NCBI GenBank assembly: GCA_009602735.1
Contig: WELA01000963.1
Span: forward strand, 278,192 to 342,191
DNA length: 64,000 nt
Direction: 5' to 3'
Origin: Mesotaenium endlicherianum
Lineage: Eukaryota
Shown here: in pieces, positions 1 through 64,000 of the stretch
Numbering within the stretch: the stretch's first letter is position 1
Layout of the letters: every line of letters begins with the position of its first letter
The notes under the pieces: model-generated
The model's input: the letters and a program-made list of their open reading frames with translations, nothing else
What the model was told of the DNA's origin: nothing
The model's database searches: none
Position numbers and translations under genes: made by a program

Positions 1-122
1 CCCTCCCCCCCGCTCCCTTTCTCTCTCTCTCACTCCCCCTCCGTCTCCCTCTACCTCTCCCTCTTGTCCCTCTCCCTCTCCCTCTCTCTTTTCCTCTCCC
101 TCCCTCCCTCCCCCAACTGCAG

Positions 123-3727
<3,605 letters not shown>

Positions 3728-5007
3728 TACATCTTGTTTGCCTGGGCACGAAGTGGCAATTTGCTAGGTGTTGCGCACATTTGAATGGAGAGCGCGTCTT
3801 GTATATTGCAAATGAGGATGTGGCCGTCTATATGGGACATAGACATTTTTGGGAGATGCAGGTTACTATATTATTGCCGGCTTCAAGTGCGATTGGTCCT
3901 ACATCAGTCCACCCTCACATTCTTGTTATCAATTTTATGGCAAGCTAGTTGCGTGTAGGTTATTCAATGTGTTGACAATTAACACCTTTGACCTCCTTCA
4001 CCCGTCCTTCGGCATAGAATAATCTCCTCTCCACCGTTCGCTAAACTCCAACGCAAGTTACAACCTAATCGGCGAATAGCTAATATCCATGATTTCCAAA
4101 CGTGTCACACAATCAAGCCCAAAAGACCTATAACCTACAAAGTGCGTACGTAGAAATTGCTTGTGTTTGACCCATGCTTGCTTGTATTTGCAATTTTGAA
4201 GCATCCTTGTCCCTCTTGCACAAGATGTTTCAAATATAAAAGGCATAAGTTATAATACACTTTCCCCTCATTAGGATGGCAAAATGGCCACTAATGGAAG
4301 CACCTTGATGCAAGAACTCCATGCGTGTTTCGAGTGTAGTCCTAATATGAAGAAGCCTGATCAAAGAGGTTGAGATATCCTCATTAGTAAGTGTTCTTAC
4401 GAGTCACGACCCTGTGCTTTTTGGCAAGACATTAGGTCGAGCTGATGGGGACACGACGTCGCCAAGTCGGGACAAAATAGTATATTCTTGGACGTGCGTG
4501 GACGTCAAATCATTCTGGTGAACAGGTGGCGAATAAGATGGAGAAATGCAGGGTCGAAGTGATAGACAGCAATCCGAAAGCATATCCCTCGCTGCCCTCC
4601 CAAGTCCCGACATCCAGAAGCGAAATTTGCACCGGCCTGAGACCTCTCCCGGTCGACGCGTCACGACGTTAACTGTGGAAGGTGGAAAGCTCGGTGGGAT
4701 CCAGAAAGTGGAGGGAAGGCCAGAGGCGGGGCAGACAAATCGAGCGCATAATTGCGAGATTTTGACTTGCTGTAATTTTGTATTCCTGCGACTCCGGGTC
4801 CCACCAATTCTTCCAGGTTTTGGACCAGGACCTCACCAAGAAGTTGGGAAACCAGTGCAGTCCCGTCCTCCTCTTGCAGACTATCCGAGTTGATCCGAGT
4901 CTAGAATCTGCGGTGATACAGAGAAAAGTGCCTTCTATACGATACCGAGAGCTTGTGTCACTTTAGAGACGGGGAAGCACGCGCCTTCTTCATGCTTAAC
5001 CCTAGCC

Positions 5008-7321
5008 ATGGCTGCTGGGGCAGAGGTTACAGAGCCAGTAGGCGTCATAGAAATAGATTGTGCAAAAGTTATAGAACTTGTTCAAGGTCTTCCAGAATTG
5101 CCGGTGGCAACAACGCCTCTTGTTGAGCCTTTATGTATGGTTGAGACAAGTTCAACATCTTTCCTGCCGCTTGTGGATAGCAGCAGTAGTGATAGTGAGT
5201 CTGAAGCAATAAGTCCTCGGGTTTCAGCGGCCCTGCCTCCTAGGCCCTATGGACCCCCAGGAATGAGGAGATGCTACAGCGCTCTGAAGTTTTCAGCAGA
5301 GAGGGCACGCTCTGCTTATCAGCAGGTCATTTCGAGTCATGTTAACTTCACTTGATGATTGACTCATGCTTTAGTTTCCAAACGACTTCGTTATGTGAGC
5401 CACATCTTGCAACTTAAGAATATAACACATACTCAGCGGGGTAGTAACTCCTGAATGTGGACTATCTAACAGGACATACAGAATAAGCTGGGGGATGGTT
5501 GATGCTTGGTGCATGTAGAGCTTTGTGTGATTGCTGGTGGACCAGAGGCACGCTAGAGGCTAACAGTAGCGTACATGGCTACTTTTATCTCTGAGCTCCC
5601 GGATTTACAGTTCTTCCAGTGTTTGAACTTCAAGGCAGGGAAGGGGGGCGATGGGAAGGAAGATGGCGCTGATAGGGAAAAACTGATAGGGAAAAGACTT
5701 GGGGAGTTCAGTAAATAGTAAGGTTCAACTCACAAGTCCGGTTAGTTATGTCACGCGAAGAGTGGGTGATGACCTAGTCAATTTTCTTAGGCGATTTCAT
5801 GACTATAGGAGGTGAGGTTCATCTTTGTAGTCCAGAAGTTTGAGATATGGGCCCGGTGATGACAATAGGACTGACGGGCGCATGTATCTTGGTGATGGTT
5901 CAGGTTGAGGCCCTGGGCACCACAGAAGGGAGTAGCAGCAATTTGGAGAGAGTTGCGGAGGCTCCTGTCGACGGAGCAGCTGTTACCGTTGACTATGTGC
6001 CCATCCTGCGCTCTGGCATATGTGCTGATGTTGGACCTCGGTCGTACATGGAGGATGCCCACGTGCTCGTTGATGACATTACGGGCTCGCTTGGTGGCAT
6101 CGAATTGGCTCAACCCAGTGCATTTTACGGGGTATGTATGGGCAGCCCCAGCCAAATTGGCCCAGCCAATTTAGCTCGGCCAACTTGCATCTAGACTGGC
6201 TGTGCATCGAAACTGATTATACTTCAAAATAAACTGACTGCTTTGAGGTAAAGGAATCATGAAAGCTGCTGCAGGCTTTGCAGGCTTACTAGCTTCTATG
6301 ATTGAGGGAGGGCTGTCCAAAGGGCTTCTTCAAGCTTTTGATGGAGAGCTGCAGCCTCACAAGCTGACAAGCATGTGCATGCGCCACGCCTCTATGCTGA
6401 GCAGGTGTATGACGGCCACATGGGGCTGGGGGCTGCCAAGTACGTGCAAGACCACATCCTGCGCCTAGTGGTGCAGGACCCCGCGTTCCCAGACGAGATG
6501 GCAGCAGCCATGAAGGGAGCGTATGTGCGCGCTGACGAGGACCTGGAGAGCCATTGGGCGGAGAACCGCGAGGGTGCCTGCTCCGGGACCACCGCGCTGT
6601 CAGTGCTCATCACTGGCAGGACTGCCGTGGTGGCAAACACTGGCGATTGCAGGGCTGTGCTGTCGCGCAAAGGGAAGGCCATAGAGCTGTCGACGGACCA
6701 GAAGGCGACCAGCATCGGCGAGCTGGCGCGTATCCAGGCTGCTGGAGGCTATGTGCAGGATGAATACCTCAATGGCCAGCTTGGCGTTGCGCGCGCCCTA
6801 GGGGACTGGCACATGGAGGTGTGTGTTACGTGACTCTCATTTCGCAGATGTGACTTCATGCTTCCTGTGTGTTGGTTGCTTGTATGTCTTGTGATGCTTA
6901 ATTTTTTAATCTGAGCACTTTGATAAACATGGGTGTGCAGGATCTGAAGAGAAGAGACGAGAAGGCGCAGCTGGCAGGCCCCCTGATTCCAGTGCCTGAA
7001 GTGCGCGAGCTGGAGCTGAACCCCGACGACGAGTTTCTCATCATCGGGTCCGATGGTTTGTGGGACAAATTTGACAGCCAGATTGCCATCAGCTTCGCAC
7101 GCAAGAGGTTGCAGCAGCACAACGATCCCCAGCAATGCTCGAAGGAGCTTGTGGCTGAAGCAATCAGGCTTGATGCAGTCGATAATCTGACGGTGGTCTT
7201 GGTGTGCTTTATGGAGACCCCACCGCCTCAATTGAAGCCAATTGTTAAGCGAAGCATATCAGTGGATGGCTTCCAGAGACTACAGGGCCATATTGATACA
7301 GCTGGCTGCAGTGGCTGGTGA
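5008..7321 (+). CDS. Protein phosphatase 2C (PPM family). Exons approx. 5008-5325, 5904-6131, 6405-6818, 6941-7321
   Basis: Motifs RSYMED, FYGVYDGH, SGTTA, VANTGDCRAVL, LGVARALGD, FLIIGSDGLWD and DNLTV, with GT-AG junctions in phase. First exon is less certain. Confidence 0.93.
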
Positions 7322-7827
7322 CACGTGTATAATAGGAGATGAACCCACTCCCAGCACGCGCATTTGCCGTGTGTTCAGCAAGATTCATGTGGGTTGCACA
7401 TTGTTAAAGTTTGTCCATATGAAGCCAGCACACATTAGGTGGCAGCAAGATTTTCCAGTTAACTTGCTTACCACACACCCATGCCCTCTTTTTTTTACAA
7501 AAGAGAGGATATGAGCAGCTTTCGTTTAGTAGTCTCCTTATTCATTATTTCATTTTCAGGACTGCACACTATTCGGGCTTCGTTGTCATTCTTTTGATGA
7601 CCTTGTTTACTGAGACTTTCATACTTATTTGTCGATAGCAGTTCTGCTGTCAAGTCATGCTTTTCATTTAGGTCAATTTCACTCTTGTTGGGGAAAGTGC
7701 TGAAGATAATTTTTCATAAGCAGCGTAAGAAAAATGACATTCCTGTTGGGAGCAACCCGAAGGGAATTTGCAGCTTCATGTATTGGCCCGAAAAATATTC
7801 CAAGTAACAATAGAGACCTCATTGCAG

Positions 7828-9587
7828 CTATCCAAAGTAAAAGCTGAGAACAAAGTGCGTAGGGTTGAAGCGCGCGAGCACCACTGTCCCACAATAGTAC
7901 ACCCCATATCACTGTGTGAGTTTCTTTCCGTTGAGCTCTCCCAGTCTGCCTTCAAATGTTATGCTAAGTCTAAACTTTCAGTTGCGCCTAGCAGAGGGCA
8001 ATGTAAGACGACTAGCAGCTTGAAGGGTCACCTCACACAGCCAGGCATGCGTGATAAAAAGAATCGCGTCGCCAAAACGGCACAACGCACCCTGTGCAGA
8101 AACATTGAAAGTGTACTTACAGAAAGGAAAGGCGACAATTATGAGGCCGATAGGGTAGAGAAAGTACGTGGTATGCTCCAAGAACGGCAGCACTGCAATA
8201 AGACGTTCCGTTGCATATATCTCAAACACAAATCATAGGAATCAGTCACAAATATGAGGACCATATCAACAATCTGTAGGCATCACAATTTGGCATCTCT
8301 GTGCTCATTGAAGCATAGCTCTGACCATACAGCGAACTGTGAAAGTTACGGAGCGCGGGCAGGGGCGCGTACCATCATAACCAAGAAAATTTAGGTAGTG
8401 GTAGTAGGAGAGCGCTGTGGCATAAAGCACATTAGAAAGCAGCGCAGGCACTATGCCCGGCGCCACCAGCAGCGGCGACATGAAATACTGCAGCACTGCC
8501 CCCATGCACGCAGCACGCTCAGAGTCAAAAGAGCAACCTTTTCTGGAACTCAAAAATTGCACGAGAAGACTTCATCACATGATATCATGCAGCAGCTGGC
8601 AATCATTCGAGGCTTGAAAGCGCCTGGGTAAATAAAAGCATGCAAGTCGAAGGTGCGCAATACCATTGTTATAGTCGGGCAGAAGAGGAACCTAGCGGCA
8701 AAGCGGCAGAATTTGAACACGGCCAGCCTGGCATGACTACTGCTTGAGCTATGCGCAAGCCGGCTGCGGTGGGGCACACGCACCATAGAGGAGGATGAAA
8801 AGAGGAAAGTAGGAGTTGCAGTGCACGTCAAATGCGTACAGCCACTCCACTTTCTGCTCTACAGCATGCGTGTGCCCCCCGCTCTCCTCTCTCAGGTATC
8901 GGTTCGATAAGAAGCTGCAACGTCGGCATCACTTGCAGATTAGAAACAGTACCACCGAAGCACATGTTGATCAACAATGGCAGAAAGCGGCGAGCGAGGT
9001 ATTTCTTGAACCCGCGACCAAAGGCCTAGAGCCACCTGAACATGTGAAGCTTTCCAATAAAGGTCTCGTACAAGCACGAAGAAAGTGCAGTAATAACGTC
9101 GAGGCAACCGAGAGCGGAGAAAGGACAAACCAGCAGGCAGAGGCAAGGGCAGCGCCGGCCAGCAGGAAGTGCAGCAGCACCACACCCACCACCGTGATGG
9201 CCGCATGCACCAGACCATCCCCATACCTGCAGGAACCATATCCGAAGCAGAAGCAGCTCAGTGCCATAAGGCATTAGGTCCAGCAAAACCTTTGCAAAGC
9301 ATGCCCAAAGGGTGTTCAAATACCAGAGCCCAGCCTTCTCTTGCAGGACACCACAACACATTCTTTCTGTCGCCTGTAACGACTGCGCGCCTGCAGAAGC
9401 ATTGTGCCAGGTGTACAGTCTGAGCATATATTCTTTGCACCCCTGGCTGCCAATGGTTGTGTGACATGTAAAGGCATCCATTGGCACCCCACATTATACA
9501 GCCAACTGCATGTATGCCTGTTTGAGATTGTGCATGCGCACACGTGCGTACATGCGTGTGTGCGTGTGTGCGTGTGTATGTGTGTGC

Positions 9588-9657
<70 letters not shown>

Positions 9658-10871
9658 ACGCGCGCGAGTGGGAGCGCACGCACGAGTGTGCGTGCCCGCG
9701 TGAGAGAAAGAGAGACAGAGACATACGCAGCACAGAAGGCAGTCGCTGCCACTGTCAGGAGGACGCAGCAGATGACAATGAAGGCAGGGTCATCTCTTGC
9801 CCACTGGTTCTTTGTTTCTGCAACCAAGGTAAGCACACGCCCGCCATTCAGGTCGGCAAAAGCAGCAGTGGTGGCGACCCCAAAAGGCACGCATGACCGC
9901 CACTACTGAGCTCCCCAAACAATATTGCTTGTATGAAGCTTCGAGAACAAAATACATACTTAAGTTTGCTTCCCCTAAAAAAATTCTGACGCAAATTGTG
10001 CCGCTTGTCCAAGCAAGGCCGCCTAGCAGTTAGTATTTGTTTAAACTAAAAAGTTGTGCTCAGCCTAAGAGCTGTAGGTTGTGAGCGAAGGGAGGGCGAA
10101 AGACATACGTTTATGATACTTGGTATGCTGGTACCTGCACAATCACACACACAATCCACATCAAACAGAACCTTCAGGAATGCCATTATCTTCCTCCAAC
10201 CTAGCAACCTCTGCTGACGGTAAGACATTCTAAAAAGGTCTCAAGAATTAGCATCCTGAGTATTATAACATCCAGAGAGAACTGAGGCTTTCCGCACACT
10301 ATTGCAGATGTCCAAGAGGTGCGCGACTCCAACGACTTAACTTCACTAAGTAATTCTTCTTAACTCTAGGCAAAACTAAGCCAGAACGAACGATCTTTTT
10401 AGCTCTGCATGTACTTCCCCCCGAACTTGAACTCACACTCGAGCTGAAAGAAGAACTGACTAGCCTCATTGCCGATTAGTGTACAGGGCATGTAAAGAAA
10501 AGCTTTTGGTGCTTACACAATTCGCGGCGAGATGCAAAGATGGAGCATTTGCCAGAATGTGTACTCTATGTCCATCTGACGCCACTGCTCCTCAATTAGC
10601 ACAGAACCCAAAGACAGAGGCCAAATTTAACCAACTGATCCCCTTCTCACATAATAACAGCAAAAATTGAAAGTCACGCTAGTAGCGCGGTAGGCCACAA
10701 ACATAATGCATGACGTGCTTGTTCATCAGCGCAATGCATGCCGTGTCTGTAAGTGGAGGATAAGCATGAGCAGTATGAGAGACTTACTTTTACAACCCGC
10801 CTCAAATATTGGGGCAAGTAGGAAGAGGTTTTCGACGAAGGTTTATTTGACCTACTGACTGTGGGTAGCAT
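7828..10871 (-). CDS. UNC50: UNC-50/GMH1 family Golgi membrane protein. Exons approx. 10871-10788, 10584-10517, 10134-10109, 9817-9727, 9226-9131, 8914-8784, 8495-8373, 8192-8121, 7883-7828
   Basis: Spliced protein reads YLRRVVKWRQMDIEYTFWQMLHLC..YQHTKYHKQTKNQWARDDPAF..VEWLYAFDVHCNSYFP..YLNFLGYDVLPFLEHT..FNPTHFVLSFYFG*. All introns GT-AG and in phase. Confidence 0.93.
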
Positions 10872-12279
10872 AGCTGGAAGCAGAAGCTGAAAACCTCAGG
10901 CGTTATGACGGGTAAGTGTGCATGTGTATCTCAGTACAAAGCCCGCCGAGAAGGAATTCTTTTGGATCTTTACTCTAGACCACTGTTCCCTGGACCTAAA
11001 GTAAGATGCCAATAAGTACATAAGACAATCTTCAAATCATGGCAAAACTGAGGCTCAAGAATGCAATCTGAATGTTGGATTGCTTTAGAGCCACTATTTA
11101 ACCGTATTGAAAACCTGCGAACAGAATGCGAGTCTGAGAGCTGGGTACTCTAACACAAGATCAATAATCTCGAAACACCATCTACTGTCGAACATATGGG
11201 CTGAAGACTTGCAGCGCGATGGAACACACCACTTTCATTTAGCCCAACTCACATCATATTTCTTCCAAAGCTTGTGCCGGGGGCGTCATAACCGTAAGAA
11301 AACAGAAAACACCCTATTGATGGATTGCCTGCGGATTAACGCAATCAAACCTCCACTGGTCCGACCATCGCTGTGCTTTCTTTGAATTAGCAACACTTTT
11401 TTAGAGTGATACTGTGTCGATGCGATTATTTAAGCGGATTACAGCCGGCGACTGCTCAGCTACAATAATCTTTAAGTCTCGGCCCGACCTCGAAGGCCCA
11501 AGTCGTCATGGTGGATTTTTTTCGTGTTCCTTCGGGACTTTCAACGAAGCCAGTGTCCCCTTTGACCCCGGTCCACACCAGTCACCCTTCAAGAACCACT
11601 TTACCCATGACTTCACCACGCGAACAAAGCATAAGATGATCAAGGAGACGTCTTCATATTCTTAATGTTGATAGTCTTCCTTCTAAATGTACTTTCTCAG
11701 AAAATGTCTCATTCTGAACCACAGAAGGACGACATGCAAGCCTCTACGATTTGACTTACACGAACAACACAAAGCAAGAAGGAGCTATACAAAGCATGGG
11801 GTGCTAACTGGATGAAAGTTTTCGCAAGTCGGGTGCAAAGGTTCCCTTTCTATTGATTTGATTTGTAACCATCAAAAATCAGAATGTTTGAAAACACGGC
11901 GCAACCAAAAAAGTGTTGCAATGGACGCCCAAATTTTAGAGGGACTTATCACCCCATGATACAAAGCACTCAATATGGCGTCTTGAAAAAAGGGATGAAA
12001 ATGTCCAAAAGGAGAGTGATTGATGAAACTTCAAGAATCTAGCACGCTGCACATCACCACATGATGCATTGAGCAAAATGTGCATTCCATGCCCATCATT
12101 CTCTACCTTTGGGTTTATGTCATCGATTACATCTTGCACAAGAGGTTGAGAACAAGCATGTAAGGCAACAAAATCACAAGTTTCTATTTCCTCGGTATCA
12201 ACCGTTTTGTAGCTGCATGTAGTCATTCTTGACCATAACCATGTAGACAAAGAAAAGAATACCGAAGTTCTTGTGAAAC

Positions 12280-13370
12280 TCATGATCTCTCAAGGGTTGT
12301 CTTTATGTTGCCTCTATGAGGAAGAACCTAAGTATTGAAGGTATATGTCATCCAATAATGTTATAGCGTGTCTCATGAGTCCAACCATGTCTAACTACTC
12401 GGATTAAGTATGTAGGATGAGGGAAATTTGATGTTAAATTTAGTGTTGTCACTTAGTCCGTATGTTTAGGTGGACGAGTATTTCTTCTTTCACATGGTTA
12501 TGGTTTTTCATTCATTTAGTCAAATTCAAAAAAAATCTCATATTGGATCAAGAATGAGAGGCCTCAAAAACAAAACAGATAGACCAATAACTTATGCAAA
12601 TGGTAACAGTCCAGATTGGGCAATGCGAAAAGCAATGGCAAGTAATCCCATGTCGATCTTCATGGGTAATTTGTTTGTCTTGGACGACCAACAAAACTTA
12701 TTTACCGCAAGCGCTTTTGGAGTTGTAAAGAAAAAGTTTGAACCCAATGTCGGCAATTGATGCTTAATGGTTGACGGCAAGCTTTGACAACTAATTTTGT
12801 TTGTTTCAATTGCTAAATGCTCATTCAAAATGTAAACATCACACATAAGCCTGGAACCGGTACTTCCAAGTCGTAAATCATAGGTGACAAAATTGCTCGT
12901 CACACCTTGGAATATAACATGGTGTTGGTGCTTGTGGAAGGCAAGGCATCAAAAACGTCTCGAAGATGTTGCACATATTTATTTTAGATGCCTCTTGGCA
13001 CAAATATACCAATTGGGTCGAGCTAATTTCAGGTGCCAAGTCAAGTTGGTCGCAGCGAATCGTTTTCAAAGCGCGGCGCTTAGCCAAGTTGCGCTCACAA
13101 ACAAATGGTTGTAAGCCACAATTCAATGATGGGCAGCTTTTGGTGTAAAACATGATATTTTACGGGCTCAAGCTCTAGGTGTTTTTTTGGTATGCACTCG
13201 TTCTTTACGAGACCTCAACGATTGGCGTGAACAAGTCTTCGTGTCAAGATGTGGATGAATATTGAGGATGGGTCGTAAATGACATTGATATCCCCTTCTC
13301 CAGCCAACCTTACTGATACAATCCACGGAGTATGTTGTCCATACTGATGTTTCAATGGTACCGCATTGGG
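12280..13370 (+). pseudogene. Possible heavily decayed non-LTR (L1-like) retrotransposon remnant
   Basis: Broken motifs in LINE order: GLKNK (cf. GLKIN), C..C..EDVAHIYFRCLLAQ (zf-RVT-like), WSQRIVF (cf. W..RN..VF), EYVVHTDVS (cf. RNase H YTDGS). No long ORF. Confidence 0.3.
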
Positions 13371-16314
13371 TGTTTAATTGTGCTCGCGACCAAAAACGGG
13401 ATTTCAAAATTGAAAATGTTCCATAACAAACCTCAAAGGCAAACGATAACTTTTGTGTGAACATTTAATAAACCATCGCAAAAACATTGCTGGCAAATGG
13501 TCTGCGACAACACTATCAAATATATATGCTTTATTTTTTTCCCATAGAAGTGACGAACACACGTGAGTCCTTCGACGTTTATCGTACACCTTTTCTACGT
13601 CTTGTCATTGATTTCATTTTATTACTTTCTCACTCGATCGTTAAGATGGAACCGATTCACTGTAATGAATTTGAAATTTTTTCTAAATTTTCACATGTGA
13701 TTTCTCAATGCAAATATTTTGGCTTTTATTATTGGTACACCAATTATCTATTTCTGTATGAAGAGGGTAAATTGGTATGTTTTCTTACCAGTATACTTTG
13801 AAAGCCTTAAGACCCCTATCAGTGTTCATCGTGCAAACGATGGCAGTAAAGTTATGCATGAACGATTCATAATTTACGATTTACAATTTACTTCAAGCTT
13901 TTTGCTATTGCATTTTATCTTATGCAAGTTTCACATCTTCCAAGACGACTTCTCAAAATTTGAGCACTATTGAATGGAGAAGTGTCCATATTAGTGTCCA
14001 ATCTATCTTCAGCTGCAACCTTCTGTGTGCACATTTTAATTAACTTTCCCATAAATTTGTCGTACATGTATTATTTTTTACGAAATAATAAAAAGTAAGC
14101 ACAAAACTCATGGATATTTGAATTTGACAAAAACGATCGCCAGTCCTCTTTTACTTTCTTAAAAAAAACTTTACAATACAAATGTCCGCTTTTGCTTTTC
14201 CTCTCTTGCCCCCATTTTTTTTTACAATATTTGATATCACTTTAACTGTCGACCTATGGGATTCTGATCCAAAGTTTTAATGTTGATTTCTCACAACTCT
14301 CGTTTGGTGTGTCAATTTGAGCGCACTTTCCATCATCTAGGCAATTGCTAGTGAATACTCTAGAATCTTTGCGCAAATTGGGCCGCACTTATAGACGAGT
14401 ATCGAGCTGTAATAATCTGATTCTCTAATTGGTATTCTAGTAATTTCTTCAAGCTAACGATCCGTTTTTTAGAGGCATCTTTCAATACTAGTGTCTGTGC
14501 ATACTACGCGTTCAATACAGAATATATGGTGAATAGTGTTCACATCACGAGCATAATCCTGCCTAATTTGATCCCTTTTGTTTCTTTTTTTTGGCACTTT
14601 CTAAAAAACTATCTGTGAAAAAAAAGTAATATATCTTTTTTGACCATGTATGTACATGCAATGTTCTTAGATGGAAAAATCAACATATTACATATAACCC
14701 TTGTTTGAATATATATAACCAGCCCATCTTAGTTTACCATAAAAACACATACGGCACATGTAAGGTTAGTGAAATCAATAATTAGATGTCGCATATAACA
14801 TGTCAACAAGGTTCACATCAAAATACACCAGACAATACCTGACACGTCCTTCTTTCTTAATTTTCACCCTGAGGCAAATTTCATCGACAATCTGAAATGG
14901 AAATATATACGAGTTGGATCGGCCGCCGAGCGTCAACGGCAAATTTGAGCGAATGGAAATGCAGATTTTACTATTCTATTAATTTCCTCACGTCCATTTT
15001 GGCCAAATTCTGGAGGATTTGTATCTGACAACAGACGGTAACACTTTCATGTCCGTCGTGACTGGTGTACCTTAGTCAAGCTTCACGAGTTGAATCGATC
15101 CGGCGGGACCCAAATGGAGTGCCGTCGGGGACCCTCAGTTCTGACGTATTCTGACAGCTCGTCGATCATGTCAGCATCACCTCGTCTCGGCTGGTACTTT
15201 ATTTGTTATTGCCTCACATGTTCTATCCGCGTGCACGTGAGCACAACCCCATCCGGCCTTGCCCGTTGTGTCCACATCCAGGTTTGCTCGCGATGTTTTG
15301 TCCTTGTCTTCAGCGATCCTTACACATCTGACATGCTTTGAATTTGTTTCCACCGTGCACAAACTGCAAAAATAGTCTGCTGATAGCTGGTCACATGTCG
15401 ATTTCAAATCTCTCCGTGCAATATCACTGCCTTACCCGCAATGACTACATTGCAAGACCAACCAGATGGGCTTGCTTTTGGAACCAGGAGGAATGATTGC
15501 AATTGGCGCCAACGCGGCAGCTATTCAGTGACTGTGCAGCTGGAGAATTCAATTCAACCACTTGATTTGTATTTCATTCAGCCACAACGAAGTGGAAGTT
15601 CATTCACTTACCAGCTGCAGAGTTCTATTTCACTTGTTGAGAAGTAATTCCTTCAGCCACAACAAAGTGAGAGTTTATTTGGACCATCCTGAATGAAAAT
15701 GTTTTGGCTTCTGCAAGAAACATTTATTTCTGGAAGTCCTTGCATATTTATGTACCTTGTGATGCAAAATAGTGTCATACTGCATAAGTGAAGACTCTCG
15801 CCTAAGTTGATAGCTTGAACCAACATATGCTGATCCTCAACGCTCATCTTGGGGTGAGTCTTTCTCCTCTTTTTCACACTACCTTCCTCTTTCACTAGCC
15901 GCTGGTATTTGTGGCCGTATACCTCGATTAGTGATCTAACTACCTTTATTTGAGCCTGTTTCTTTGCTTTTCAAGGAGGTTGCGTTCCCCTTATAGTACC
16001 CCCACGATCCACTGTCCTCCACCCGGGTTCATAAGTCGCCAATCATTCCTGTCACGCCCTACGTTTTGGCCAAAATAATGGAGGGAGAATTTTGAGATGG
16101 CGAACATCAGAGGCAGTGTTCAACTTTTAAAACCCAATTTGTTACGTGTTAGGTGCCGTAACCTGTAGGCGCAACACGAGTGCCACCTGGAAGGTGATTT
16201 AATTGCAAATTTAGTGAAGTAAAAGTACAAATGAAATTGGCCAACGACTGGCCGTGACCCGCCAAAATATTACATCAATTGGCGGTTATGTCTATGCCAA
16301 TTACGGTATTTTGT

Positions 16315-16657
16315 TGTCATTCTCTTCCGCAATGTAGGGCGTGTGCCCGACCTGATAATCCGGTTAATCGAAGTCTGGAGGTACACCAAGTCCATATTTC
16401 GCTCGCGCTTGGTTGGTTGTTGCACTGAGGTTGGACGTGGTTGAACGCCTCTTGTCACCTTCGACATCACATGCGACGTCCGATCATGTCCAATCGTCAA
16501 ACCCGACCTTCTGTAACCCGAAAACAGGACACGTGGCCGACGTGGACCACCGTGGACTGTGGCATACCTGCAACCTCGTCCTTCGATATCCTCCCGAGCA
16601 AAAATGCACATGCAGAGCCATGGCTTCATGCTAGTGGCTCATGTGATTATTCATACA
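16315..16657 (+). repeat. Left arm of a diverged ~340 bp internal inverted repeat (partner 33296-33610)
   Basis: catatttcgctcgcgcttggttgg..gaggttggacgtggttgaacg and aaatgcacatgcagagcc..gtggctca match the reverse complement of 33296-33530. Confidence 0.85.
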
Positions 16658-17045
16658 AGAGGCGCATCTTCAGTGCTCAATTTCTGTCCAATAACGTCCA
16701 TTTTCGACGTGACGTCAACTCTTAAAGCTAAACAATCAAATGTGTCGCGAGCAGACCGTGAAGGAAACCAGCGAATGTGATTCGAGAGCACTGCATCCTT
16801 CGCCAAAAATGTGCATGCCTTGAGCTCAACGAGTGGCAAAGCTCATATAAAGACCTCCGCTCGAAGCTCGAAGCTCAAACACGAGCATACATGGCGACAA
16901 TCGAGCAAAAGATGGATGCAAAACGGGTTCACCAGCTTCCATCTTTCTGTAATTTTTGCCATTTCAACAATCTTTGGCCTCCACTCTCCCATTTCTTCCC
17001 TCTCCCTATGGCTACCTTCATTCCAGGCATCTCTCACTTCTAAAC

Positions 17046-17984
17046 ATGGCCTATAGATATCAAGGAGGCCCTGTGGTTGAACGTGCTCCCATCCTCACAC
17101 CAGGGTATGCAAAATATGCAAGGTTTTTTATAGGTCCTGTTCAAGATCTGGGGCGCACAGAGGATGACAAACTCCCACAATTTGCAAATATTTTCCAATG
17201 CCCAGCTAATGGCGAGAAAAGTGGTGAGCTGGTTATAGACGACGCCAGAGTCAAGTATGTGAAGAAACTGTTGTACGGTATCACATACCTGATTGTGGGG
17301 TATCCCGAGGACTTCCATGCTACGGTGTGTGAAGCTGCTCTGTCAGACGGCTACCGTGTGATCATGAAGAGGGAGGGTAGGCACTACTTTAGCCGCACTA
17401 AGGTGCCGCGTGTTTCTCCAATGAAGTTGAAGGCGGAGTATAAGAACCGCTCAGAGGAGTTATCCATCAGGGAGGTGTTGAAATCCACCAAGTGCAATTT
17501 AAAGTGTACGCTGGTAAGCCGTCCGAGGATTAAAAGAGTGGCAAACTTGCATGATATGAATAAGGAGCCTTGGACAGTGGGGGTCACTATCATGGAGGCC
17601 TATCTCATTCACACTGCAGCCGCTGAGGAGTATAGGCATGTCAGGTGCCTGTCGGAGGAAGAAGTATCAGAGCGTCGATGCAACATCAATATGGATCATT
17701 TGCTCCACGGGCGCGCTGTTGGTGCTGAAGAGGCCAGGAGGGCAGAGCACGATCCTCGTCGTGTGGTTGGCGCTGTCAGAGAAGTTTCCCCGGCATCAAT
17801 CTTGCGCTCGCGTAAGGCATTATTTCCAGCACTTCCTAGGGCACTGCAGGCGCTGCTCATGCCACTTCTCCTGCTGCTACCGCCGCTTGGGTGTTGCTGC
17901 AGACTCATGCTGTTGCTACAGCTTCAATTTTATCCCCTGTTGCTGCTGCTGCTCCTGCTGTGCTCCTGCACTTGTTCCTGCTGA
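17046..17984 (+). CDS. Hypothetical transposon cargo protein (~310 aa), possibly frameshifted or spliced into an Ala/Pro-rich tail to ~18180
   Basis: Long ORF with protein-like composition starting MAYRYQGGPVVER. No family recognised. Confidence 0.5.
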   Translation: MAYRYQGGPVVERAPILTPGYAKYARFFIGPVQDLGRTEDDKLPQFANIFQCPANGEKSGELVIDDARVKYVKKLLYGITYLIVGYPEDFHATVCEAALSDGYRVIMKREGRHYFSRTKVPRVSPMKLKAEYKNRSEELSIREVLKSTKCNLKCTLVSRPRIKRVANLHDMNKEPWTVGVTIMEAYLIHTAAAEEYRHVRCLSEEEVSERRCNINMDHLLHGRAVGAEEARRAEHDPRRVVGAVREVSPASILRSRKALFPALPRALQALLMPLLLLLPPLGCCCRLMLLLQLQFYPLLLLLLLLCSCTCSC

Positions 17985-19347
17985 AGTGTTGCCTGCTCCT
18001 GCTGCTGTCACTGATGCCGTCCCTGGTGATACCACTGTTGCCAATGCTGAGGCTGCTGTTGGTCCCACTCCTACTGCTACTGCTGACTATGTTTCCGACA
18101 ATGGGGCAACAGAACAAGCAGCTTCCAGCGAGAAGCTCATCATCTGCTGGTGTACGCGGGCGTGGTCAGTGAGACTTCAATGACAACAAGACCAGAGGTA
18201 GGCTAGTGTGCTCTTGCTTGCACTGAAAACGTGTAATTTGTCTCCACCTGACGGGCCTTTACTTAGATATCCAGGATGCTTGTGAACATACTGAGGACCG
18301 AATGAAGAAATATGATAGGTCTTCCTCCTCCATGATGTTTTTGCCTCCAATGCCTAGAGTTAGCATATACATCGCTATTTTAATCAAAACTTAAGTTTAT
18401 AGAGTTTTGTTGCAGTGTTGGACAGGGCAATTTCAGCCTCAGGCACCGAGAACGCCGGAATGTCAGTAGGCGATCTGACCGAGCCCTCCAAAGGTGAAGA
18501 TTGGGATGACAGGGACTGGCCGGACCTCCTTGACTGGAGTGAGGAGCAGTGCACGTGCTAGGATGGAAACTATTGGGGGGAATGTGCACCTTGAACCTCA
18601 AGTTTGGCAGGACCGTGGAGGAGAGGTCTCTGTTGTAAATAATAGCTGTGTGATGCAAATGCATGTCAATAGCACGTGGACTTAGAGGGCCTAATAGTTG
18701 TACACATAGGCACCTTAGAGTTCCATGGTCCCTTTGCGAGCTCCTTGTATAATACTTGATGTTGATTTTGAGGCAGGTTGCGTTAGTAGCACTACTACTG
18801 TGTGAATTGAAGATTTGTACATATGCTTTTGAAATGCTTGGGTTAGTGGTGTTGGCGCCTTGTTGCTACAGAGTACCAACTTTTTTTCCTCCATTGTGTA
18901 GGGAATTTTCAGGCTCTTGAGGGTCTTATGCAGTCAACAAGTAACAAATGTACTTCCATGTGTGCACATGTGTGGTTGTGTGATGTTGAGTCACCAATAA
19001 CAACAAGCAATATAATCTTAGAAATTATGCGGATGTACTTGTGATATTGTGCTGCACTGAATGAAGCATTTACAATCACTATGTCACTACTTAATAATTG
19101 AATATTACACCTGAAGCTGTCGACAAGAGAATTCATTAATTGATTAAAATGTATATACAAGTTGAGGTCCTGTACCCTATGCTCCAGTACCACACCTCTT
19201 CTAACGTCAAGTGAATGTCAACAAACTGCCTTTCTTGTAGCTCTGTAGGGGATTTCAAGTCTTATTTGGATGTATACGTACATCTCGCAACAGCGCCAAA
19301 CACTACTCGTATGCTATGCTTCCTTTGAGAGTAATCTACTTGCTTAA

Positions 19348-20640
19348 TCAACTACGTATATAGTCCTCGATCTGAAGCAGCTTTGGTGCGCGGCTGTGGA
19401 ACTGGTTGAGAATAAATTTGTTGCACAAGTCGCCATTGTGTATCATTTTCAACATACACCCGCCCGTTTTAACACAGGGGGGTTCTCCGCACTCGCCTTT
19501 AGCCACCAACTTCCCGTGCAACTTGCACTCTCTCCACACGGCACAGCTTGTCCTGGCAAGGGCCCACTCTTCGTCGACATCTCGACCGATGTCCTTCTTA
19601 TCATTTCTAATGACATACCCGGGTAGATCCTCCGTCTCCCAGCAGCACCGTTGCAATAATTTGGGACGCCGGTATGACGACTGTATCCGCCTCTAGCGTG
19701 AAGGCCGGATGCAAAGTGAACTTGTCGATCACCAAGCGTCTTCTCCGATCGCGAACAGGCTTGAGCGGCCTCACCAGAGCCCTTAAATACTCCGTGGTTC
19801 CCCCGTGGTTCTCCCGCTTGTCTATGGGATGAGGGATGAGGTGCATGACGTGCACGAAGAGTCTTTCCACTCTGGCAACCCACACCTGCCTGTTCTTTCT
19901 ATCGGCTCCTGTGGCTAAGCCGTTGGCGGCCACTGACACGTGATCCCCCACTCTGAAGGTCTCCTTGGGCCCTTCATTGGAAGCCTTGTGGCACATGTAT
20001 ATGCGCCCATCAATCCATTCTTCGGCAGATACAATCAGCTAAATCCAGAGTTCTATGCAGCAGCCACTTGGATCTGTCCTGGCAATTCCTATTATTGAGA
20101 GTCGGCATATTGTTCTTCATGTACTTGTGCTCGCTCTCAAAGGACTGGCCCCACAGGTGAACCATAGGGCCGTACTGCTTCAAGGCAGTGCTGTAATGTA
20201 GCAGAGAATGCATGTTGTGACTCGCGCCGTTGAGCTGAGCCGTGACCCCTGCCTCGGCATCGGCCTCTCGCGCAGTGAATGCCTCTACAAAGTCTCTGTG
20301 GAAGTCCTCTGCTAGCCTCTCTATCTCGTCGACGTCCCTCTGGCTAAGGGAGCTCGCTAAGCAAATCTGTATGAGCTTGCACAGCTTCACCCAAAGCTTC
20401 AGTGCCTTGAACTTGTGCTTGTACTTGTCCGTGTTGAAGTAGGTCTGTTCCGTGTAAATCGTCTGCACCCTCGGATGACAGAAAGGTCGCAGCAAGGCAG
20501 GCATGAGGGGTGCGAGGGCCATGAATGTCATCCCTGTGTAAGTGCCGTGATCGTACATGGGCTTCTTCACCTTGTCGTCGCCTCTGTTCACCCTCGCCGT
20601 GTCGGCCCTGTAGTTGAACGCCATTTTCTCGAAAGGCGTC
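19348..20640 (-). pseudogene. C-terminal part of the CMC/EnSpm-type transposase (DUF4218-like segment and beta-rich C-terminal domain), separated by the gypsy insertion
   Basis: HNMHSLLHYSTALKQYGPMVHLWGQSFESEHKYMK matches the H..H....YGP....W...FE motif carrying the catalytic E. Followed by FRVGDHV..VARVERLFVH and IHNG..NKFILNQF in shifted frames. Confidence 0.85.
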
Positions 20641-21143
20641 TGTAGTGATTTGAGTTATTATATATTAGTTTGCATATATTTTAATGTTTTCAAATATATT
20701 TGGAGTAGTATTGTGTGGAGTCAAGTGTGAATAGGTACTCTAGTAACTTGGTTCATGTCCTTTGAACCTTCCAAGGCATTTTCGAAGTTAGAGGAAAGAA
20801 CTAGAAGAACTCCATGTGGCAAAAGTCAAATGTGCCATTTTTAGGTCAAAAGGACATGTGTACATTATTCTAGAAAGAGGTGGCAAGTTTTGGGATGTGT
20901 TGGGTGCCAACACATCAACATACACCTTCCTAGAAATTACTTATGTAGCAAGTATATAAACAAGAGCTAGAACATAGAAAGACATTCCAGAATCACTCTT
21001 GTACTTGCCAAAATCCAGAAATATATTAACTTTCAAGAAGCCATCTCTCTTTCAAGAAGCTACCACTTGTGTTCAAAGATCCTTGTCTTGAATAGATAAA
21101 GTATTCTGTTTTACTAAGTACTTTATCTATCTGTTTCACTACA
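20641..21143 (+). repeat. 5' LTR
   Basis: TG...CA ends; about 11 substitutions versus the 3' LTR by manual comparison. Confidence 0.97.
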
Positions 21144-21144
21144 G

Positions 21145-21156
21145 TGGTATCGGAGC
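21145..21156 (+). promoter_or_regulatory. Primer-binding site, tRNA-iMet type
   Basis: TGGTATCGGAGC 1 nt after the 5' LTR (canonical TGGTATCAGAGC). Confidence 0.9.
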
Positions 21157-21180
21157 TAGGCACTTTGGTAGCACAAGAAG

Positions 21181-22461
21181 ATGGCCGATCCTCAAGACCA
21201 ACAGCAAGCTTTCGAAGGAAGCCCTTCCTCTCCAAGACACCCTCCTCCAGCGCCGATGGGAGAGCCCACTCAAGAAAATCTGCAACAACAAGAAGCACCA
21301 CAAGGAGGAGCACACCCTCCTCCAGCGTCGATGGGAGAGCCTACTCAAGGAAATCTCCAACAACAAGAAGCACCACAAGGAGGAGCACCGTCAAATCCCG
21401 TGGCAGCCGCTATAGCAAAGTTGACCCCACCACAAGGAGTTCCCGCAAATGAGTGGGCAGCCTTCCTAATGACCGTCCACAACCAAGTGGGCTTGGCCAC
21501 CTATGAAGCAACCGTGCAAGCGTCAAGAGAAGCTATGGCTGCCATGGTTGCCCCTATTGCGAGCAATGCTCAAAATCCAGCCCCGGCTCAAGCGCCTCCA
21601 CAAGAGCCAACGAGAGCAAGGAAACTCATCAAGCCCGGCAAACCCGACACTTTCAACCCCGGGAAAGGTGCCAACCTGAATTTATGGCTCTACCAAGTGG
21701 AGACGTACCTCGCATTCCTTGAAGTACCCGAGGAGGACTACGTTCCCTTTGCCGTTACCTTACTTAGAGGAGCAGCAACATCATGGTGGCGTAACTATCA
21801 AGCGGCTATATATCAAGCTATGGCGCACCCCATGCTCGGCCAAGAGCCCCCACCATCATATGCAAGATGGGCAGATTTTCGTGAGGCCCTCAAGAAGCAA
21901 TTCATGCCCATCAATGCGGAGAAGATTGCCCGAGGAAAGCTCCACCATCTCAAGCAAACGACGTCCGTTCAAGAGTATACATCCAGATTTCACGCCCTCA
22001 CTCTTGAGATCCCCAACATGTCTCTCGAGGAGAAGATTGACCGCTACATCTTTGGCCTCAAACCCAAGGTGGCAAAGGAAGTGGAGTTACGCGACTTGAC
22101 GGACTTCTCAAAGATCATTGAAGTGGCCCAAAAGGTGGATACCTTGGATTTCAAGCACTCCGTGCCTTCATCTTCACGGGTACCGACGACGCGGGTGTAC
22201 GCAGCCCCTTCCACATCCGAATCTGGACCCACACCCATGGAAATCGGAGTTATTAAAAGGGACCCCGCGGCTGCCCGGAAGAGTGGAAGACCCTCCAATG
22301 ACACTTATGATGCAAGAAACCAGCAAGGAGTGAAAGCAAGACTCTCCCCGGCTGAAAAAGAAGCTCTCATGACGGCTGGACTATGCTTTTATTGCAAGGA
22401 AAAGGGCCATCGTGCACTTTCATGCCCCAAAAAGTTGTCAAAAAACGGACAGCGCCGGTAG
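21181..22461 (+). CDS. gag: Gag polyprotein
   Basis: 426 aa. [38 protein letters not shown] and CCHC knuckle [14 protein letters not shown]. Confidence 0.95.
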
Positions 22462-25400
22462 GCCAGGAGCCTACCACCCCAAGACCCACTTCACGAGAAG
22501 GCAACACGCCAAGTGAGGTGGAGACCCCCGTTGAAGACGACGTTCCAGCCCCAATGAGTTTGAGAGGTTACCTTGGAGGAGAGAAGGTCCACATCTTGGT
22601 GGATAGCGGAGCTCAAGGCAACTTCATTGCTGCAGATTTTGCCACCAAGCACGGTATTACTATGCGAACTCTTGACCACGACGAGGAGATTATGATGCCC
22701 GATGGATTCTCCTATACTACCCCTTCCAAGAAGACGTACCCCTTGGCACTCTCTATCAAGTCCTTCAAGGATAGAGTAGTGTTCTCCCCCATGCAATTGG
22801 GCAAGTACGACGTCATCCTAGGGACGCCTTGGTTGACCAAGCACAACCCCCAAGTTGATTGGAGGACCGGTACTATCAAGATCAAGAATGACATCACTTC
22901 AAGAATCTGTATTTTGCGCGCAATCCAGAATATCCAGACCCAAGACATCCAGAAGCCGGCACACGAGATACTATTGTCCGCCCTCCAACTCAAGAGACTT
23001 GTGAGGAAGGGACACGAGCTTCTTTTGGCCTTGATCACGCCAAAAGACATCAAGAAAGACATCGAGAGTCAAGAAGGCAGCCCCGTTCCCAAGGAGATAC
23101 AAGAAGTCTTAGAGGACTACAAAGAAGTGTTCTCCCCGGAATTGCCCAAGGGCCTACCCCCCAAAAGATTCGTAGACCACAAGATAGAGTTGGAGCCCGG
23201 AAGCAAGCCCATCTCTCGGCCTACGTTCAAAATGTCATACACGGAGCTAGACGAAGTCAAGAAGCAAATCAAGGAGCTACTGGAGCATGGCTTCATTCGA
23301 CCTAGCAAGTCGCCATTTGGAGCCCCGGTGCTATTTGTCAAGAAGAAAGATGGTACCTTGAGGATGTGTGTGGACTATCGCGCCCTCAACAAGATCACCA
23401 TCAAGAATCGATACCCGCTGCCGCGCATGGATGAGCTCATGGACCGGCTGGTTGGAGCCAAGTACTTCACGAAGATTGACTTACGGAGCGGCTACCACCA
23501 GATTCGCATCGCAGAACCGGACATAGAGAAGACGGCATTCAGGACAAGATATGGACATTTTGAGTTCATGGTCCTGCCATTTGGACTCACCAACGCGCCA
23601 GCAACTTTCATGACTATGATGAACACCATATTTCAGCCCATGTTGGACAGATTTGTGGTGGTATTCATCGATGACATCCTTATCTACAGCAAGACCCTTG
23701 AAGAGCATGCGAGACACTTGAAAGAAGTCCTTGAAGTATTGAAGCAAAACAAGCTGTTTGCGAAGGAGTCAAAATGCGAGTTTGCCAAACAAGAAGTGGA
23801 GTTCCTAGGTCTCCACGTGACTGCTGATGGCATCAAGATAGACCCCAAGAAGACCACGGTGGTGGAGGAATGGCCAACCCCCACGACCAAGAAAGAACTC
23901 CAGTCATTCTTGGGATTTGCCAATTGGTACAGAAAATTCATCCAAGGCTTCTCGCACATAGCAGCCCCCCTGACAGATCTACTCAAGAAGGACAGGCTAT
24001 ATACATGGACCGAGAAAGAGGAAGAGGCATTTCAAGAGTTAAAGCGAAGATTGACCACATCCCCGGTGCTCACACTCCCAAGTCCAAACCCAGATTGGCC
24101 CTTCCACGTCATCACCGATGCATCTTCCTATGCAATAGGAGCAATCCTGCTTCAAGACCAAGGCAAGGGACTGCAGCCCATCGCCTACGAGTCAAGGAAG
24201 CTAAATCCAGCCGAGCAAAATTATACAACCACGGAGCGAGAGGCATTGGCGATTGTACATGCCTTGAAGGTTTGGCGCTGCTACGTTGAAGGACGCAAAG
24301 TACTGGTCACCACGGACCACGAGGCGTTAAAGCACCTCCAAACGCAGCCGTATCTCTCAAGGAGACAAGCAAGATGGAGCGGATACTTGCATCAATACAA
24401 CGTCACAATTCAGTACCAGCCCGGCAAGACAAACCCGGCTGACCCCCTCTCAAGACTGCAATTAAATGCAGTAATGGTATCCCTGAAGACAGATCTGGAA
24501 GCTCGATTTTCAGTCGCCTATGAAAGAGACCCTTACTACAAGAACGGAGAAGCAGCCTTGGACCCATGCAAGAAGCAAGAAGGCAATTATTGGGTGAGGC
24601 AAGATACGGGCCAGAGATGTGTTCCTAATGACTTAGACCTCCGGCTCTTGCTTCTACGAGAAGCACACGACAACCCTCTTGGAGGACACTTTGGAATCCT
24701 AAGGACCACGGGCGTTCTAGCTAGGACTTATTGTTGGCCAGGCATGTCTAAGCAAGTCAAGGAGTACTGCAGGAGCTGTGACACATGCCAAAGAATCAAG
24801 CCATCATCGCAAAAGGCGGGAGGACTCCTCCAACCACTACCAATCCCCGAAAGACAATGGACGGACATCTCAATGGACCTTATCGTGGACTTGCCCGTGA
24901 CACCTCGAGGCCATAATGCAATACTCACGGTGGTGGACAGACTTACCAAGATGGCTCATTTTATTCCCACGACAACTAAGGCTACAGCACCACAACTTGC
25001 AAGGCTCATCTTTGACAACATCTTCCGACTCCATGGACTACCATCAAGAATTGTGTCAGATAGAGATCCAAGATTCACAAGCCATTTCTGGAAAAATCTC
25101 TTCAAGAACTTGGGTACATCGCTGGATATGTCTACCGCTCACCACCCACAATCAGATGGGCAAACCGAGCGTATGAATCGTACTCTAAAGACCTCTCTAA
25201 AGGCCTACGTGTCTACCCTCGAGCAAGACTGGGACATGTACTTGACCCCCCTCGAGTTTGCCTACAACAACACTACGCAGGCCTCTACCCAAGAGTCCCC
25301 ATTCTTCCTCAACTATGGCTTCCATCCGACCACGCCACTGAGCTTCACGGCTGGCCATGATGAAGTACCTGCAGCCACAGATTTTATGGAGACATTAGAA

Positions 25401-26048
25401 GCAGCCCTTACAGCAGCGAAGAAAGCTCTACAACACGCGCAAGATGCTCAAGCAAGAGTGGCGAACAGATCCAGAAGAGAAATTACGTACAGAGTGGGTG
25501 ACAACGTGTTACTATCATCCAAGAACATTTCCCTGAACAACAGGCCTGCCGGCAGCAAGTTCTCTCCCAAGTATTTGGGACCCTTCAAGATTATCCAGCA
25601 AGTCAACCCCGTTGCTTTCAAGCTAGAACTTCCCCAGACTATGCACATCGACCCCGTATTCCACGCTTCCCTCTTCAAGCCATATGTGCAACCCGACAAC
25701 AAGTTCCCAGGACGTGTGACAACCCCACCAGCCCCAACAATAGTGGATGATCATTTGGAGTACGAAGTGGAAGACATAGTGGCTATGAGAAATTTCAGGA
25801 GACAGCAGCAATACTTGATCAAGTGGAAAGGATATCCAGATTCGGAGAATAGTTGGGTGGCGGCGCACTACCTTGACAAAGTTCAGAGAAAGTTGAAGCG
25901 CTTCCATGCCGCCAACCCCCATCTTGGACCAGCCCCAAGTCTCTCTACTAGAAGCCCGAAGACTTCAGGGAGGCAGCCTGCCACCATCAAGAAGCAGCAG
26001 AAGACCCCTTGGAGGCAGCCTGCAAGAACAAGAAAGAGGAAAAATTGA
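22440..26048 (+). CDS. pol: Pol polyprotein (protease, RT, RNase H, integrase, chromodomain), in the -1 frame relative to gag
   Basis: [62 protein letters not shown] and chromodomain [21 protein letters not shown]. Confidence 0.97.
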
Positions 26049-26820
26049 CATTAGACACTCTTCTCTTCTCGCAGTTTCTGGACAGAAAACTAAAACTGCT
26101 ACTGGTAATAGGTCTCTGCATAATAAATTCTGAAAATTTACCTGGCTGTAGTCCATGAGTAGCCGGTCATTTAGAGTCCAAGTTTGCTCAATTTGAAGCA
26201 CTGGTGAGAGAGATATNTGAGAGAGATATGATGCTCAAAGTAGAAGGGGGTCCGACTGCTGGCATTGTTAGGGCAGAATATGCCTTCTGACATTGTGCCC
26301 TCCCCTGAACTTGGAATGCTTTGAAACTCAAGACTCTGGTAGAACATCTTACAGCGCCCAGTTTGAGACTTAGTTTGGAACATTTGGAGAAGTATAGAAG
26401 GACTTGTGATTTTCAGAAGTTTCTGCACAGATTTGGAGGAGTGCCTACTCTCTCAGCTCTCAACGACACTCCAGAAATGAGAATGCTCTCAAATTTGGTG
26501 ACCCGGTAGAGTTCTCCGACGCGGTCCGTCTGGCACTCGAATTTTTAGATTTGAAGCAGTTCTGTGGCCGCTATGAATTTCTGAATTTGTGGCAGATTTT
26601 GGGCCAACTTGTACAATTTTCTTTATCATTAAGGAGTAGGCTAGCCAATAAGGTCACACCACCTACGACATTGCCTAGTCTACCTTACATGTGTAGCACC
26701 TGACTTGGCGCCTTTGACTAGTCCTCTTTACATGTGTGGCATCTGACTTGAAACTGTTGACTAGTTTGCTCCACATGTGTAAGACCTGACTTGACGCGCC
26801 GAGACGTCGCTTTTTCTATC

Positions 26821-26830
26821 GGGGGGGTGA
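26821..26830 (+). promoter_or_regulatory. Polypurine tract
   Basis: GGGGGGGTGA immediately before the 3' LTR. Confidence 0.85.
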
Positions 26831-27333
26831 TGTAGTGATTTGAGTTATTATATATTAGTTTGCATATATTTTAATGTTTTCAAATATATTTGGAGTAGTA
26901 TTGTGTGGAGTCAAGTGTGAATAGGTACTCTAGTAACTTGGTTCATGTCCTTTGAACCTTCCAAGGCATTTTCGAAGTTAGAGAAAAGACCTAGAAGAAC
27001 TCCATGTGGCAAAAGTCAAATGTGCCATTTTTTGGTCAAAAGGACATGTGTACATTATTTTAGAAAGAGGTGGCAAAATCTGGGATGTGTTGGGTGCCAA
27101 CACATTAACATACACTTTCCTAGAAATTACTTTTGTAACAAGTATATAAACAAGAGCTAGAACATAGAAAGACATTCCAGAATCACTCTTGTACTTGCCA
27201 AAATCCAGAAATATATTAACTTTCAAGAAGCCATCTCTCTTTCAAGAAGCTACCACTTGTGTTCAAAGATCCTTGTCTTGAATAGATAAAGTATTCTGTT
27301 TTACTAAGTACTTTATCTATCTGTTTCACTACA
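26831..27333 (+). repeat. 3' LTR
   Basis: Direct copy of 20641-21143 followed by the TSD GCGTC. Confidence 0.97.
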
Positions 27334-29100
27334 GCGTCCTAGCACAGTGTGCCGCACTCCCCAATGTGTTCTCTGCCGACGCCTTTGTGATACCTAGTGC
27401 GAACAGGTGAAAAGGCTCCAAAGGCATCTGGAGTGTGCGATTCCATCCGGGCAGTTCCTCCGTCTCTTCTCCCATCCATAGCCCTTGTGACCTTTTTCCA
27501 CTCCATCCAACCTCTTTGCAAATGCTGCGTGAACTGCCTTCAACCTCTTCACATCCGCCTCACACTCCCTCTTTGTTCTCTCCCCAAACTTTTCATGCAG
27601 CAACTCCTGTCTGGCCTCTTCCCACGATCTCTTCTTAGCTGCTGCTTCCTCACGCGCCTCCCCGACCTCCACCCTGTAACGCCTAGACTCTTCCTCAGTA
27701 CGCGGCACAACATCATTCAACATCAAGTTCTATTCTTGGAGCCCGTTCTTGTGTACGGTTCACACGGGGCACGAGAAGTCGAAAGACTGCCCCTTCATCA
27801 TCATACTCTTAGTCCTCTGTGGGAAATCTTGACAGAAGAGCGTCATCACCCTCACCAGACACGCTTGCTTGAGTGGAGCGAAATACATCTCCACGCCCTC
27901 CTGTAGTTGCTTTTGGTCTTCCCTCACGAGGTACTCAAGCACCTCACCATTTCCAGAGTTCTTGCTGCTGAATGCAATAACCCTAATGATGCTGGTATCC
28001 CCGATGACACTGCTATCCAGATTCTGCAAGCGATAGTAGTACCCCGTGACACTCTGACCCTTTTTTTTGAAGATCTTGAAAGCATCCATGAACAGCAATA
28101 TGGCCAGGTTCACTACGGGCAGGTTCTTGGGATTGTGTGCCTCCCTTGTGGCGTCTGGGGTGCGCAGCTGGAAGTTCACAGCTGGTGCCGTTACCCTCTT
28201 GAAAACTCCCTCGTCCTTTTGTTTGAGAGCATTTACACACCAAAAAGTCTCCTTGCCTTCCACTACCCAACCGTGTTCCGACCGCTCCCAGCCTAACTCC
28301 TCCCAGTTCCCCCCTGATGGTGGTGCACCATGAACGACTTTGCAGTTGCGGAGAACGAGGCTAGGGTCCACTTTCATAGGCTCCTCAGTGAGCAAGAGCT
28401 CCCCGTGCCCTTCACCCTTCTGCATCACGTGAGCACTTATGACGGGCTGTCTATTGGGTTGGCTGCTGTCAATCGATAGGATCTTGTGCACCAAGACCAT
28501 CACCTTCCGGCCCGCGGCACCTACGCATGCAGGAAGGCCCTTGTCATTAATGACAAGTGAAAGAATAATTGAGGAGAAGGAATTCCCAGGCACACAGCAA
28601 GCGGTACTCCTAGACTTCCATGGCTAATATGCAATGTGGCAAGCAAGGGTCGCAGTGATATATTGCTACTTGTGGGCTCATAACCAGGAAATCCCCCAGG
28701 GCCACCTTCATTTCCTTCCCTCCTGTGTGCACTCGAGAGCTGTACTCCCGAAAGAACGGATGGCCAATTATATATAGGGAATCTAGAGCCCCGTCATCTC
28801 TCCGTCCACTAACACCCCAGGCTTGAAGTGGATCTCCCTGCTCAATAAATCGTCCCTCACCATCTCCGCCAAACTTTCCTTGACAGGCTCGGACCACAGC
28901 TTCTCCCCGCTTGGCAACAGGACTTCTCGCACACCATGCTTGTGAAATTCGGCTTTCGTCTTGTGTATGTTGTCAATAAAGCACCTTTTTTCGTCCTCTG
29001 CTTTGAAGAACTGGCTATTCAACCTCCACGCCTATGTCAATCGCTTCGTTTTCTTAGTACCTACATTGTGCAGGATCTTGTAGCCACACTTGCACAAGCA
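27334..29100 (-). pseudogene. N-terminal and catalytic part of the CMC/EnSpm-type transposase, with stops and frameshifts
   Basis: LAILLFMDAF (first D), FCQDFPQR..KGQ..SCPV* (second D, then C..C broken by TGA) and LEPFHLFALGITK (cf. D.MH...LG..K). The last frame continues across the TSD into 20624. Confidence 0.85.
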
Positions 29101-29879
29101 TGCCGCGCTTTTGAACTTCCCCCACTCTTACTCTGTGGCCTCTAATAGGTGCCGTATTGTTTCATATTATTGATTGATTGCCTGGAAGTTCCTGGCCGAC
29201 CAATTTCTAGTACGCTGCAAGTTTTTGGCAATGACGGGACCGTTTTAATTTCGTGAAAAAAAGGACTGGAGACAAGGAATTCGTCACGGCACGTGACCAA
29301 CTTTCTGGTCCGTTCCTCTCCTGCGATTTCATTCGACGGTCACAACATTCGACCACGACGGCCGCAACGGTCACAACTCAACTGCACACACAACGCAGGT
29401 GCATTCATTGACACGTATCGTCGTGTTCTGGGAGGAGTGTAACAAATGTGAAGGGCACACAAATTATTGCGTTGTGACGTGTCGCAGACGTCATGACATT
29501 TATGCGAGCAAAATGTGAGTTATCGTACGTTGTCCTCCATGCGGGTGTCGCTCATGTTTGGGAGTCGGGAAATAGCGAGCTCATTTGGAGTAATTTCCAT
29601 TAGCGACTGCCACATTTGGACGATAAAGAAAGGTACTGGGAGGTAGCTCTCTGCATGCTGTACATGCTGCTTAATCCTGCTTCATGCAAGAAGGGTGGTC
29701 GACGAGGCAAAGAATGGCGTCTATTGCCATCTCAGCGGTGGACAACAAGAGCAACGACAACAAGTCCAACACTAATATCAGTAGTAAGAATGCAAAGATT
29801 ATTTCTCTCTCTGTTCTCTTCCAAAAAGTCTCAATTGCCTAGAAATATTGCTCATCATTCAGAGTTGTACCTCCTGCAG

Positions 29880-30249
29880 TCTCGTGATGAGAGTCTGAGC
29901 CTTCAGCAGAGACACGAAGCCTTGGATTGGCATGCCTTATACAAAGGGCTTGAGGAAACGGAGGAATGCTTCAGAAGACAGGCTCTTGAGGAGCAACGAG
30001 CCGAGTCGAGACTGAAACGGGGGAGGCAGGCAGAAGAGAACTTGAGGTCTTGGTTGGCGGAAGGTAACACTATGGTGGTAGAGTTTCAGAAGCACAAGGG
30101 CCCGAGTTTGAGGAAGTGGAGCGAGAAGGTGAAGGAGGGGGCCCGCTTGGCCATGCAAGGTACATGATCTGTGCAGCTTAAGTGCACGTGCGAAATGCCC
30201 TGTGTTGCTCAATTCCTTTGGTCCGCTTGTTAGCTTAACAGTGGCCCAA

Positions 30250-30288
<39 letters not shown>

Positions 30289-31510
30289 CTGCTATTTGTA
30301 TGTTTGCAGTTATTGGAGCAAAAGAGGATGCTGGCATCCTCGTTAACAGAAGCACCGGTGTGCAAGGGACCGACAGGGAACCCCAATCTGTCCCCGGCCA
30401 CAACCACCAAGAAGAAAGCCACAACTCCATGAGAGGTACACAGCCTCCTGACACCTTGAGAGCATGTGCATGCTAGACTGTCAACTGACTCTGCTTGTTG
30501 GCCACACGGTCTTAGAAAGGGCTCAACTTCCATGTTATGAGTGCAGGCATTCCACGTGAAGAGGAGGTTTCCATTTCAGTCCCAATGTGGGGGAACAACA
30601 AGCACGGCTATGAACAGGAGTGGGAAGATTGCAACAACAAGAAGTCTCCACAGAACAGAGACTCCGACCTCAACAAAGAATTTGTAGACTGTGCACATGG
30701 TGAGTAGGTGCGGAATCGGTGGTGTCTCACTTCATTTGTACTCCATCTGCATGCTTATGCACATTGTAGCAATCTCAGGCCCTCCTGCGTTGGCTGATAG
30801 ATCACAAGCAAGGAATGAGCAGGCCCTATCAGCGCAAGCGACACTTTGATGCTGCGACCTGTGACTGCAGAGAAGACAACTCCGGAGGGAGGCTCCTGCG
30901 GTACGTATTTGAGCAATTTAAAGAAGAGGACGCCAAAATCCGAAGCGCCGCCACGTAGGAGGCCTCCAGCTACGAAGTCAGCCCAGACAAACAAGAAAAA
31001 GAAGCAGGCTGCAACTTCAGGCGGGAGTTTCGCTGCTCCAACAACTAAGAAGAACCACCAGCAAAAGGAACGCCGCGTGTACTCTGTGGAAGAAGAGGAC
31101 ATGGCAACACAGCCGAGTGAGGCAGAGACGACAAGCTCAGGTGGGCAAAAGATCGATTGGACTCCCTGTTGCACGCAACTTTGCTGATGCACGCATATCT
31201 CAAGAGTTCAGCATCAATGGTGCACCTCATTGAACATCTGCACGAGGGTAGGTCTACACATGATTATCAGTTGAAGAAACAGGAGCGCTTGTGAGGGATA
31301 ATAGCATGCCAATATTGGGGCCACCCGGAAGATACATTGTCACCCGTTTCAGTTGCACTGAGCAGACTCTGATTACAAACCGAAGCCCCGGGAGCTGCGT
31401 GCTGTGGAGCTGCTTGCTGTGGACTGAACAAGGCGGGAGCAAGAGGAGTGCCAAAGGCCTGTGTACAATAAGAGGTGCTAAAAGAGATGCTCTGGCAACA
31501 TGTGTAGAGA
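29880..31510 (+). pseudogene. Multi-exon cargo gene remnant: coiled-coil region followed by a basic low-complexity region
   Basis: Exon-like blocks with AG/GT borders (e.g. 29880-30159, from 30310) and charged helical translation. Several stops. Confidence 0.4.
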
Positions 31511-31979
31511 GCTAATGCAACAATATGGCGGAAATATTTATTGTAAGAAGATTTGGGGTACCAGAGTATATCGTACAGGACCACAACTTGTACTTTTACT
31601 TACAAAATAAAGAAATAAAACTCTTGTCCACAGGTGCTGTTGTTAGTAACATATACTGATTCCATGATGCACACCGCAAATTTGCTAGGCGCAGAGACTC
31701 CAACTGCTGCAGTGCAGGACACTAACACAAGTACACATGCATACTTTTTGATATTATATTAGTCTACATCATTGGTCACTCAACTTCACACAACCAAGCA
31801 TGTGCACTGGAGGAGGCATGAAAGTGATTCGATTTTCAACTGTGATTTCGACAGCAGACATCCCCAAGAGTAAGGAGGATAAAATGATGCTACTCTGTAG
31901 CAACAAGGCGCCTACACCCCTAACACAAGCTTCTCAAAAGCATGTGTGCAAATATTTGACTCAGACGCTAGTGCTGCAA

Positions 31980-33094
31980 CTAATGTAACCTGCCTGTAAA
32001 ATAATATGAACTAATGTACAAGGAGCTCAAAGAGGGGCCTTGCAACAGCAAGGACCACATATGTACAATTACTAGAACCTTGTAAAGGCCCTCACACTGC
32101 ACAGCTGCCATCGCTCTCTGCTTCCAGGTTGCAGCATCATCATCCTCCGGCTTTGCCCTCCACAATTGCACATCCACAATAGCATTTAGTGTGTTAGATG
32201 GAGGCGCAACAGTAGCAAAACTACCTGCCATTGCATGTTGGGCACAAACAACACAGGAATTGTCCACCTCAAATCCTTCACATCAAGAATTGCCTACCTC
32301 CACTCCCCCCATGTAGCAGACAGAGCACATGTTGAAACTTAAACCGCTTTCTTCCACAGCAACATCCTCACCCTCAGCTTCAGCAATTCTTCTTGCACGC
32401 TTTTGGGTGCCCATGTATCACCCAGACACTTTCTGTGGGACTGAATTGCATCTGATTTCAAGTCTCGCAATTTACCCAAACCGTATGAGGCGTTTTTTGA
32501 CATCTGTAATGACTCCTTCATCCATTGGACAATATCATTTGTGACTCTATCAAACTCTCTCTCCCTATTTGGCCCCATCTCCTCAATTGGATCGTCATCA
32601 ACTGGCTAGAGAGCTGCCACTACATCCACAGCTAGCACTACATCTCCCTGTGATCTCTCAGGTTCTAATAATGGAGCTTTGCCCTTGTCTGATGTTGATG
32701 CCATGACAGACACGACTTTGTCCTCCTCTAGAGCTAGCTAACGAGGCTTGTTTCTCAGACGGAAGGCTTGATCATAAAAGACTGCAGCCTTTCTTCTGAC
32801 CTAAGATAAATGCTGATTGATGGTGATGTTTATATCTAATTTCGCCATCGCATCACTCTGGATTACCTCCAGACGAGTAATGTCATATGCAAGACTACTT
32901 TTCAAGGCTTCAATCCTTTTGATTTCCACTTTGGTTTCCTCTATAAATTCCTGCAGTTCATCACATAAATTGCTGTGCCGCTGTTTCTTAGTTGGACTCA
33001 CCGGTTCCTCATCAGCACTACTTGTACCTCGTAACCCTTCACCCCCTTTGCTTTTGGACATTGGCATGTATTGGCTGTTGTCGCTCACGCACAA
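31980..33094 (-). pseudogene. Cargo gene remnant: coiled coil plus a possible PHD-like Cys cluster
   Basis: LCDELQEFIEETKVEIKRIEALK coiled coil and CSVCYMGG..CEG..SCVVCAQH, interrupted by stops and frameshifts. Confidence 0.4.
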
Positions 33095-33295
33095 GACAAT
33101 GCAATGTATGAATGATAAAAGCTAGCACAGCTCGAAGAGAAAGAGGGCCCGACTTTGTGACCAGCCTGAAATCTTGATTCTTGATATTAAATTCATCACG
33201 AGCACCACAAGAAACGGGAAACTCACCTGACATGCACACAATAGCCTATCTACGCCCTGGCCGAGGGTCCCATCTGTGGATATATTTGTCTTCAA

Positions 33296-33610
33296 TGTAG
33301 GAATATACACCTGAGCCACTTACATGCAGCCACGGCTCTGCATGTGCATTTAAGAACAGGGCTCGGTAGAGGTATCGAAGGACAAGGTTGGATGTCTCCG
33401 ACTCGCAGGCGCTCGGGTTTGACGATTGAACGTAATTAGACGTGAGTAATTATGTCCAAGAACCAAGAGTCGTTCAACCACGTCCAACCTCTGTGCACAA
33501 ACCAACCAAGCGCGAGCGAAATATGAACTTTGTGTTGAATGTACTTCAGATGACCAAAATATGTGGTCACGCACACGCTTTACTTTGTTGAAGCAAATGA
33601 CCTTCAAAGG
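33296..33610 (-). repeat. Right arm of the internal inverted repeat (partner 16315-16657)
   Basis: Reverse-complement similarity described for the left arm. Confidence 0.85.
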
Positions 33611-34320
33611 TTTTCACACAATTATATTTCTATATAGTATAGCACTTGAAAATGAGATAACCTTCTGTAATAAATTGGTTACGAAGCATGGCCTTCCCGG
33701 AGTTTCGATCCTTCGTTTGCTCGTTCGGAAAATGTGCGTGAGGTTGACAAAAAATATAATGTTCGTTTCAGGAGCAATGCAATAGTATGACAAAAATATC
33801 ACGTAAATAAAGTGTAGAAGGGTGGAATGACTTTGGGGTTGCGACCCAATCTATTATCACGCTCAAAAGGGTCGCGTGTGTGGGCACATCAGCTTTTCCA
33901 CTACACCATACTGGGTCATACCGCCAGTGTCGACATTCAAACTACATTACTAATGACGTCCTATCATCCACGGAGTACCACTGAAGTTGAAGCTAGCCCA
34001 ACGTCGATGCCGACGTAGCCGCCCAAAGGTGCCGAACTCAGTAGTGAAGGCAATGGACCTTCGCAACCCACTTTCCCTCCATGAGGCAAATTTGCAGATT
34101 TGACGCCAATTTTTTAAGGATGACTTCCCTCCAATCTCACTTCATTTTGTACCCATATAGTGCAACATGATGGGCCCTTTTAGTGTCAGATTTGTTTCTC
34201 TCCCCATTTTAAAAGCGCACCACCGCTTTCAGTCACCAAGCTACTACAGACACGCCTACATTGTGTCACAATATAGCACTAGCACCAGACGGGAAAATCT
34301 CTGCTATTGTGGATGAGCAC

Positions 34321-35078
34321 ATGTCAGAGGACTCTACTTTCGCAGGATGTATCTGTTCCATATGTTTAGGTGAAAACGCACTTGTGCTTAATTCTTGTTG
34401 TGCGAGATATTCAGTGCGATGAGCACAAGGTCAGCGGTTCAGATTTCAACACTCTGCACAATTTTAAAAGAGGTCCTGGACTGCATCCACATTTATGTTT
34501 GGCAGATATTATGAACACACCCGGGGAGGTACAAGATTGCGGCCACAGGTTCTGCAAAAGGTGTATTGAAACAGCACTTGAAAAAGGGTAAGTCTTGGTC
34601 TTAATAGTTACCTTCCCTCAATAACTGGTGCTGCAATTTATGAATGGCACTCCAGTGTGTAACTGACTATTATGTGCAGTCCACTGTCATTTGCAGGATT
34701 CTCCACACACCTGTGAGCCACATAATGTTCTAAGAGCGGCGTGTTGCCAATTTTGCTCGTGCACCGATTTCCTTGCAGTAGGGGCAAGTGTCCCCTTTGT
34801 AGGAAGCTTGCCACTCGACGGGGATGTCGACGGTTGGATGCTTATTTGTGTGCATTGATGCACAAACTTCATTCCATTACCGACGGTTGTACACTTGTCA
34901 ACAGTTTAAAACCGTTACAAACAAGTGACTGCGTGGGTGGCGACTATGCCGACGAAGACACAGAGTGAGTTACTTTAATCTTGTCCAAATTGATGGGACG
35001 CCTGCAGATTGGAACAGCGCTGCTGTACTCCACTGCTGCTATGCTTCTTTCACACACAAACTGCTGGCCAAGGAGAGA

Positions 35079-35155
<77 letters not shown>

Positions 35156-35157
35156 NN

Positions 35158-35209
<52 letters not shown>

Positions 35210-36173
35210 TGCAAACTGTCAGTCATTTGGAGTTCTATTCACAGATTGAGCAAGATACTGCACTACAGCTCATTACACCATTTTCTTACATGTGACTGTC
35301 TCCAATGGCAGGCCGCCTCTCGACGAGATTGTCTACTATCCGATGAGCAGTAGCTTCATCTGCGTTCCTGTTGTCTTCGTTGGAAAAGCGTGGGCAAAGA
35401 AAGAGGCGGGCATACATCATGCTGACGTCTTCTTCAATGGCTAGTGCATAGAGGTACAGAAAGACATATTTGCAGCTTTCTTCTGTGATGACGACGAACC
35501 GTTTTGGGTCTCAAAAAAGAATGTGAAAGATTATCACATTAAGGAGGATGAGGCTAAGTACAGCAGGGGTAGCACCGCAGCTCTTTCCAAAAAGTGTAGA
35601 ACCTTCGTGATCAACAACCCCAGGCGGTCGTTGGAAGCAAACATTGTAAAGACCAGGAAGGCAAAATTGCCTCCCTTTTTGACTCTGTTCTGGAGGTTGT
35701 ATAGGGTTAGTCCCATTCCGTGCGGTTGTCAGTCTGATACTTCATTCCAGCCGGTTGGATCCTGTACTGCTGCTAATTGTCATAGTTCAAGGTACTTATG
35801 CAGAGGAAGGTCCTTGGAAAATAGCAACGGCTGTAACCATAGTCCCTTGTAGTGTATCGCCCACTCGTGTACAGGTGTCACTGTGTTGCATATGTATTTA
35901 GGATCATGACTCTTCCCCTGGGGACTGAGCAAATTCAGATAAGTTGATGAAAGTCCCGCAGGAGAAGCCAGTTGTTTTTTAGTGGCCTCGTGGAAGTTGT
36001 ATCACAAGAGTCCAGCACATATGAAATTACAGCTGCTTGTTCAATTGAGTTGGAGCACACCAACAAGCATTGAGTATGAGGTCGAGGTCAAGTACTTTCC
36101 GACAGGGTACTCTACCTCTAAGTTTTGTGCAGTGAATTCAGCGCGTGTTCAAGTCTGGCGGCATTCCAAATAA
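34321..36173 (+). pseudogene. Spliced C3HC4 RING-finger gene resembling Polycomb RING1, followed by degenerate PWWP-like segments. Exons approx. 34321-34369, 34506-34587, 34779-34964, 35312-35660, ~35900-36173
   Basis: Spliced RING reads CSICLDIMNTPGEVQDCGHRFCKRCIETALEKGRGKCPLCRKLATRRGCRRLDAYLCALMHKL. Downstream AFFCDDDEPFWVSKKNVKDY and PGD*..F*WP..EVKYFP contain stops. Confidence 0.75.
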
Positions 36174-36333
36174 TTGTCACTCAAATGATCACTAGTAGAA
36201 GCAAATCACCCACTGCGAAAAGTCACGACATACTCATTGCTACTTTAACTTTCTCCCACACATTGTGCCGTCATCAAAGGAGTCCTATCAAGCACCTGTC
36301 CTTATAGATCCTGGGATACTTGTTGCCTCTCTG

Positions 36334-37952
36334 CTAGTGAAGGCCGTCGATCTCCACGAGCGTGCTCACATGCTTTCGGTTACACTTGTGCTGATGCTCG
36401 CCATGTGCACTTTTCCCAGAAAGCCACGTGTTGAAGGCAGCTGCCAGCGTGTCACAAGTAAGATGACCCGAGTCCTTCTTTACTCTAATCTCCTCCTCCA
36501 CAAAGTGGCCGAAAGGCAGTGCGCACCTCAGGGCACCACAGCTGCCTCTCACGAGCTTTAGCCTTCCAGTAGACAGCAAGTTCAACGAGGCCCACTGTTT
36601 GTTCGTGAGGCCACCCTTGACTCGTGGCGGAGCGCAGGGCTCACCGCGTGTGGACAGCGCATCGATGGCCGCCTGGCAGAGGGACGCGCAACACGTCGCC
36701 AGCAACGCGTGTCTTAAGGGCTGTGCCAGGCTTCCAATGCTTGCCCACTCCTTGTCACACCGCGGCCAATTGAACCACCACACGAGTTTGCTCTTAGCGC
36801 ACCTTTGTTCCTCGATTGACCTGTGCACGAGAGAACCGGGTATGGGAGCGACGGGAGGTGCATCTACCAGCGCCGACACGTGGATCGCCTGATGTATCCT
36901 AAAATCACCACTTTGCATCTGCCAGGCAGCCTTCGGCCAGGTGGCCACCTCGTGCAACGGCGGGTCCTTGTTGAAATCGTACTTGTCTTCGTAGGCATGA
37001 GATATTCTACTCTCGATCCATGCCGAAAGGCCTATTGGAATGGCATTACCTAAGTGGTAAAGCTGACGCTTTGCGTGGGCCACACAATTTATTTAGCCAA
37101 CTGGGAATCCTTGCTGGGTCTCTACGTCCTCCACGCCTAGCACCCGGAGGCAAGAGGTGCGGCCCACCTCCTCTGCCACGACGAGGAGGTTGGAGTTCAC
37201 GCACGTGACTGTTGGACAGAGGCCGTATCCCTTGTAGGGCGATGCCTCATTCAATCCCAATACCCACACTCCCTTGTACTCTGTCTTCTCCAGCAGGCTG
37301 TGATGGGCACAGATGCATATTTTTGTATGATTGCCAAACGCGAGAGGAGTCAATAGCAGGTCACGCGGGTCTCCCAGCGCATGGCAAGAATGACGACCCG
37401 CTCCCTAGCTTGGGGCTGTCCAAAGGACAGACATTGCACGATTCTGTAAGCCCAATTGTAACCCAAGGCGTGCAGATTGTGAGCAACATGAGATATATAT
37501 GCAGTCCCACTTTGTGTTTTTCTCGTGAGCAGCCCCGAGACATTCTCTAAAATGACAATAGGCACTCTCTGCAGTTCTAAGAGGCGCCACAGGTGTACAA
37601 TGAGACTAGTTTGCTTCATCGACGCAACCTCCCCGCCTGTGTTACCTCTTGTCGACACATCCTGGCAAGGAAACCCCGCCAGGACAAGGTCGATGCCTGG
37701 GGGAAGACTGCCCATGCTCACTACATCCGAATGGACTTGAACACCAGGAAAGTGCTCCCTAAGGAGGGCCTGATAGTGGGGATTACTTTCAACAAAGACA
37801 CGTATTTCGTGCCCTTGGACGTGGAATGGCAACTCAAAGCCACCTATACCAGCAAACAGACTGCACACTTTCAGTGGTACTCTTTTTTGGCGTCTCTCTT
37901 CAGGTGAAACCATTTGCCCATCAGAGTGGGGCAGTACACGCATGGCAGTCAA
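36334..37952 (-). pseudogene. DNA (cytosine-5)-methyltransferase, Dcm/bacterial-viral-like, with one frameshift (~37352) and one in-frame stop (37093-37095)
   Basis: Motif I SLFAGIGG, IV AGFPCQD, VI LENV, VIII PQARERV, IX EDVETQQGFP and X LGNAI..WI. Confidence 0.92.
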
Positions 37953-37956
37953 GAAT

Positions 37957-38402
37957 TTACCAAGAGTCCAAGCTTAGCTTAGTGCAGTGGAGTATTGTGC
38001 CAATATTTGGTGGGTAGTCATAAACACCACTGGCAATAAAATGGGGATGTAGGAAGCTGGGCAATTTACAGCGCCTAATAACCTCTCTACTGGCATCACT
38101 GTGCAGCCTAGGGTTCTTGAAGACAAAAGCATCTATGTAGTTGTGCAAATAAAATGTGCACTCAAATGTAGCACGCGCTGTAATTGGGGGTACGTGATAT
38201 TGTAACACACTATCTTCGTCCACCCAATAACAATCGCCTTCATTTCGCTCGCCATGGCGGTGGAATATGGCTCCAAAGATATGCAGCTCCACCTCCAAGC
38301 ATAAGCCTTCATAGAAGATAGTGTCAGCCTGCCCGCCATGCTTTTGGGTCGCCCAGTCCTCTCCGAAAAAGCGAGCGGGAATGCGAATGTAGGATGCTGC
38401 CA
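37957..38402 (-). CDS. ORF just upstream of the methyltransferase, possibly its N-terminal reader (Tudor/PWWP-like) domain
   Basis: MAASYIRIPARFFGEDWA..FYEG..CYWVDEDSVLQY is an aromatic-rich beta-type segment on the same strand, ending 5 nt before the DNMT ORF. Confidence 0.4.
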
Positions 38403-39477
38403 TCTCGAATGGGGGCCTGAAGGGAGTGCAAGACAAACATAACATGAGTAGCTTCAGGGCAGGTGGCATACGTCCAGGTTGAAGATTCGCTACTTAATCA
38501 GACAAATACGTGCGCACAAGGGTGGCACAAGAAACCAACAAATTTGCCTTGTTTCATCATGATATCATGCCACTTATGGCCTACATTCACCTCCAAAGTA
38601 CAGGTGAATTGCAATGTACCTCTCGGGATGCATAATCATCCTCTTCTGTGGGCGGGGCGCCGCATAATAGACCGTCATCCTCCTCTTCTGTAGGCGGGAC
38701 TTTCTAAGGTCCATAGCAAATCAGAGGAATTAGGATGAAGAATGTTGCAGATAGATAGTGTAAGATGTAGTAATACACTATTCACATGGGAGGGAAACTC
38801 CCTTCGAGAATTCGGGTGCAATAGCGCCCAAAATTCTTTGATACCTGAAGAAAACGACATGAAATCAGAATGTCAAGATGAGTATATTGGATTAGCGACC
38901 TTTAAACAAATAAGTATGTCTCGATAGATAACTATAAGCAAAGCTGGAAATTTCGTGAATAGATTCAAAAAAATCAAAAATCCACATTTTGAATATCCGG
39001 AAAATTCGCGCCAGTTTCCCCCCCATGACTATTCACGACCATTTGTGTAACCACTTCCTCGTGGAGCCGCACTCTGTCATCGAAACCGTCGGTTGTCCCC
39101 CGTCGACGGGTTAGAACCGATGAAGTATGCGCCAACGACATTGACGCTGACCTGGAGGTCGTTGTTCGACGGCAGGCGTCGAGGTAATACTTCAAGACCA
39201 CGTCAAGAACACTCACTGTGTTTCCCCGACGTTGTACATGTCGGTACATCCAGATGATAAAGTGTACAGCGGAGCACGCGTGGTTGCAACACGTCAAGAC
39301 TAACCGCTGTGTTTCCAAATGACGAAGTGTACGGTGGTACCTGGGCGCGTTAGCGGATTTATTCGCAACTGATACAATCAATAAATCAGGTAAGGTGCTG
39401 TACTCCCATCGCAACTCAGAGCACTCAAACAGAAATGGTTGCGTAATGAGGCATCTTTTGCTGATCCATCTCGTACA

Positions 39478-39849
39478 ATGGCAGAGTCAAACTCGGTTGA
39501 CAGGATTGAGGTGTTTCTGAAAATGGAGGGTGTAAGAGCTCATATAAACAATATGCTGGAAGACGTCAATGAGGAAATTTGGGATCTTGAGCTGATTATT
39601 ATGGTTAACAGTAGCTTGCTACAGGCAAGCAATAAATTGCTCAAAGTATATTTCAAGGAACACGTTAGGCGGCAACTCGAAGATGCACAAATGAGCGAGT
39701 TGTTCAAAGAGTGGCAGAAGGATGACAAGAAGGATAAGGAGCGAATGACGCGTCTTTTAGACAGGAGGAGGCGGCATGAAGACAAAATTTACGGCCTTAT
39801 AATATTATACATAATATTAGGCAGACCAGGCAATGCAAGTGAGAAGTAA
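39478..39849 (+). CDS. Hypothetical coiled-coil cargo protein (123 aa)
   Basis: Uninterrupted ORF from ATG with charged helical composition. Confidence 0.45.
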   Translation: MAESNSVDRIEVFLKMEGVRAHINNMLEDVNEEIWDLELIIMVNSSLLQASNKLLKVYFKEHVRRQLEDAQMSELFKEWQKDDKKDKERMTRLLDRRRRHEDKIYGLIILYIILGRPGNASEK

Positions 39850-41794
39850 GGTGGAGCACATAAACAGAGCATAGTGGGCAATGAGTTCAATGGAGATTCT
39901 ACACATAACAAAAGTAACAGCTTCGCCTTAGTATCAGGCAGGATAGATGTATGTTAGTGAGACGAGTGAGGTGGCCTAATACGTATGGGGGATTATTCTA
40001 CAAATGGATGATAGCAAACCAGTAAACATAGGTTCATATATGCGCATTAGCTGTGTATTCAGGAAGTCGTGGGCTTGCATTTTATCCACATTATTTTGGA
40101 AGCTTTCATTGTGAAATAACGCCTTTCAAACGGAGTGGCAACATTTTAAACAAGCTGTGTGTGCATGTAGAAGAAGCAGTACATAAGGTGTAGGAAAACT
40201 TCATTCATATCAATCCGCATACAGCTTGCGCAAATGCTCACCATTGCCAGATGTATAAGACCTGTTCAATCTTACTGGGTACTGCACCTGCACCTTTCAC
40301 CACTATCACCATCTAAGACTCTGGCTATTGTGCTATGTACACCTCATGCCTCATCTTCTATTTCACTATCTCATCCTGTACACATGGCTCCGGCCTATCT
40401 TGCCCCTACTCAGTAGGCCACCTTCTATAATACACCGCTGATGATCAAGCCTCATCGAGTTGAGCAACAGCGACGTGGACAAGTGTGCAGCGCACACACC
40501 AATCTCTCAAGTTGAATTCTTGTAATAATTTGGTGAATATGGGTCCTAGTCCGATCCTGAGCACCTTCCCAGCAACCAACATGTCAGTCGATGACTTCAC
40601 ACTCAGTATGCTTGTATCCATAAACTTATGCCTGCTCTAAGCATCAACAACAGATGCACATGAATAAAACATGGTTGGCACTTGCGTGCGAATGCCGCGA
40701 CTCACCTTCCATATACTTCTTTATATAGTCGTCAATCTGGCCATACCACTCCGGTTGCTCCTGAAAAGTATTATTGTGAGAGGTTGCCGCGGATAATGAA
40801 ACATAACACAATAAAACGTTGAGTGATTCCATGGGTACCATACGCGGATTATTTTGTCCACCCGTACAGAGGAGGGATGTGAGGTTACGCCATAGGGTGC
40901 TAACTGTTGCGAGAAAGTCACAAACATTTTGCGCAGCTCCTAGTGGAAAATCTAGCCAACATTTCGATTGTTTGCGCAATTGTAAAAAAGTCACATTCCT
41001 GCAAATTTTTTTCAAAAGAGTTAACAGCCCATGGGTTACGCAAACTAGCAATATAATGACACGGGAAGTCACGTTGAGGTGTGCGCAAGTGCTCACCTGT
41101 GGGGGCCCTCTCATCACGCGCAACTGACTGCTGCGACCTCCTAACTACCAGCATCGAACACCTTTCTCCTCTCCTTTGCACCGCCTCAGGATTTTCAACG
41201 GCTGGACCTTCCACCGCGCTTGCAGTGGCGCACATATTCTTTGGAGATCGTCCCCTAAACTTCTTGGGTCCAGAGTTGGGATCCCCCTCTTGTGGCCGTG
41301 ACATTGGGGGCCTTCCCTTCCTCTTGTTTTCGCTCTCTGCACTGCACCAGTGGGGCCTTGTCCCCCGCCATTGTTTACTGCACACATGTTCAAAATGACA
41401 CATACGCTCACTATCACCTACAACCCCTGTTCATATCTGGCTCCATATGCAGTGGCAATGCACGAGGTTGCAAGGCAAGATAACGTGATCACGTGCATGG
41501 AAATTAGACAGGGATAAACTGCAGCCACTCACCGTGTGCCACGGAATGTGCAACCCCTCCCCCCTGTACATTGCATATGTCTGCATACATGACACAAGCA
41601 CACAAGCACATCAAGCACGTCTCCATCATTGATATACAAGATCCAATTCAGTCAAGACTCTTCAGTACTAAACGTAGAAAAAAAAGAGCGAGTACAAAAG
41701 ATAGGCGGTAGATCTCACTTTTGTGAATGTGATCCTTAAGGCAATTAAACTAATTGTGCCACTTTCCAGCTACGGCAAAGAATAATAAACTGTA

Positions 41795-42220
41795 TCAGCA
41801 TGCACACTCTGTGAATCCAATTTGCAAGGGTCTCGTACCCTGCGTGGCGACTCGGGTCCTGGCAAGCAACTCCTGGCACCTGCTCGCCGTGTAGCTTCCC
41901 TCCACGTGGTTACAGTGAAATCCAAGATAAAGACTCAATGCATCTTGCTTGATGACTTTCAGCTGTCGACGGTAGAACCTTCCCAGTTCAGCCGTAAGAC
42001 AGCCACGGCGCTCTAACATCCCTTCTTTTTCCTTGTCCAGCTCGCCTCCCACCTCTTCAAGTTTTGCTCTTTCAAGTCGAAGCTCCACTTCCAGCCGCAT
42101 GCTAACAATGTCATGCTCCTTCTGTGCGCGCTCTCTTTTGTCCAACCCAAGACTTTCGTCACAACTCTTCGTTAGATAATAATCTGCTAACCATTCTAGG
42201 TCTGAAACAGTGGAACCCAT
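41795..42220 (-). CDS. Hypothetical coiled-coil cargo protein (141 aa)
   Basis: ORF with heptad-like RLEVELRLERAKLEEVGGELDKEKE. Confidence 0.45.
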   Translation of the reverse strand: MGSTVSDLEWLADYYLTKSCDESLGLDKRERAQKEHDIVSMRLEVELRLERAKLEEVGGELDKEKEGMLERRGCLTAELGRFYRRQLKVIKQDALSLYLGFHCNHVEGSYTASRCQELLARTRVATQGTRPLQIGFTECAC

Positions 42221-44775
42221 CTTGCCTCAGTTGGTGTCAACAACCTCCGCCGTTTGAAATGCTCACAGTGGGAGAATTATAGAAAAAGACACGCAATTGC
42301 GCATCAATACCACACTTCCCACACTCTATTCCGTAAGCACAAATGAGCAATTGCTCAATCTCAAAAAGGCTTTGTGAATCACAAATCATCCTCATTGGAC
42401 ACATCGTGTAAAAGAATGAAGAATAATAAGCTTGCATGGGGAAACACAGATGTTCCTCTATATCGTGCTCAAGATTTTCTTACTCCGGAACTCCTAGTCA
42501 TCAAACATCATTTTGCACGAAACAGCATGTGCATGGCTTAGCAAGTGTTCGTTCGATAATCTCCACACATGTTAAGATACATGCAGCTTATTGGATACAT
42601 GCAGTAAGAAGAAGGGGCGGCAAGAGAAGAAATAAAATGTTTAGGAGCCTATGTTTCTCCTATCACGTGAAGGTCTCCGCCAAGTGCCATGCTAGAACTT
42701 TGGCTATTGTTGTCATACCATGTATCTTTGCAAAGGCTGTGCCTCACGTGAGCTTAGATCACCTTCATAGTCGGCATTGGTCGGCACTTGCTCTCTGCAT
42801 GTACGGCGTACGGGCTCCCCCCTAAACGTCGAAAGCGTACGACGTTCGACGACAACAAAGGACATTCAACACTTCCAATGACTCCGTTATTAACCGCCAC
42901 CTTAGTAACAACACGCCACCCATGACGGATGTCATAGTGGAGGCTCAAATAGTGTCGCAAATTAGTTCAACGACGCAAACTACCATTAAACTAAAGAGAT
43001 AATGCTGGATGTCGGAGTGGATCACGAAATTGTGTCATAATCTCCGAGTAATGATGCCAACCATTTCGAATTCGCGATTGCGGATCGAGAGTGGAAGACA
43101 TATAGCAACGTGTCAGCCGCAGACGGCCGGAAAACGCAGCAATTGATTTTGGAGTTCCGTTCGGCTGTGGATCGGCGAGGAGCGCCGGAGAATTTTGCTT
43201 TCCATGGACAACAAAATCCATTTGAGGCCTCAAATAGAACAGAATCCATTGGAACGGGCCGATTCGGCTCGAATGGAAATCCATTTGGTAAAGTGGTCAA
43301 AATGGAAACGGTCTAGCCCATGTCCAATGTCAGGGTGTTTGACAACAATATAAAGGTAACATGTCTGTGGAAATGAATTATCAAAAATACATTTTCCAAA
43401 TGTTGTTAGAGTATTTGTTTTTCCCTCTTTGTATCCTTATTCTTTCGAATTTTGTTTCAGATGATTTGCAATTGAAATAATACTACTTTCATTCACAACC
43501 GTGCTACTCTAGGGCTTAGCCCCTTATACCACTTAGCACTCCCTCATGCTCCCCTCATACATTGTAAGTACATTCTTCTTAATTCTTAGTTGTTTAGCGA
43601 GGGGTGAACAACGATCTTGAGAAAGGACTTGTAAGGCGCCCGGGGATAAATAAGGCAGGTGCGAAAAGAAGTCCCCAACCAAACTTTACTCACGCTTTCA
43701 AGTCATTTACTATCACTTACCAGCTTGATTGGGATATTGACAAAATTTGTACAAACAAGGTGTGTTCTTGAGTGAACAGATTGGTGCATCAAATATTATA
43801 GGTACTTGAAAGTAGTCACAATAGTGACTAAGTTGACATGAGCCGTACGTAGATTAGTAACAACACGTCAGAAGTCGCGTCAACTCAGCGAAATTTACAT
43901 GTAAATGCGAATTCAACCCTTTTAAGACCAACAAATATAACTTTGTATCAAAAGCGTTAGATGGCACACAAAGCAGCGGCGTCAAAACATACTTGACTTG
44001 TATAGTTTGCCGTTGGAATAGCTCTTCCAATAGGACGTGGCCCACCGTGACAGAGCGGGCAAAGTGGCCCACTAACACGCACTTGTCAACAGTTGCCTCA
44101 CTATACTATTGAAGCAATGCTTTTCTGTAAGCAACAGTGACATTGATACGCATGGATGCCGATTGCAAGTCAGTGCATAAAGGTAGCAAGGTGTAAGAAG
44201 GTATGAATATAGGCAGTTGTGGAGGCCTGATGGTAGTTTGTGTAGAATGTGGACAAATATAGTATTTAGAACTCTAGCGCTCTAGTATCTAGACTATGCT
44301 TAGCCATGCTAGGCCGTATTCAATGAAGTTGACATGTATAAGTGCCGTACAGTATTGTACACCACTGTAATAGGCGACCAGCTGCGACTCTGGTCTGACG
44401 GTATCGTGTGAAACCACGTGGTACATGGGAATCTTCCAGCCTACAATTTGAGGATGCCTTTTTTCCAGTTTGTAACACAGTGCCAGTTGACCATGCTTCG
44501 ACAATGAGCAGTTGGTCATGGCGGAACAGAAACTTCGTTCCTGAGCTGCACTTGGAGACAGTATAGTCTGAAGTTTTCCTCTTCGTGTCGTTGGTCATGA
44601 TAACTTGCGTCCGAAGAATGAGAGATATTCGCTGATGGGCATTTTTGTACATTTGAGTATTGCTAGCTCAGGTTTCGCTTGCTGGGCCTAGCTCCGAAAT
44701 TTGAGATGCCAACCAGGTTGAAGTACCGTGCCAGTTAAAGTTAGTAGTCAATACCTTTTTGGTTCTTCTCTGAAT

Positions 44776-46216
44776 ATGGCCATTAGGATTGCAGAACCTG
44801 CGAGTACAGTACTGTGGCGCCTCCTTCCTGAATTTGATTTGCCGCATAAAAATTACCAAGTGCGCTCAACATGTCCACGTGCACAACTGAAATGCTCGGC
44901 CGTTCTGAGGAAGAAATACTTGGTGGATAATTACTTACCTATGAGCATGAATTTTTCGTCCTTGAAGGCAGCATATAATTGCAAAAGAGGTATGCTTTTC
45001 TTATCCCTTCTTTAGAGATGGACAGCTCGTTATATCAAATAAAATATATAATGAGGTGCCCACAGCAATAGGTTGCCTGGTAGATTCGTAGAGGCTTTAG
45101 TTAAATGTTGTTGAGCAAACATCATCATGTTCTGTGACTTACCGTGAGGCACGTTAATCATGTGGCTCTTCTGGAGTTTTAGCTCTTATCACCTTTATCA
45201 ACGTAGCTACCTCGCAATGGTTGTGAAATTTGATCTGAGTGCATGTGTCGGCCCATTGGGACTAGTAAACTAGGAAAAGGTTAAGCTTAACATGAATTGA
45301 TAGTCTGCTCCTTGATTTGAAATCTGCTTGTTGTACCGCATCTACAGGTCTTGATGCCAGACACAACAAGCACGTTTGCTGTCGTGCATCGAACAATGAC
45401 ACTGCACTAGACGGGCAGCCATCACCAGAAGATGATGGGCCGGATTCCTCACTCCTACATAACAAGGAGTATCTCCCGCTGCCTCCTGAAACAGACTGGC
45501 GAGCCTTTCGCGCTCACTTGGTAGCATCAGAACAGGAGCAAGGTGATGCAGAGGGGACAGTTAACGTGGAATCTGCTAACCAAGGAACTACCAGGGTTCC
45601 ACCACCCAAAGGGCAGAAGGCAAAGAGATGGGCTCATGCTATACATGAACCGGAGAGAGGATGCCTGCTTGTCGCATCCCCTCGACTTGATGGCTATGCG
45701 TTTTTTGAGAGATCCGTCATCCTCCTTCTTAATACAGGAGGCCTGGATGGGCCCTATGGGCTTGTGTTGAACAAACCATATGCTCGCAAAGTGTTTGGCA
45801 TCAAGGGTCTCAACCCCATCATTTCAGAAACTTTCGGCCCTTGTCAGGTCAACGTAGGGGGGCCAATAGATGACAGGCGATTCCTGCTGCTGCACGGGGT
45901 TAGGGATGTCAGCGGCTTTGACGAAGTGATGCCCGGTGCCTATTTTGGCGGAGCTCGAGGCATGGATGCCGCGGTGTCTCTGGTGAAGAGGGGCCTTGCT
46001 GATCCGGAGGACTTCAGCTTGTACTTTGGGTACGCAGGGTGGGACTCTGCCCAGCTAGCCAGAGAAATTGCGCTAGGCTGGTGGTATGTGGCAGCTTGTA
46101 GCACCGAGATAGTGCTCAAGGAACCGAGGGAAAACCTGTGGGAGGACATCTTGGAACTCATGGGGGGGCAGTACAGGCAACTGAAGAGAAAGTTGAGAGG
46201 AGAAGCTTCAGAGTAG
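44776..46216 (+). CDS. DUF179 / YqgE-AlgH (UPF0301) family protein, plant type. Exons approx. 44776-44989 and 45348-46216
   Basis: DWRAFRAHLV, WAHAIHEPERGCLLVA, FERSVILLL, GLVLNKP, GGP, GYAGWDSAQLAREI..WW and LWEDILELMGGQY. Phase-1 GT-AG intron; the start codon is tentative. Confidence 0.9.
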
Positions 46217-48370
46217 GTCATGATTGTGAGCTGTCACTTTTGGTGATTATGATTGTCATGGTGGGAGTATGAGCTTATGGCTTCTCCAGTACAAATTAGT
46301 TTTATGTGCCAGGTAGTATATTGTAAATAAGAACAAGGTTGTAACATACATGGTAGGACAAAGCGGCAGGCTGGCAGCCCTAAGCACGTCGAAGGCCTTC
46401 TTGGTCCGATGACTTTTAGTCCAGAGGCTCTAGTTGTGGTCTGGAGGTAGAAAGTTAGGCATGTAGGTTCAAGCATGTCCTAGATAGGGAAACGTTGCAT
46501 CTACAAAACAAAGGGAGTAAGGAGTTTCGTTGTCTCAAGGTCAGCATTGATTATTGCTTTCCTAGAGAATGAACAACATGCATAGTTGGTGGGCATACAT
46601 AACGCTTAGTAAAATTTTTGAAAGCACTCAGTGAGTCAAGGGTATCATAGCGGCCAGCTTAGAAGAAGTCTGCTTCTATAACTGTAACTTTTTGATATAA
46701 CTTTTGAGCAGATTATGCGGCAGAATACTTACAGGACAAAGAGCACAAAGCCACTAATCTAGTTTGTTAATGAAGTCGCCGTCAATTGCAAGTAAGGCCA
46801 ACAAGGGTAGCAGTATCTCTTTGAGAGCAGTAGTCACCAGTTTGTGGTAACCTGTTTGTGCCTTGAAAATCTTGAAGTGACCTCTTGAAGTTCAACACTC
46901 GAGTCTATCGTCCTAATTGTCCTGGAAGGGACATCGAATTTAGCTGGGTTCAAAAACTTGCTTCGTTCTTGCTATAATGGAATGATTGAAGTGGTGTACA
47001 TAGTCGGGCACCTTTTTGCTTGATAACTTAGATTCGAATTGTTTGATAATTAAAGTGCTTGAAGAATTCATTGGAGAAGCTTTGGAAGGGATGATAGGAG
47101 TAGTAATTTGCTACGTTGCGCATGTTGTGCTTGATTTAACTTCCTAGTCCGACTCTGCTTAGTTACTTCCGCTTCTTATCTGAGCTAGGTACGACGCATG
47201 TGACGAGCAACTCGAGCGGATATTTGCTACCTTGCTCCTATTCTAATGGTGCCTAATGACAAAATCCAATCCTATCGATTAGTCCATACGGTATTTCTCG
47301 TGCTATGTTGCTCTCACAAGGGTTGGACGACTACCGCGCGAACTAATCGATGCCGACGTTGGCAACCTTGGTGCATCCCTCACCAGAATGGAAAGCGAAC
47401 AAATTCCTGATGTTTTTTGTGCTAGGCATGACAATTATGTCAATTCCCGGTGGTGACTTCGGATCACACCGTATCATTTTGGTTAGCTTTGCGGGCTAAT
47501 GTGCGTCCGTTGTGTGATTGGGGGGGTGCGGAGGGTAAGTGTGGCTTTCATATTCTTTTTCTACTAGACTCTAAAATAATAGATTTGACAATTTGTGTTC
47601 AAATTGCCTGATTTTGAAAGCAAGAAGGTGATTTTAGAAAAGAAAAGTAGGAGTAGTAGTATGCTACAAATTGCGCGTCGTCTGTTCTTGTCTAGTCCTT
47701 TCCTACATGCTGCTACGCTTATCTGTACTTGACTAATTAAGAACAATACAAAGAGGTCAAAACAACTATAATCCAGCTCCTAAACAACACTATGGATTGG
47801 CAACTGCACTCTTGCTATGTTGAGGTTGTCCGTCGAATCGCCGCCGTTGGTTACTACCAATTGACAAGACACATTGTAACACTAACAACAACAACCACAC
47901 TATTGTGCATGGCGAAGACTATTGCTGGCACCAACTTCGTTGCCTGCCTCGTGCCTCTCCCCGTGGAGTGGAGGGTTAGAGGGGTGGGTGGGTGGGTATG
48001 TGTAGCAGCTACCTTCCNAGTGGAGGGTTAGAGGGGTGGGTGGGTGGGTATGTGTAGCAACTACCTTCCTGCTGCAATGAGGCTTCTTTGCAACAAGAAT
48101 CCTTATGAGGGTTTTGTTTGTCGATGGGACACAACACGTGTGAAATCGATCAAATTTTGAACACTTGAAATGTCGCAAACCTTCAATTTGACAATTTGTG
48201 TTCAAATTGCCTGATTTCGGAAGAAAGAAGGTGATATTAGAAAGATTAGTAGGAGTATTAGTATGCAATATTAATAGCATACAAGGTACTTCTAGGCTAG
48301 TGTAGTGGTTAGCATAGAAGTTGGGTCACATCTAGGTAGCGGCCCCCACGGGTCGTACTACATGGTAATG

Positions 48371-49369
48371 CTACTTGCATCTAAAAGCTGCTAGAATCTG
48401 CTCTTGGCCATAGGGAGCAACGCTAGCATCGTCAGGGATGGCTATGGCTCGGGCAGCGGATGCCAGTGACTGCTGCAGGTGAAGCACGTATGGCTCTTTT
48501 TCTCGAGCAGATTTCCATCTGCCCATAGTTTGGGCTACGGCATCCGAGACGCCCAAGTTGGCGGCCGCTGTGGCGGCTCCCATTCGCAAGGAGTGCGTAT
48601 CCATGATCTGTGTAAGGCCCACCGATGCGAATAGTTCCTTGCACCACTTATTCACAGTGGCGTGCGAGGCGGGCTGAAGAGATGGTCTGCCAGAAGCCTG
48701 TATATGCCGGATTAGAGGTCCATCGAGAGCATACTCTGGTATCTCCGCCACTAACCTACACAACATTTTGACTGGGCACCACTTGGAGTTGCTTGCGTGC
48801 AGGGCACCCCATGCGCCCTCACCAATTTGGTCCGTCTTGGAGGACGGGAGGTGCAAGTAAATGGCTGTGATGTTTGGACCACCCGTGATGTCGAGATCTT
48901 GAATTCTGGTTTTGGCCAGATCTGAGTATCGCAGACGAGCACTATACATGAGCATCATCGCGGCCACCTTCATGAGCAATGCGGCGGTGGCACCTGGCCC
49001 TGCGTGCTTTTCAAAAATCGCAGTGAGGGTGCATGGTGCGACCTGCATCATGGTGTGCTTGGGTCTGGGCAGCAACCTCTGCGCTGCTTTTCTAAGGGTA
49101 CTGATTCTGTCGTGCAATGTGGGGCTAGGTAGCTCCGCTAGTCGATGCACACAAAAGATTGCAGCCGATGACAAATGGTATGTAGACCAGGTGACACGCT
49201 CCTGGATGAGATACAAGCAGTAGAGCCTGATCACCTCGACCGACGCCGGAAGATCCTGCAGCTTATGCATTTCGCACCACCGTTGAAAACGCATCCAGTA
49301 AGTGTTGTAGGTACGCAGACTGGTAGGCGCGATAGTGTGGAGCAACACGTCCACGCTCGTGGCTTCCAA
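48371..49369 (-). CDS. Tyrosine recombinase of the DIRS element
   Basis: 332-aa ORF with RLRYSDL, SKTDQ, HSLRMGAAT and GRWKS...Y. Confidence 0.95.
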   Translation of the reverse strand: MEATSVDVLLHTIAPTSLRTYNTYWMRFQRWCEMHKLQDLPASVEVIRLYCLYLIQERVTWSTYHLSSAAIFCVHRLAELPSPTLHDRISTLRKAAQRLLPRPKHTMMQVAPCTLTAIFEKHAGPGATAALLMKVAAMMLMYSARLRYSDLAKTRIQDLDITGGPNITAIYLHLPSSKTDQIGEGAWGALHASNSKWCPVKMLCRLVAEIPEYALDGPLIRHIQASGRPSLQPASHATVNKWCKELFASVGLTQIMDTHSLRMGAATAAANLGVSDAVAQTMGRWKSAREKEPYVLHLQQSLASAARAIAIPDDASVAPYGQEQILAAFRCK

Positions 49370-49416
49370 GGCTTGTAAGGCCGGATTTTCAAAAAATCGA
49401 TATTTTGCTCAACACC

Positions 49417-50364
49417 TCATACACCCAGGCGTAAGGCTAGCACCATGCACAGAGGGATGCCCTTGCCCCCAAACGCAGCCTTGTCTGTGCCTGGCAACAA
49501 AATTGAGGAGCTATAGCCTAGCGGAATGCTCGCCTGCACACAATCTATCCACTCCGCATCGATATCTGGCAACCACGGCCACCAGCTGGCTGACTGCCAC
49601 TGGAGTATCACTAGCGTGCATTTGGCCTTGCATCGCAGCACGTGGTCGACTACTGGAACGACCATCTGAGGTAGTGGAAGTTTTCGCCTGCCAGTGCTCG
49701 GTGAGGGCATTTATGACCTCAGCACACACCTCTAGCTACCTAGGTTGAACCTCAACAGGCACGTGTTGCTTGCTGTGGCAAATCTATCGACCGAATGCGG
49801 CCCCCATTCTGCTTCTAGTCTTTGAAAGGCCTCCTGGCGGAGGAAAAAATGGTCCAAGTCTTTCCGCTTAGAGAGCTCGTCTGCCACTGCATTCAATTCC
49901 CTAGGAATCCACTCTATGAACAAGTTGAGCTGGTGTCTCATACCAAATACTTGAGCACAAGCATTTGCTAAATCTGCCTTAGTTGAGCCGCCTTTTCTCA
50001 AAACATAATACATTGCTTGGCTGTCGACGCGCAAGAGCGCTTGTCGCCTGTCTATCACTTGGATGGCTTTATCCAACGCTGCCTTTGTGGCAAGTATGTC
50101 CCTTAATGTTGACGATCCCCCGATGCTAGTAGCGGGGAGTGGGCCTAGCAATTCCCACGTCTGCCCTGAGGCCACCGATCTCAGTACTGCGCCCCATGTG
50201 GTCACGCTAGCGTCGGTGTGCATGAAAAAATCAGGGGCCATGGTGGCCCGAATGGGAGCACCATTGAATTTGTCAAAGTGCTCCTCCCAAAAGCCATGCC
50301 ATCCCAGGTAAACCCCTAGTTGATAACAGTGTACATATGGCGTGTGTACATGCCCGCGGTGCAC
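49417..50364 (-). pseudogene. RNase H plus DIRS-type adenine-methyltransferase-like domain, disrupted
   Basis: HTDAS..WGA, LRVDSQ, EWIPRELNAVADELS, WGPHSVDRFA..N..RFN and TLVILQWQSASWWP, across frameshifts and a stop. Confidence 0.85.
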
Positions 50365-50450
50365 CCAAAAGCCACCTTCATGGAAATTAGCTGGCCTGCT
50401 AATGATGCTATTGTTCTAATGCGCACGATACTGGTCCTGTGGGCCATAGC

Positions 50451-51500
50451 TCAAACGTGGAGGAGTGTTAGCAGGAGCTTTTCCTTGCGCGTCTTGCAAA
50501 TGTGCACCCAAAGTTTACGAGTGTCTATCACAATACCCAAGAACTGTGTGATTTTTGAACACGTAAGTACTGCCTTCTGCATATTCAGCACGAATCCTGC
50601 TAGTGCAAGTTCGCCGAACACCAGCCGCATTGTTCGCGTGTGGGCGTCCTCACTGGGACAGCTCACCAGAAAATCGTCTAGATATGCTATGACTCGTATC
50701 CCCATCTGCCTCCACCTTCCCACCATCTCTTTCACCACTCGTGTGAATACGTAAGATGCGATCACAAGTCCGAATGGGAGACATGTGAAAGTGTAAATCT
50801 TCTTATCCAGCTCGAACCCCAAGAACGTATGTGCATCTTCGTGCATCTTGACGTGATGATAGCCAGACTTGAGGTCAATGGTAAACACGAAGTCGTCTAC
50901 GTGCACGACATCGACTAACTTATCCAACCCCTCATACTTAAATTTTACTTTTTTCAACGCTTTGTTCACGTGGCGCAGGTCATGAATTAATCGTAACTTC
51001 TTGCCCTTGACCACGTTCAGGGGGCATATGCAGTATGGGAGGCCTGGGAGAGTCCACTCTCTGGCAGCCCCGGAGGCTACTAGCTCCCCCACTGACTCAC
51101 GGGCAAACTGTATGTGTTTCTCCACACCTTCATGGTTGTGCTGGTGATGCCGAGGTGCAGTATGCGTGTCCCACACCAACTTGTAGCCACTCTCGATGGT
51201 AGAGAGGACTAACGAAGACGTACACCAACGTTTCCACCAGGCAACATTTGCTCCCAAATTTCCTGCAACCACGGTTGCTTTTGGTGGTACCGTCGATTCG
51301 GTGCCGTCCGACTGCACGGCTTCTTCCTTCCGCCCCAAGTACACTTGGAGTTCATGTTCGAAATCCTTCTCGTCGCTCACAAAATTACCTATGACCCAAC
51401 ACACGATATAGCATACCCGCGGTTGGTCTTGGCCACGATGCCTCGAACGTGTCAACGATTGATTGGCATCCTTCATTACCCTGCTCCGCAATTGCAGCAT
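50451..51500 (-). CDS. Reverse transcriptase of the DIRS element, frame broken before RNase H
   Basis: KLRLIHDLRHVN, IDLKSGYHH, LPFGL, YLDDFL and FLGIVID. Confidence 0.92.
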   Translation of the reverse strand: MLQLRSRVMKDANQSLTRSRHRGQDQPRVCYIVCWVIGNFVSDEKDFEHELQVYLGRKEEAVQSDGTESTVPPKATVVAGNLGANVAWWKRWCTSSLVLSTIESGYKLVWDTHTAPRHHQHNHEGVEKHIQFARESVGELVASGAAREWTLPGLPYCICPLNVVKGKKLRLIHDLRHVNKALKKVKFKYEGLDKLVDVVHVDDFVFTIDLKSGYHHVKMHEDAHTFLGFELDKKIYTFTCLPFGLVIASYVFTRVVKEMVGRWRQMGIRVIAYLDDFLVSCPSEDAHTRTMRLVFGELALAGFVLNMQKAVLTCSKITQFLGIVIDTRKLWVHICKTRKEKLLLTLLHV

Positions 51501-51854
51501 CGGGGTACGCTATGCATGCACCGGCGACAGACTTGTGTGGCACATGTGTGCACCCTTTCGACATCGCATTGCAGCCCCTGTATACGCGGCGATCCAAACT
51601 CCATAGGAGTGATCCCAATCGTGCTCCCACTGCCAATGCCTATATGGCTGGCAGGAGCCTTCATGCATACTTGCGCCAGTTTGCGTGCATTCAATTTGTG
51701 CTTTGAAAACGTTTTGCCCACACTCCTCTGGCCTATAGCAACCTTGCAATACAACGCGCCAGTGCTCGAGGGGCGACACGCCAACAACAAAACACCAGCC
51801 GCGAGAACCAACGCTCAATGAGAGTGGTCTCCATCCGTGCGCAATCTGCCAGCG

Positions 51855-53117
51855 TGTAATGAATCAGTTTATTATTTATTTAATTAATTGCATATATAAA
51901 TGTAACACTAAAGAAGTATTATGTCTGTATACTCACATGTGCGAGTTCATCTAAATGAATGTATGTCGATGTAATGCGAGTTTACTTACTTTGTTGAAAA
52001 GGTCAGCAGGATGACTTTTGTATCATAGTGTGGTTTGCTGACATTGTTGAAAAGGTCAGCAGGATGACTTTTGTATCATAGTATAGTCTGCTGAGATTTA
52101 TATATCAGTTATATACAGGATATAATATCAGTAGGTTGACATATAGTAAGCTCGCTTGATATTCGTCAATATACTTAGCTTCAGTACGCTGAGGATAGAC
52201 ATATTCATTTAGATTGTTATTTCTGGATTGGCACATGTGACCGTAGTATACTGAAAGTCGGGAGGGCGACTGAGATTCGGTAAACCGATGTCCTACCAGT
52301 GTGGTTAACTCCTGGGTAGGCGGAGCCGTCGTCAGTCAACTGAACAGTTAGGACTTCAGTCAACCGACCAATTAATATGGTCGTTATACCTAGATCCGTG
52401 GGTCCCAACTTAACGGGTTTCCCACGAAACGGCGCACCTTGCGCCGTGGTCAACCAGGTGGTCACTAGGTACATAGCAGGCTGGGATCTCGTGGTCCCTC
52501 ATTCTGGACAGTAGGCTTTACAGTCGGATTTCTACTTGCAAGTGATGTGTGCACTTTTTGGGTTCGTTCTAATGACCAGCCTTCACGGAAATTGCCATGG
52601 CTGATTCGTTTGCGCTCCATTTGGAGCAAACTAGGACTTCTCGGAAAGTTCTCGTCAAGATGCATCTGTTGCCGTTGAGTTTGCTCAATTTGGAGTAGTA
52701 TTGACAGAGTTATGCCCTCTGACATTTCGGGGTCACACAACGGACAGATTCCATGGTTTTTGCACCTAAGTCAGTGGGATGTGTTTGAGCTACTTTATGG
52801 TCATCTGAATGAGAGCGCCTTTGCTATTCAGTCCCTTGATGTTGTGTATGTGCTTACACATGCTTGTATGCCTGGTAGGCAAGAGGTCAGGTGTTTCTAA
52901 AGGAGAAGCTCTAGTCCTCAAGCTCGCCTCTTTCTTGTGCCTTGTATTCGTGTGCAACTATGGCACACTACGATAAGTGAGTCAAGGGCTATAGATGAGT
53001 AAACGGAATTCATTATAAGGGCGAAGATCGCTCCCTGATTTCACACGCTTCCACCTATCTCTGATCTTTTATATTTAAATGAAATATATTAATCTTGAAT
53101 AAGCAAGATTCATTTCA
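51855..53117. mobile_element. Solo LTR (1263 bp) nested in the DIRS element, TSD CAGCG
   Basis: CAGCG|TGTAATGAATC ... GATTCATTTCA|CAGCG; terminal inverted match 10/11; non-coding; internal ~39-bp duplication at 51991/52045. Confidence 0.85.
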
Positions 53118-53739
53118 CAGCGCCTAGGAGGCCTGAAGGGGCTTTCTTCCACCCACGCACATCCATACGTGCGGCGTACGTCCCTCGATAAGAGGGACAT
53201 GCATCATCCGCCTACTATTGTGCCCAACGAGCAAACTAATGCAACGGTAACTATAACAACCAACAATACAGCCAAACTATATTTACGACAAACACCATTA
53301 TGTATGCAACGACCACAAGCAAGAACCGAGTCAACAACCAATCAAACATAACCAATAGCAACAATAACAAATATTTGTGGAGTCCTAGGCCTGGTATCCC
53401 ACCCACATCCAACAATGTTATGCTCCTTAACGTGAGCATGTGCACCCAAATGTCCAGGGAGCCTACGTGGCCAACCAATGCAGCAACAATTTTGCCAATA
53501 AAAAATAATGAAAAATAATCATACCAATGATTTATATTGTCCATGGAGGCCAAAGGCCTAGTTAACAATGTCCAACTACTCACACTCCAAATAACAAAAA
53601 ATGCTATTAACGCTGGGGCTGGCCATAAGGCACCTGGGGCGGCCCATAAGGTCCCTGGAAGTTTGCTACCTGAGCAGGTGCTAGCAAAGGCTGCCTCTGT
53701 TGGGAGCCTGGGCCATTAGGTGGCCCCGAAGGGAGAAAA

Positions 53740-54655
53740 CAAGATGTGTGGCCTACCATGTGGCAGTGCCAGCAGCTCAAGTCATTCCTTAACATCCTAG
53801 GAGCGCGGGGGTTAGCCTTAAACGCATACGGGCTGGCCCGTGGTTTGAGGCTACTAAATCAAACTTCCTCTCCTCCTCTTTGTCCTTCTTACTCTTAGCC
53901 ACTTGCTTTTGGACCCAATTCTCCCAATCCTCGCTCTCATCCTTAGTTTGCATGGACTTGACAACCTCATTAATCACAGGCCAGCTATGCAACTCCGCGG
54001 AAATGATTTGCTTTTGCCGAAAAGTTATCAAAGACAAACCTTCAGTGAGCGCGCTTTGGGCCGCTTCAATGTCTTCCTTGTCCAGCGCATCTTGGGCGTT
54101 GTGGCACAGCCCTGCGAGGTTGTTCATGACCTTCATTTGGGCGCGGTTGCCCTCAGACAACTTGACCACACCTGCAACCTCACTTTTCCTCTTGAGCCGC
54201 TTGAGCTGCTGCAGGATGTCCGCCCCTGCTCCCTTGCCATCGTGAGCTCGCGAGACCTTGCTTTGCGCTACTTTGCTCACTGCCTGCTGTAACTTGGCCA
54301 TTTCGAGATGAGCAGCGTGCTGCGCAGCTTTGAGCTCAGCCGCTTCCGCCTTGCTGAGCTCGGCCTGCTCGCTTTCGTACTCTTTAAGGAACTCTGCATG
54401 TAATTTGGCGATTTCGTCAGCAGTAAGCTGGCTCGCTACGCTCACCCTACTGATGTCGATAATCTGCTCGACATTGACCTGCTCGCCATCATTGCGTAAG
54501 TCGCTCGGGCCTCCCTCGCTTCCCTCACCTCTCTCCGTCATCGCTTGTAAGTGAGCAAACATGTCCGCGTCTCGAGTGTTCGCAGATATATAGTACTCTA
54601 TCAAGCGATTTTGTATGCCTGACATAAGATTGTTTGAGTAAGTCTCGGCATGCAA
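53740..54655 (-). CDS. Gag-like ORF1 of the DIRS element, with a frameshifted zinc-knuckle remnant
   Basis: 288-aa helical ORF directly after repeat A1 (EGNRAQ..RQKQIISAE..W). CWHCHMVGH lies in the adjacent frame. Confidence 0.75.
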
Positions 54656-55748
54656 TGTTTACGGGTATGTGTAGCAACTACCTTCCTGCTGCAATGAGGC
54701 TTCTTTGCAGCAGGAAGCCTTATGAGGGTTTCGTTTGTCGATGGGACACAACACGTGTGAAATCGATCAAATTTGAACACTTGTCATGAAATGTCGCAAA
54801 CCTTCACCTTATATCACGAAGGAGAATGTCACCCTTTGCAATTAATGCGGGGCAATTGAGCATTTTTTCACTTTGTTTAGGAAAAAGCGTACCTTACCAA
54901 CAAGAGTCTTGTGTTCTTATAGGGGGGGTTGTGACTTGTTAGAAAGGAACAAAATGTTGTAACATAGAATTTGCATGTGTTAGAAATGCCTGCATTGTGC
55001 TATTTTGTAGGACTCATGTGTCGATCAAACATGATGGATCAATTGCTTCAATTTGAAATGCTATTTAAGTGCATAAAAAGACACGCAAAGAATAATATAG
55101 TAATTAGGGCTACCACAATTTCCTCCACTAGAGGTAGTTTCCTAGTGTAACGCCTTGATAGGAAATCTAGAGCACACTTGCTCTTGGGACGGTAGCGGAT
55201 CTAATGTTCAAGACTACTGCTATTTCACGTGATACACGTAAGGTAGTGATCATATGCTAAAGTGGCAAAGATGGCCAACGACCATGTAATAAATTTCAAA
55301 TACTTATTGTGACTTGTGCCCATATAACGTGCAAAGATGACCAAGGGCGTACGCTTTCAGTATGCAACCACCAGCTTGCCAAAATGAGATAGGATGATGG
55401 CCAATTGAGGGGCCACGATTTCATGTAAGGTCTTCTTCAAGACGTTACATGTTCAAGTGAAGCAATGTCTACAAGATGAGAAATCAAACTCATGTGCTGT
55501 CTGTTTTTTGTGACAAATAACAGAAATTACAATCATACATAACCCGGACGCAACGTATACAAATTATGCAGCGCAAGGCCATAAAACATATTGAGTGTTG
55601 CTTTCTAAGCTCCTATGCGAGCTACTTTTATCTTCATGGCAATAACAAAACGCCTGGTGAGCGACAGCCACATTCTAAAGCAAAGGGATGCACAATATAC
55701 TCCTCCAGGACAGCCAAAATTTCCAATCAACTATATATAATCTATAAT

Positions 55749-58700
55749 CTACTCCTCCACTGGAGGGTCTACCCAGCGGCCATGCTCCTTGATGAGGTCG
55801 ACAAGATCATCCGTCGCTTGCTCCATGGGGATGGCCCTCCGCACCACCTCCTGTTTACGGAACACATCACTCAGCCATCAGAGCTTAGGCCCAAGAAAAC
55901 ATGGCCGTATACACATCAGCAAAATATACGTCCTGGCTTGCTTCTAAAAGTATGTGCATCTGCTGCACAGTAGTAAATCTACCCCTGCTCACACCAGGAT
56001 ACTCTCTCACACACACATGACCCTGAGCTACTACATGCACACGATGCAGCAATGTCCTGCTTAGGCTGCAATACGACTTCAGCAACCTATTAACATCAGC
56101 AAATCACAAACCCGCTGCCTCCAGCTCCTTCTCCCCTTGCGACATTCTCTACTCACCACCACGTTTATCCCGGGCCCTTCCTTTAGCAGCGCATGCACAA
56201 GGTGGGTTTCCTTACCTTGCCAACGTAAAGGTCAATCTTGCCGGGCGCCCCTCCCACGTATCCGAAATCGGCATCGGCCATCTCGCCCGGGCCGTTCACG
56301 ATGCACCCCATGATGGCAATCTGAAGGCAGGACACGCACACATCTGCAGAAATGAGTACCGCACTTTTTGGAGCAAGCAATCCCCAGCTTCACAAAGCAG
56401 GGTCGCTGCCGGCCTGATGTCATCAACAGGGCATCCCCTGCCCATGCATGCCCCGGCCCAACGACACTCTCGGCACATGCTACCGGCAGTCAATGCCTGG
56501 CCCTGCATCCATGACTCTAGGACTGACAGCCGCAGCAGGTACCAGGACCTTGAAGCGCGGAGGCATACCCCTTCCCCACCTCAAATTGAGCAGGCAGCCG
56601 AAATGAGAGCACGGATGAATTGATCGCCTGAATGGAGCGAAAGAGCGCTTAGCGATGGTGCAAAGTGATGGAAGCACCAGCCTGCTACCCAGTGCATGTG
56701 ATGTTTAGGGAAAGGGGGAAGGAGCTCACAGCGACGCCCGGGAGATGGGCAGTGCGGCTGCGGATGGAGGCGGTGACCTCCTGCAGGTCAAACAGCGTGC
56801 GTCCACACGACGGGCACGAAACAAACTCCTGGGGGCCACATGCCACGCACACACACACACAGCCACAAGAGGGGGGGGGGAGGGACACGGTGTCAGAGAT
56901 ATGGGCAGCCGAGGGGCATCCATGGGCAGGGCAGTGTCAGCTGGTGATCATCTTCTGAGTGCCCCTGTGGTGCTGCTGGATAAGACGAGGGCGTGTCTGA
57001 GGGCTGAAGCCTGGAGCCTGAAACAGGCAGCTGCCAGATTCAAGTTGGTGATTGTCCTCCTTTGCATGTGGTACTGCTTCGTCATAAGGTCAATTTGATG
57101 CGTCGAGGTAATCCTAGAAGCCCTGGCGTGCGTGTGTGTGTGCGCGTGCGCGTGCGCAAGCATCGGCATGCAGGCATGTAGCAGCCTCTTGCACAACTGG
57201 CGTCCTGAGCTCCCGTCTGAAGTTCCTCAGACTCTGGTACTTTTCTCATGCTCGTTGTCAATTGCTCCAAACGTCTTGCTCTCATGCAGCCCCACATCAA
57301 GCTTGCCAACTTCACAATCCCTCGCAAAGATACACTTTGCACGCTCGCAGTGAAGTTGCAGTGAGTAAGAAGGGGGGCAGACTGTAGGTGCAGGTGTGAG
57401 TGATGTTCCAGCCCTGAATGCAGGCGGAAGGGAGGGAGGGAGGGAGGGGAAGGAGGCAGGAGGGGGGCAGGCGTCAGCTGGCGAGGGCAGGCGGAGGTCG
57501 TCGTCACGAACCGTCTTGGTGTTGCGCATGCGGCAGCCTTGCAGCAGGCCAAACGACGAGTTACGCAGGAAGTCAAAGTCGTGCCCGGGGGCTTCCAGCA
57601 AAATCCCGTCGCCCAGGCCGTCCACCTGGCGCACGCACACACGGGCCGAGTTTGGGCAAGCCGCGGAGCAGCCACAGCAGACAGAGGGGGGTCAGAAGAG
57701 CTGGGAAGTGCACCTCTGGGCCCCCCAGATGCATCCAGAGTGTTCTAAGCCAAACAGGCAAATTACTTCAGACGCGCAGTGCGATCTGAGACATGGCCAG
57801 AACTGCCATCCACACTTTATATGCTTGCCCAATAGTGTGCGTGTGTATGTGTGCGTGTGTGTGAGAGTATCCATGTACGCTGACACGTTGGCATCTGTGC
57901 ATTCTGGCGTGCAAAGAGTGCCTATGCAATTAAAAAGAGAGAAAGAACGAAGGCGGAGAGCACTCACGAGCAGGGCGCCGGCTTCCGAGCCTGCCTGTAT
58001 CACCACGTCGTCCCTGCTTGGTTGCTCCAGCGACAGGTTTTTGACGTGCACACACACACATGGAGTAGAGAGCACCACGTCACAGAAGAATTCCTTCAAG
58101 GACATAGATAAAACACCAATCAGCAGCATATGGGGGCTCCACACGCGTGCTTGCTCACACATAGTCGCATGTGTAGTGCGCACGCAAAGAAGTGGTACAG
58201 CTATCAGCGTCTACCACAGCAAACACAAGGGGGTACCTATCTCCTGCTACATCATGCATGATGTGTAGACAGGCGATGAGCTTTCACTTCAACCGAAATG
58301 CTTTGCGACGCAAAAATCTCTCAAAATGCACGCGCGAACTGCAAGCGCGGCAGGCACAGAGAGAGCTGAATGTGCAGAGGGTTTTTCCGACCAAGAGCCA
58401 AAATGTGGAGAGAGCGGGCGTACTTGAAGGTGTCGGGGGCGAAGACAAGGTGGTGGATGACGGGCACAGTCAGCTCCTCTGTCTGGACGTACTCGAAGAA
58501 CCTGCTCACGCCCCTCCGATAGACACACACACACACACACACACTCAGCGAGAGAGAGGGAGGGAGTGCGGGGAAGGAAGAGAGAGGGAGAGATTGAGGG
58601 TGCATCTTTACTTGCCAGCCACAGTCATGCAAGGGAGTGCCACTTGTACCAGAAGTGCGTCCACTTACACGAGCACGCGCATGCACTCGCACCTGCGCAG

Positions 58701-60639
58701 GGAAGCTACTTCCTAATGACTCGCATTCATCAGCACGCGCCTGCTCGTTAGGAGCAGAAGCAGAAGCGGAAAGAGGCCGCAGGCATGCACCACCTCGAAG
58801 AGAGCAATGGGGAGCAGACCTGCGGGAGGCGTGCACGCGGCTGACTTTCTCGTCGTCGGCGGCAATCTCGATGAGCACCATGATGGCGTCCAGGCCCTTG
58901 AGCACCGCCAGCTTCTCGTACTCCTCGTCCCCCCGCAACGCCACCGCCACTCTCGTGCCTGCCGCCCCCCCTCCCCCACCGCCCAGCCCCACATGCGCGC
59001 AAGCACACACAGCGGGTACCCAGCACCTCAGTCACACCATCAAAGCGACACATCTGCACGACCACCACGGCAGGAGCAGCAGCAGCAGCAGCATGGGCAG
59101 GAGCAGCAGCAGGGGCACGAGCAGCAGCTGCAGCAGCAGCCGGAGCAGGAGCAGCAGCAGCAGCAGCAGTAGGAGGAGCAGTAGGAGGAGCAGCAGGAGC
59201 AGGAGCTTGGGCGACCAGCAGGAGTATTAGCAAAATCGCAGCGCAGCTCAAGTACAAACACAGGAGCTGTGTAAGGAATGCGAGGAGGAGGATGTCGAGG
59301 AGAAGGAGGACCAAGCAGAGCAGAGACTGTACCAGCTCTGAGGACCCCCCCTCCGCTGCAGGTAGTGAAGAGTCTCAAAAACAGTAGAACCAGGGGGCTC
59401 CAGTTAAGGGCCCGGCTGACACATACGGTTGTTGGTAAGACATAGAGTGGGGGACTCGCAAAATCAAAGCCACAAAGGAGAACTGGAGGAAGGGCTCCTC
59501 TGCTCACCTGCGGGCAGCTGCTTGTGGGCGGCAGATACGGCCTCATCGAGGGAGAGCAGAGCGATGGCATCCGGCAGGGGGTTGGCCAGCAGCTGCTGCA
59601 GCGGCGCCAGCACGCCCATGCTCACCTCCTGCAACCTCCTGAGCGCTCTCCTCTGCACACACGCCCGTTTCAGACTTGACACCATCAGCACGTGCATCTT
59701 CTAAAATTAAGTCATTCAGAGCACACATGCGGGCACCATGCCCTGGGACCCCCCCCCCCCCTTCCCCCCCACACAGACACAGACACGTGCGCATGCACGT
59801 ACCTACACGTGCAGTCACACGGAGAGGGGAAGCACACCTGCTCAGGTGAGCGTTCACTTTCATCAGCCGTCCTAAGGCCAAAAGAGTCATGGGAGCGCCC
59901 AGAAGCGCATGCGCATGCACATATCCCCGCGAGCTCAACCAGAAGAGAGCTTATAGCAGGGATGCCAACTAATAAACGGGTCCTGTGATCAGGACGCAGG
60001 GGATGTCCGTGAGCCATCCACTCTGGCATGCGCTCCCGCTTCCGTTCCTGTACGAGCTTGCTTCTATGTCTGTTACGTGGACTCGGGCTACTAGCTCCAC
60101 ATGAGGAAAGAAAGTACGCCACCATGGGCGGAGGACGCTCGCCTTAGCAGCAGCAGCAGCAGCAGCACATGTGCAGGCACATGATCTGTCCGGGCAATGA
60201 GCAGCAATGTTATCATACCTGGCCGAGAGGCTTCAAGGGCTGAAAAAGGGCAGAGGAGAGACGAGAGAAGAGGAGAGGAGCCAAGGGGACTCACGCCTTC
60301 GACGTCGCTGGTGGGAGGCAAATCCCTTAGGAGAATGGTGTCCACCGTTGCCAAGTCCTGCACTCCCCCCCCCCCCCCCCCCCCNNNNNNNNNNNNNCCC
60401 CCCCCCCCCCCACCACCGCGGCACGCCAGGTGAGATGGTGTCCAACTCCAGCCTTGGTTGCCGCTACCAGTGGAAGGACACATGAGTCTTCCTCTACTAT
60501 TTCTCACTCCCAGGGCGCCTAGATTGAACACGCCGACCATATAGGCACACAGGCATTGTCATGACATCAACCCAATAATTCAGCCACACAAAAAAATCAC
60601 AAGGGAAGCGGGGAGAGACCTTTAGGGAGAAGTCGAAGA

Positions 60640-60716
<77 letters not shown>

Positions 60717-60746
60717 NNNNNNNNNNNNNNNNNNNNNNNNNNNNNN

Positions 60747-60792
<46 letters not shown>

Positions 60793-63336
60793 TGCGAGCA
60801 CTGGCTCAAGCAAGAGCACGGGTTGTCTTGATTGCCAGTGTTTCTGCCTCTGCATAGTGGCCCCTTGCAAGGCGCAGTGCCAGAATAGGAGCACGCAAAT
60901 CCTAAGAATTCCACCAGCAGTCTACCTGCACTTGCGGAGAAGAAGGGCACACACAGATGAAGAGGAGTGCCAGAGCCCAACACTGGTGCCACCTGCCTGT
61001 CATGGAACAGCGCAGCTAACTTCACCACAACAGCTCTTCTCTATGAGGCGCCAGCATCATGGCCATGAGTGCCGACACGCAAACCCAAGTCACACTTTTT
61101 AGTCGGCGTAGGAAGGGGAAAAGGAAGAGAGGGTGGACAGAGGGTGGACAGAGGGAGGAGCAATACCTTGAAGGGCATGCCAATGGCGAGCTTGCACGCC
61201 AGCGACTTGTACATCACCTCTGGATTCTGTTCACACGCATCGCAGGGCAAGAGGTGTCCTTAGACAAAAGAGCAGAGGGGCAGCGTGCAAGGGCCCTAAT
61301 GACACAGGCACAGAGCCCAGCGGAGCAGACGCTCATCTGAGATTTAGTTGAATAGGTAGCTACAGCCCCCCTCCATGACTGATGTGCCACCTGTCGCCAC
61401 TAGGTAGTCCAGTACATAAGTCCAGTAATGTCATTGTGCCCAGATCGAGAAGAAGCCGGGAGTACCTTCAGCTGGTCCAGTGTGACAGACATGAGCACGG
61501 ACCCGTCGCGGTGCAGCACTCCCCTGAAGTCGATCACGTCTCCCTGCACCCCGCCCTCCCCACGAGCAGCACTAGTGCACCGTGAGATGCAGTCCCACAC
61601 TCTCACACTCTGTCACAAAAAAAAGCGAGAGGTGGAGACAACCAATGCACATACATTTGCATGTGTATAGACAGAGGGGGGGGTGGACGCACCTCCTTCT
61701 GTGTGGGCAGGTCACCACTGCGGCGCTGAAAGTCAAAATAGTGGCGGTGCTTCTCCTCAAAGGGAGCCTGCGCTCAAAACAAGACACTCTTTAGACAAGG
61801 CAGGGATGCCCACACGGCCATAACCGATGGCTCATCTCGACCGCAACACGCCCCATGCACCTGCGCCACTGAACCAAATAGGGGCAGGAGGCTTTGATAT
61901 GCTAACAAGTGATCTGAAACCTCCAGCCACGTGGCAGCAGCGGATATGCCGGCAAGCGCACAACACATACGCGCAATGCAGACGCCGACTGCGGTACACA
62001 TAGCAGCACCGCATCGGAGAGGAAGGATGTCTGCTCAGTGGACACTGCTTTGAGGCATCCCGCACTCCAACAGATTCAGGCAGACACTGAGAAAAGACAA
62101 GGGAGTAAAAACGGCCCTGGCTGGCAGAATTGCCGCAATGCTCCCACTGACTGCCTTTGGCGACGGCCGTACTGGAGAGCATGAATATGCGCTGCCCTGC
62201 CCTGCCCTGCCACTGTCACTCATGCGCGTCATCTCACGACCATACCAGCTAAAATGAGGAGTCGAGAGAACATGCCGCGGGGGCGAGGCAGGGCAGGGCA
62301 AGGGCGAGAGTGTGGTACAACGTACAACGCCTCTCTGCTGCGCGGCGGCGCGCATGCCAAAGTTGGCGAGGCGGGTGCACGGGTCGATCTCCATCTCCGG
62401 CGCCTCCGTCAGCGAGACTCTGATGGTGTCGCCCAGCCCATCCTGCCGCGCGCTCAACAGGGACACCGAGGACAGCATATGCAGGAGAGCGTCAGCCGCC
62501 GGACAAGTGTTCATACGACGCTCGTGGCAACAACCCGCATGCCATAGTCAACCGTGTGTGTGCGTGTGCGTGTGTGTGTGTGAGTGCGTGTGTGCGTGTG
62601 CATTTGTGAGAGGGGGGGNCCAAAATAGAAAATAGAAGTACAGGATACGGCACGTGCAGTTGCAGCCGGAGAAGCAGACAGCCGTGGCTTCCTTTTGGTT
62701 CTCAGGACATCTGGACATGACTTGCCAGTACCCACGTGACTGCGCCTTGGTAGACGAGACGACGCAGGCACCGCAACAGACGGCCCTCTATTATCCCCTG
62801 CCTCCTCCTCCAGCAAAACAGTCAAACAAATACCGGGCCAGCAACTGCTGAAGGTCTTGCACCTCAGTGTTTGCCACCAAGTCAATCATCCTCCTCTCCT
62901 CCGCCAAACCTCCCCCAGTCAGCAGCCAGCTGCTGACTCATTCACTAGGCACCCCCTGCATTCCGTGTTTCTCTGGCCTCCGGGTCCCCATCAAAATGCC
63001 ACTACTCTCGCCCCTCCACCCCCCGCAACCATATCATTGGGTAGGCTTCTGGGCCGTGTCATCGGAGCCCCAAGTGAAAGGGAGGGAGGAGGCGAGAGAG
63101 CTGACCTGGAGGAGGGCGCCAATGCCGATGGCGGACTTCATGCGGCCGTCCTCGCCGTCTCCGGCCTCCGTGACGCCCAGGTGCAGCGGGTAGTCCCAGC
63201 CCTGGTTGTACATCTCCGCGCTCAGCAGGCGGTACGCGGCCACCATCACCACGGGGTTGCTGGCCTTCATGGAGAACAGGAAGTTGTGGTAGTCCATCTT
63301 GCGGCAGATGCGCGCAAACTCAAACGCCGACTCCAC
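55749..63336 (-). CDS. ispG: 4-hydroxy-3-methylbut-2-enyl diphosphate synthase (IspG/GcpE/HDS), plastid long form, 5' part outside the window. Exons approx. 63336-63106, 62442-62326, 61767-61693, 61543-61466, 61226-61167, 60357-60295, 59652-59508, 58958-58820, 58501-58424, 58013-57968, 57625-57512, 56828-56730, 56320-56216, 55850-55749
   Basis: [84 protein letters not shown] and [12 protein letters not shown]. Confidence 0.97.
59070..59225 (+). repeat. Imperfect (CAG/GCA)n trinucleotide tract in an ispG intron
   Basis: Seen directly between exons 59652-59508 and 58958-58820. Confidence 0.85.
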
Positions 63337-63369
63337 CTGCGCGCGTCGCAGTCAGAGGAGGGGGAAAGG

Positions 63370-63431
<62 letters not shown>

Positions 63432-64000
63432 NNNNNNNNNNNNNNNNNNNNNNNNNNNNNNNNNNNNNNNNNNNNNNNNNNNNNNNNNNNNNNNNNNNNN
63501 NNNNNNNNNAGAGAGAGAGAGAGAGAGAGAGAGGGCGGGTGGGGGGGAGGGGGGAGGACGGCAGCATTTAGGGGAAGGCTTGAGGATCTCAAATCCTGGC
63601 CTGATATAGAGAGGGGGGGTGAGAGCCACAAGCCCTTTTCCACCAAGGCTCCAAGTTGGGCCGAGAGACACAGGGGCAAGAAGGAAGACAGGCATATGCT
63701 CAGGGACAGAAATTGAATGCTTTGACACTGTTGACTCTGGGATGTGAAAAGTGCTCTTTCGACGTGAGGCCGGGGCTAGAGCAGGTGAGGGAAGCAGCCG
63801 CGCTTCTGGCTTTGTGAATGCCGCCCGGCAGCCAGCAACCAGCAGCTGCTCTTCTCCAGTACGCTGCTCCCATAGCTTATTTGCATCATTCCCTCCCCCC
63901 CAATAAACAATTGCTACTGGAGCAGACCTGCTGCGGCTGCTGCTACCAACAGTGGTGAGGACGATGGAGCCAGGGTGGAGTGTGCACGTGTGGGGGTCTT

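Follow-up and report, generated by a model that had tools for sequence, protein, structure and literature searches.

A probable giant EnSpm-type DNA transposon with a bacterial-type cytosine methyltransferase and a RING finger as cargo in Mesotaenium endlicherianum

Giant EnSpm/Plavaka elements whose cargo includes chromatin modifiers have already been published for red and brown algae. Those of Bostrychia are described as 17.4–19.1 kb long with PAG1–3 (10.1101/2025.02.11.637652), and those of Chondrus as 16–20 kb long with 4–5 ORFs (PMC6431247). The red-algal cargo is described as an N6-adenine-type methylase (PF01555) with SET, plus a ParB/2OG oxygenase. In fungi, TET/JBP genes travel in EnSpm, Plavaka and ESTA elements with a CMCT transposase, and the EnSpm families among them are reported to have CAC..GTG ends and a 3-bp duplication (PMC12730594). 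C5 methyltransferases have been reported from LINE, DIRS and Gypsy retrotransposons in Symbiodinium and Klebsormidium, the enzymes of the DIRS and Gypsy elements being related to Dnmt3; self-methylation was proposed, and some were shown to have de novo activity on CG (PMC5890265). Giant repeats of 10–50 kb with extra genes, nested insertions and pseudogenised transposases are described for KDZ/EnSpm/Sola elements of Ectocarpus (PMC12477816) and Plavaka elements of Amoebidium (PMC11244446).

Here, we describe a locus in a 64-kb stretch of DNA from the streptophyte alga Mesotaenium endlicherianum (the window, analysed as a whole), in which positions 14865..43337 very probably form a giant, multi-copy, multi-gene EnSpm-type cut-and-paste DNA transposon. 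It resembles the red-algal elements as described in superfamily and size class, in having several accessory genes and cargo related to chromatin, and in that most copies are degenerate, but differs from them in host, in its low copy number here and in its cargo set, a PF00145 C5 methyltransferase and a RING finger. The red-algal cassette of PAG2 (PF01555 + SET) and PAG3 (ParB/2OG) had no Pfam match in the scanned ORFs, which excludes only PAG2 well, since PAG3 escapes Pfam. With the fungal TET/JBP elements it has in common a putative CMCT transposase, a 5mC-acting cargo enzyme, the CAC..GTG ends and the 3-bp duplication, but where those carry an eraser (a dioxygenase) this one carries a writer and about 8–10 further ORFs (PMC12730594). 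As in the DNMT retrotransposons, of which one case is from a streptophyte alga (PMC5890265), a C5 methyltransferase sits in a mobile element; unlike them, the element described here is one of the DNA transposons, and its methyltransferase gene stands alone and is closest to a bacterial family. The size, extra genes, nested insertion and broken transposase recall the Ectocarpus and Amoebidium repeats; Sola1-1_Ec32 of Ectocarpus likewise has a prokaryote-type methyltransferase domain, but an N4C/N6A-type one fused to ParB (PMC12477816), and the clusters of Amoebidium contain many tyrosine recombinases (PMC11244446), unlike the element here. The reading we favour, at a probability of roughly 0.6, is that this copy is dead and interrupted by a Gypsy element, and that its cargo, a bacterial-type C5 methyltransferase and a RING finger, likely supplies accessory chromatin-state factors for the element's own copies.

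Ends, copies and boundaries

The element measures 28,473 bp gross and 21,775 bp net after removal of the Gypsy insertion (Table 1), in line with the preliminary description of a CMC/EnSpm-type element of about 22 kb net. Its termini, CACCCTGA (14865–72) and TCAGGGTG (43330–37), occur once each in the window and both have TTT outside, as first reported. Among the 8-bp inverted pairs of the window that start with CAC, 20 are flanked by matching 3-mers; hence the terminal repeat plus TTT alone is at chance level, a caution that the preliminary description had itself voiced. Subterminal repeated motifs are a feature of EnSpm/CACTA elements, and the shared motifs claimed earlier were recovered: AATGGAAA is enriched near the termini, with four of its seven matches in 64 kb lying no more than 100 bp from the two ends. 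Contigs of runs X1 and X5 show that in other copies an 11-nt piece, absent from this copy, follows the first 8 bp of the left terminus; counting this piece, the left and right ends match each other as an imperfect repeat some 20 nt long. The ends read CACCC..GGGTG (CATCC in another copy) and agree with the CAC..GTG termini that are part of the EnSpm/CACTA (CMCT clade) definition (PMC12730594). The 3-bp target-site duplication of that clade is represented by TTT/TTT, a low-complexity sequence seen in this single copy, and dispersed copies with different flanks are present. The fungal Plavaka A/B termini (TGT..ACA or CATCA..TGATG) are not those found here.

Table 1. Features of the element and its immediate borders, in window coordinates.
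Feature	Position	Strand	Remarks
Left target-site duplication TTT	14862..14864	.	
Left terminus CACCCTGA with subterminal AATGGA(AA) motifs	14865..15120	+	other copies: 11 extra nt at 14873
Small ORF, 105 aa	15656..15970	-	no family
Block upstream of ORF A	16316..16657	+	paralogous (inverted, 66–78%) to 33296–33601; depth doubles here
ORF A, 312 aa from ATG	17046..18180	+	Ala/Pro-rich tail in another frame; no family; fold pLDDT 29, unusable
Block downstream of ORF A	18686..19205	+	paralogous (inverted, 67–70%) to 31543–32080
Transposase, 3' part	19350..20640	-	H(3)H motif 20210, candidate catalytic E motif 20147, BAH-like stretch, Cys-rich tail; frameshifted
Nested Gypsy/chromovirus LTR retrotransposon	20641..27333	+	503-bp LTRs (11 mismatches), GCGTC duplication; outside net element
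Transposase, 5' part	27339..29170	-	candidate first D (28092), second D (27834), C-x-x-stop 27777; frameshifts and stops
ORF pieces, helical and basic low-complexity	29604..31230	+	no family
Broken ORF, helical start and Cys-rich piece	31983..33121	-	earlier "PHD", unsupported; framed by paralogous blocks
C3HC4 RING-finger gene	34322..34965	+	GT-AG intron 34588–34778 in frame; frameshift near first Cys pair
Weak PWWP-like ORF piece	35250..36170	+	behind (GA)n expansion; E 0.17; depth 846–863
C5 cytosine methyltransferase gene, about 715 codons	36334..38493	-	N-terminal 175 aa of no recognised family; family-type C-terminus
Variable cargo block	38513..42684	.	ORFs 39469–39846 (+), 40647–41430 (-), 41798–42226 (-); about half core depth
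Right terminus with subterminal motifs, ending TCAGGGTG	43037..43337	-	
Right target-site duplication TTT	43338..43340	.	

The boundaries were settled by the sequencing-run evidence. Summed contig depth, which measures repetition and neither copy number nor linkage, was 43.6–56.7 in eight left flank bins of the DNA run X1 and rose to 565–2002 across the 20 bins that span 14772–20451; on the right side, the 20 bins covering 35300–43439 had 295–1340, and the eight bins beyond them 49.2. The comparison covered 13,814 of the 21,775 bp, with 27339–35299 (37% of the element, containing the RING exons and the transposase's 5' half) outside. Relative to the flank value, median depth was 19x in the left arm, 17x in the methyltransferase/PWWP region and 8x in the variable block. 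Directly behind 43337, six contigs run on unlike the window (median 240 nt, agreement 0.45), as expected if homology stops exactly at the end, and the left terminus was found behind two other flanks, in contigs of X1 and X5. Single-copy ends, or homology running past them, had been named as observations that would speak against an element; what was seen instead were depth steps and heterogeneous flanks. The exact right-end 22-mer did not occur in the metagenome contigs, exact look-up of the window ORFs in a sequence collection returned 0/9, and Rfam gave no match.

The host genes next to the element, a UNC-50 exon on the left and DUF179 on the right, lie outside the ends and have single depth where run data cover them. 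A gene flanking the element also points to a zygnematophycean alga as the host. That the cargo consists of single-copy host genes lying by chance between transposon ends is scarcely credible: the RING gene has an intron and the depth data do not span its exons, but the methyltransferase and the neighbouring PWWP-like region stand at about 17x flank depth, which marks them as cargo of the family.

One other copy joins the 5' end of the methyltransferase (38509) directly to the right arm (42684), skipping the variable 4-kb block. Internal sub-boundaries are present at 38513, 38785–38836 and 42684, and these would also fit a composite span between 8-bp repeats that match by chance, made up of an endogenised-virus remnant or of several independent elements nested in one another. 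Chance repeat pairs are indeed common in the window, run depth covers all but 37% of the element, and an intron-poor bacterial-type methyltransferase with orphan ORFs is described as typical of viral insertions too (PMC12344493, PMC11244446). We nevertheless regard such a span as very unlikely: each end is a boundary of repeated sequence, the two are similar in depth and have the 20-nt imperfect repeat and the motif in common, no viral hallmark domain appeared among the ORFs scanned by Pfam, and IMG/VR scans with the methyltransferase (0/3) and with a transposase alignment (0/88), which reach close relatives only, gave no relative.

Transposase and further ORFs

Judged from its sequence, the transposase of this transposon is a putative divergent EnSpm/Plavaka-like DDE enzyme, broken in this copy. 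The H(3)H motif and candidate D, D and E residues are present, and C(2)C ends in a stop. Neither Pfam nor NCBIfam matched it directly. One of two phmmer matches (P0122) aligns across both candidate D motifs with a pairwise E of 2e-12 and itself matches Plavaka (E 9.5e-6); the other, P0121, is an ankyrin-repeat protein and was discarded as spurious. Atlas neighbours, taken as leads only, are Transposase_21 and Plavaka clusters (0.85–0.87), and the best 10 family matches all fall in one family or clan (10/10). For the C-terminal part, 0 of 1063 candidates passed (367–2000 aa only) and 0 of 55 metagenome stretches were confirmed; the BAH-like stretch was called by eye and had no Pfam or PDB match. 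A contig with a transposase relative is present in X5 and X21. Of the internal CMC-type transposase proposed initially, the EnSpm/Plavaka-like character is retained as putative, through one weak relative and the Atlas leads, for a gene that is broken and has no direct Pfam match.

This copy is called dead because of the frameshifts, stops and Gypsy insertion in the transposase; every recognisable gene in it is broken. About 8–10 further ORFs were counted, matching the earlier figure of about eight in alternating orientation, and Pfam named only the methyltransferase and the RING finger among those scanned. The earlier view that no recognisable housekeeping gene lies inside agrees with this, UNC-50 and DUF179 both being outside. 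As a separate observation, C-to-T decay was enriched at CG/CHG sites (19/34 against a 34% background, p 0.007), which is a hint only, the 80 rows having been pre-selected from >1,200.

Methyltransferase and RING finger

The presence of a C5 methyltransferase domain in the cargo, proposed in the preliminary description, is confirmed at the level of sequence by Pfam PF00145 (E 1.3e-32) and by TIGR00675 above its cut-off. Motifs I, IV (PC), VI (ENV), VIII and IX/X are all present; the catalytic motifs, at 37856/37673/37547/37412, are invariant across 16 aligned sequences, and this copy has two frameshifts and one stop. The nearest relatives among the sequences compared are bacterial, at 39–49% identity, with 80/80 of the bacterial loci kept matching the catalytic half and 41/80 also the C-terminal half; no eukaryotic label occurred in the best 120 of 1117 matches (364–2000 aa only). 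The N-terminal part gave no usable Atlas match and no PDB sequence match, and its single-sequence fold (pLDDT 38) was unusable. In X1 the gene has the same depth level as the element ends.

Run X5 looks like RNA because it contains a spliced GT-AG joint in a host gene and no depth on the intergenic flanks. In it, one 2,600-nt contig spans 36034–38513 at 93% identity and represents a methyltransferase copy, with a one-base insertion at the site of this copy's frameshift. Raw RNA reads of X6 (6% read) and X12 (24% read) gave zero depth on the methyltransferase and 9.6 and 27.9 on the adjacent host gene, and X9 (13% read) gave next to no depth on the left arm. The listed differences in the methyltransferase frames, 8 synonymous and 11 non-synonymous with 34% synonymous expected, show no sign of purifying selection in these 19 pre-selected sites.

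These data bear on whether a real transposon merely carries passengers, genes that were captured or gained by horizontal transfer and have multiplied by hitch-hiking in the style of Pack-elements, with no role for the element. All cargo is broken in this copy, the substitution sample looks neutral, the 4-kb block is dispensable, X6 and X12 lack reads on the methyltransferase, and most ORFs have no family. On the other side, the methyltransferase is a whole gene at core depth with all catalytic motifs, its relative forms one gene-sized contig in the RNA-like run, and it is not host-type, so simple host-gene capture does not explain it. We hold passive cargo to be a possible but rather unlikely account, and consider it probable that the methyltransferase is selected, functional cargo.

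The RING finger passes two Pfam cut-offs. RING2 (RING2/Ring1B) chains make up six of its top eight structure matches; the best single RING2 chain has E 0.015, and RNF4 ranks second. A C-terminal RAWUL domain is a feature of RING1/PRC1 E3 ligases, and none was matched in the downstream frames scanned, where the region is decayed; the second RING exon had no PDB sequence match. Of the RING1-like ligase suggested earlier, the C3HC4 RING domain holds; orthology to RING1, with a best match only and no RAWUL match, is not supported. The two readers fared worse. The PWWP-like piece reached E 0.17 and 12.8 bits against a Pfam cut-off of 25.6 and had no PDB sequence match; it may continue the RING gene. 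The PHD-like ORF had neither a Pfam nor a PDB sequence match.

Proposed mechanism and significance

CMCT elements are moved by a DDE transposase that binds their ends and the subterminal motifs, cuts the element out and reinserts it, with 3 bp of the target site being duplicated. In our favoured reading, intact copies elsewhere in the genome would supply the transposase and the methyltransferase in trans. The methyltransferase may have been acquired from bacteria and then extended at both ends; its role would be to methylate cytosines of element copies that are new or replicated, so that these resemble host-tolerated DNA or restrain their own activity. The RING protein, for its part, would attach ubiquitin to a histone or silencing factor at element copies. 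Self-acting cargo of this kind has precedents in the published descriptions (PMC5890265, PMC12730594, 10.1101/2025.02.11.637652, PMC12477816). The earlier phrase of the element's "own epigenetic module" is plausible as a suggestion from sequence; that the RING finger and a reader act with the methyltransferase as one module seems doubtful. Still less probable is a complete writer kit, in which a C5 methyltransferase obtained from bacteria by horizontal transfer and equipped with a new targeting domain would, together with a Polycomb RING1-like ligase and a reader, mark the element's copies and might bring into the host genome a methylation context that is foreign to it.

A cargo set of a bacterial-type 5mC writer and a RING finger was not found described in the literature searched, with Repbase reports and paywalled papers outside that scope. 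In a published table the host is listed with DNMT1, CMT, DNMT3 and DRM (PMC12344493). The locus adds zygnematophycean algae, the sister group of land plants, to the hosts of giant EnSpm-type transposons armed with chromatin-modifier genes. Provided that the enzyme is active, this family would be a route for a bacterial methyltransferase into a plant-lineage genome, and would offer a way to test why a transposon carries a mark that usually silences transposons.

Boundaries and copies of the element

The preliminary description had correctly placed the termini at 14865 and 43337, the TTT target-site duplication and the subterminal AATGGAAA motif. Its caution that an 8-bp inverted repeat with a matching 3-mer flank could arise by chance was apt: 20 such CAC-starting inverted pairs occur within the window, and a pair of this kind alone is no evidence for a transposon. 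In X1, a public DNA run that may derive from the source sample, the summed depth of contigs is 44–57 on the left flank and 565–2002 from the bin containing 14865 inward; on the right arm it is 295–1340 up to the bin containing 43337 and 49 past that bin. The preliminary description had asked whether homology stops at the ends: unlike sequence begins exactly behind 43337 in six contigs, and the left terminus stands behind two other flanks in contigs of X1 and X5 (an RNA-like run). In these contigs the left terminus carries 11 nt missing from the window copy, and with them restored the left and right ends form an imperfect repeat of ~20 nt. We show a bounded, dispersed, multi-gene element, dead in the window copy.

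Features of the window and its element
Feature	Position	Strand	Remarks
UNC-50 exon	left flank of element		E 1.8e-4, slightly below cut-off
Element	14865–43337		28,473 bp gross, 21,775 bp net
ORF A	17046–18180	+	
Inverted paralogous blocks, first pair	16316–16657 / 33296–33601		66–78%
Inverted paralogous blocks, second pair	18686–19205 / 31543–32080		67–70%
Transposase	about 29170 to 19350	minus	frameshifts and two stops
Gypsy chromovirus	20641–27333		splits transposase; GCGTC duplication; LTR identity 492/503
(GA)n expansion	35075–35207		assembly gap; between RING and PWWP-like parts
C5 methyltransferase gene	38493–36334		about 715 codons; two frameshifts and one stop in window copy
Variable block	38513–42684		
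DUF179 gene	right flank of element		spliced, expressed
DIRS-like tyrosine-recombinase retroelement	about 47583–54806		recombinase, RT, RNase H, gag-like ORF, split direct repeats

Run-depth data cover 13,814 of the 21,775 net bp, the transposase 5' half and the RING exons lying outside them. Median depth relative to the flank, which is summed contig depth and not copy number, is 19-fold for the left arm, 17-fold for the methyltransferase/PWWP-like region and 8-fold for 38963–42218. One contig, from another copy, jumps from 38509 to 42684 and so joins the methyltransferase directly to the right arm. Although summed depth is not itself a copy number, we take it to indicate some ten to twenty-odd family members that share a core and differ in a variable block. 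Inside this block, the 52 bp at 38785–38836 belong to a repeat that is far more abundant, with a depth near 10,000 and with 10 and 7 loose-ended contigs at the two sides of the piece.

In one X1 contig, whose depth is twice the single-copy value, the left junction (14837–14870) is connected to the Gypsy LTR at 20641 in opposite orientation; this may reflect a second haplotype or a duplicated junction. Short terminal pieces in X5 (14873–14928 and 43033–43337), of high depth and then divergent, suggest a small non-autonomous derivative within a transcript. Both gag (429 aa) and pol (1230 aa, with chromodomain) of the Gypsy element are open, and its family is extremely abundant and young, given a summed LTR depth of about 8e5 versus 45 for single-copy DNA and coverage by RNA reads. 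The DUF179 protein is 99% identical to a jgi/Mesen1-labelled protein, followed by Closterium and land-plant proteins; the label denotes Mesotaenium endlicherianum, a zygnematophycean alga.

Transposase and classification

The transposase has no match in Pfam or NCBIfam, and Atlas, a source of family-cluster leads, groups its 5' part with Transposase_21 and Plavaka clusters, though with scores at lead level. Among 1.84 billion proteins searched there were two matches, one of them an ankyrin artefact that was dropped. The alignment with P0122, a protein relative that itself matches Plavaka slightly below the cut-off, spans both candidate D motifs. Farther on, the 3' part holds H(3)H and a candidate E motif; the C(2)C motif of the transposase runs into a stop. 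By the definitions in PMC12730594, the CAC..GTG ends with their 3-bp duplication suit EnSpm but neither Plavaka A nor Plavaka B.

Cargo genes and their expression

The catalytic motifs of the methyltransferase are intact in the window copy. Its relatives (best 120 of 1117) are single-domain proteins of 364–470 aa at 40–48% identity, the named ones bacterial. In a genome scan, 80 of 564 loci were retained and are spread over many bacterial phyla; 41 of these 80 also match the C-terminal half and none matches the N-terminal 175 aa. The RING finger scores above Pfam cut-offs and has an in-frame GT-AG intron, and RING2 chains are its best structure matches, but weak. The epigenetic module proposed in the preliminary description is only half confirmed: the C5 methyltransferase and RING domains stand, whereas the PWWP-like region reaches only E 0.17, and PHD, like BAH, gave no match in the stretches searched. 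The (GA)n expansion may hide the RING/PWWP-like junction. No family was found for the other element ORFs. The inverted paralogous blocks frame ORF A and the 33121–31983 ORF, which lie to the two sides of the transposase and whose coding parts have no mutual similarity among the matches listed; the arrangement suggests that an expression cassette was duplicated and then refilled with different genes.

X5 behaves like RNA: a host joint is spliced in it, and neither the intergenic flanks nor most of the element have any depth. One X5 contig of 2,600 nt covers just the methyltransferase gene, at 93% identity, with a one-base insertion where the window copy is frameshifted. A transposase-relative contig is present in X5 and X21; contigs from these two runs give neither strand nor expression level. 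By contrast, the raw reads sampled from runs X6 (6%) and X12 (24%) cover the host gene but leave the methyltransferase at zero depth, and in X9 (13% sampled) the left arm is almost bare. In most samples the family thus seems silent, with individual copies apparently transcribed in a single study.

Known giant elements and a possible role for the cargo

Giant elements with extra genes are described for red algae (EnSpm/Plavaka, with chromatin-related accessory genes; 10.1101/2025.02.11.637652; PMC6431247), Ectocarpus (PMC12477816) and Amoebidium (PMC11244446), as are TET-carrying elements in fungi (PMC12730594). Retrotransposons are known to carry C5 methyltransferases (PMC5890265), PMC12344493 sets out the orphan and the ChloroDNMT lineages, and PMC9977147, PMC12633428 and PMC12973397 offer context only. 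The element is real, and this recent literature lowers the rarity that the preliminary description had implied. It differs from the published elements in host lineage, in a RING finger and in a stand-alone gene for a C5 writer of bacterial type, a set for which the literature searched yielded no description.

The only selection test possible, 8 synonymous versus 11 non-synonymous substitutions in the methyltransferase, is neutral-looking and tiny, so passive cargo, that is, genes without a role for the element, remains a serious rival, if a less likely one. DDE transposases of such families act by cut-and-paste with a 3-bp duplication. The element would be mobilised in trans. The methyltransferase may serve as an accessory by which the element marks its own copies, and the RING protein could act alongside it.

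Follow-up and report, generated by a model that had tools for sequence, protein, structure and literature searches.

A probable ChloroDNMT-related cytosine-5 methyltransferase gene in a decayed EnSpm/CMC-type DNA transposon of Mesotaenium endlicherianum

Introduction

Retrotransposons carrying a DNMT gene have been described as SymbioLINE-Dnmt, SymbioDIRS-Dnmt3 and KnitGypsy-Dnmt3, with self-methylation having been proposed for them and a de novo CG activity demonstrated for SymbioDIRS-Dnmt3, according to the sections of that study devoted to these elements (de Mendoza et al., 2018, PMC5890265). A first-pass annotation of the locus considered here likewise remarked that C5 methyltransferases have been captured by retrotransposons in some algae. 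With regard to DNA transposons, passages of the relevant articles report EnSpm-superfamily and other giant elements with TET/JBP, SET or N6/N4 methyltransferase cargo. TET/JBP genes are described in fungal EnSpm, ESTA and Plavaka transposons (Kojima, 2025, PMC12730594), a PAG1-3 cassette in the giant Plavaka/EnSpm elements of red algae (bioRxiv 10.1101/2025.02.11.637652), and the element Sola1-1_Ec32 in Ectocarpus (PMC12477816). A C5 DNA methylase is encoded by the DNA transposon Mariner-1_OLpv, as described in the text on that element (Bao and Jurka, 2013, PMC3627910).

Among green algae, the passages on the ChloroDNMT family record one to three genes for each chlorophyte or charophyte species counted and none in the two land plants listed, the proteins often bearing a PWWP domain (Sarre et al., 2025, PMC12344493). 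This family is probably the same as the 'Chlorophyta DNMT6-like' clade of another study (bioRxiv 10.1101/2023.01.30.526367), and no functional test of it was found in the literature passages that deal with the family.

The window analysed here, a stretch of 64,000 nucleotides from M. endlicherianum, contains a C5 methyltransferase pseudogene within what appears to be a transposon. We regard it as probable that the locus represents one decayed member of a 28-kb EnSpm/CMC transposon family present in many copies, in which a C5 methyltransferase derived from or sister to ChloroDNMT constitutes an accessory gene, self-methylating in intact copies.

Structure of the methyltransferase gene

The pseudogene occupies positions 36334-37943 of the minus strand and comprises motifs I-X and WPKAAW, with two breaks. 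The six diagnostic C5 motifs noticed at first pass are all present in canonical order, namely FAGIGG (37856), GFPCQ (37676), ILENV (37553), QARERV (37412), QGFP (37113) and LGNA (37053). The span initially given, 36334..37952, is correct at its lower end, where the final stop codon lies (36334-36336), whereas the first ATG is at 37943, three codons downstream of 37952. In an intact C5 enzyme, SAM is bound via motif I, and the target cytosine is flipped out and methylated at C5 via the cysteine of PCQ. The open reading frame lies in three pieces which, when read through, give 536 residues with an X at each break, arranged as a catalytic part of about 345 aa ending in WPKAAW and a tail of 193 aa. 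The one frameshift and one stop previously reported were both located: the former, at 37373-37375, is a run of C one base shorter than in other copies, and the latter is an in-frame TAA at 37093-37095. Since the read-through is colinear with bacterial and algal relatives over motifs I-X, no intron is needed there, in agreement with the apparently intronless form first described. Motif IX is atypical: it reads ETQQGF, in contrast to the ERLQGF or comparable sequences of relatives.

When the three pieces were scanned against Pfam, the comparison with PF00145 that had been proposed at first pass gave a clear match in the N-terminal piece and in that piece only (113.9 bits against a cut-off of 22, E 1.3e-32). 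No other Pfam match was obtained for the methyltransferase, from which BAH, chromo and RFD domains and permuted motifs are absent. The initial impression that the enzyme does not look like MET1, CMT or DRM is consistent with the presence of PF00145 only and with the canonical motif order, these families themselves being outside the trees described below. The 193-aa tail matched neither Pfam nor a profile built from 11 C-terminal regions of algal proteins, and no relatives of the C-terminal piece were found among 1439 candidates of 192-613 aa.

Affinity of the enzyme

The best 120 of 1010 matches to the N-terminal piece were proteins of 373-469 aa with 41-48% identity, of which none was named as eukaryotic or exceeded 469 aa and the few named were bacterial. 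These relatives, bacterial where named, form a clade characterized by a target region of the PTLKGGSTIGIP type together with a WPxAAW motif. A profile of this clade, used against proteins of 801-2285 aa, retrieved green-algal DNMT proteins from Klebsormidium, Trebouxia, Chlorella, Coccomyxa and others, many of them with PWWP; this algal reference set was taken as ChloroDNMT by the description given in passages of PMC12344493. Two bacterial neighbourhoods held a Vsr gene (in one of them) and hypothetical proteins, so that they offer no target sequence to borrow. Relatives of the methyltransferase were found in 5 of 173 candidates from metagenome contigs, all 31-42% identical, and in none of five candidates from viral contigs.

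The phylogeny suggested at first pass was carried out as three trees with bacterial and green-algal DNMTs, including one named streptophyte member and without DNMT1, 3, 5, 6 or MET1/CMT/DRM. The window enzyme grouped with ChloroDNMT in an LG+G4 tree of 28 rows (99/97) and in a mixture-model tree of 26 rows (100/100), and on motifs I-VIII it was sister to ChloroDNMT (92/91), outside the ChloroDNMT clade itself (100/96). A quick tree of 53 rows gave the same grouping at 97. Its branch is long, with 1.9-2.7 changes per column, and its position is sister to ChloroDNMT or at the unresolved base of it. Against this grouping, a bacterial placement was not rejected by the AU test (p 0.318).

An enzyme acquired separately from the bacterial Dcm-like WPxAAW clade, directly or via a virus, within the same element and with the same role, would explain the ChloroDNMT likeness by shared ancestry and long-branch attraction. 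In addition to the AU result, the position outside the ChloroDNMT clade on motifs I-VIII and the bacterial names among the best 120 of the 1010 matches are in favour of such an origin, as is the motif IX-X region, which scores 26.5 bits on the bacterial profile vs 12.4 on the ChloroDNMT profile. Pairwise, the best matches are likewise bacterial, with 36-37% over the domain vs 34% for Klebsormidium. The absence of a PWWP fusion points in the same direction: none was found in the methyltransferase, and among 1622 window peptides compared with the algal C-terminal profile the best E value was 0.55. Nonetheless, the 83-aa target-recognition region scores 10.9 bits on the ChloroDNMT profile and does not match the nearest bacterial-clade profile, and it displays the pattern common to ChloroDNMT, with PT-T--N, a gap of five residues where bacteria have TIGIP, and a Cys-bearing insert. 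As every tree built also grouped the enzyme with ChloroDNMT, a separate bacterial origin seems rather improbable to us, and kinship to ChloroDNMT is, judging by these comparisons, likely. The earlier description of the enzyme as Dcm-like thus holds for its best matches, which are bacterial and Dcm-like, and fails in so far as a plain Dcm is meant, the three trees having placed it with ChloroDNMT.

The carrier element

According to the account of these superfamilies in parts of PMC12730594, EnSpm elements have CAC..GTG ends and a 3-bp duplication, while Plavaka elements end in TGT..ACA or CATCA..TGATG. The element surrounding the methyltransferase extends over 14865-43337, i.e., 28.5 kb, or about 21.8 kb when a nested 6.7-kb Gypsy element is subtracted. 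On the plus strand, its left end (14862-14872) consists of a TTT duplication at 14862-14864 followed by an 8-bp terminal inverted repeat, CACCCTGA, at 14865-14872, and its right end (43330-43340) of TCAGGGTG at 43330-43337 followed by TTT. The CAC..GTG ends of EnSpm are therefore present, at 14865 and 43337, as is a 3-bp duplication, TTT on both sides, this being a low-complexity triplet for which an empty site was not observed; ends of the Plavaka type are not, the termini being CACCCTGA. Owing to the shortness of its repeat (8 bp), the element escaped an inverted-end scan at scores of 10-13 or more.

The right end was found independently by read depth, with single-copy contigs starting at 43309-43310 in two public DNA runs, X1 and X2. 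The left end was placed from sequence, since the read depth covered 27300-45300 and not the left half (14865-27300), and position 14865 is a putative terminus matching the right end. The 11-mer of TTT and CACCCTGA has a single exact match in the window, base composition predicting 0.007 occurrences in 9-36 kb, and GC climbs from 0.34 to 0.46 near 15 kb, around this end. A subterminal AATGGAAA occurs at 14896 and 14952 on the left and at 43272 and 43301 on the right. All four plus-strand copies of AATGGAAA in the interval 14-44 kb are located less than 100 nt from one of the element ends, and two more are found on the minus strand inside the element.

A transposase on the minus strand has been split in two by the insertion of the Gypsy element. 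Its N-terminal part, which contains stops, lies at 27334-29160 (the upstream limit being approximate), with a putative catalytic D in LFMDAF (28095) and another in CQDFPQR (27834), and with a C(2)C motif interrupted by a stop at 27777. The C-terminal part, at 19610-20640, has an H(3)H motif, HSLLH, near 20219 and a putative catalytic E in GPMVHLWGQSFESEH (20171), with a further 143-aa frame after it. The catalytic roles were assigned by motif likeness to the CMC description in the relevant part of PMC12730594, and the order D, D, C(2)C (broken), H(3)H, E is that of the CMC clade, with no direct Pfam match at E<=5. The C-terminal part gave no notable Pfam or PDB match. Among 1.84 billion protein representatives, two matches to the transposase were obtained, one of them credible (P0244, E 5.9e-4; pairwise E 2e-12), and P0244 itself reaches 25.5 bits on Pfam Plavaka PF18759, below the cut-off of 26.3. 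The other candidate, P0243, was discarded as an ankyrin protein. None of 60 candidates from metagenome contigs was a transposase relative. The motif order suggests a putative, very divergent CMC-type transposase, and the combined features support the classification of the carrier as an EnSpm/CMC-type cut-and-paste DNA transposon, present here as a decayed copy.

The nested element (20641-27333, plus strand) is a Gypsy LTR retrotransposon of the chromovirus type, with LTRs 97.8% alike and a GCGTC duplication. It has a chromodomain, is apparently intact and, with LTRs 2.2% apart, is younger than its host transposon. Inverted, diverged copies of one sequence (70-78% alike in three blocks) flank the transposase at 16316-19059 and 31710-33601 and are possibly duplicated promoter or gene regions. 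In the left arm, a 343-aa frame without a Pfam match (16953-17981, plus strand) is likely another cargo gene. Outside the element, an intronless DUF179/AlgH-like host gene (45296-46213, plus strand, E 5.9e-28) lies 2 kb from the right end, and a DIRS-like retrotransposon occupies 48046-54806 of the minus strand; its terminal repeats are 93% alike, and it has frames for a tyrosine recombinase, a reverse transcriptase and an RNase H.

Copy number and variation between copies

Seven of 24 public runs listed contain part of the stretch. Depth was determined over 27300-45300 from X1 and X2, which derive from one sample of the same organism, possibly the source of the assembly. All 26 bins from 27.9 to 43.5 kb showed 6-25x the single-copy depth, a summed contig depth that does not equal copy number, with 13-23x in the transposase bins and 16-24x in those of the methyltransferase. 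At the right end, depth falls sharply from about 950 and 1600 to 49 and 70 (X1 and X2, respectively) and is flat from 43.5 kb. The gene is accordingly multi-copy at raised depth, unlike the conserved single-copy host DNMT named at first pass as the contrary case. Its proposed location in a DNA transposon agrees with its position between CAC...GTG ends with a 3-bp duplication and with a raised depth like that of the transposase. Contamination was ruled out by the finding, in the same runs, of a single-copy right flank (0 differences in 1991 nt) together with the multi-copy gene; the spliced eukaryotic genes of the left flank also speak against it.

The stretch between the two ends might not be a single mobile unit, or the methyltransferase might be part of a distinct repeat lying within the CMC element, a reading to which we give very little credence. 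The inverted repeat of just 8 bp would fit with it, as would the mosaic interior: the interval 38785-42684 differs between copies, with a separate repeat starting at 38785 (many loose ends) and joins of 38509-42684 or 40722-42578, and depth is lower over 39.3-42.3 kb. Among the run contigs, none spanned both transposase and methyltransferase in another copy. Nonetheless, a joint from 38509 to 42684 in both X1 and X2, its short side being 21 letters, ties, in another copy, the upstream flank of the methyltransferase to the subterminal region on the right, no listed loose ends flank the gene, and transposase and methyltransferase are similar in depth. The matching ends with TTT, so rarely expected by chance, and the subterminal repeats at both ends further argue for a single unit.

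Other copies of the gene were seen in X2 and in a further run, X5, of which the kind is not recorded. The cover of X5 is patchy and RNA-like, with a contig that covers the methyltransferase together with the frame upstream of it, and nothing over the transposase. At the stop site, TGG is read in eight of eight X2 contigs and in the X5 contig, and the stop is thus peculiar to the window copy, the other copies seen having Trp there. At the frameshift site, an extra base is present in two X2 contigs (159 of 731 depth) and in X5; near it, one X2 contig is short of two bases and some contigs end. The X5 contig, of 2600 nt (36034-38513), is 93% alike and has its own TGG-to-TAG stop just past motif X. 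A transcript from a different, truncated copy is one possible source of this contig. The RNA run X8, of which about 6% was read, gave no depth over the gene, and X11 and X14 yielded no reads there at 13% and 24% of the run, respectively, results that carry no weight with regard to expression.

Difference counts rest on 40 of 84 differences, with 28 private to the window copy. Eighteen of these 28 are C-to-T or G-to-A changes, and 15 of the 18 fall in CG or CHG contexts, vs 40% expected (p 2e-4); this bias constitutes the footprint of plant-type methylation on the window copy and, taken with the chromovirus and the affinity of the enzyme, points to a streptophyte-like green plant. The CG and CHG depletion measured by dinucleotide ratios is no stronger in the element than in its flanks, so that no footprint of self-methylation is seen in this measure. 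Synonymous changes make up 12 of the 28 private differences overall (p 0.10). When the gene is divided, 10 of 15 differences are synonymous in the catalytic half, vs 30% expected (p 0.004), the split having been chosen post hoc, while the target-recognition and C-terminal half has no excess (2 of 13).

These data bear on whether the gene is passive cargo, i.e., a host ChloroDNMT copy captured in the manner of Pack-CACTA elements, amplified without benefit and decaying in all copies. Such an outcome would be in line with the finding of no intact copy among the X2 and X5 contigs over the gene, with the truncation of the X5 copy as well, with the lack of a synonymous excess in the C-terminal half, and with the altered motif IX and missing PWWP fusion. 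We nonetheless consider it unlikely. Core motifs I, IV, VI, VIII and X have persisted along a long branch, synonymous changes are in excess in the catalytic half, and the majority letters of other copies are open at the stop and read ENVPG as in Klebsormidium. A spliced host gene captured recently, moreover, would be expected to retain introns or to be fragmentary.

Neighbouring genes and proposed role

A degenerate, apparently spliced C3HC4 RING gene (34370-34965, plus strand; zf-C3HC4_2, E 5.1e-7, 29.8 bits against a cut-off of 27) lies inside the element and is convergent with the methyltransferase. The second half of its RING (CPLC) occurs at 34780, past a GT...AG interval. Downstream of the RING exons, a possible PWWP-like exon at 35445-35849 (plus strand) is a hint only (PWWP E 0.17, 12.8 bits vs a cut-off of 25.6). 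We take the RING at 34370-35849 to be reminiscent of the RING1-type PRC1 ligases of plants. Just upstream of the methyltransferase and in another frame, a 178-aa frame (37960-38493, minus strand), contained in the same 2600-nt X5 contig, has no Pfam match and gave a pLDDT of 31.9 in a single-sequence fold.

Under the reading of an accessory gene in a multi-copy EnSpm/CMC transposon, the element would have taken up the methyltransferase gene long ago, with the catalytic half kept under selection. That the enzyme may serve the element is suggested by the core motifs kept on a long branch, by the synonymous excess of the catalytic half and by the RING and PWWP-like neighbours. By analogy, methylation of the element's own DNA would be the likeliest role of an intact enzyme, and self-methylation has been proposed for comparable cargo in passages of earlier studies (PMC5890265, PMC12477816). 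At first pass, too, intact copies were suggested to methylate the element or else to alter host methylation. Possibly in concert with the RING gene next to it, the enzyme may set a chromatin state on the element copies and in this manner tune transposase access or expression. The window copy would have died later, through the Gypsy insertion into its transposase and through host CG/CHG methylation followed by deamination. As the enzyme is short, stand-alone and intronless, it should be easy to assay, and with many public RNA runs available its target sequence and role are directly testable.

A bolder proposal, possible though doubtful at present, is that of a green-plant lineage of giant CMC elements in which an active C5 methyltransferase and a RING partner form a self-marking cassette. 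The mobile enzyme would then be a sister of the host ChloroDNMT, so that the element would either keep the family in existence where hosts have lost their own gene or be similar to the carrier by which it first passed from bacteria into green plants.

Comparison with known systems

No C5 methyltransferase in a nuclear EnSpm/CMC element and no transposon-borne ChloroDNMT came to light in the full-text literature searched, from which most subscription journals, Repbase Reports and the bioRxiv supplements were absent. Passages of PMC12633428, PMC9246332, PMC11244446, 10.1101/2025.06.16.659975, PMC5751038 and PMC12460157 likewise yielded no relevant precedent. The suggestion that capture by a CMC transposon is a possibly undescribed association stands in part: no nuclear CMC case was encountered in that literature, whereas Mariner-1_OLpv, as described (PMC3627910), is an earlier instance of a DNA transposon bearing a C5 methylase. 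As described, Mariner-1_OLpv resides in a giant-virus genome and is paired with an endonuclease in a restriction-modification-like arrangement, whereas no endonuclease was found in the window.

The closest parallels are shared in different respects. Like SymbioLINE, SymbioDIRS and KnitGypsy with their Dnmt genes, as these have been described, the locus presents an intronless C5 methyltransferase in a multi-copy nuclear transposable element. In the retrotransposons, however, the reported enzyme is a Dnmt3 or an orphan DNMT within ORF1 or Pol, whereas here the carrier is of the cut-and-paste type and the gene is stand-alone and of another family. With the PAG1-3 elements and Sola1-1_Ec32, which are reported at 17-22 kb, it shares a giant DNA transposon with accessory DNA or chromatin modifiers proposed to act on the element. 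Their described methyltransferases are nonetheless of the N6-adenine/N4-cytosine type (PF01555 in PAG2) and not C5, and the ends in the window are those of EnSpm and not of Plavaka. The EnSpm elements with TET/JBP, in the account available, resemble the locus in their CMC-clade carrier, CAC..GTG ends, 3-bp duplication and cytosine-modification enzyme, with the difference that they carry an oxidiser of 5mC and the window element a writer. Since cytosine methylation is the main weapon of plants against transposons, a nuclear cut-and-paste element with its own writer would represent the mirror image of elements that carry TET or counteract silencing.

With regard to ChloroDNMT itself, the likeness lies in the tree grouping, the target-recognition pattern and the WPxAAW motif, whereas the window enzyme differs in being intronless, multi-copy, transposon-borne and long-branched, with no detectable PWWP fusion. 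If the favoured reading holds, the capture of C5 methyltransferases, known from retrotransposons, would occur in the CMC clade as well, and ChloroDNMT would join Dnmt3 among the captured families.
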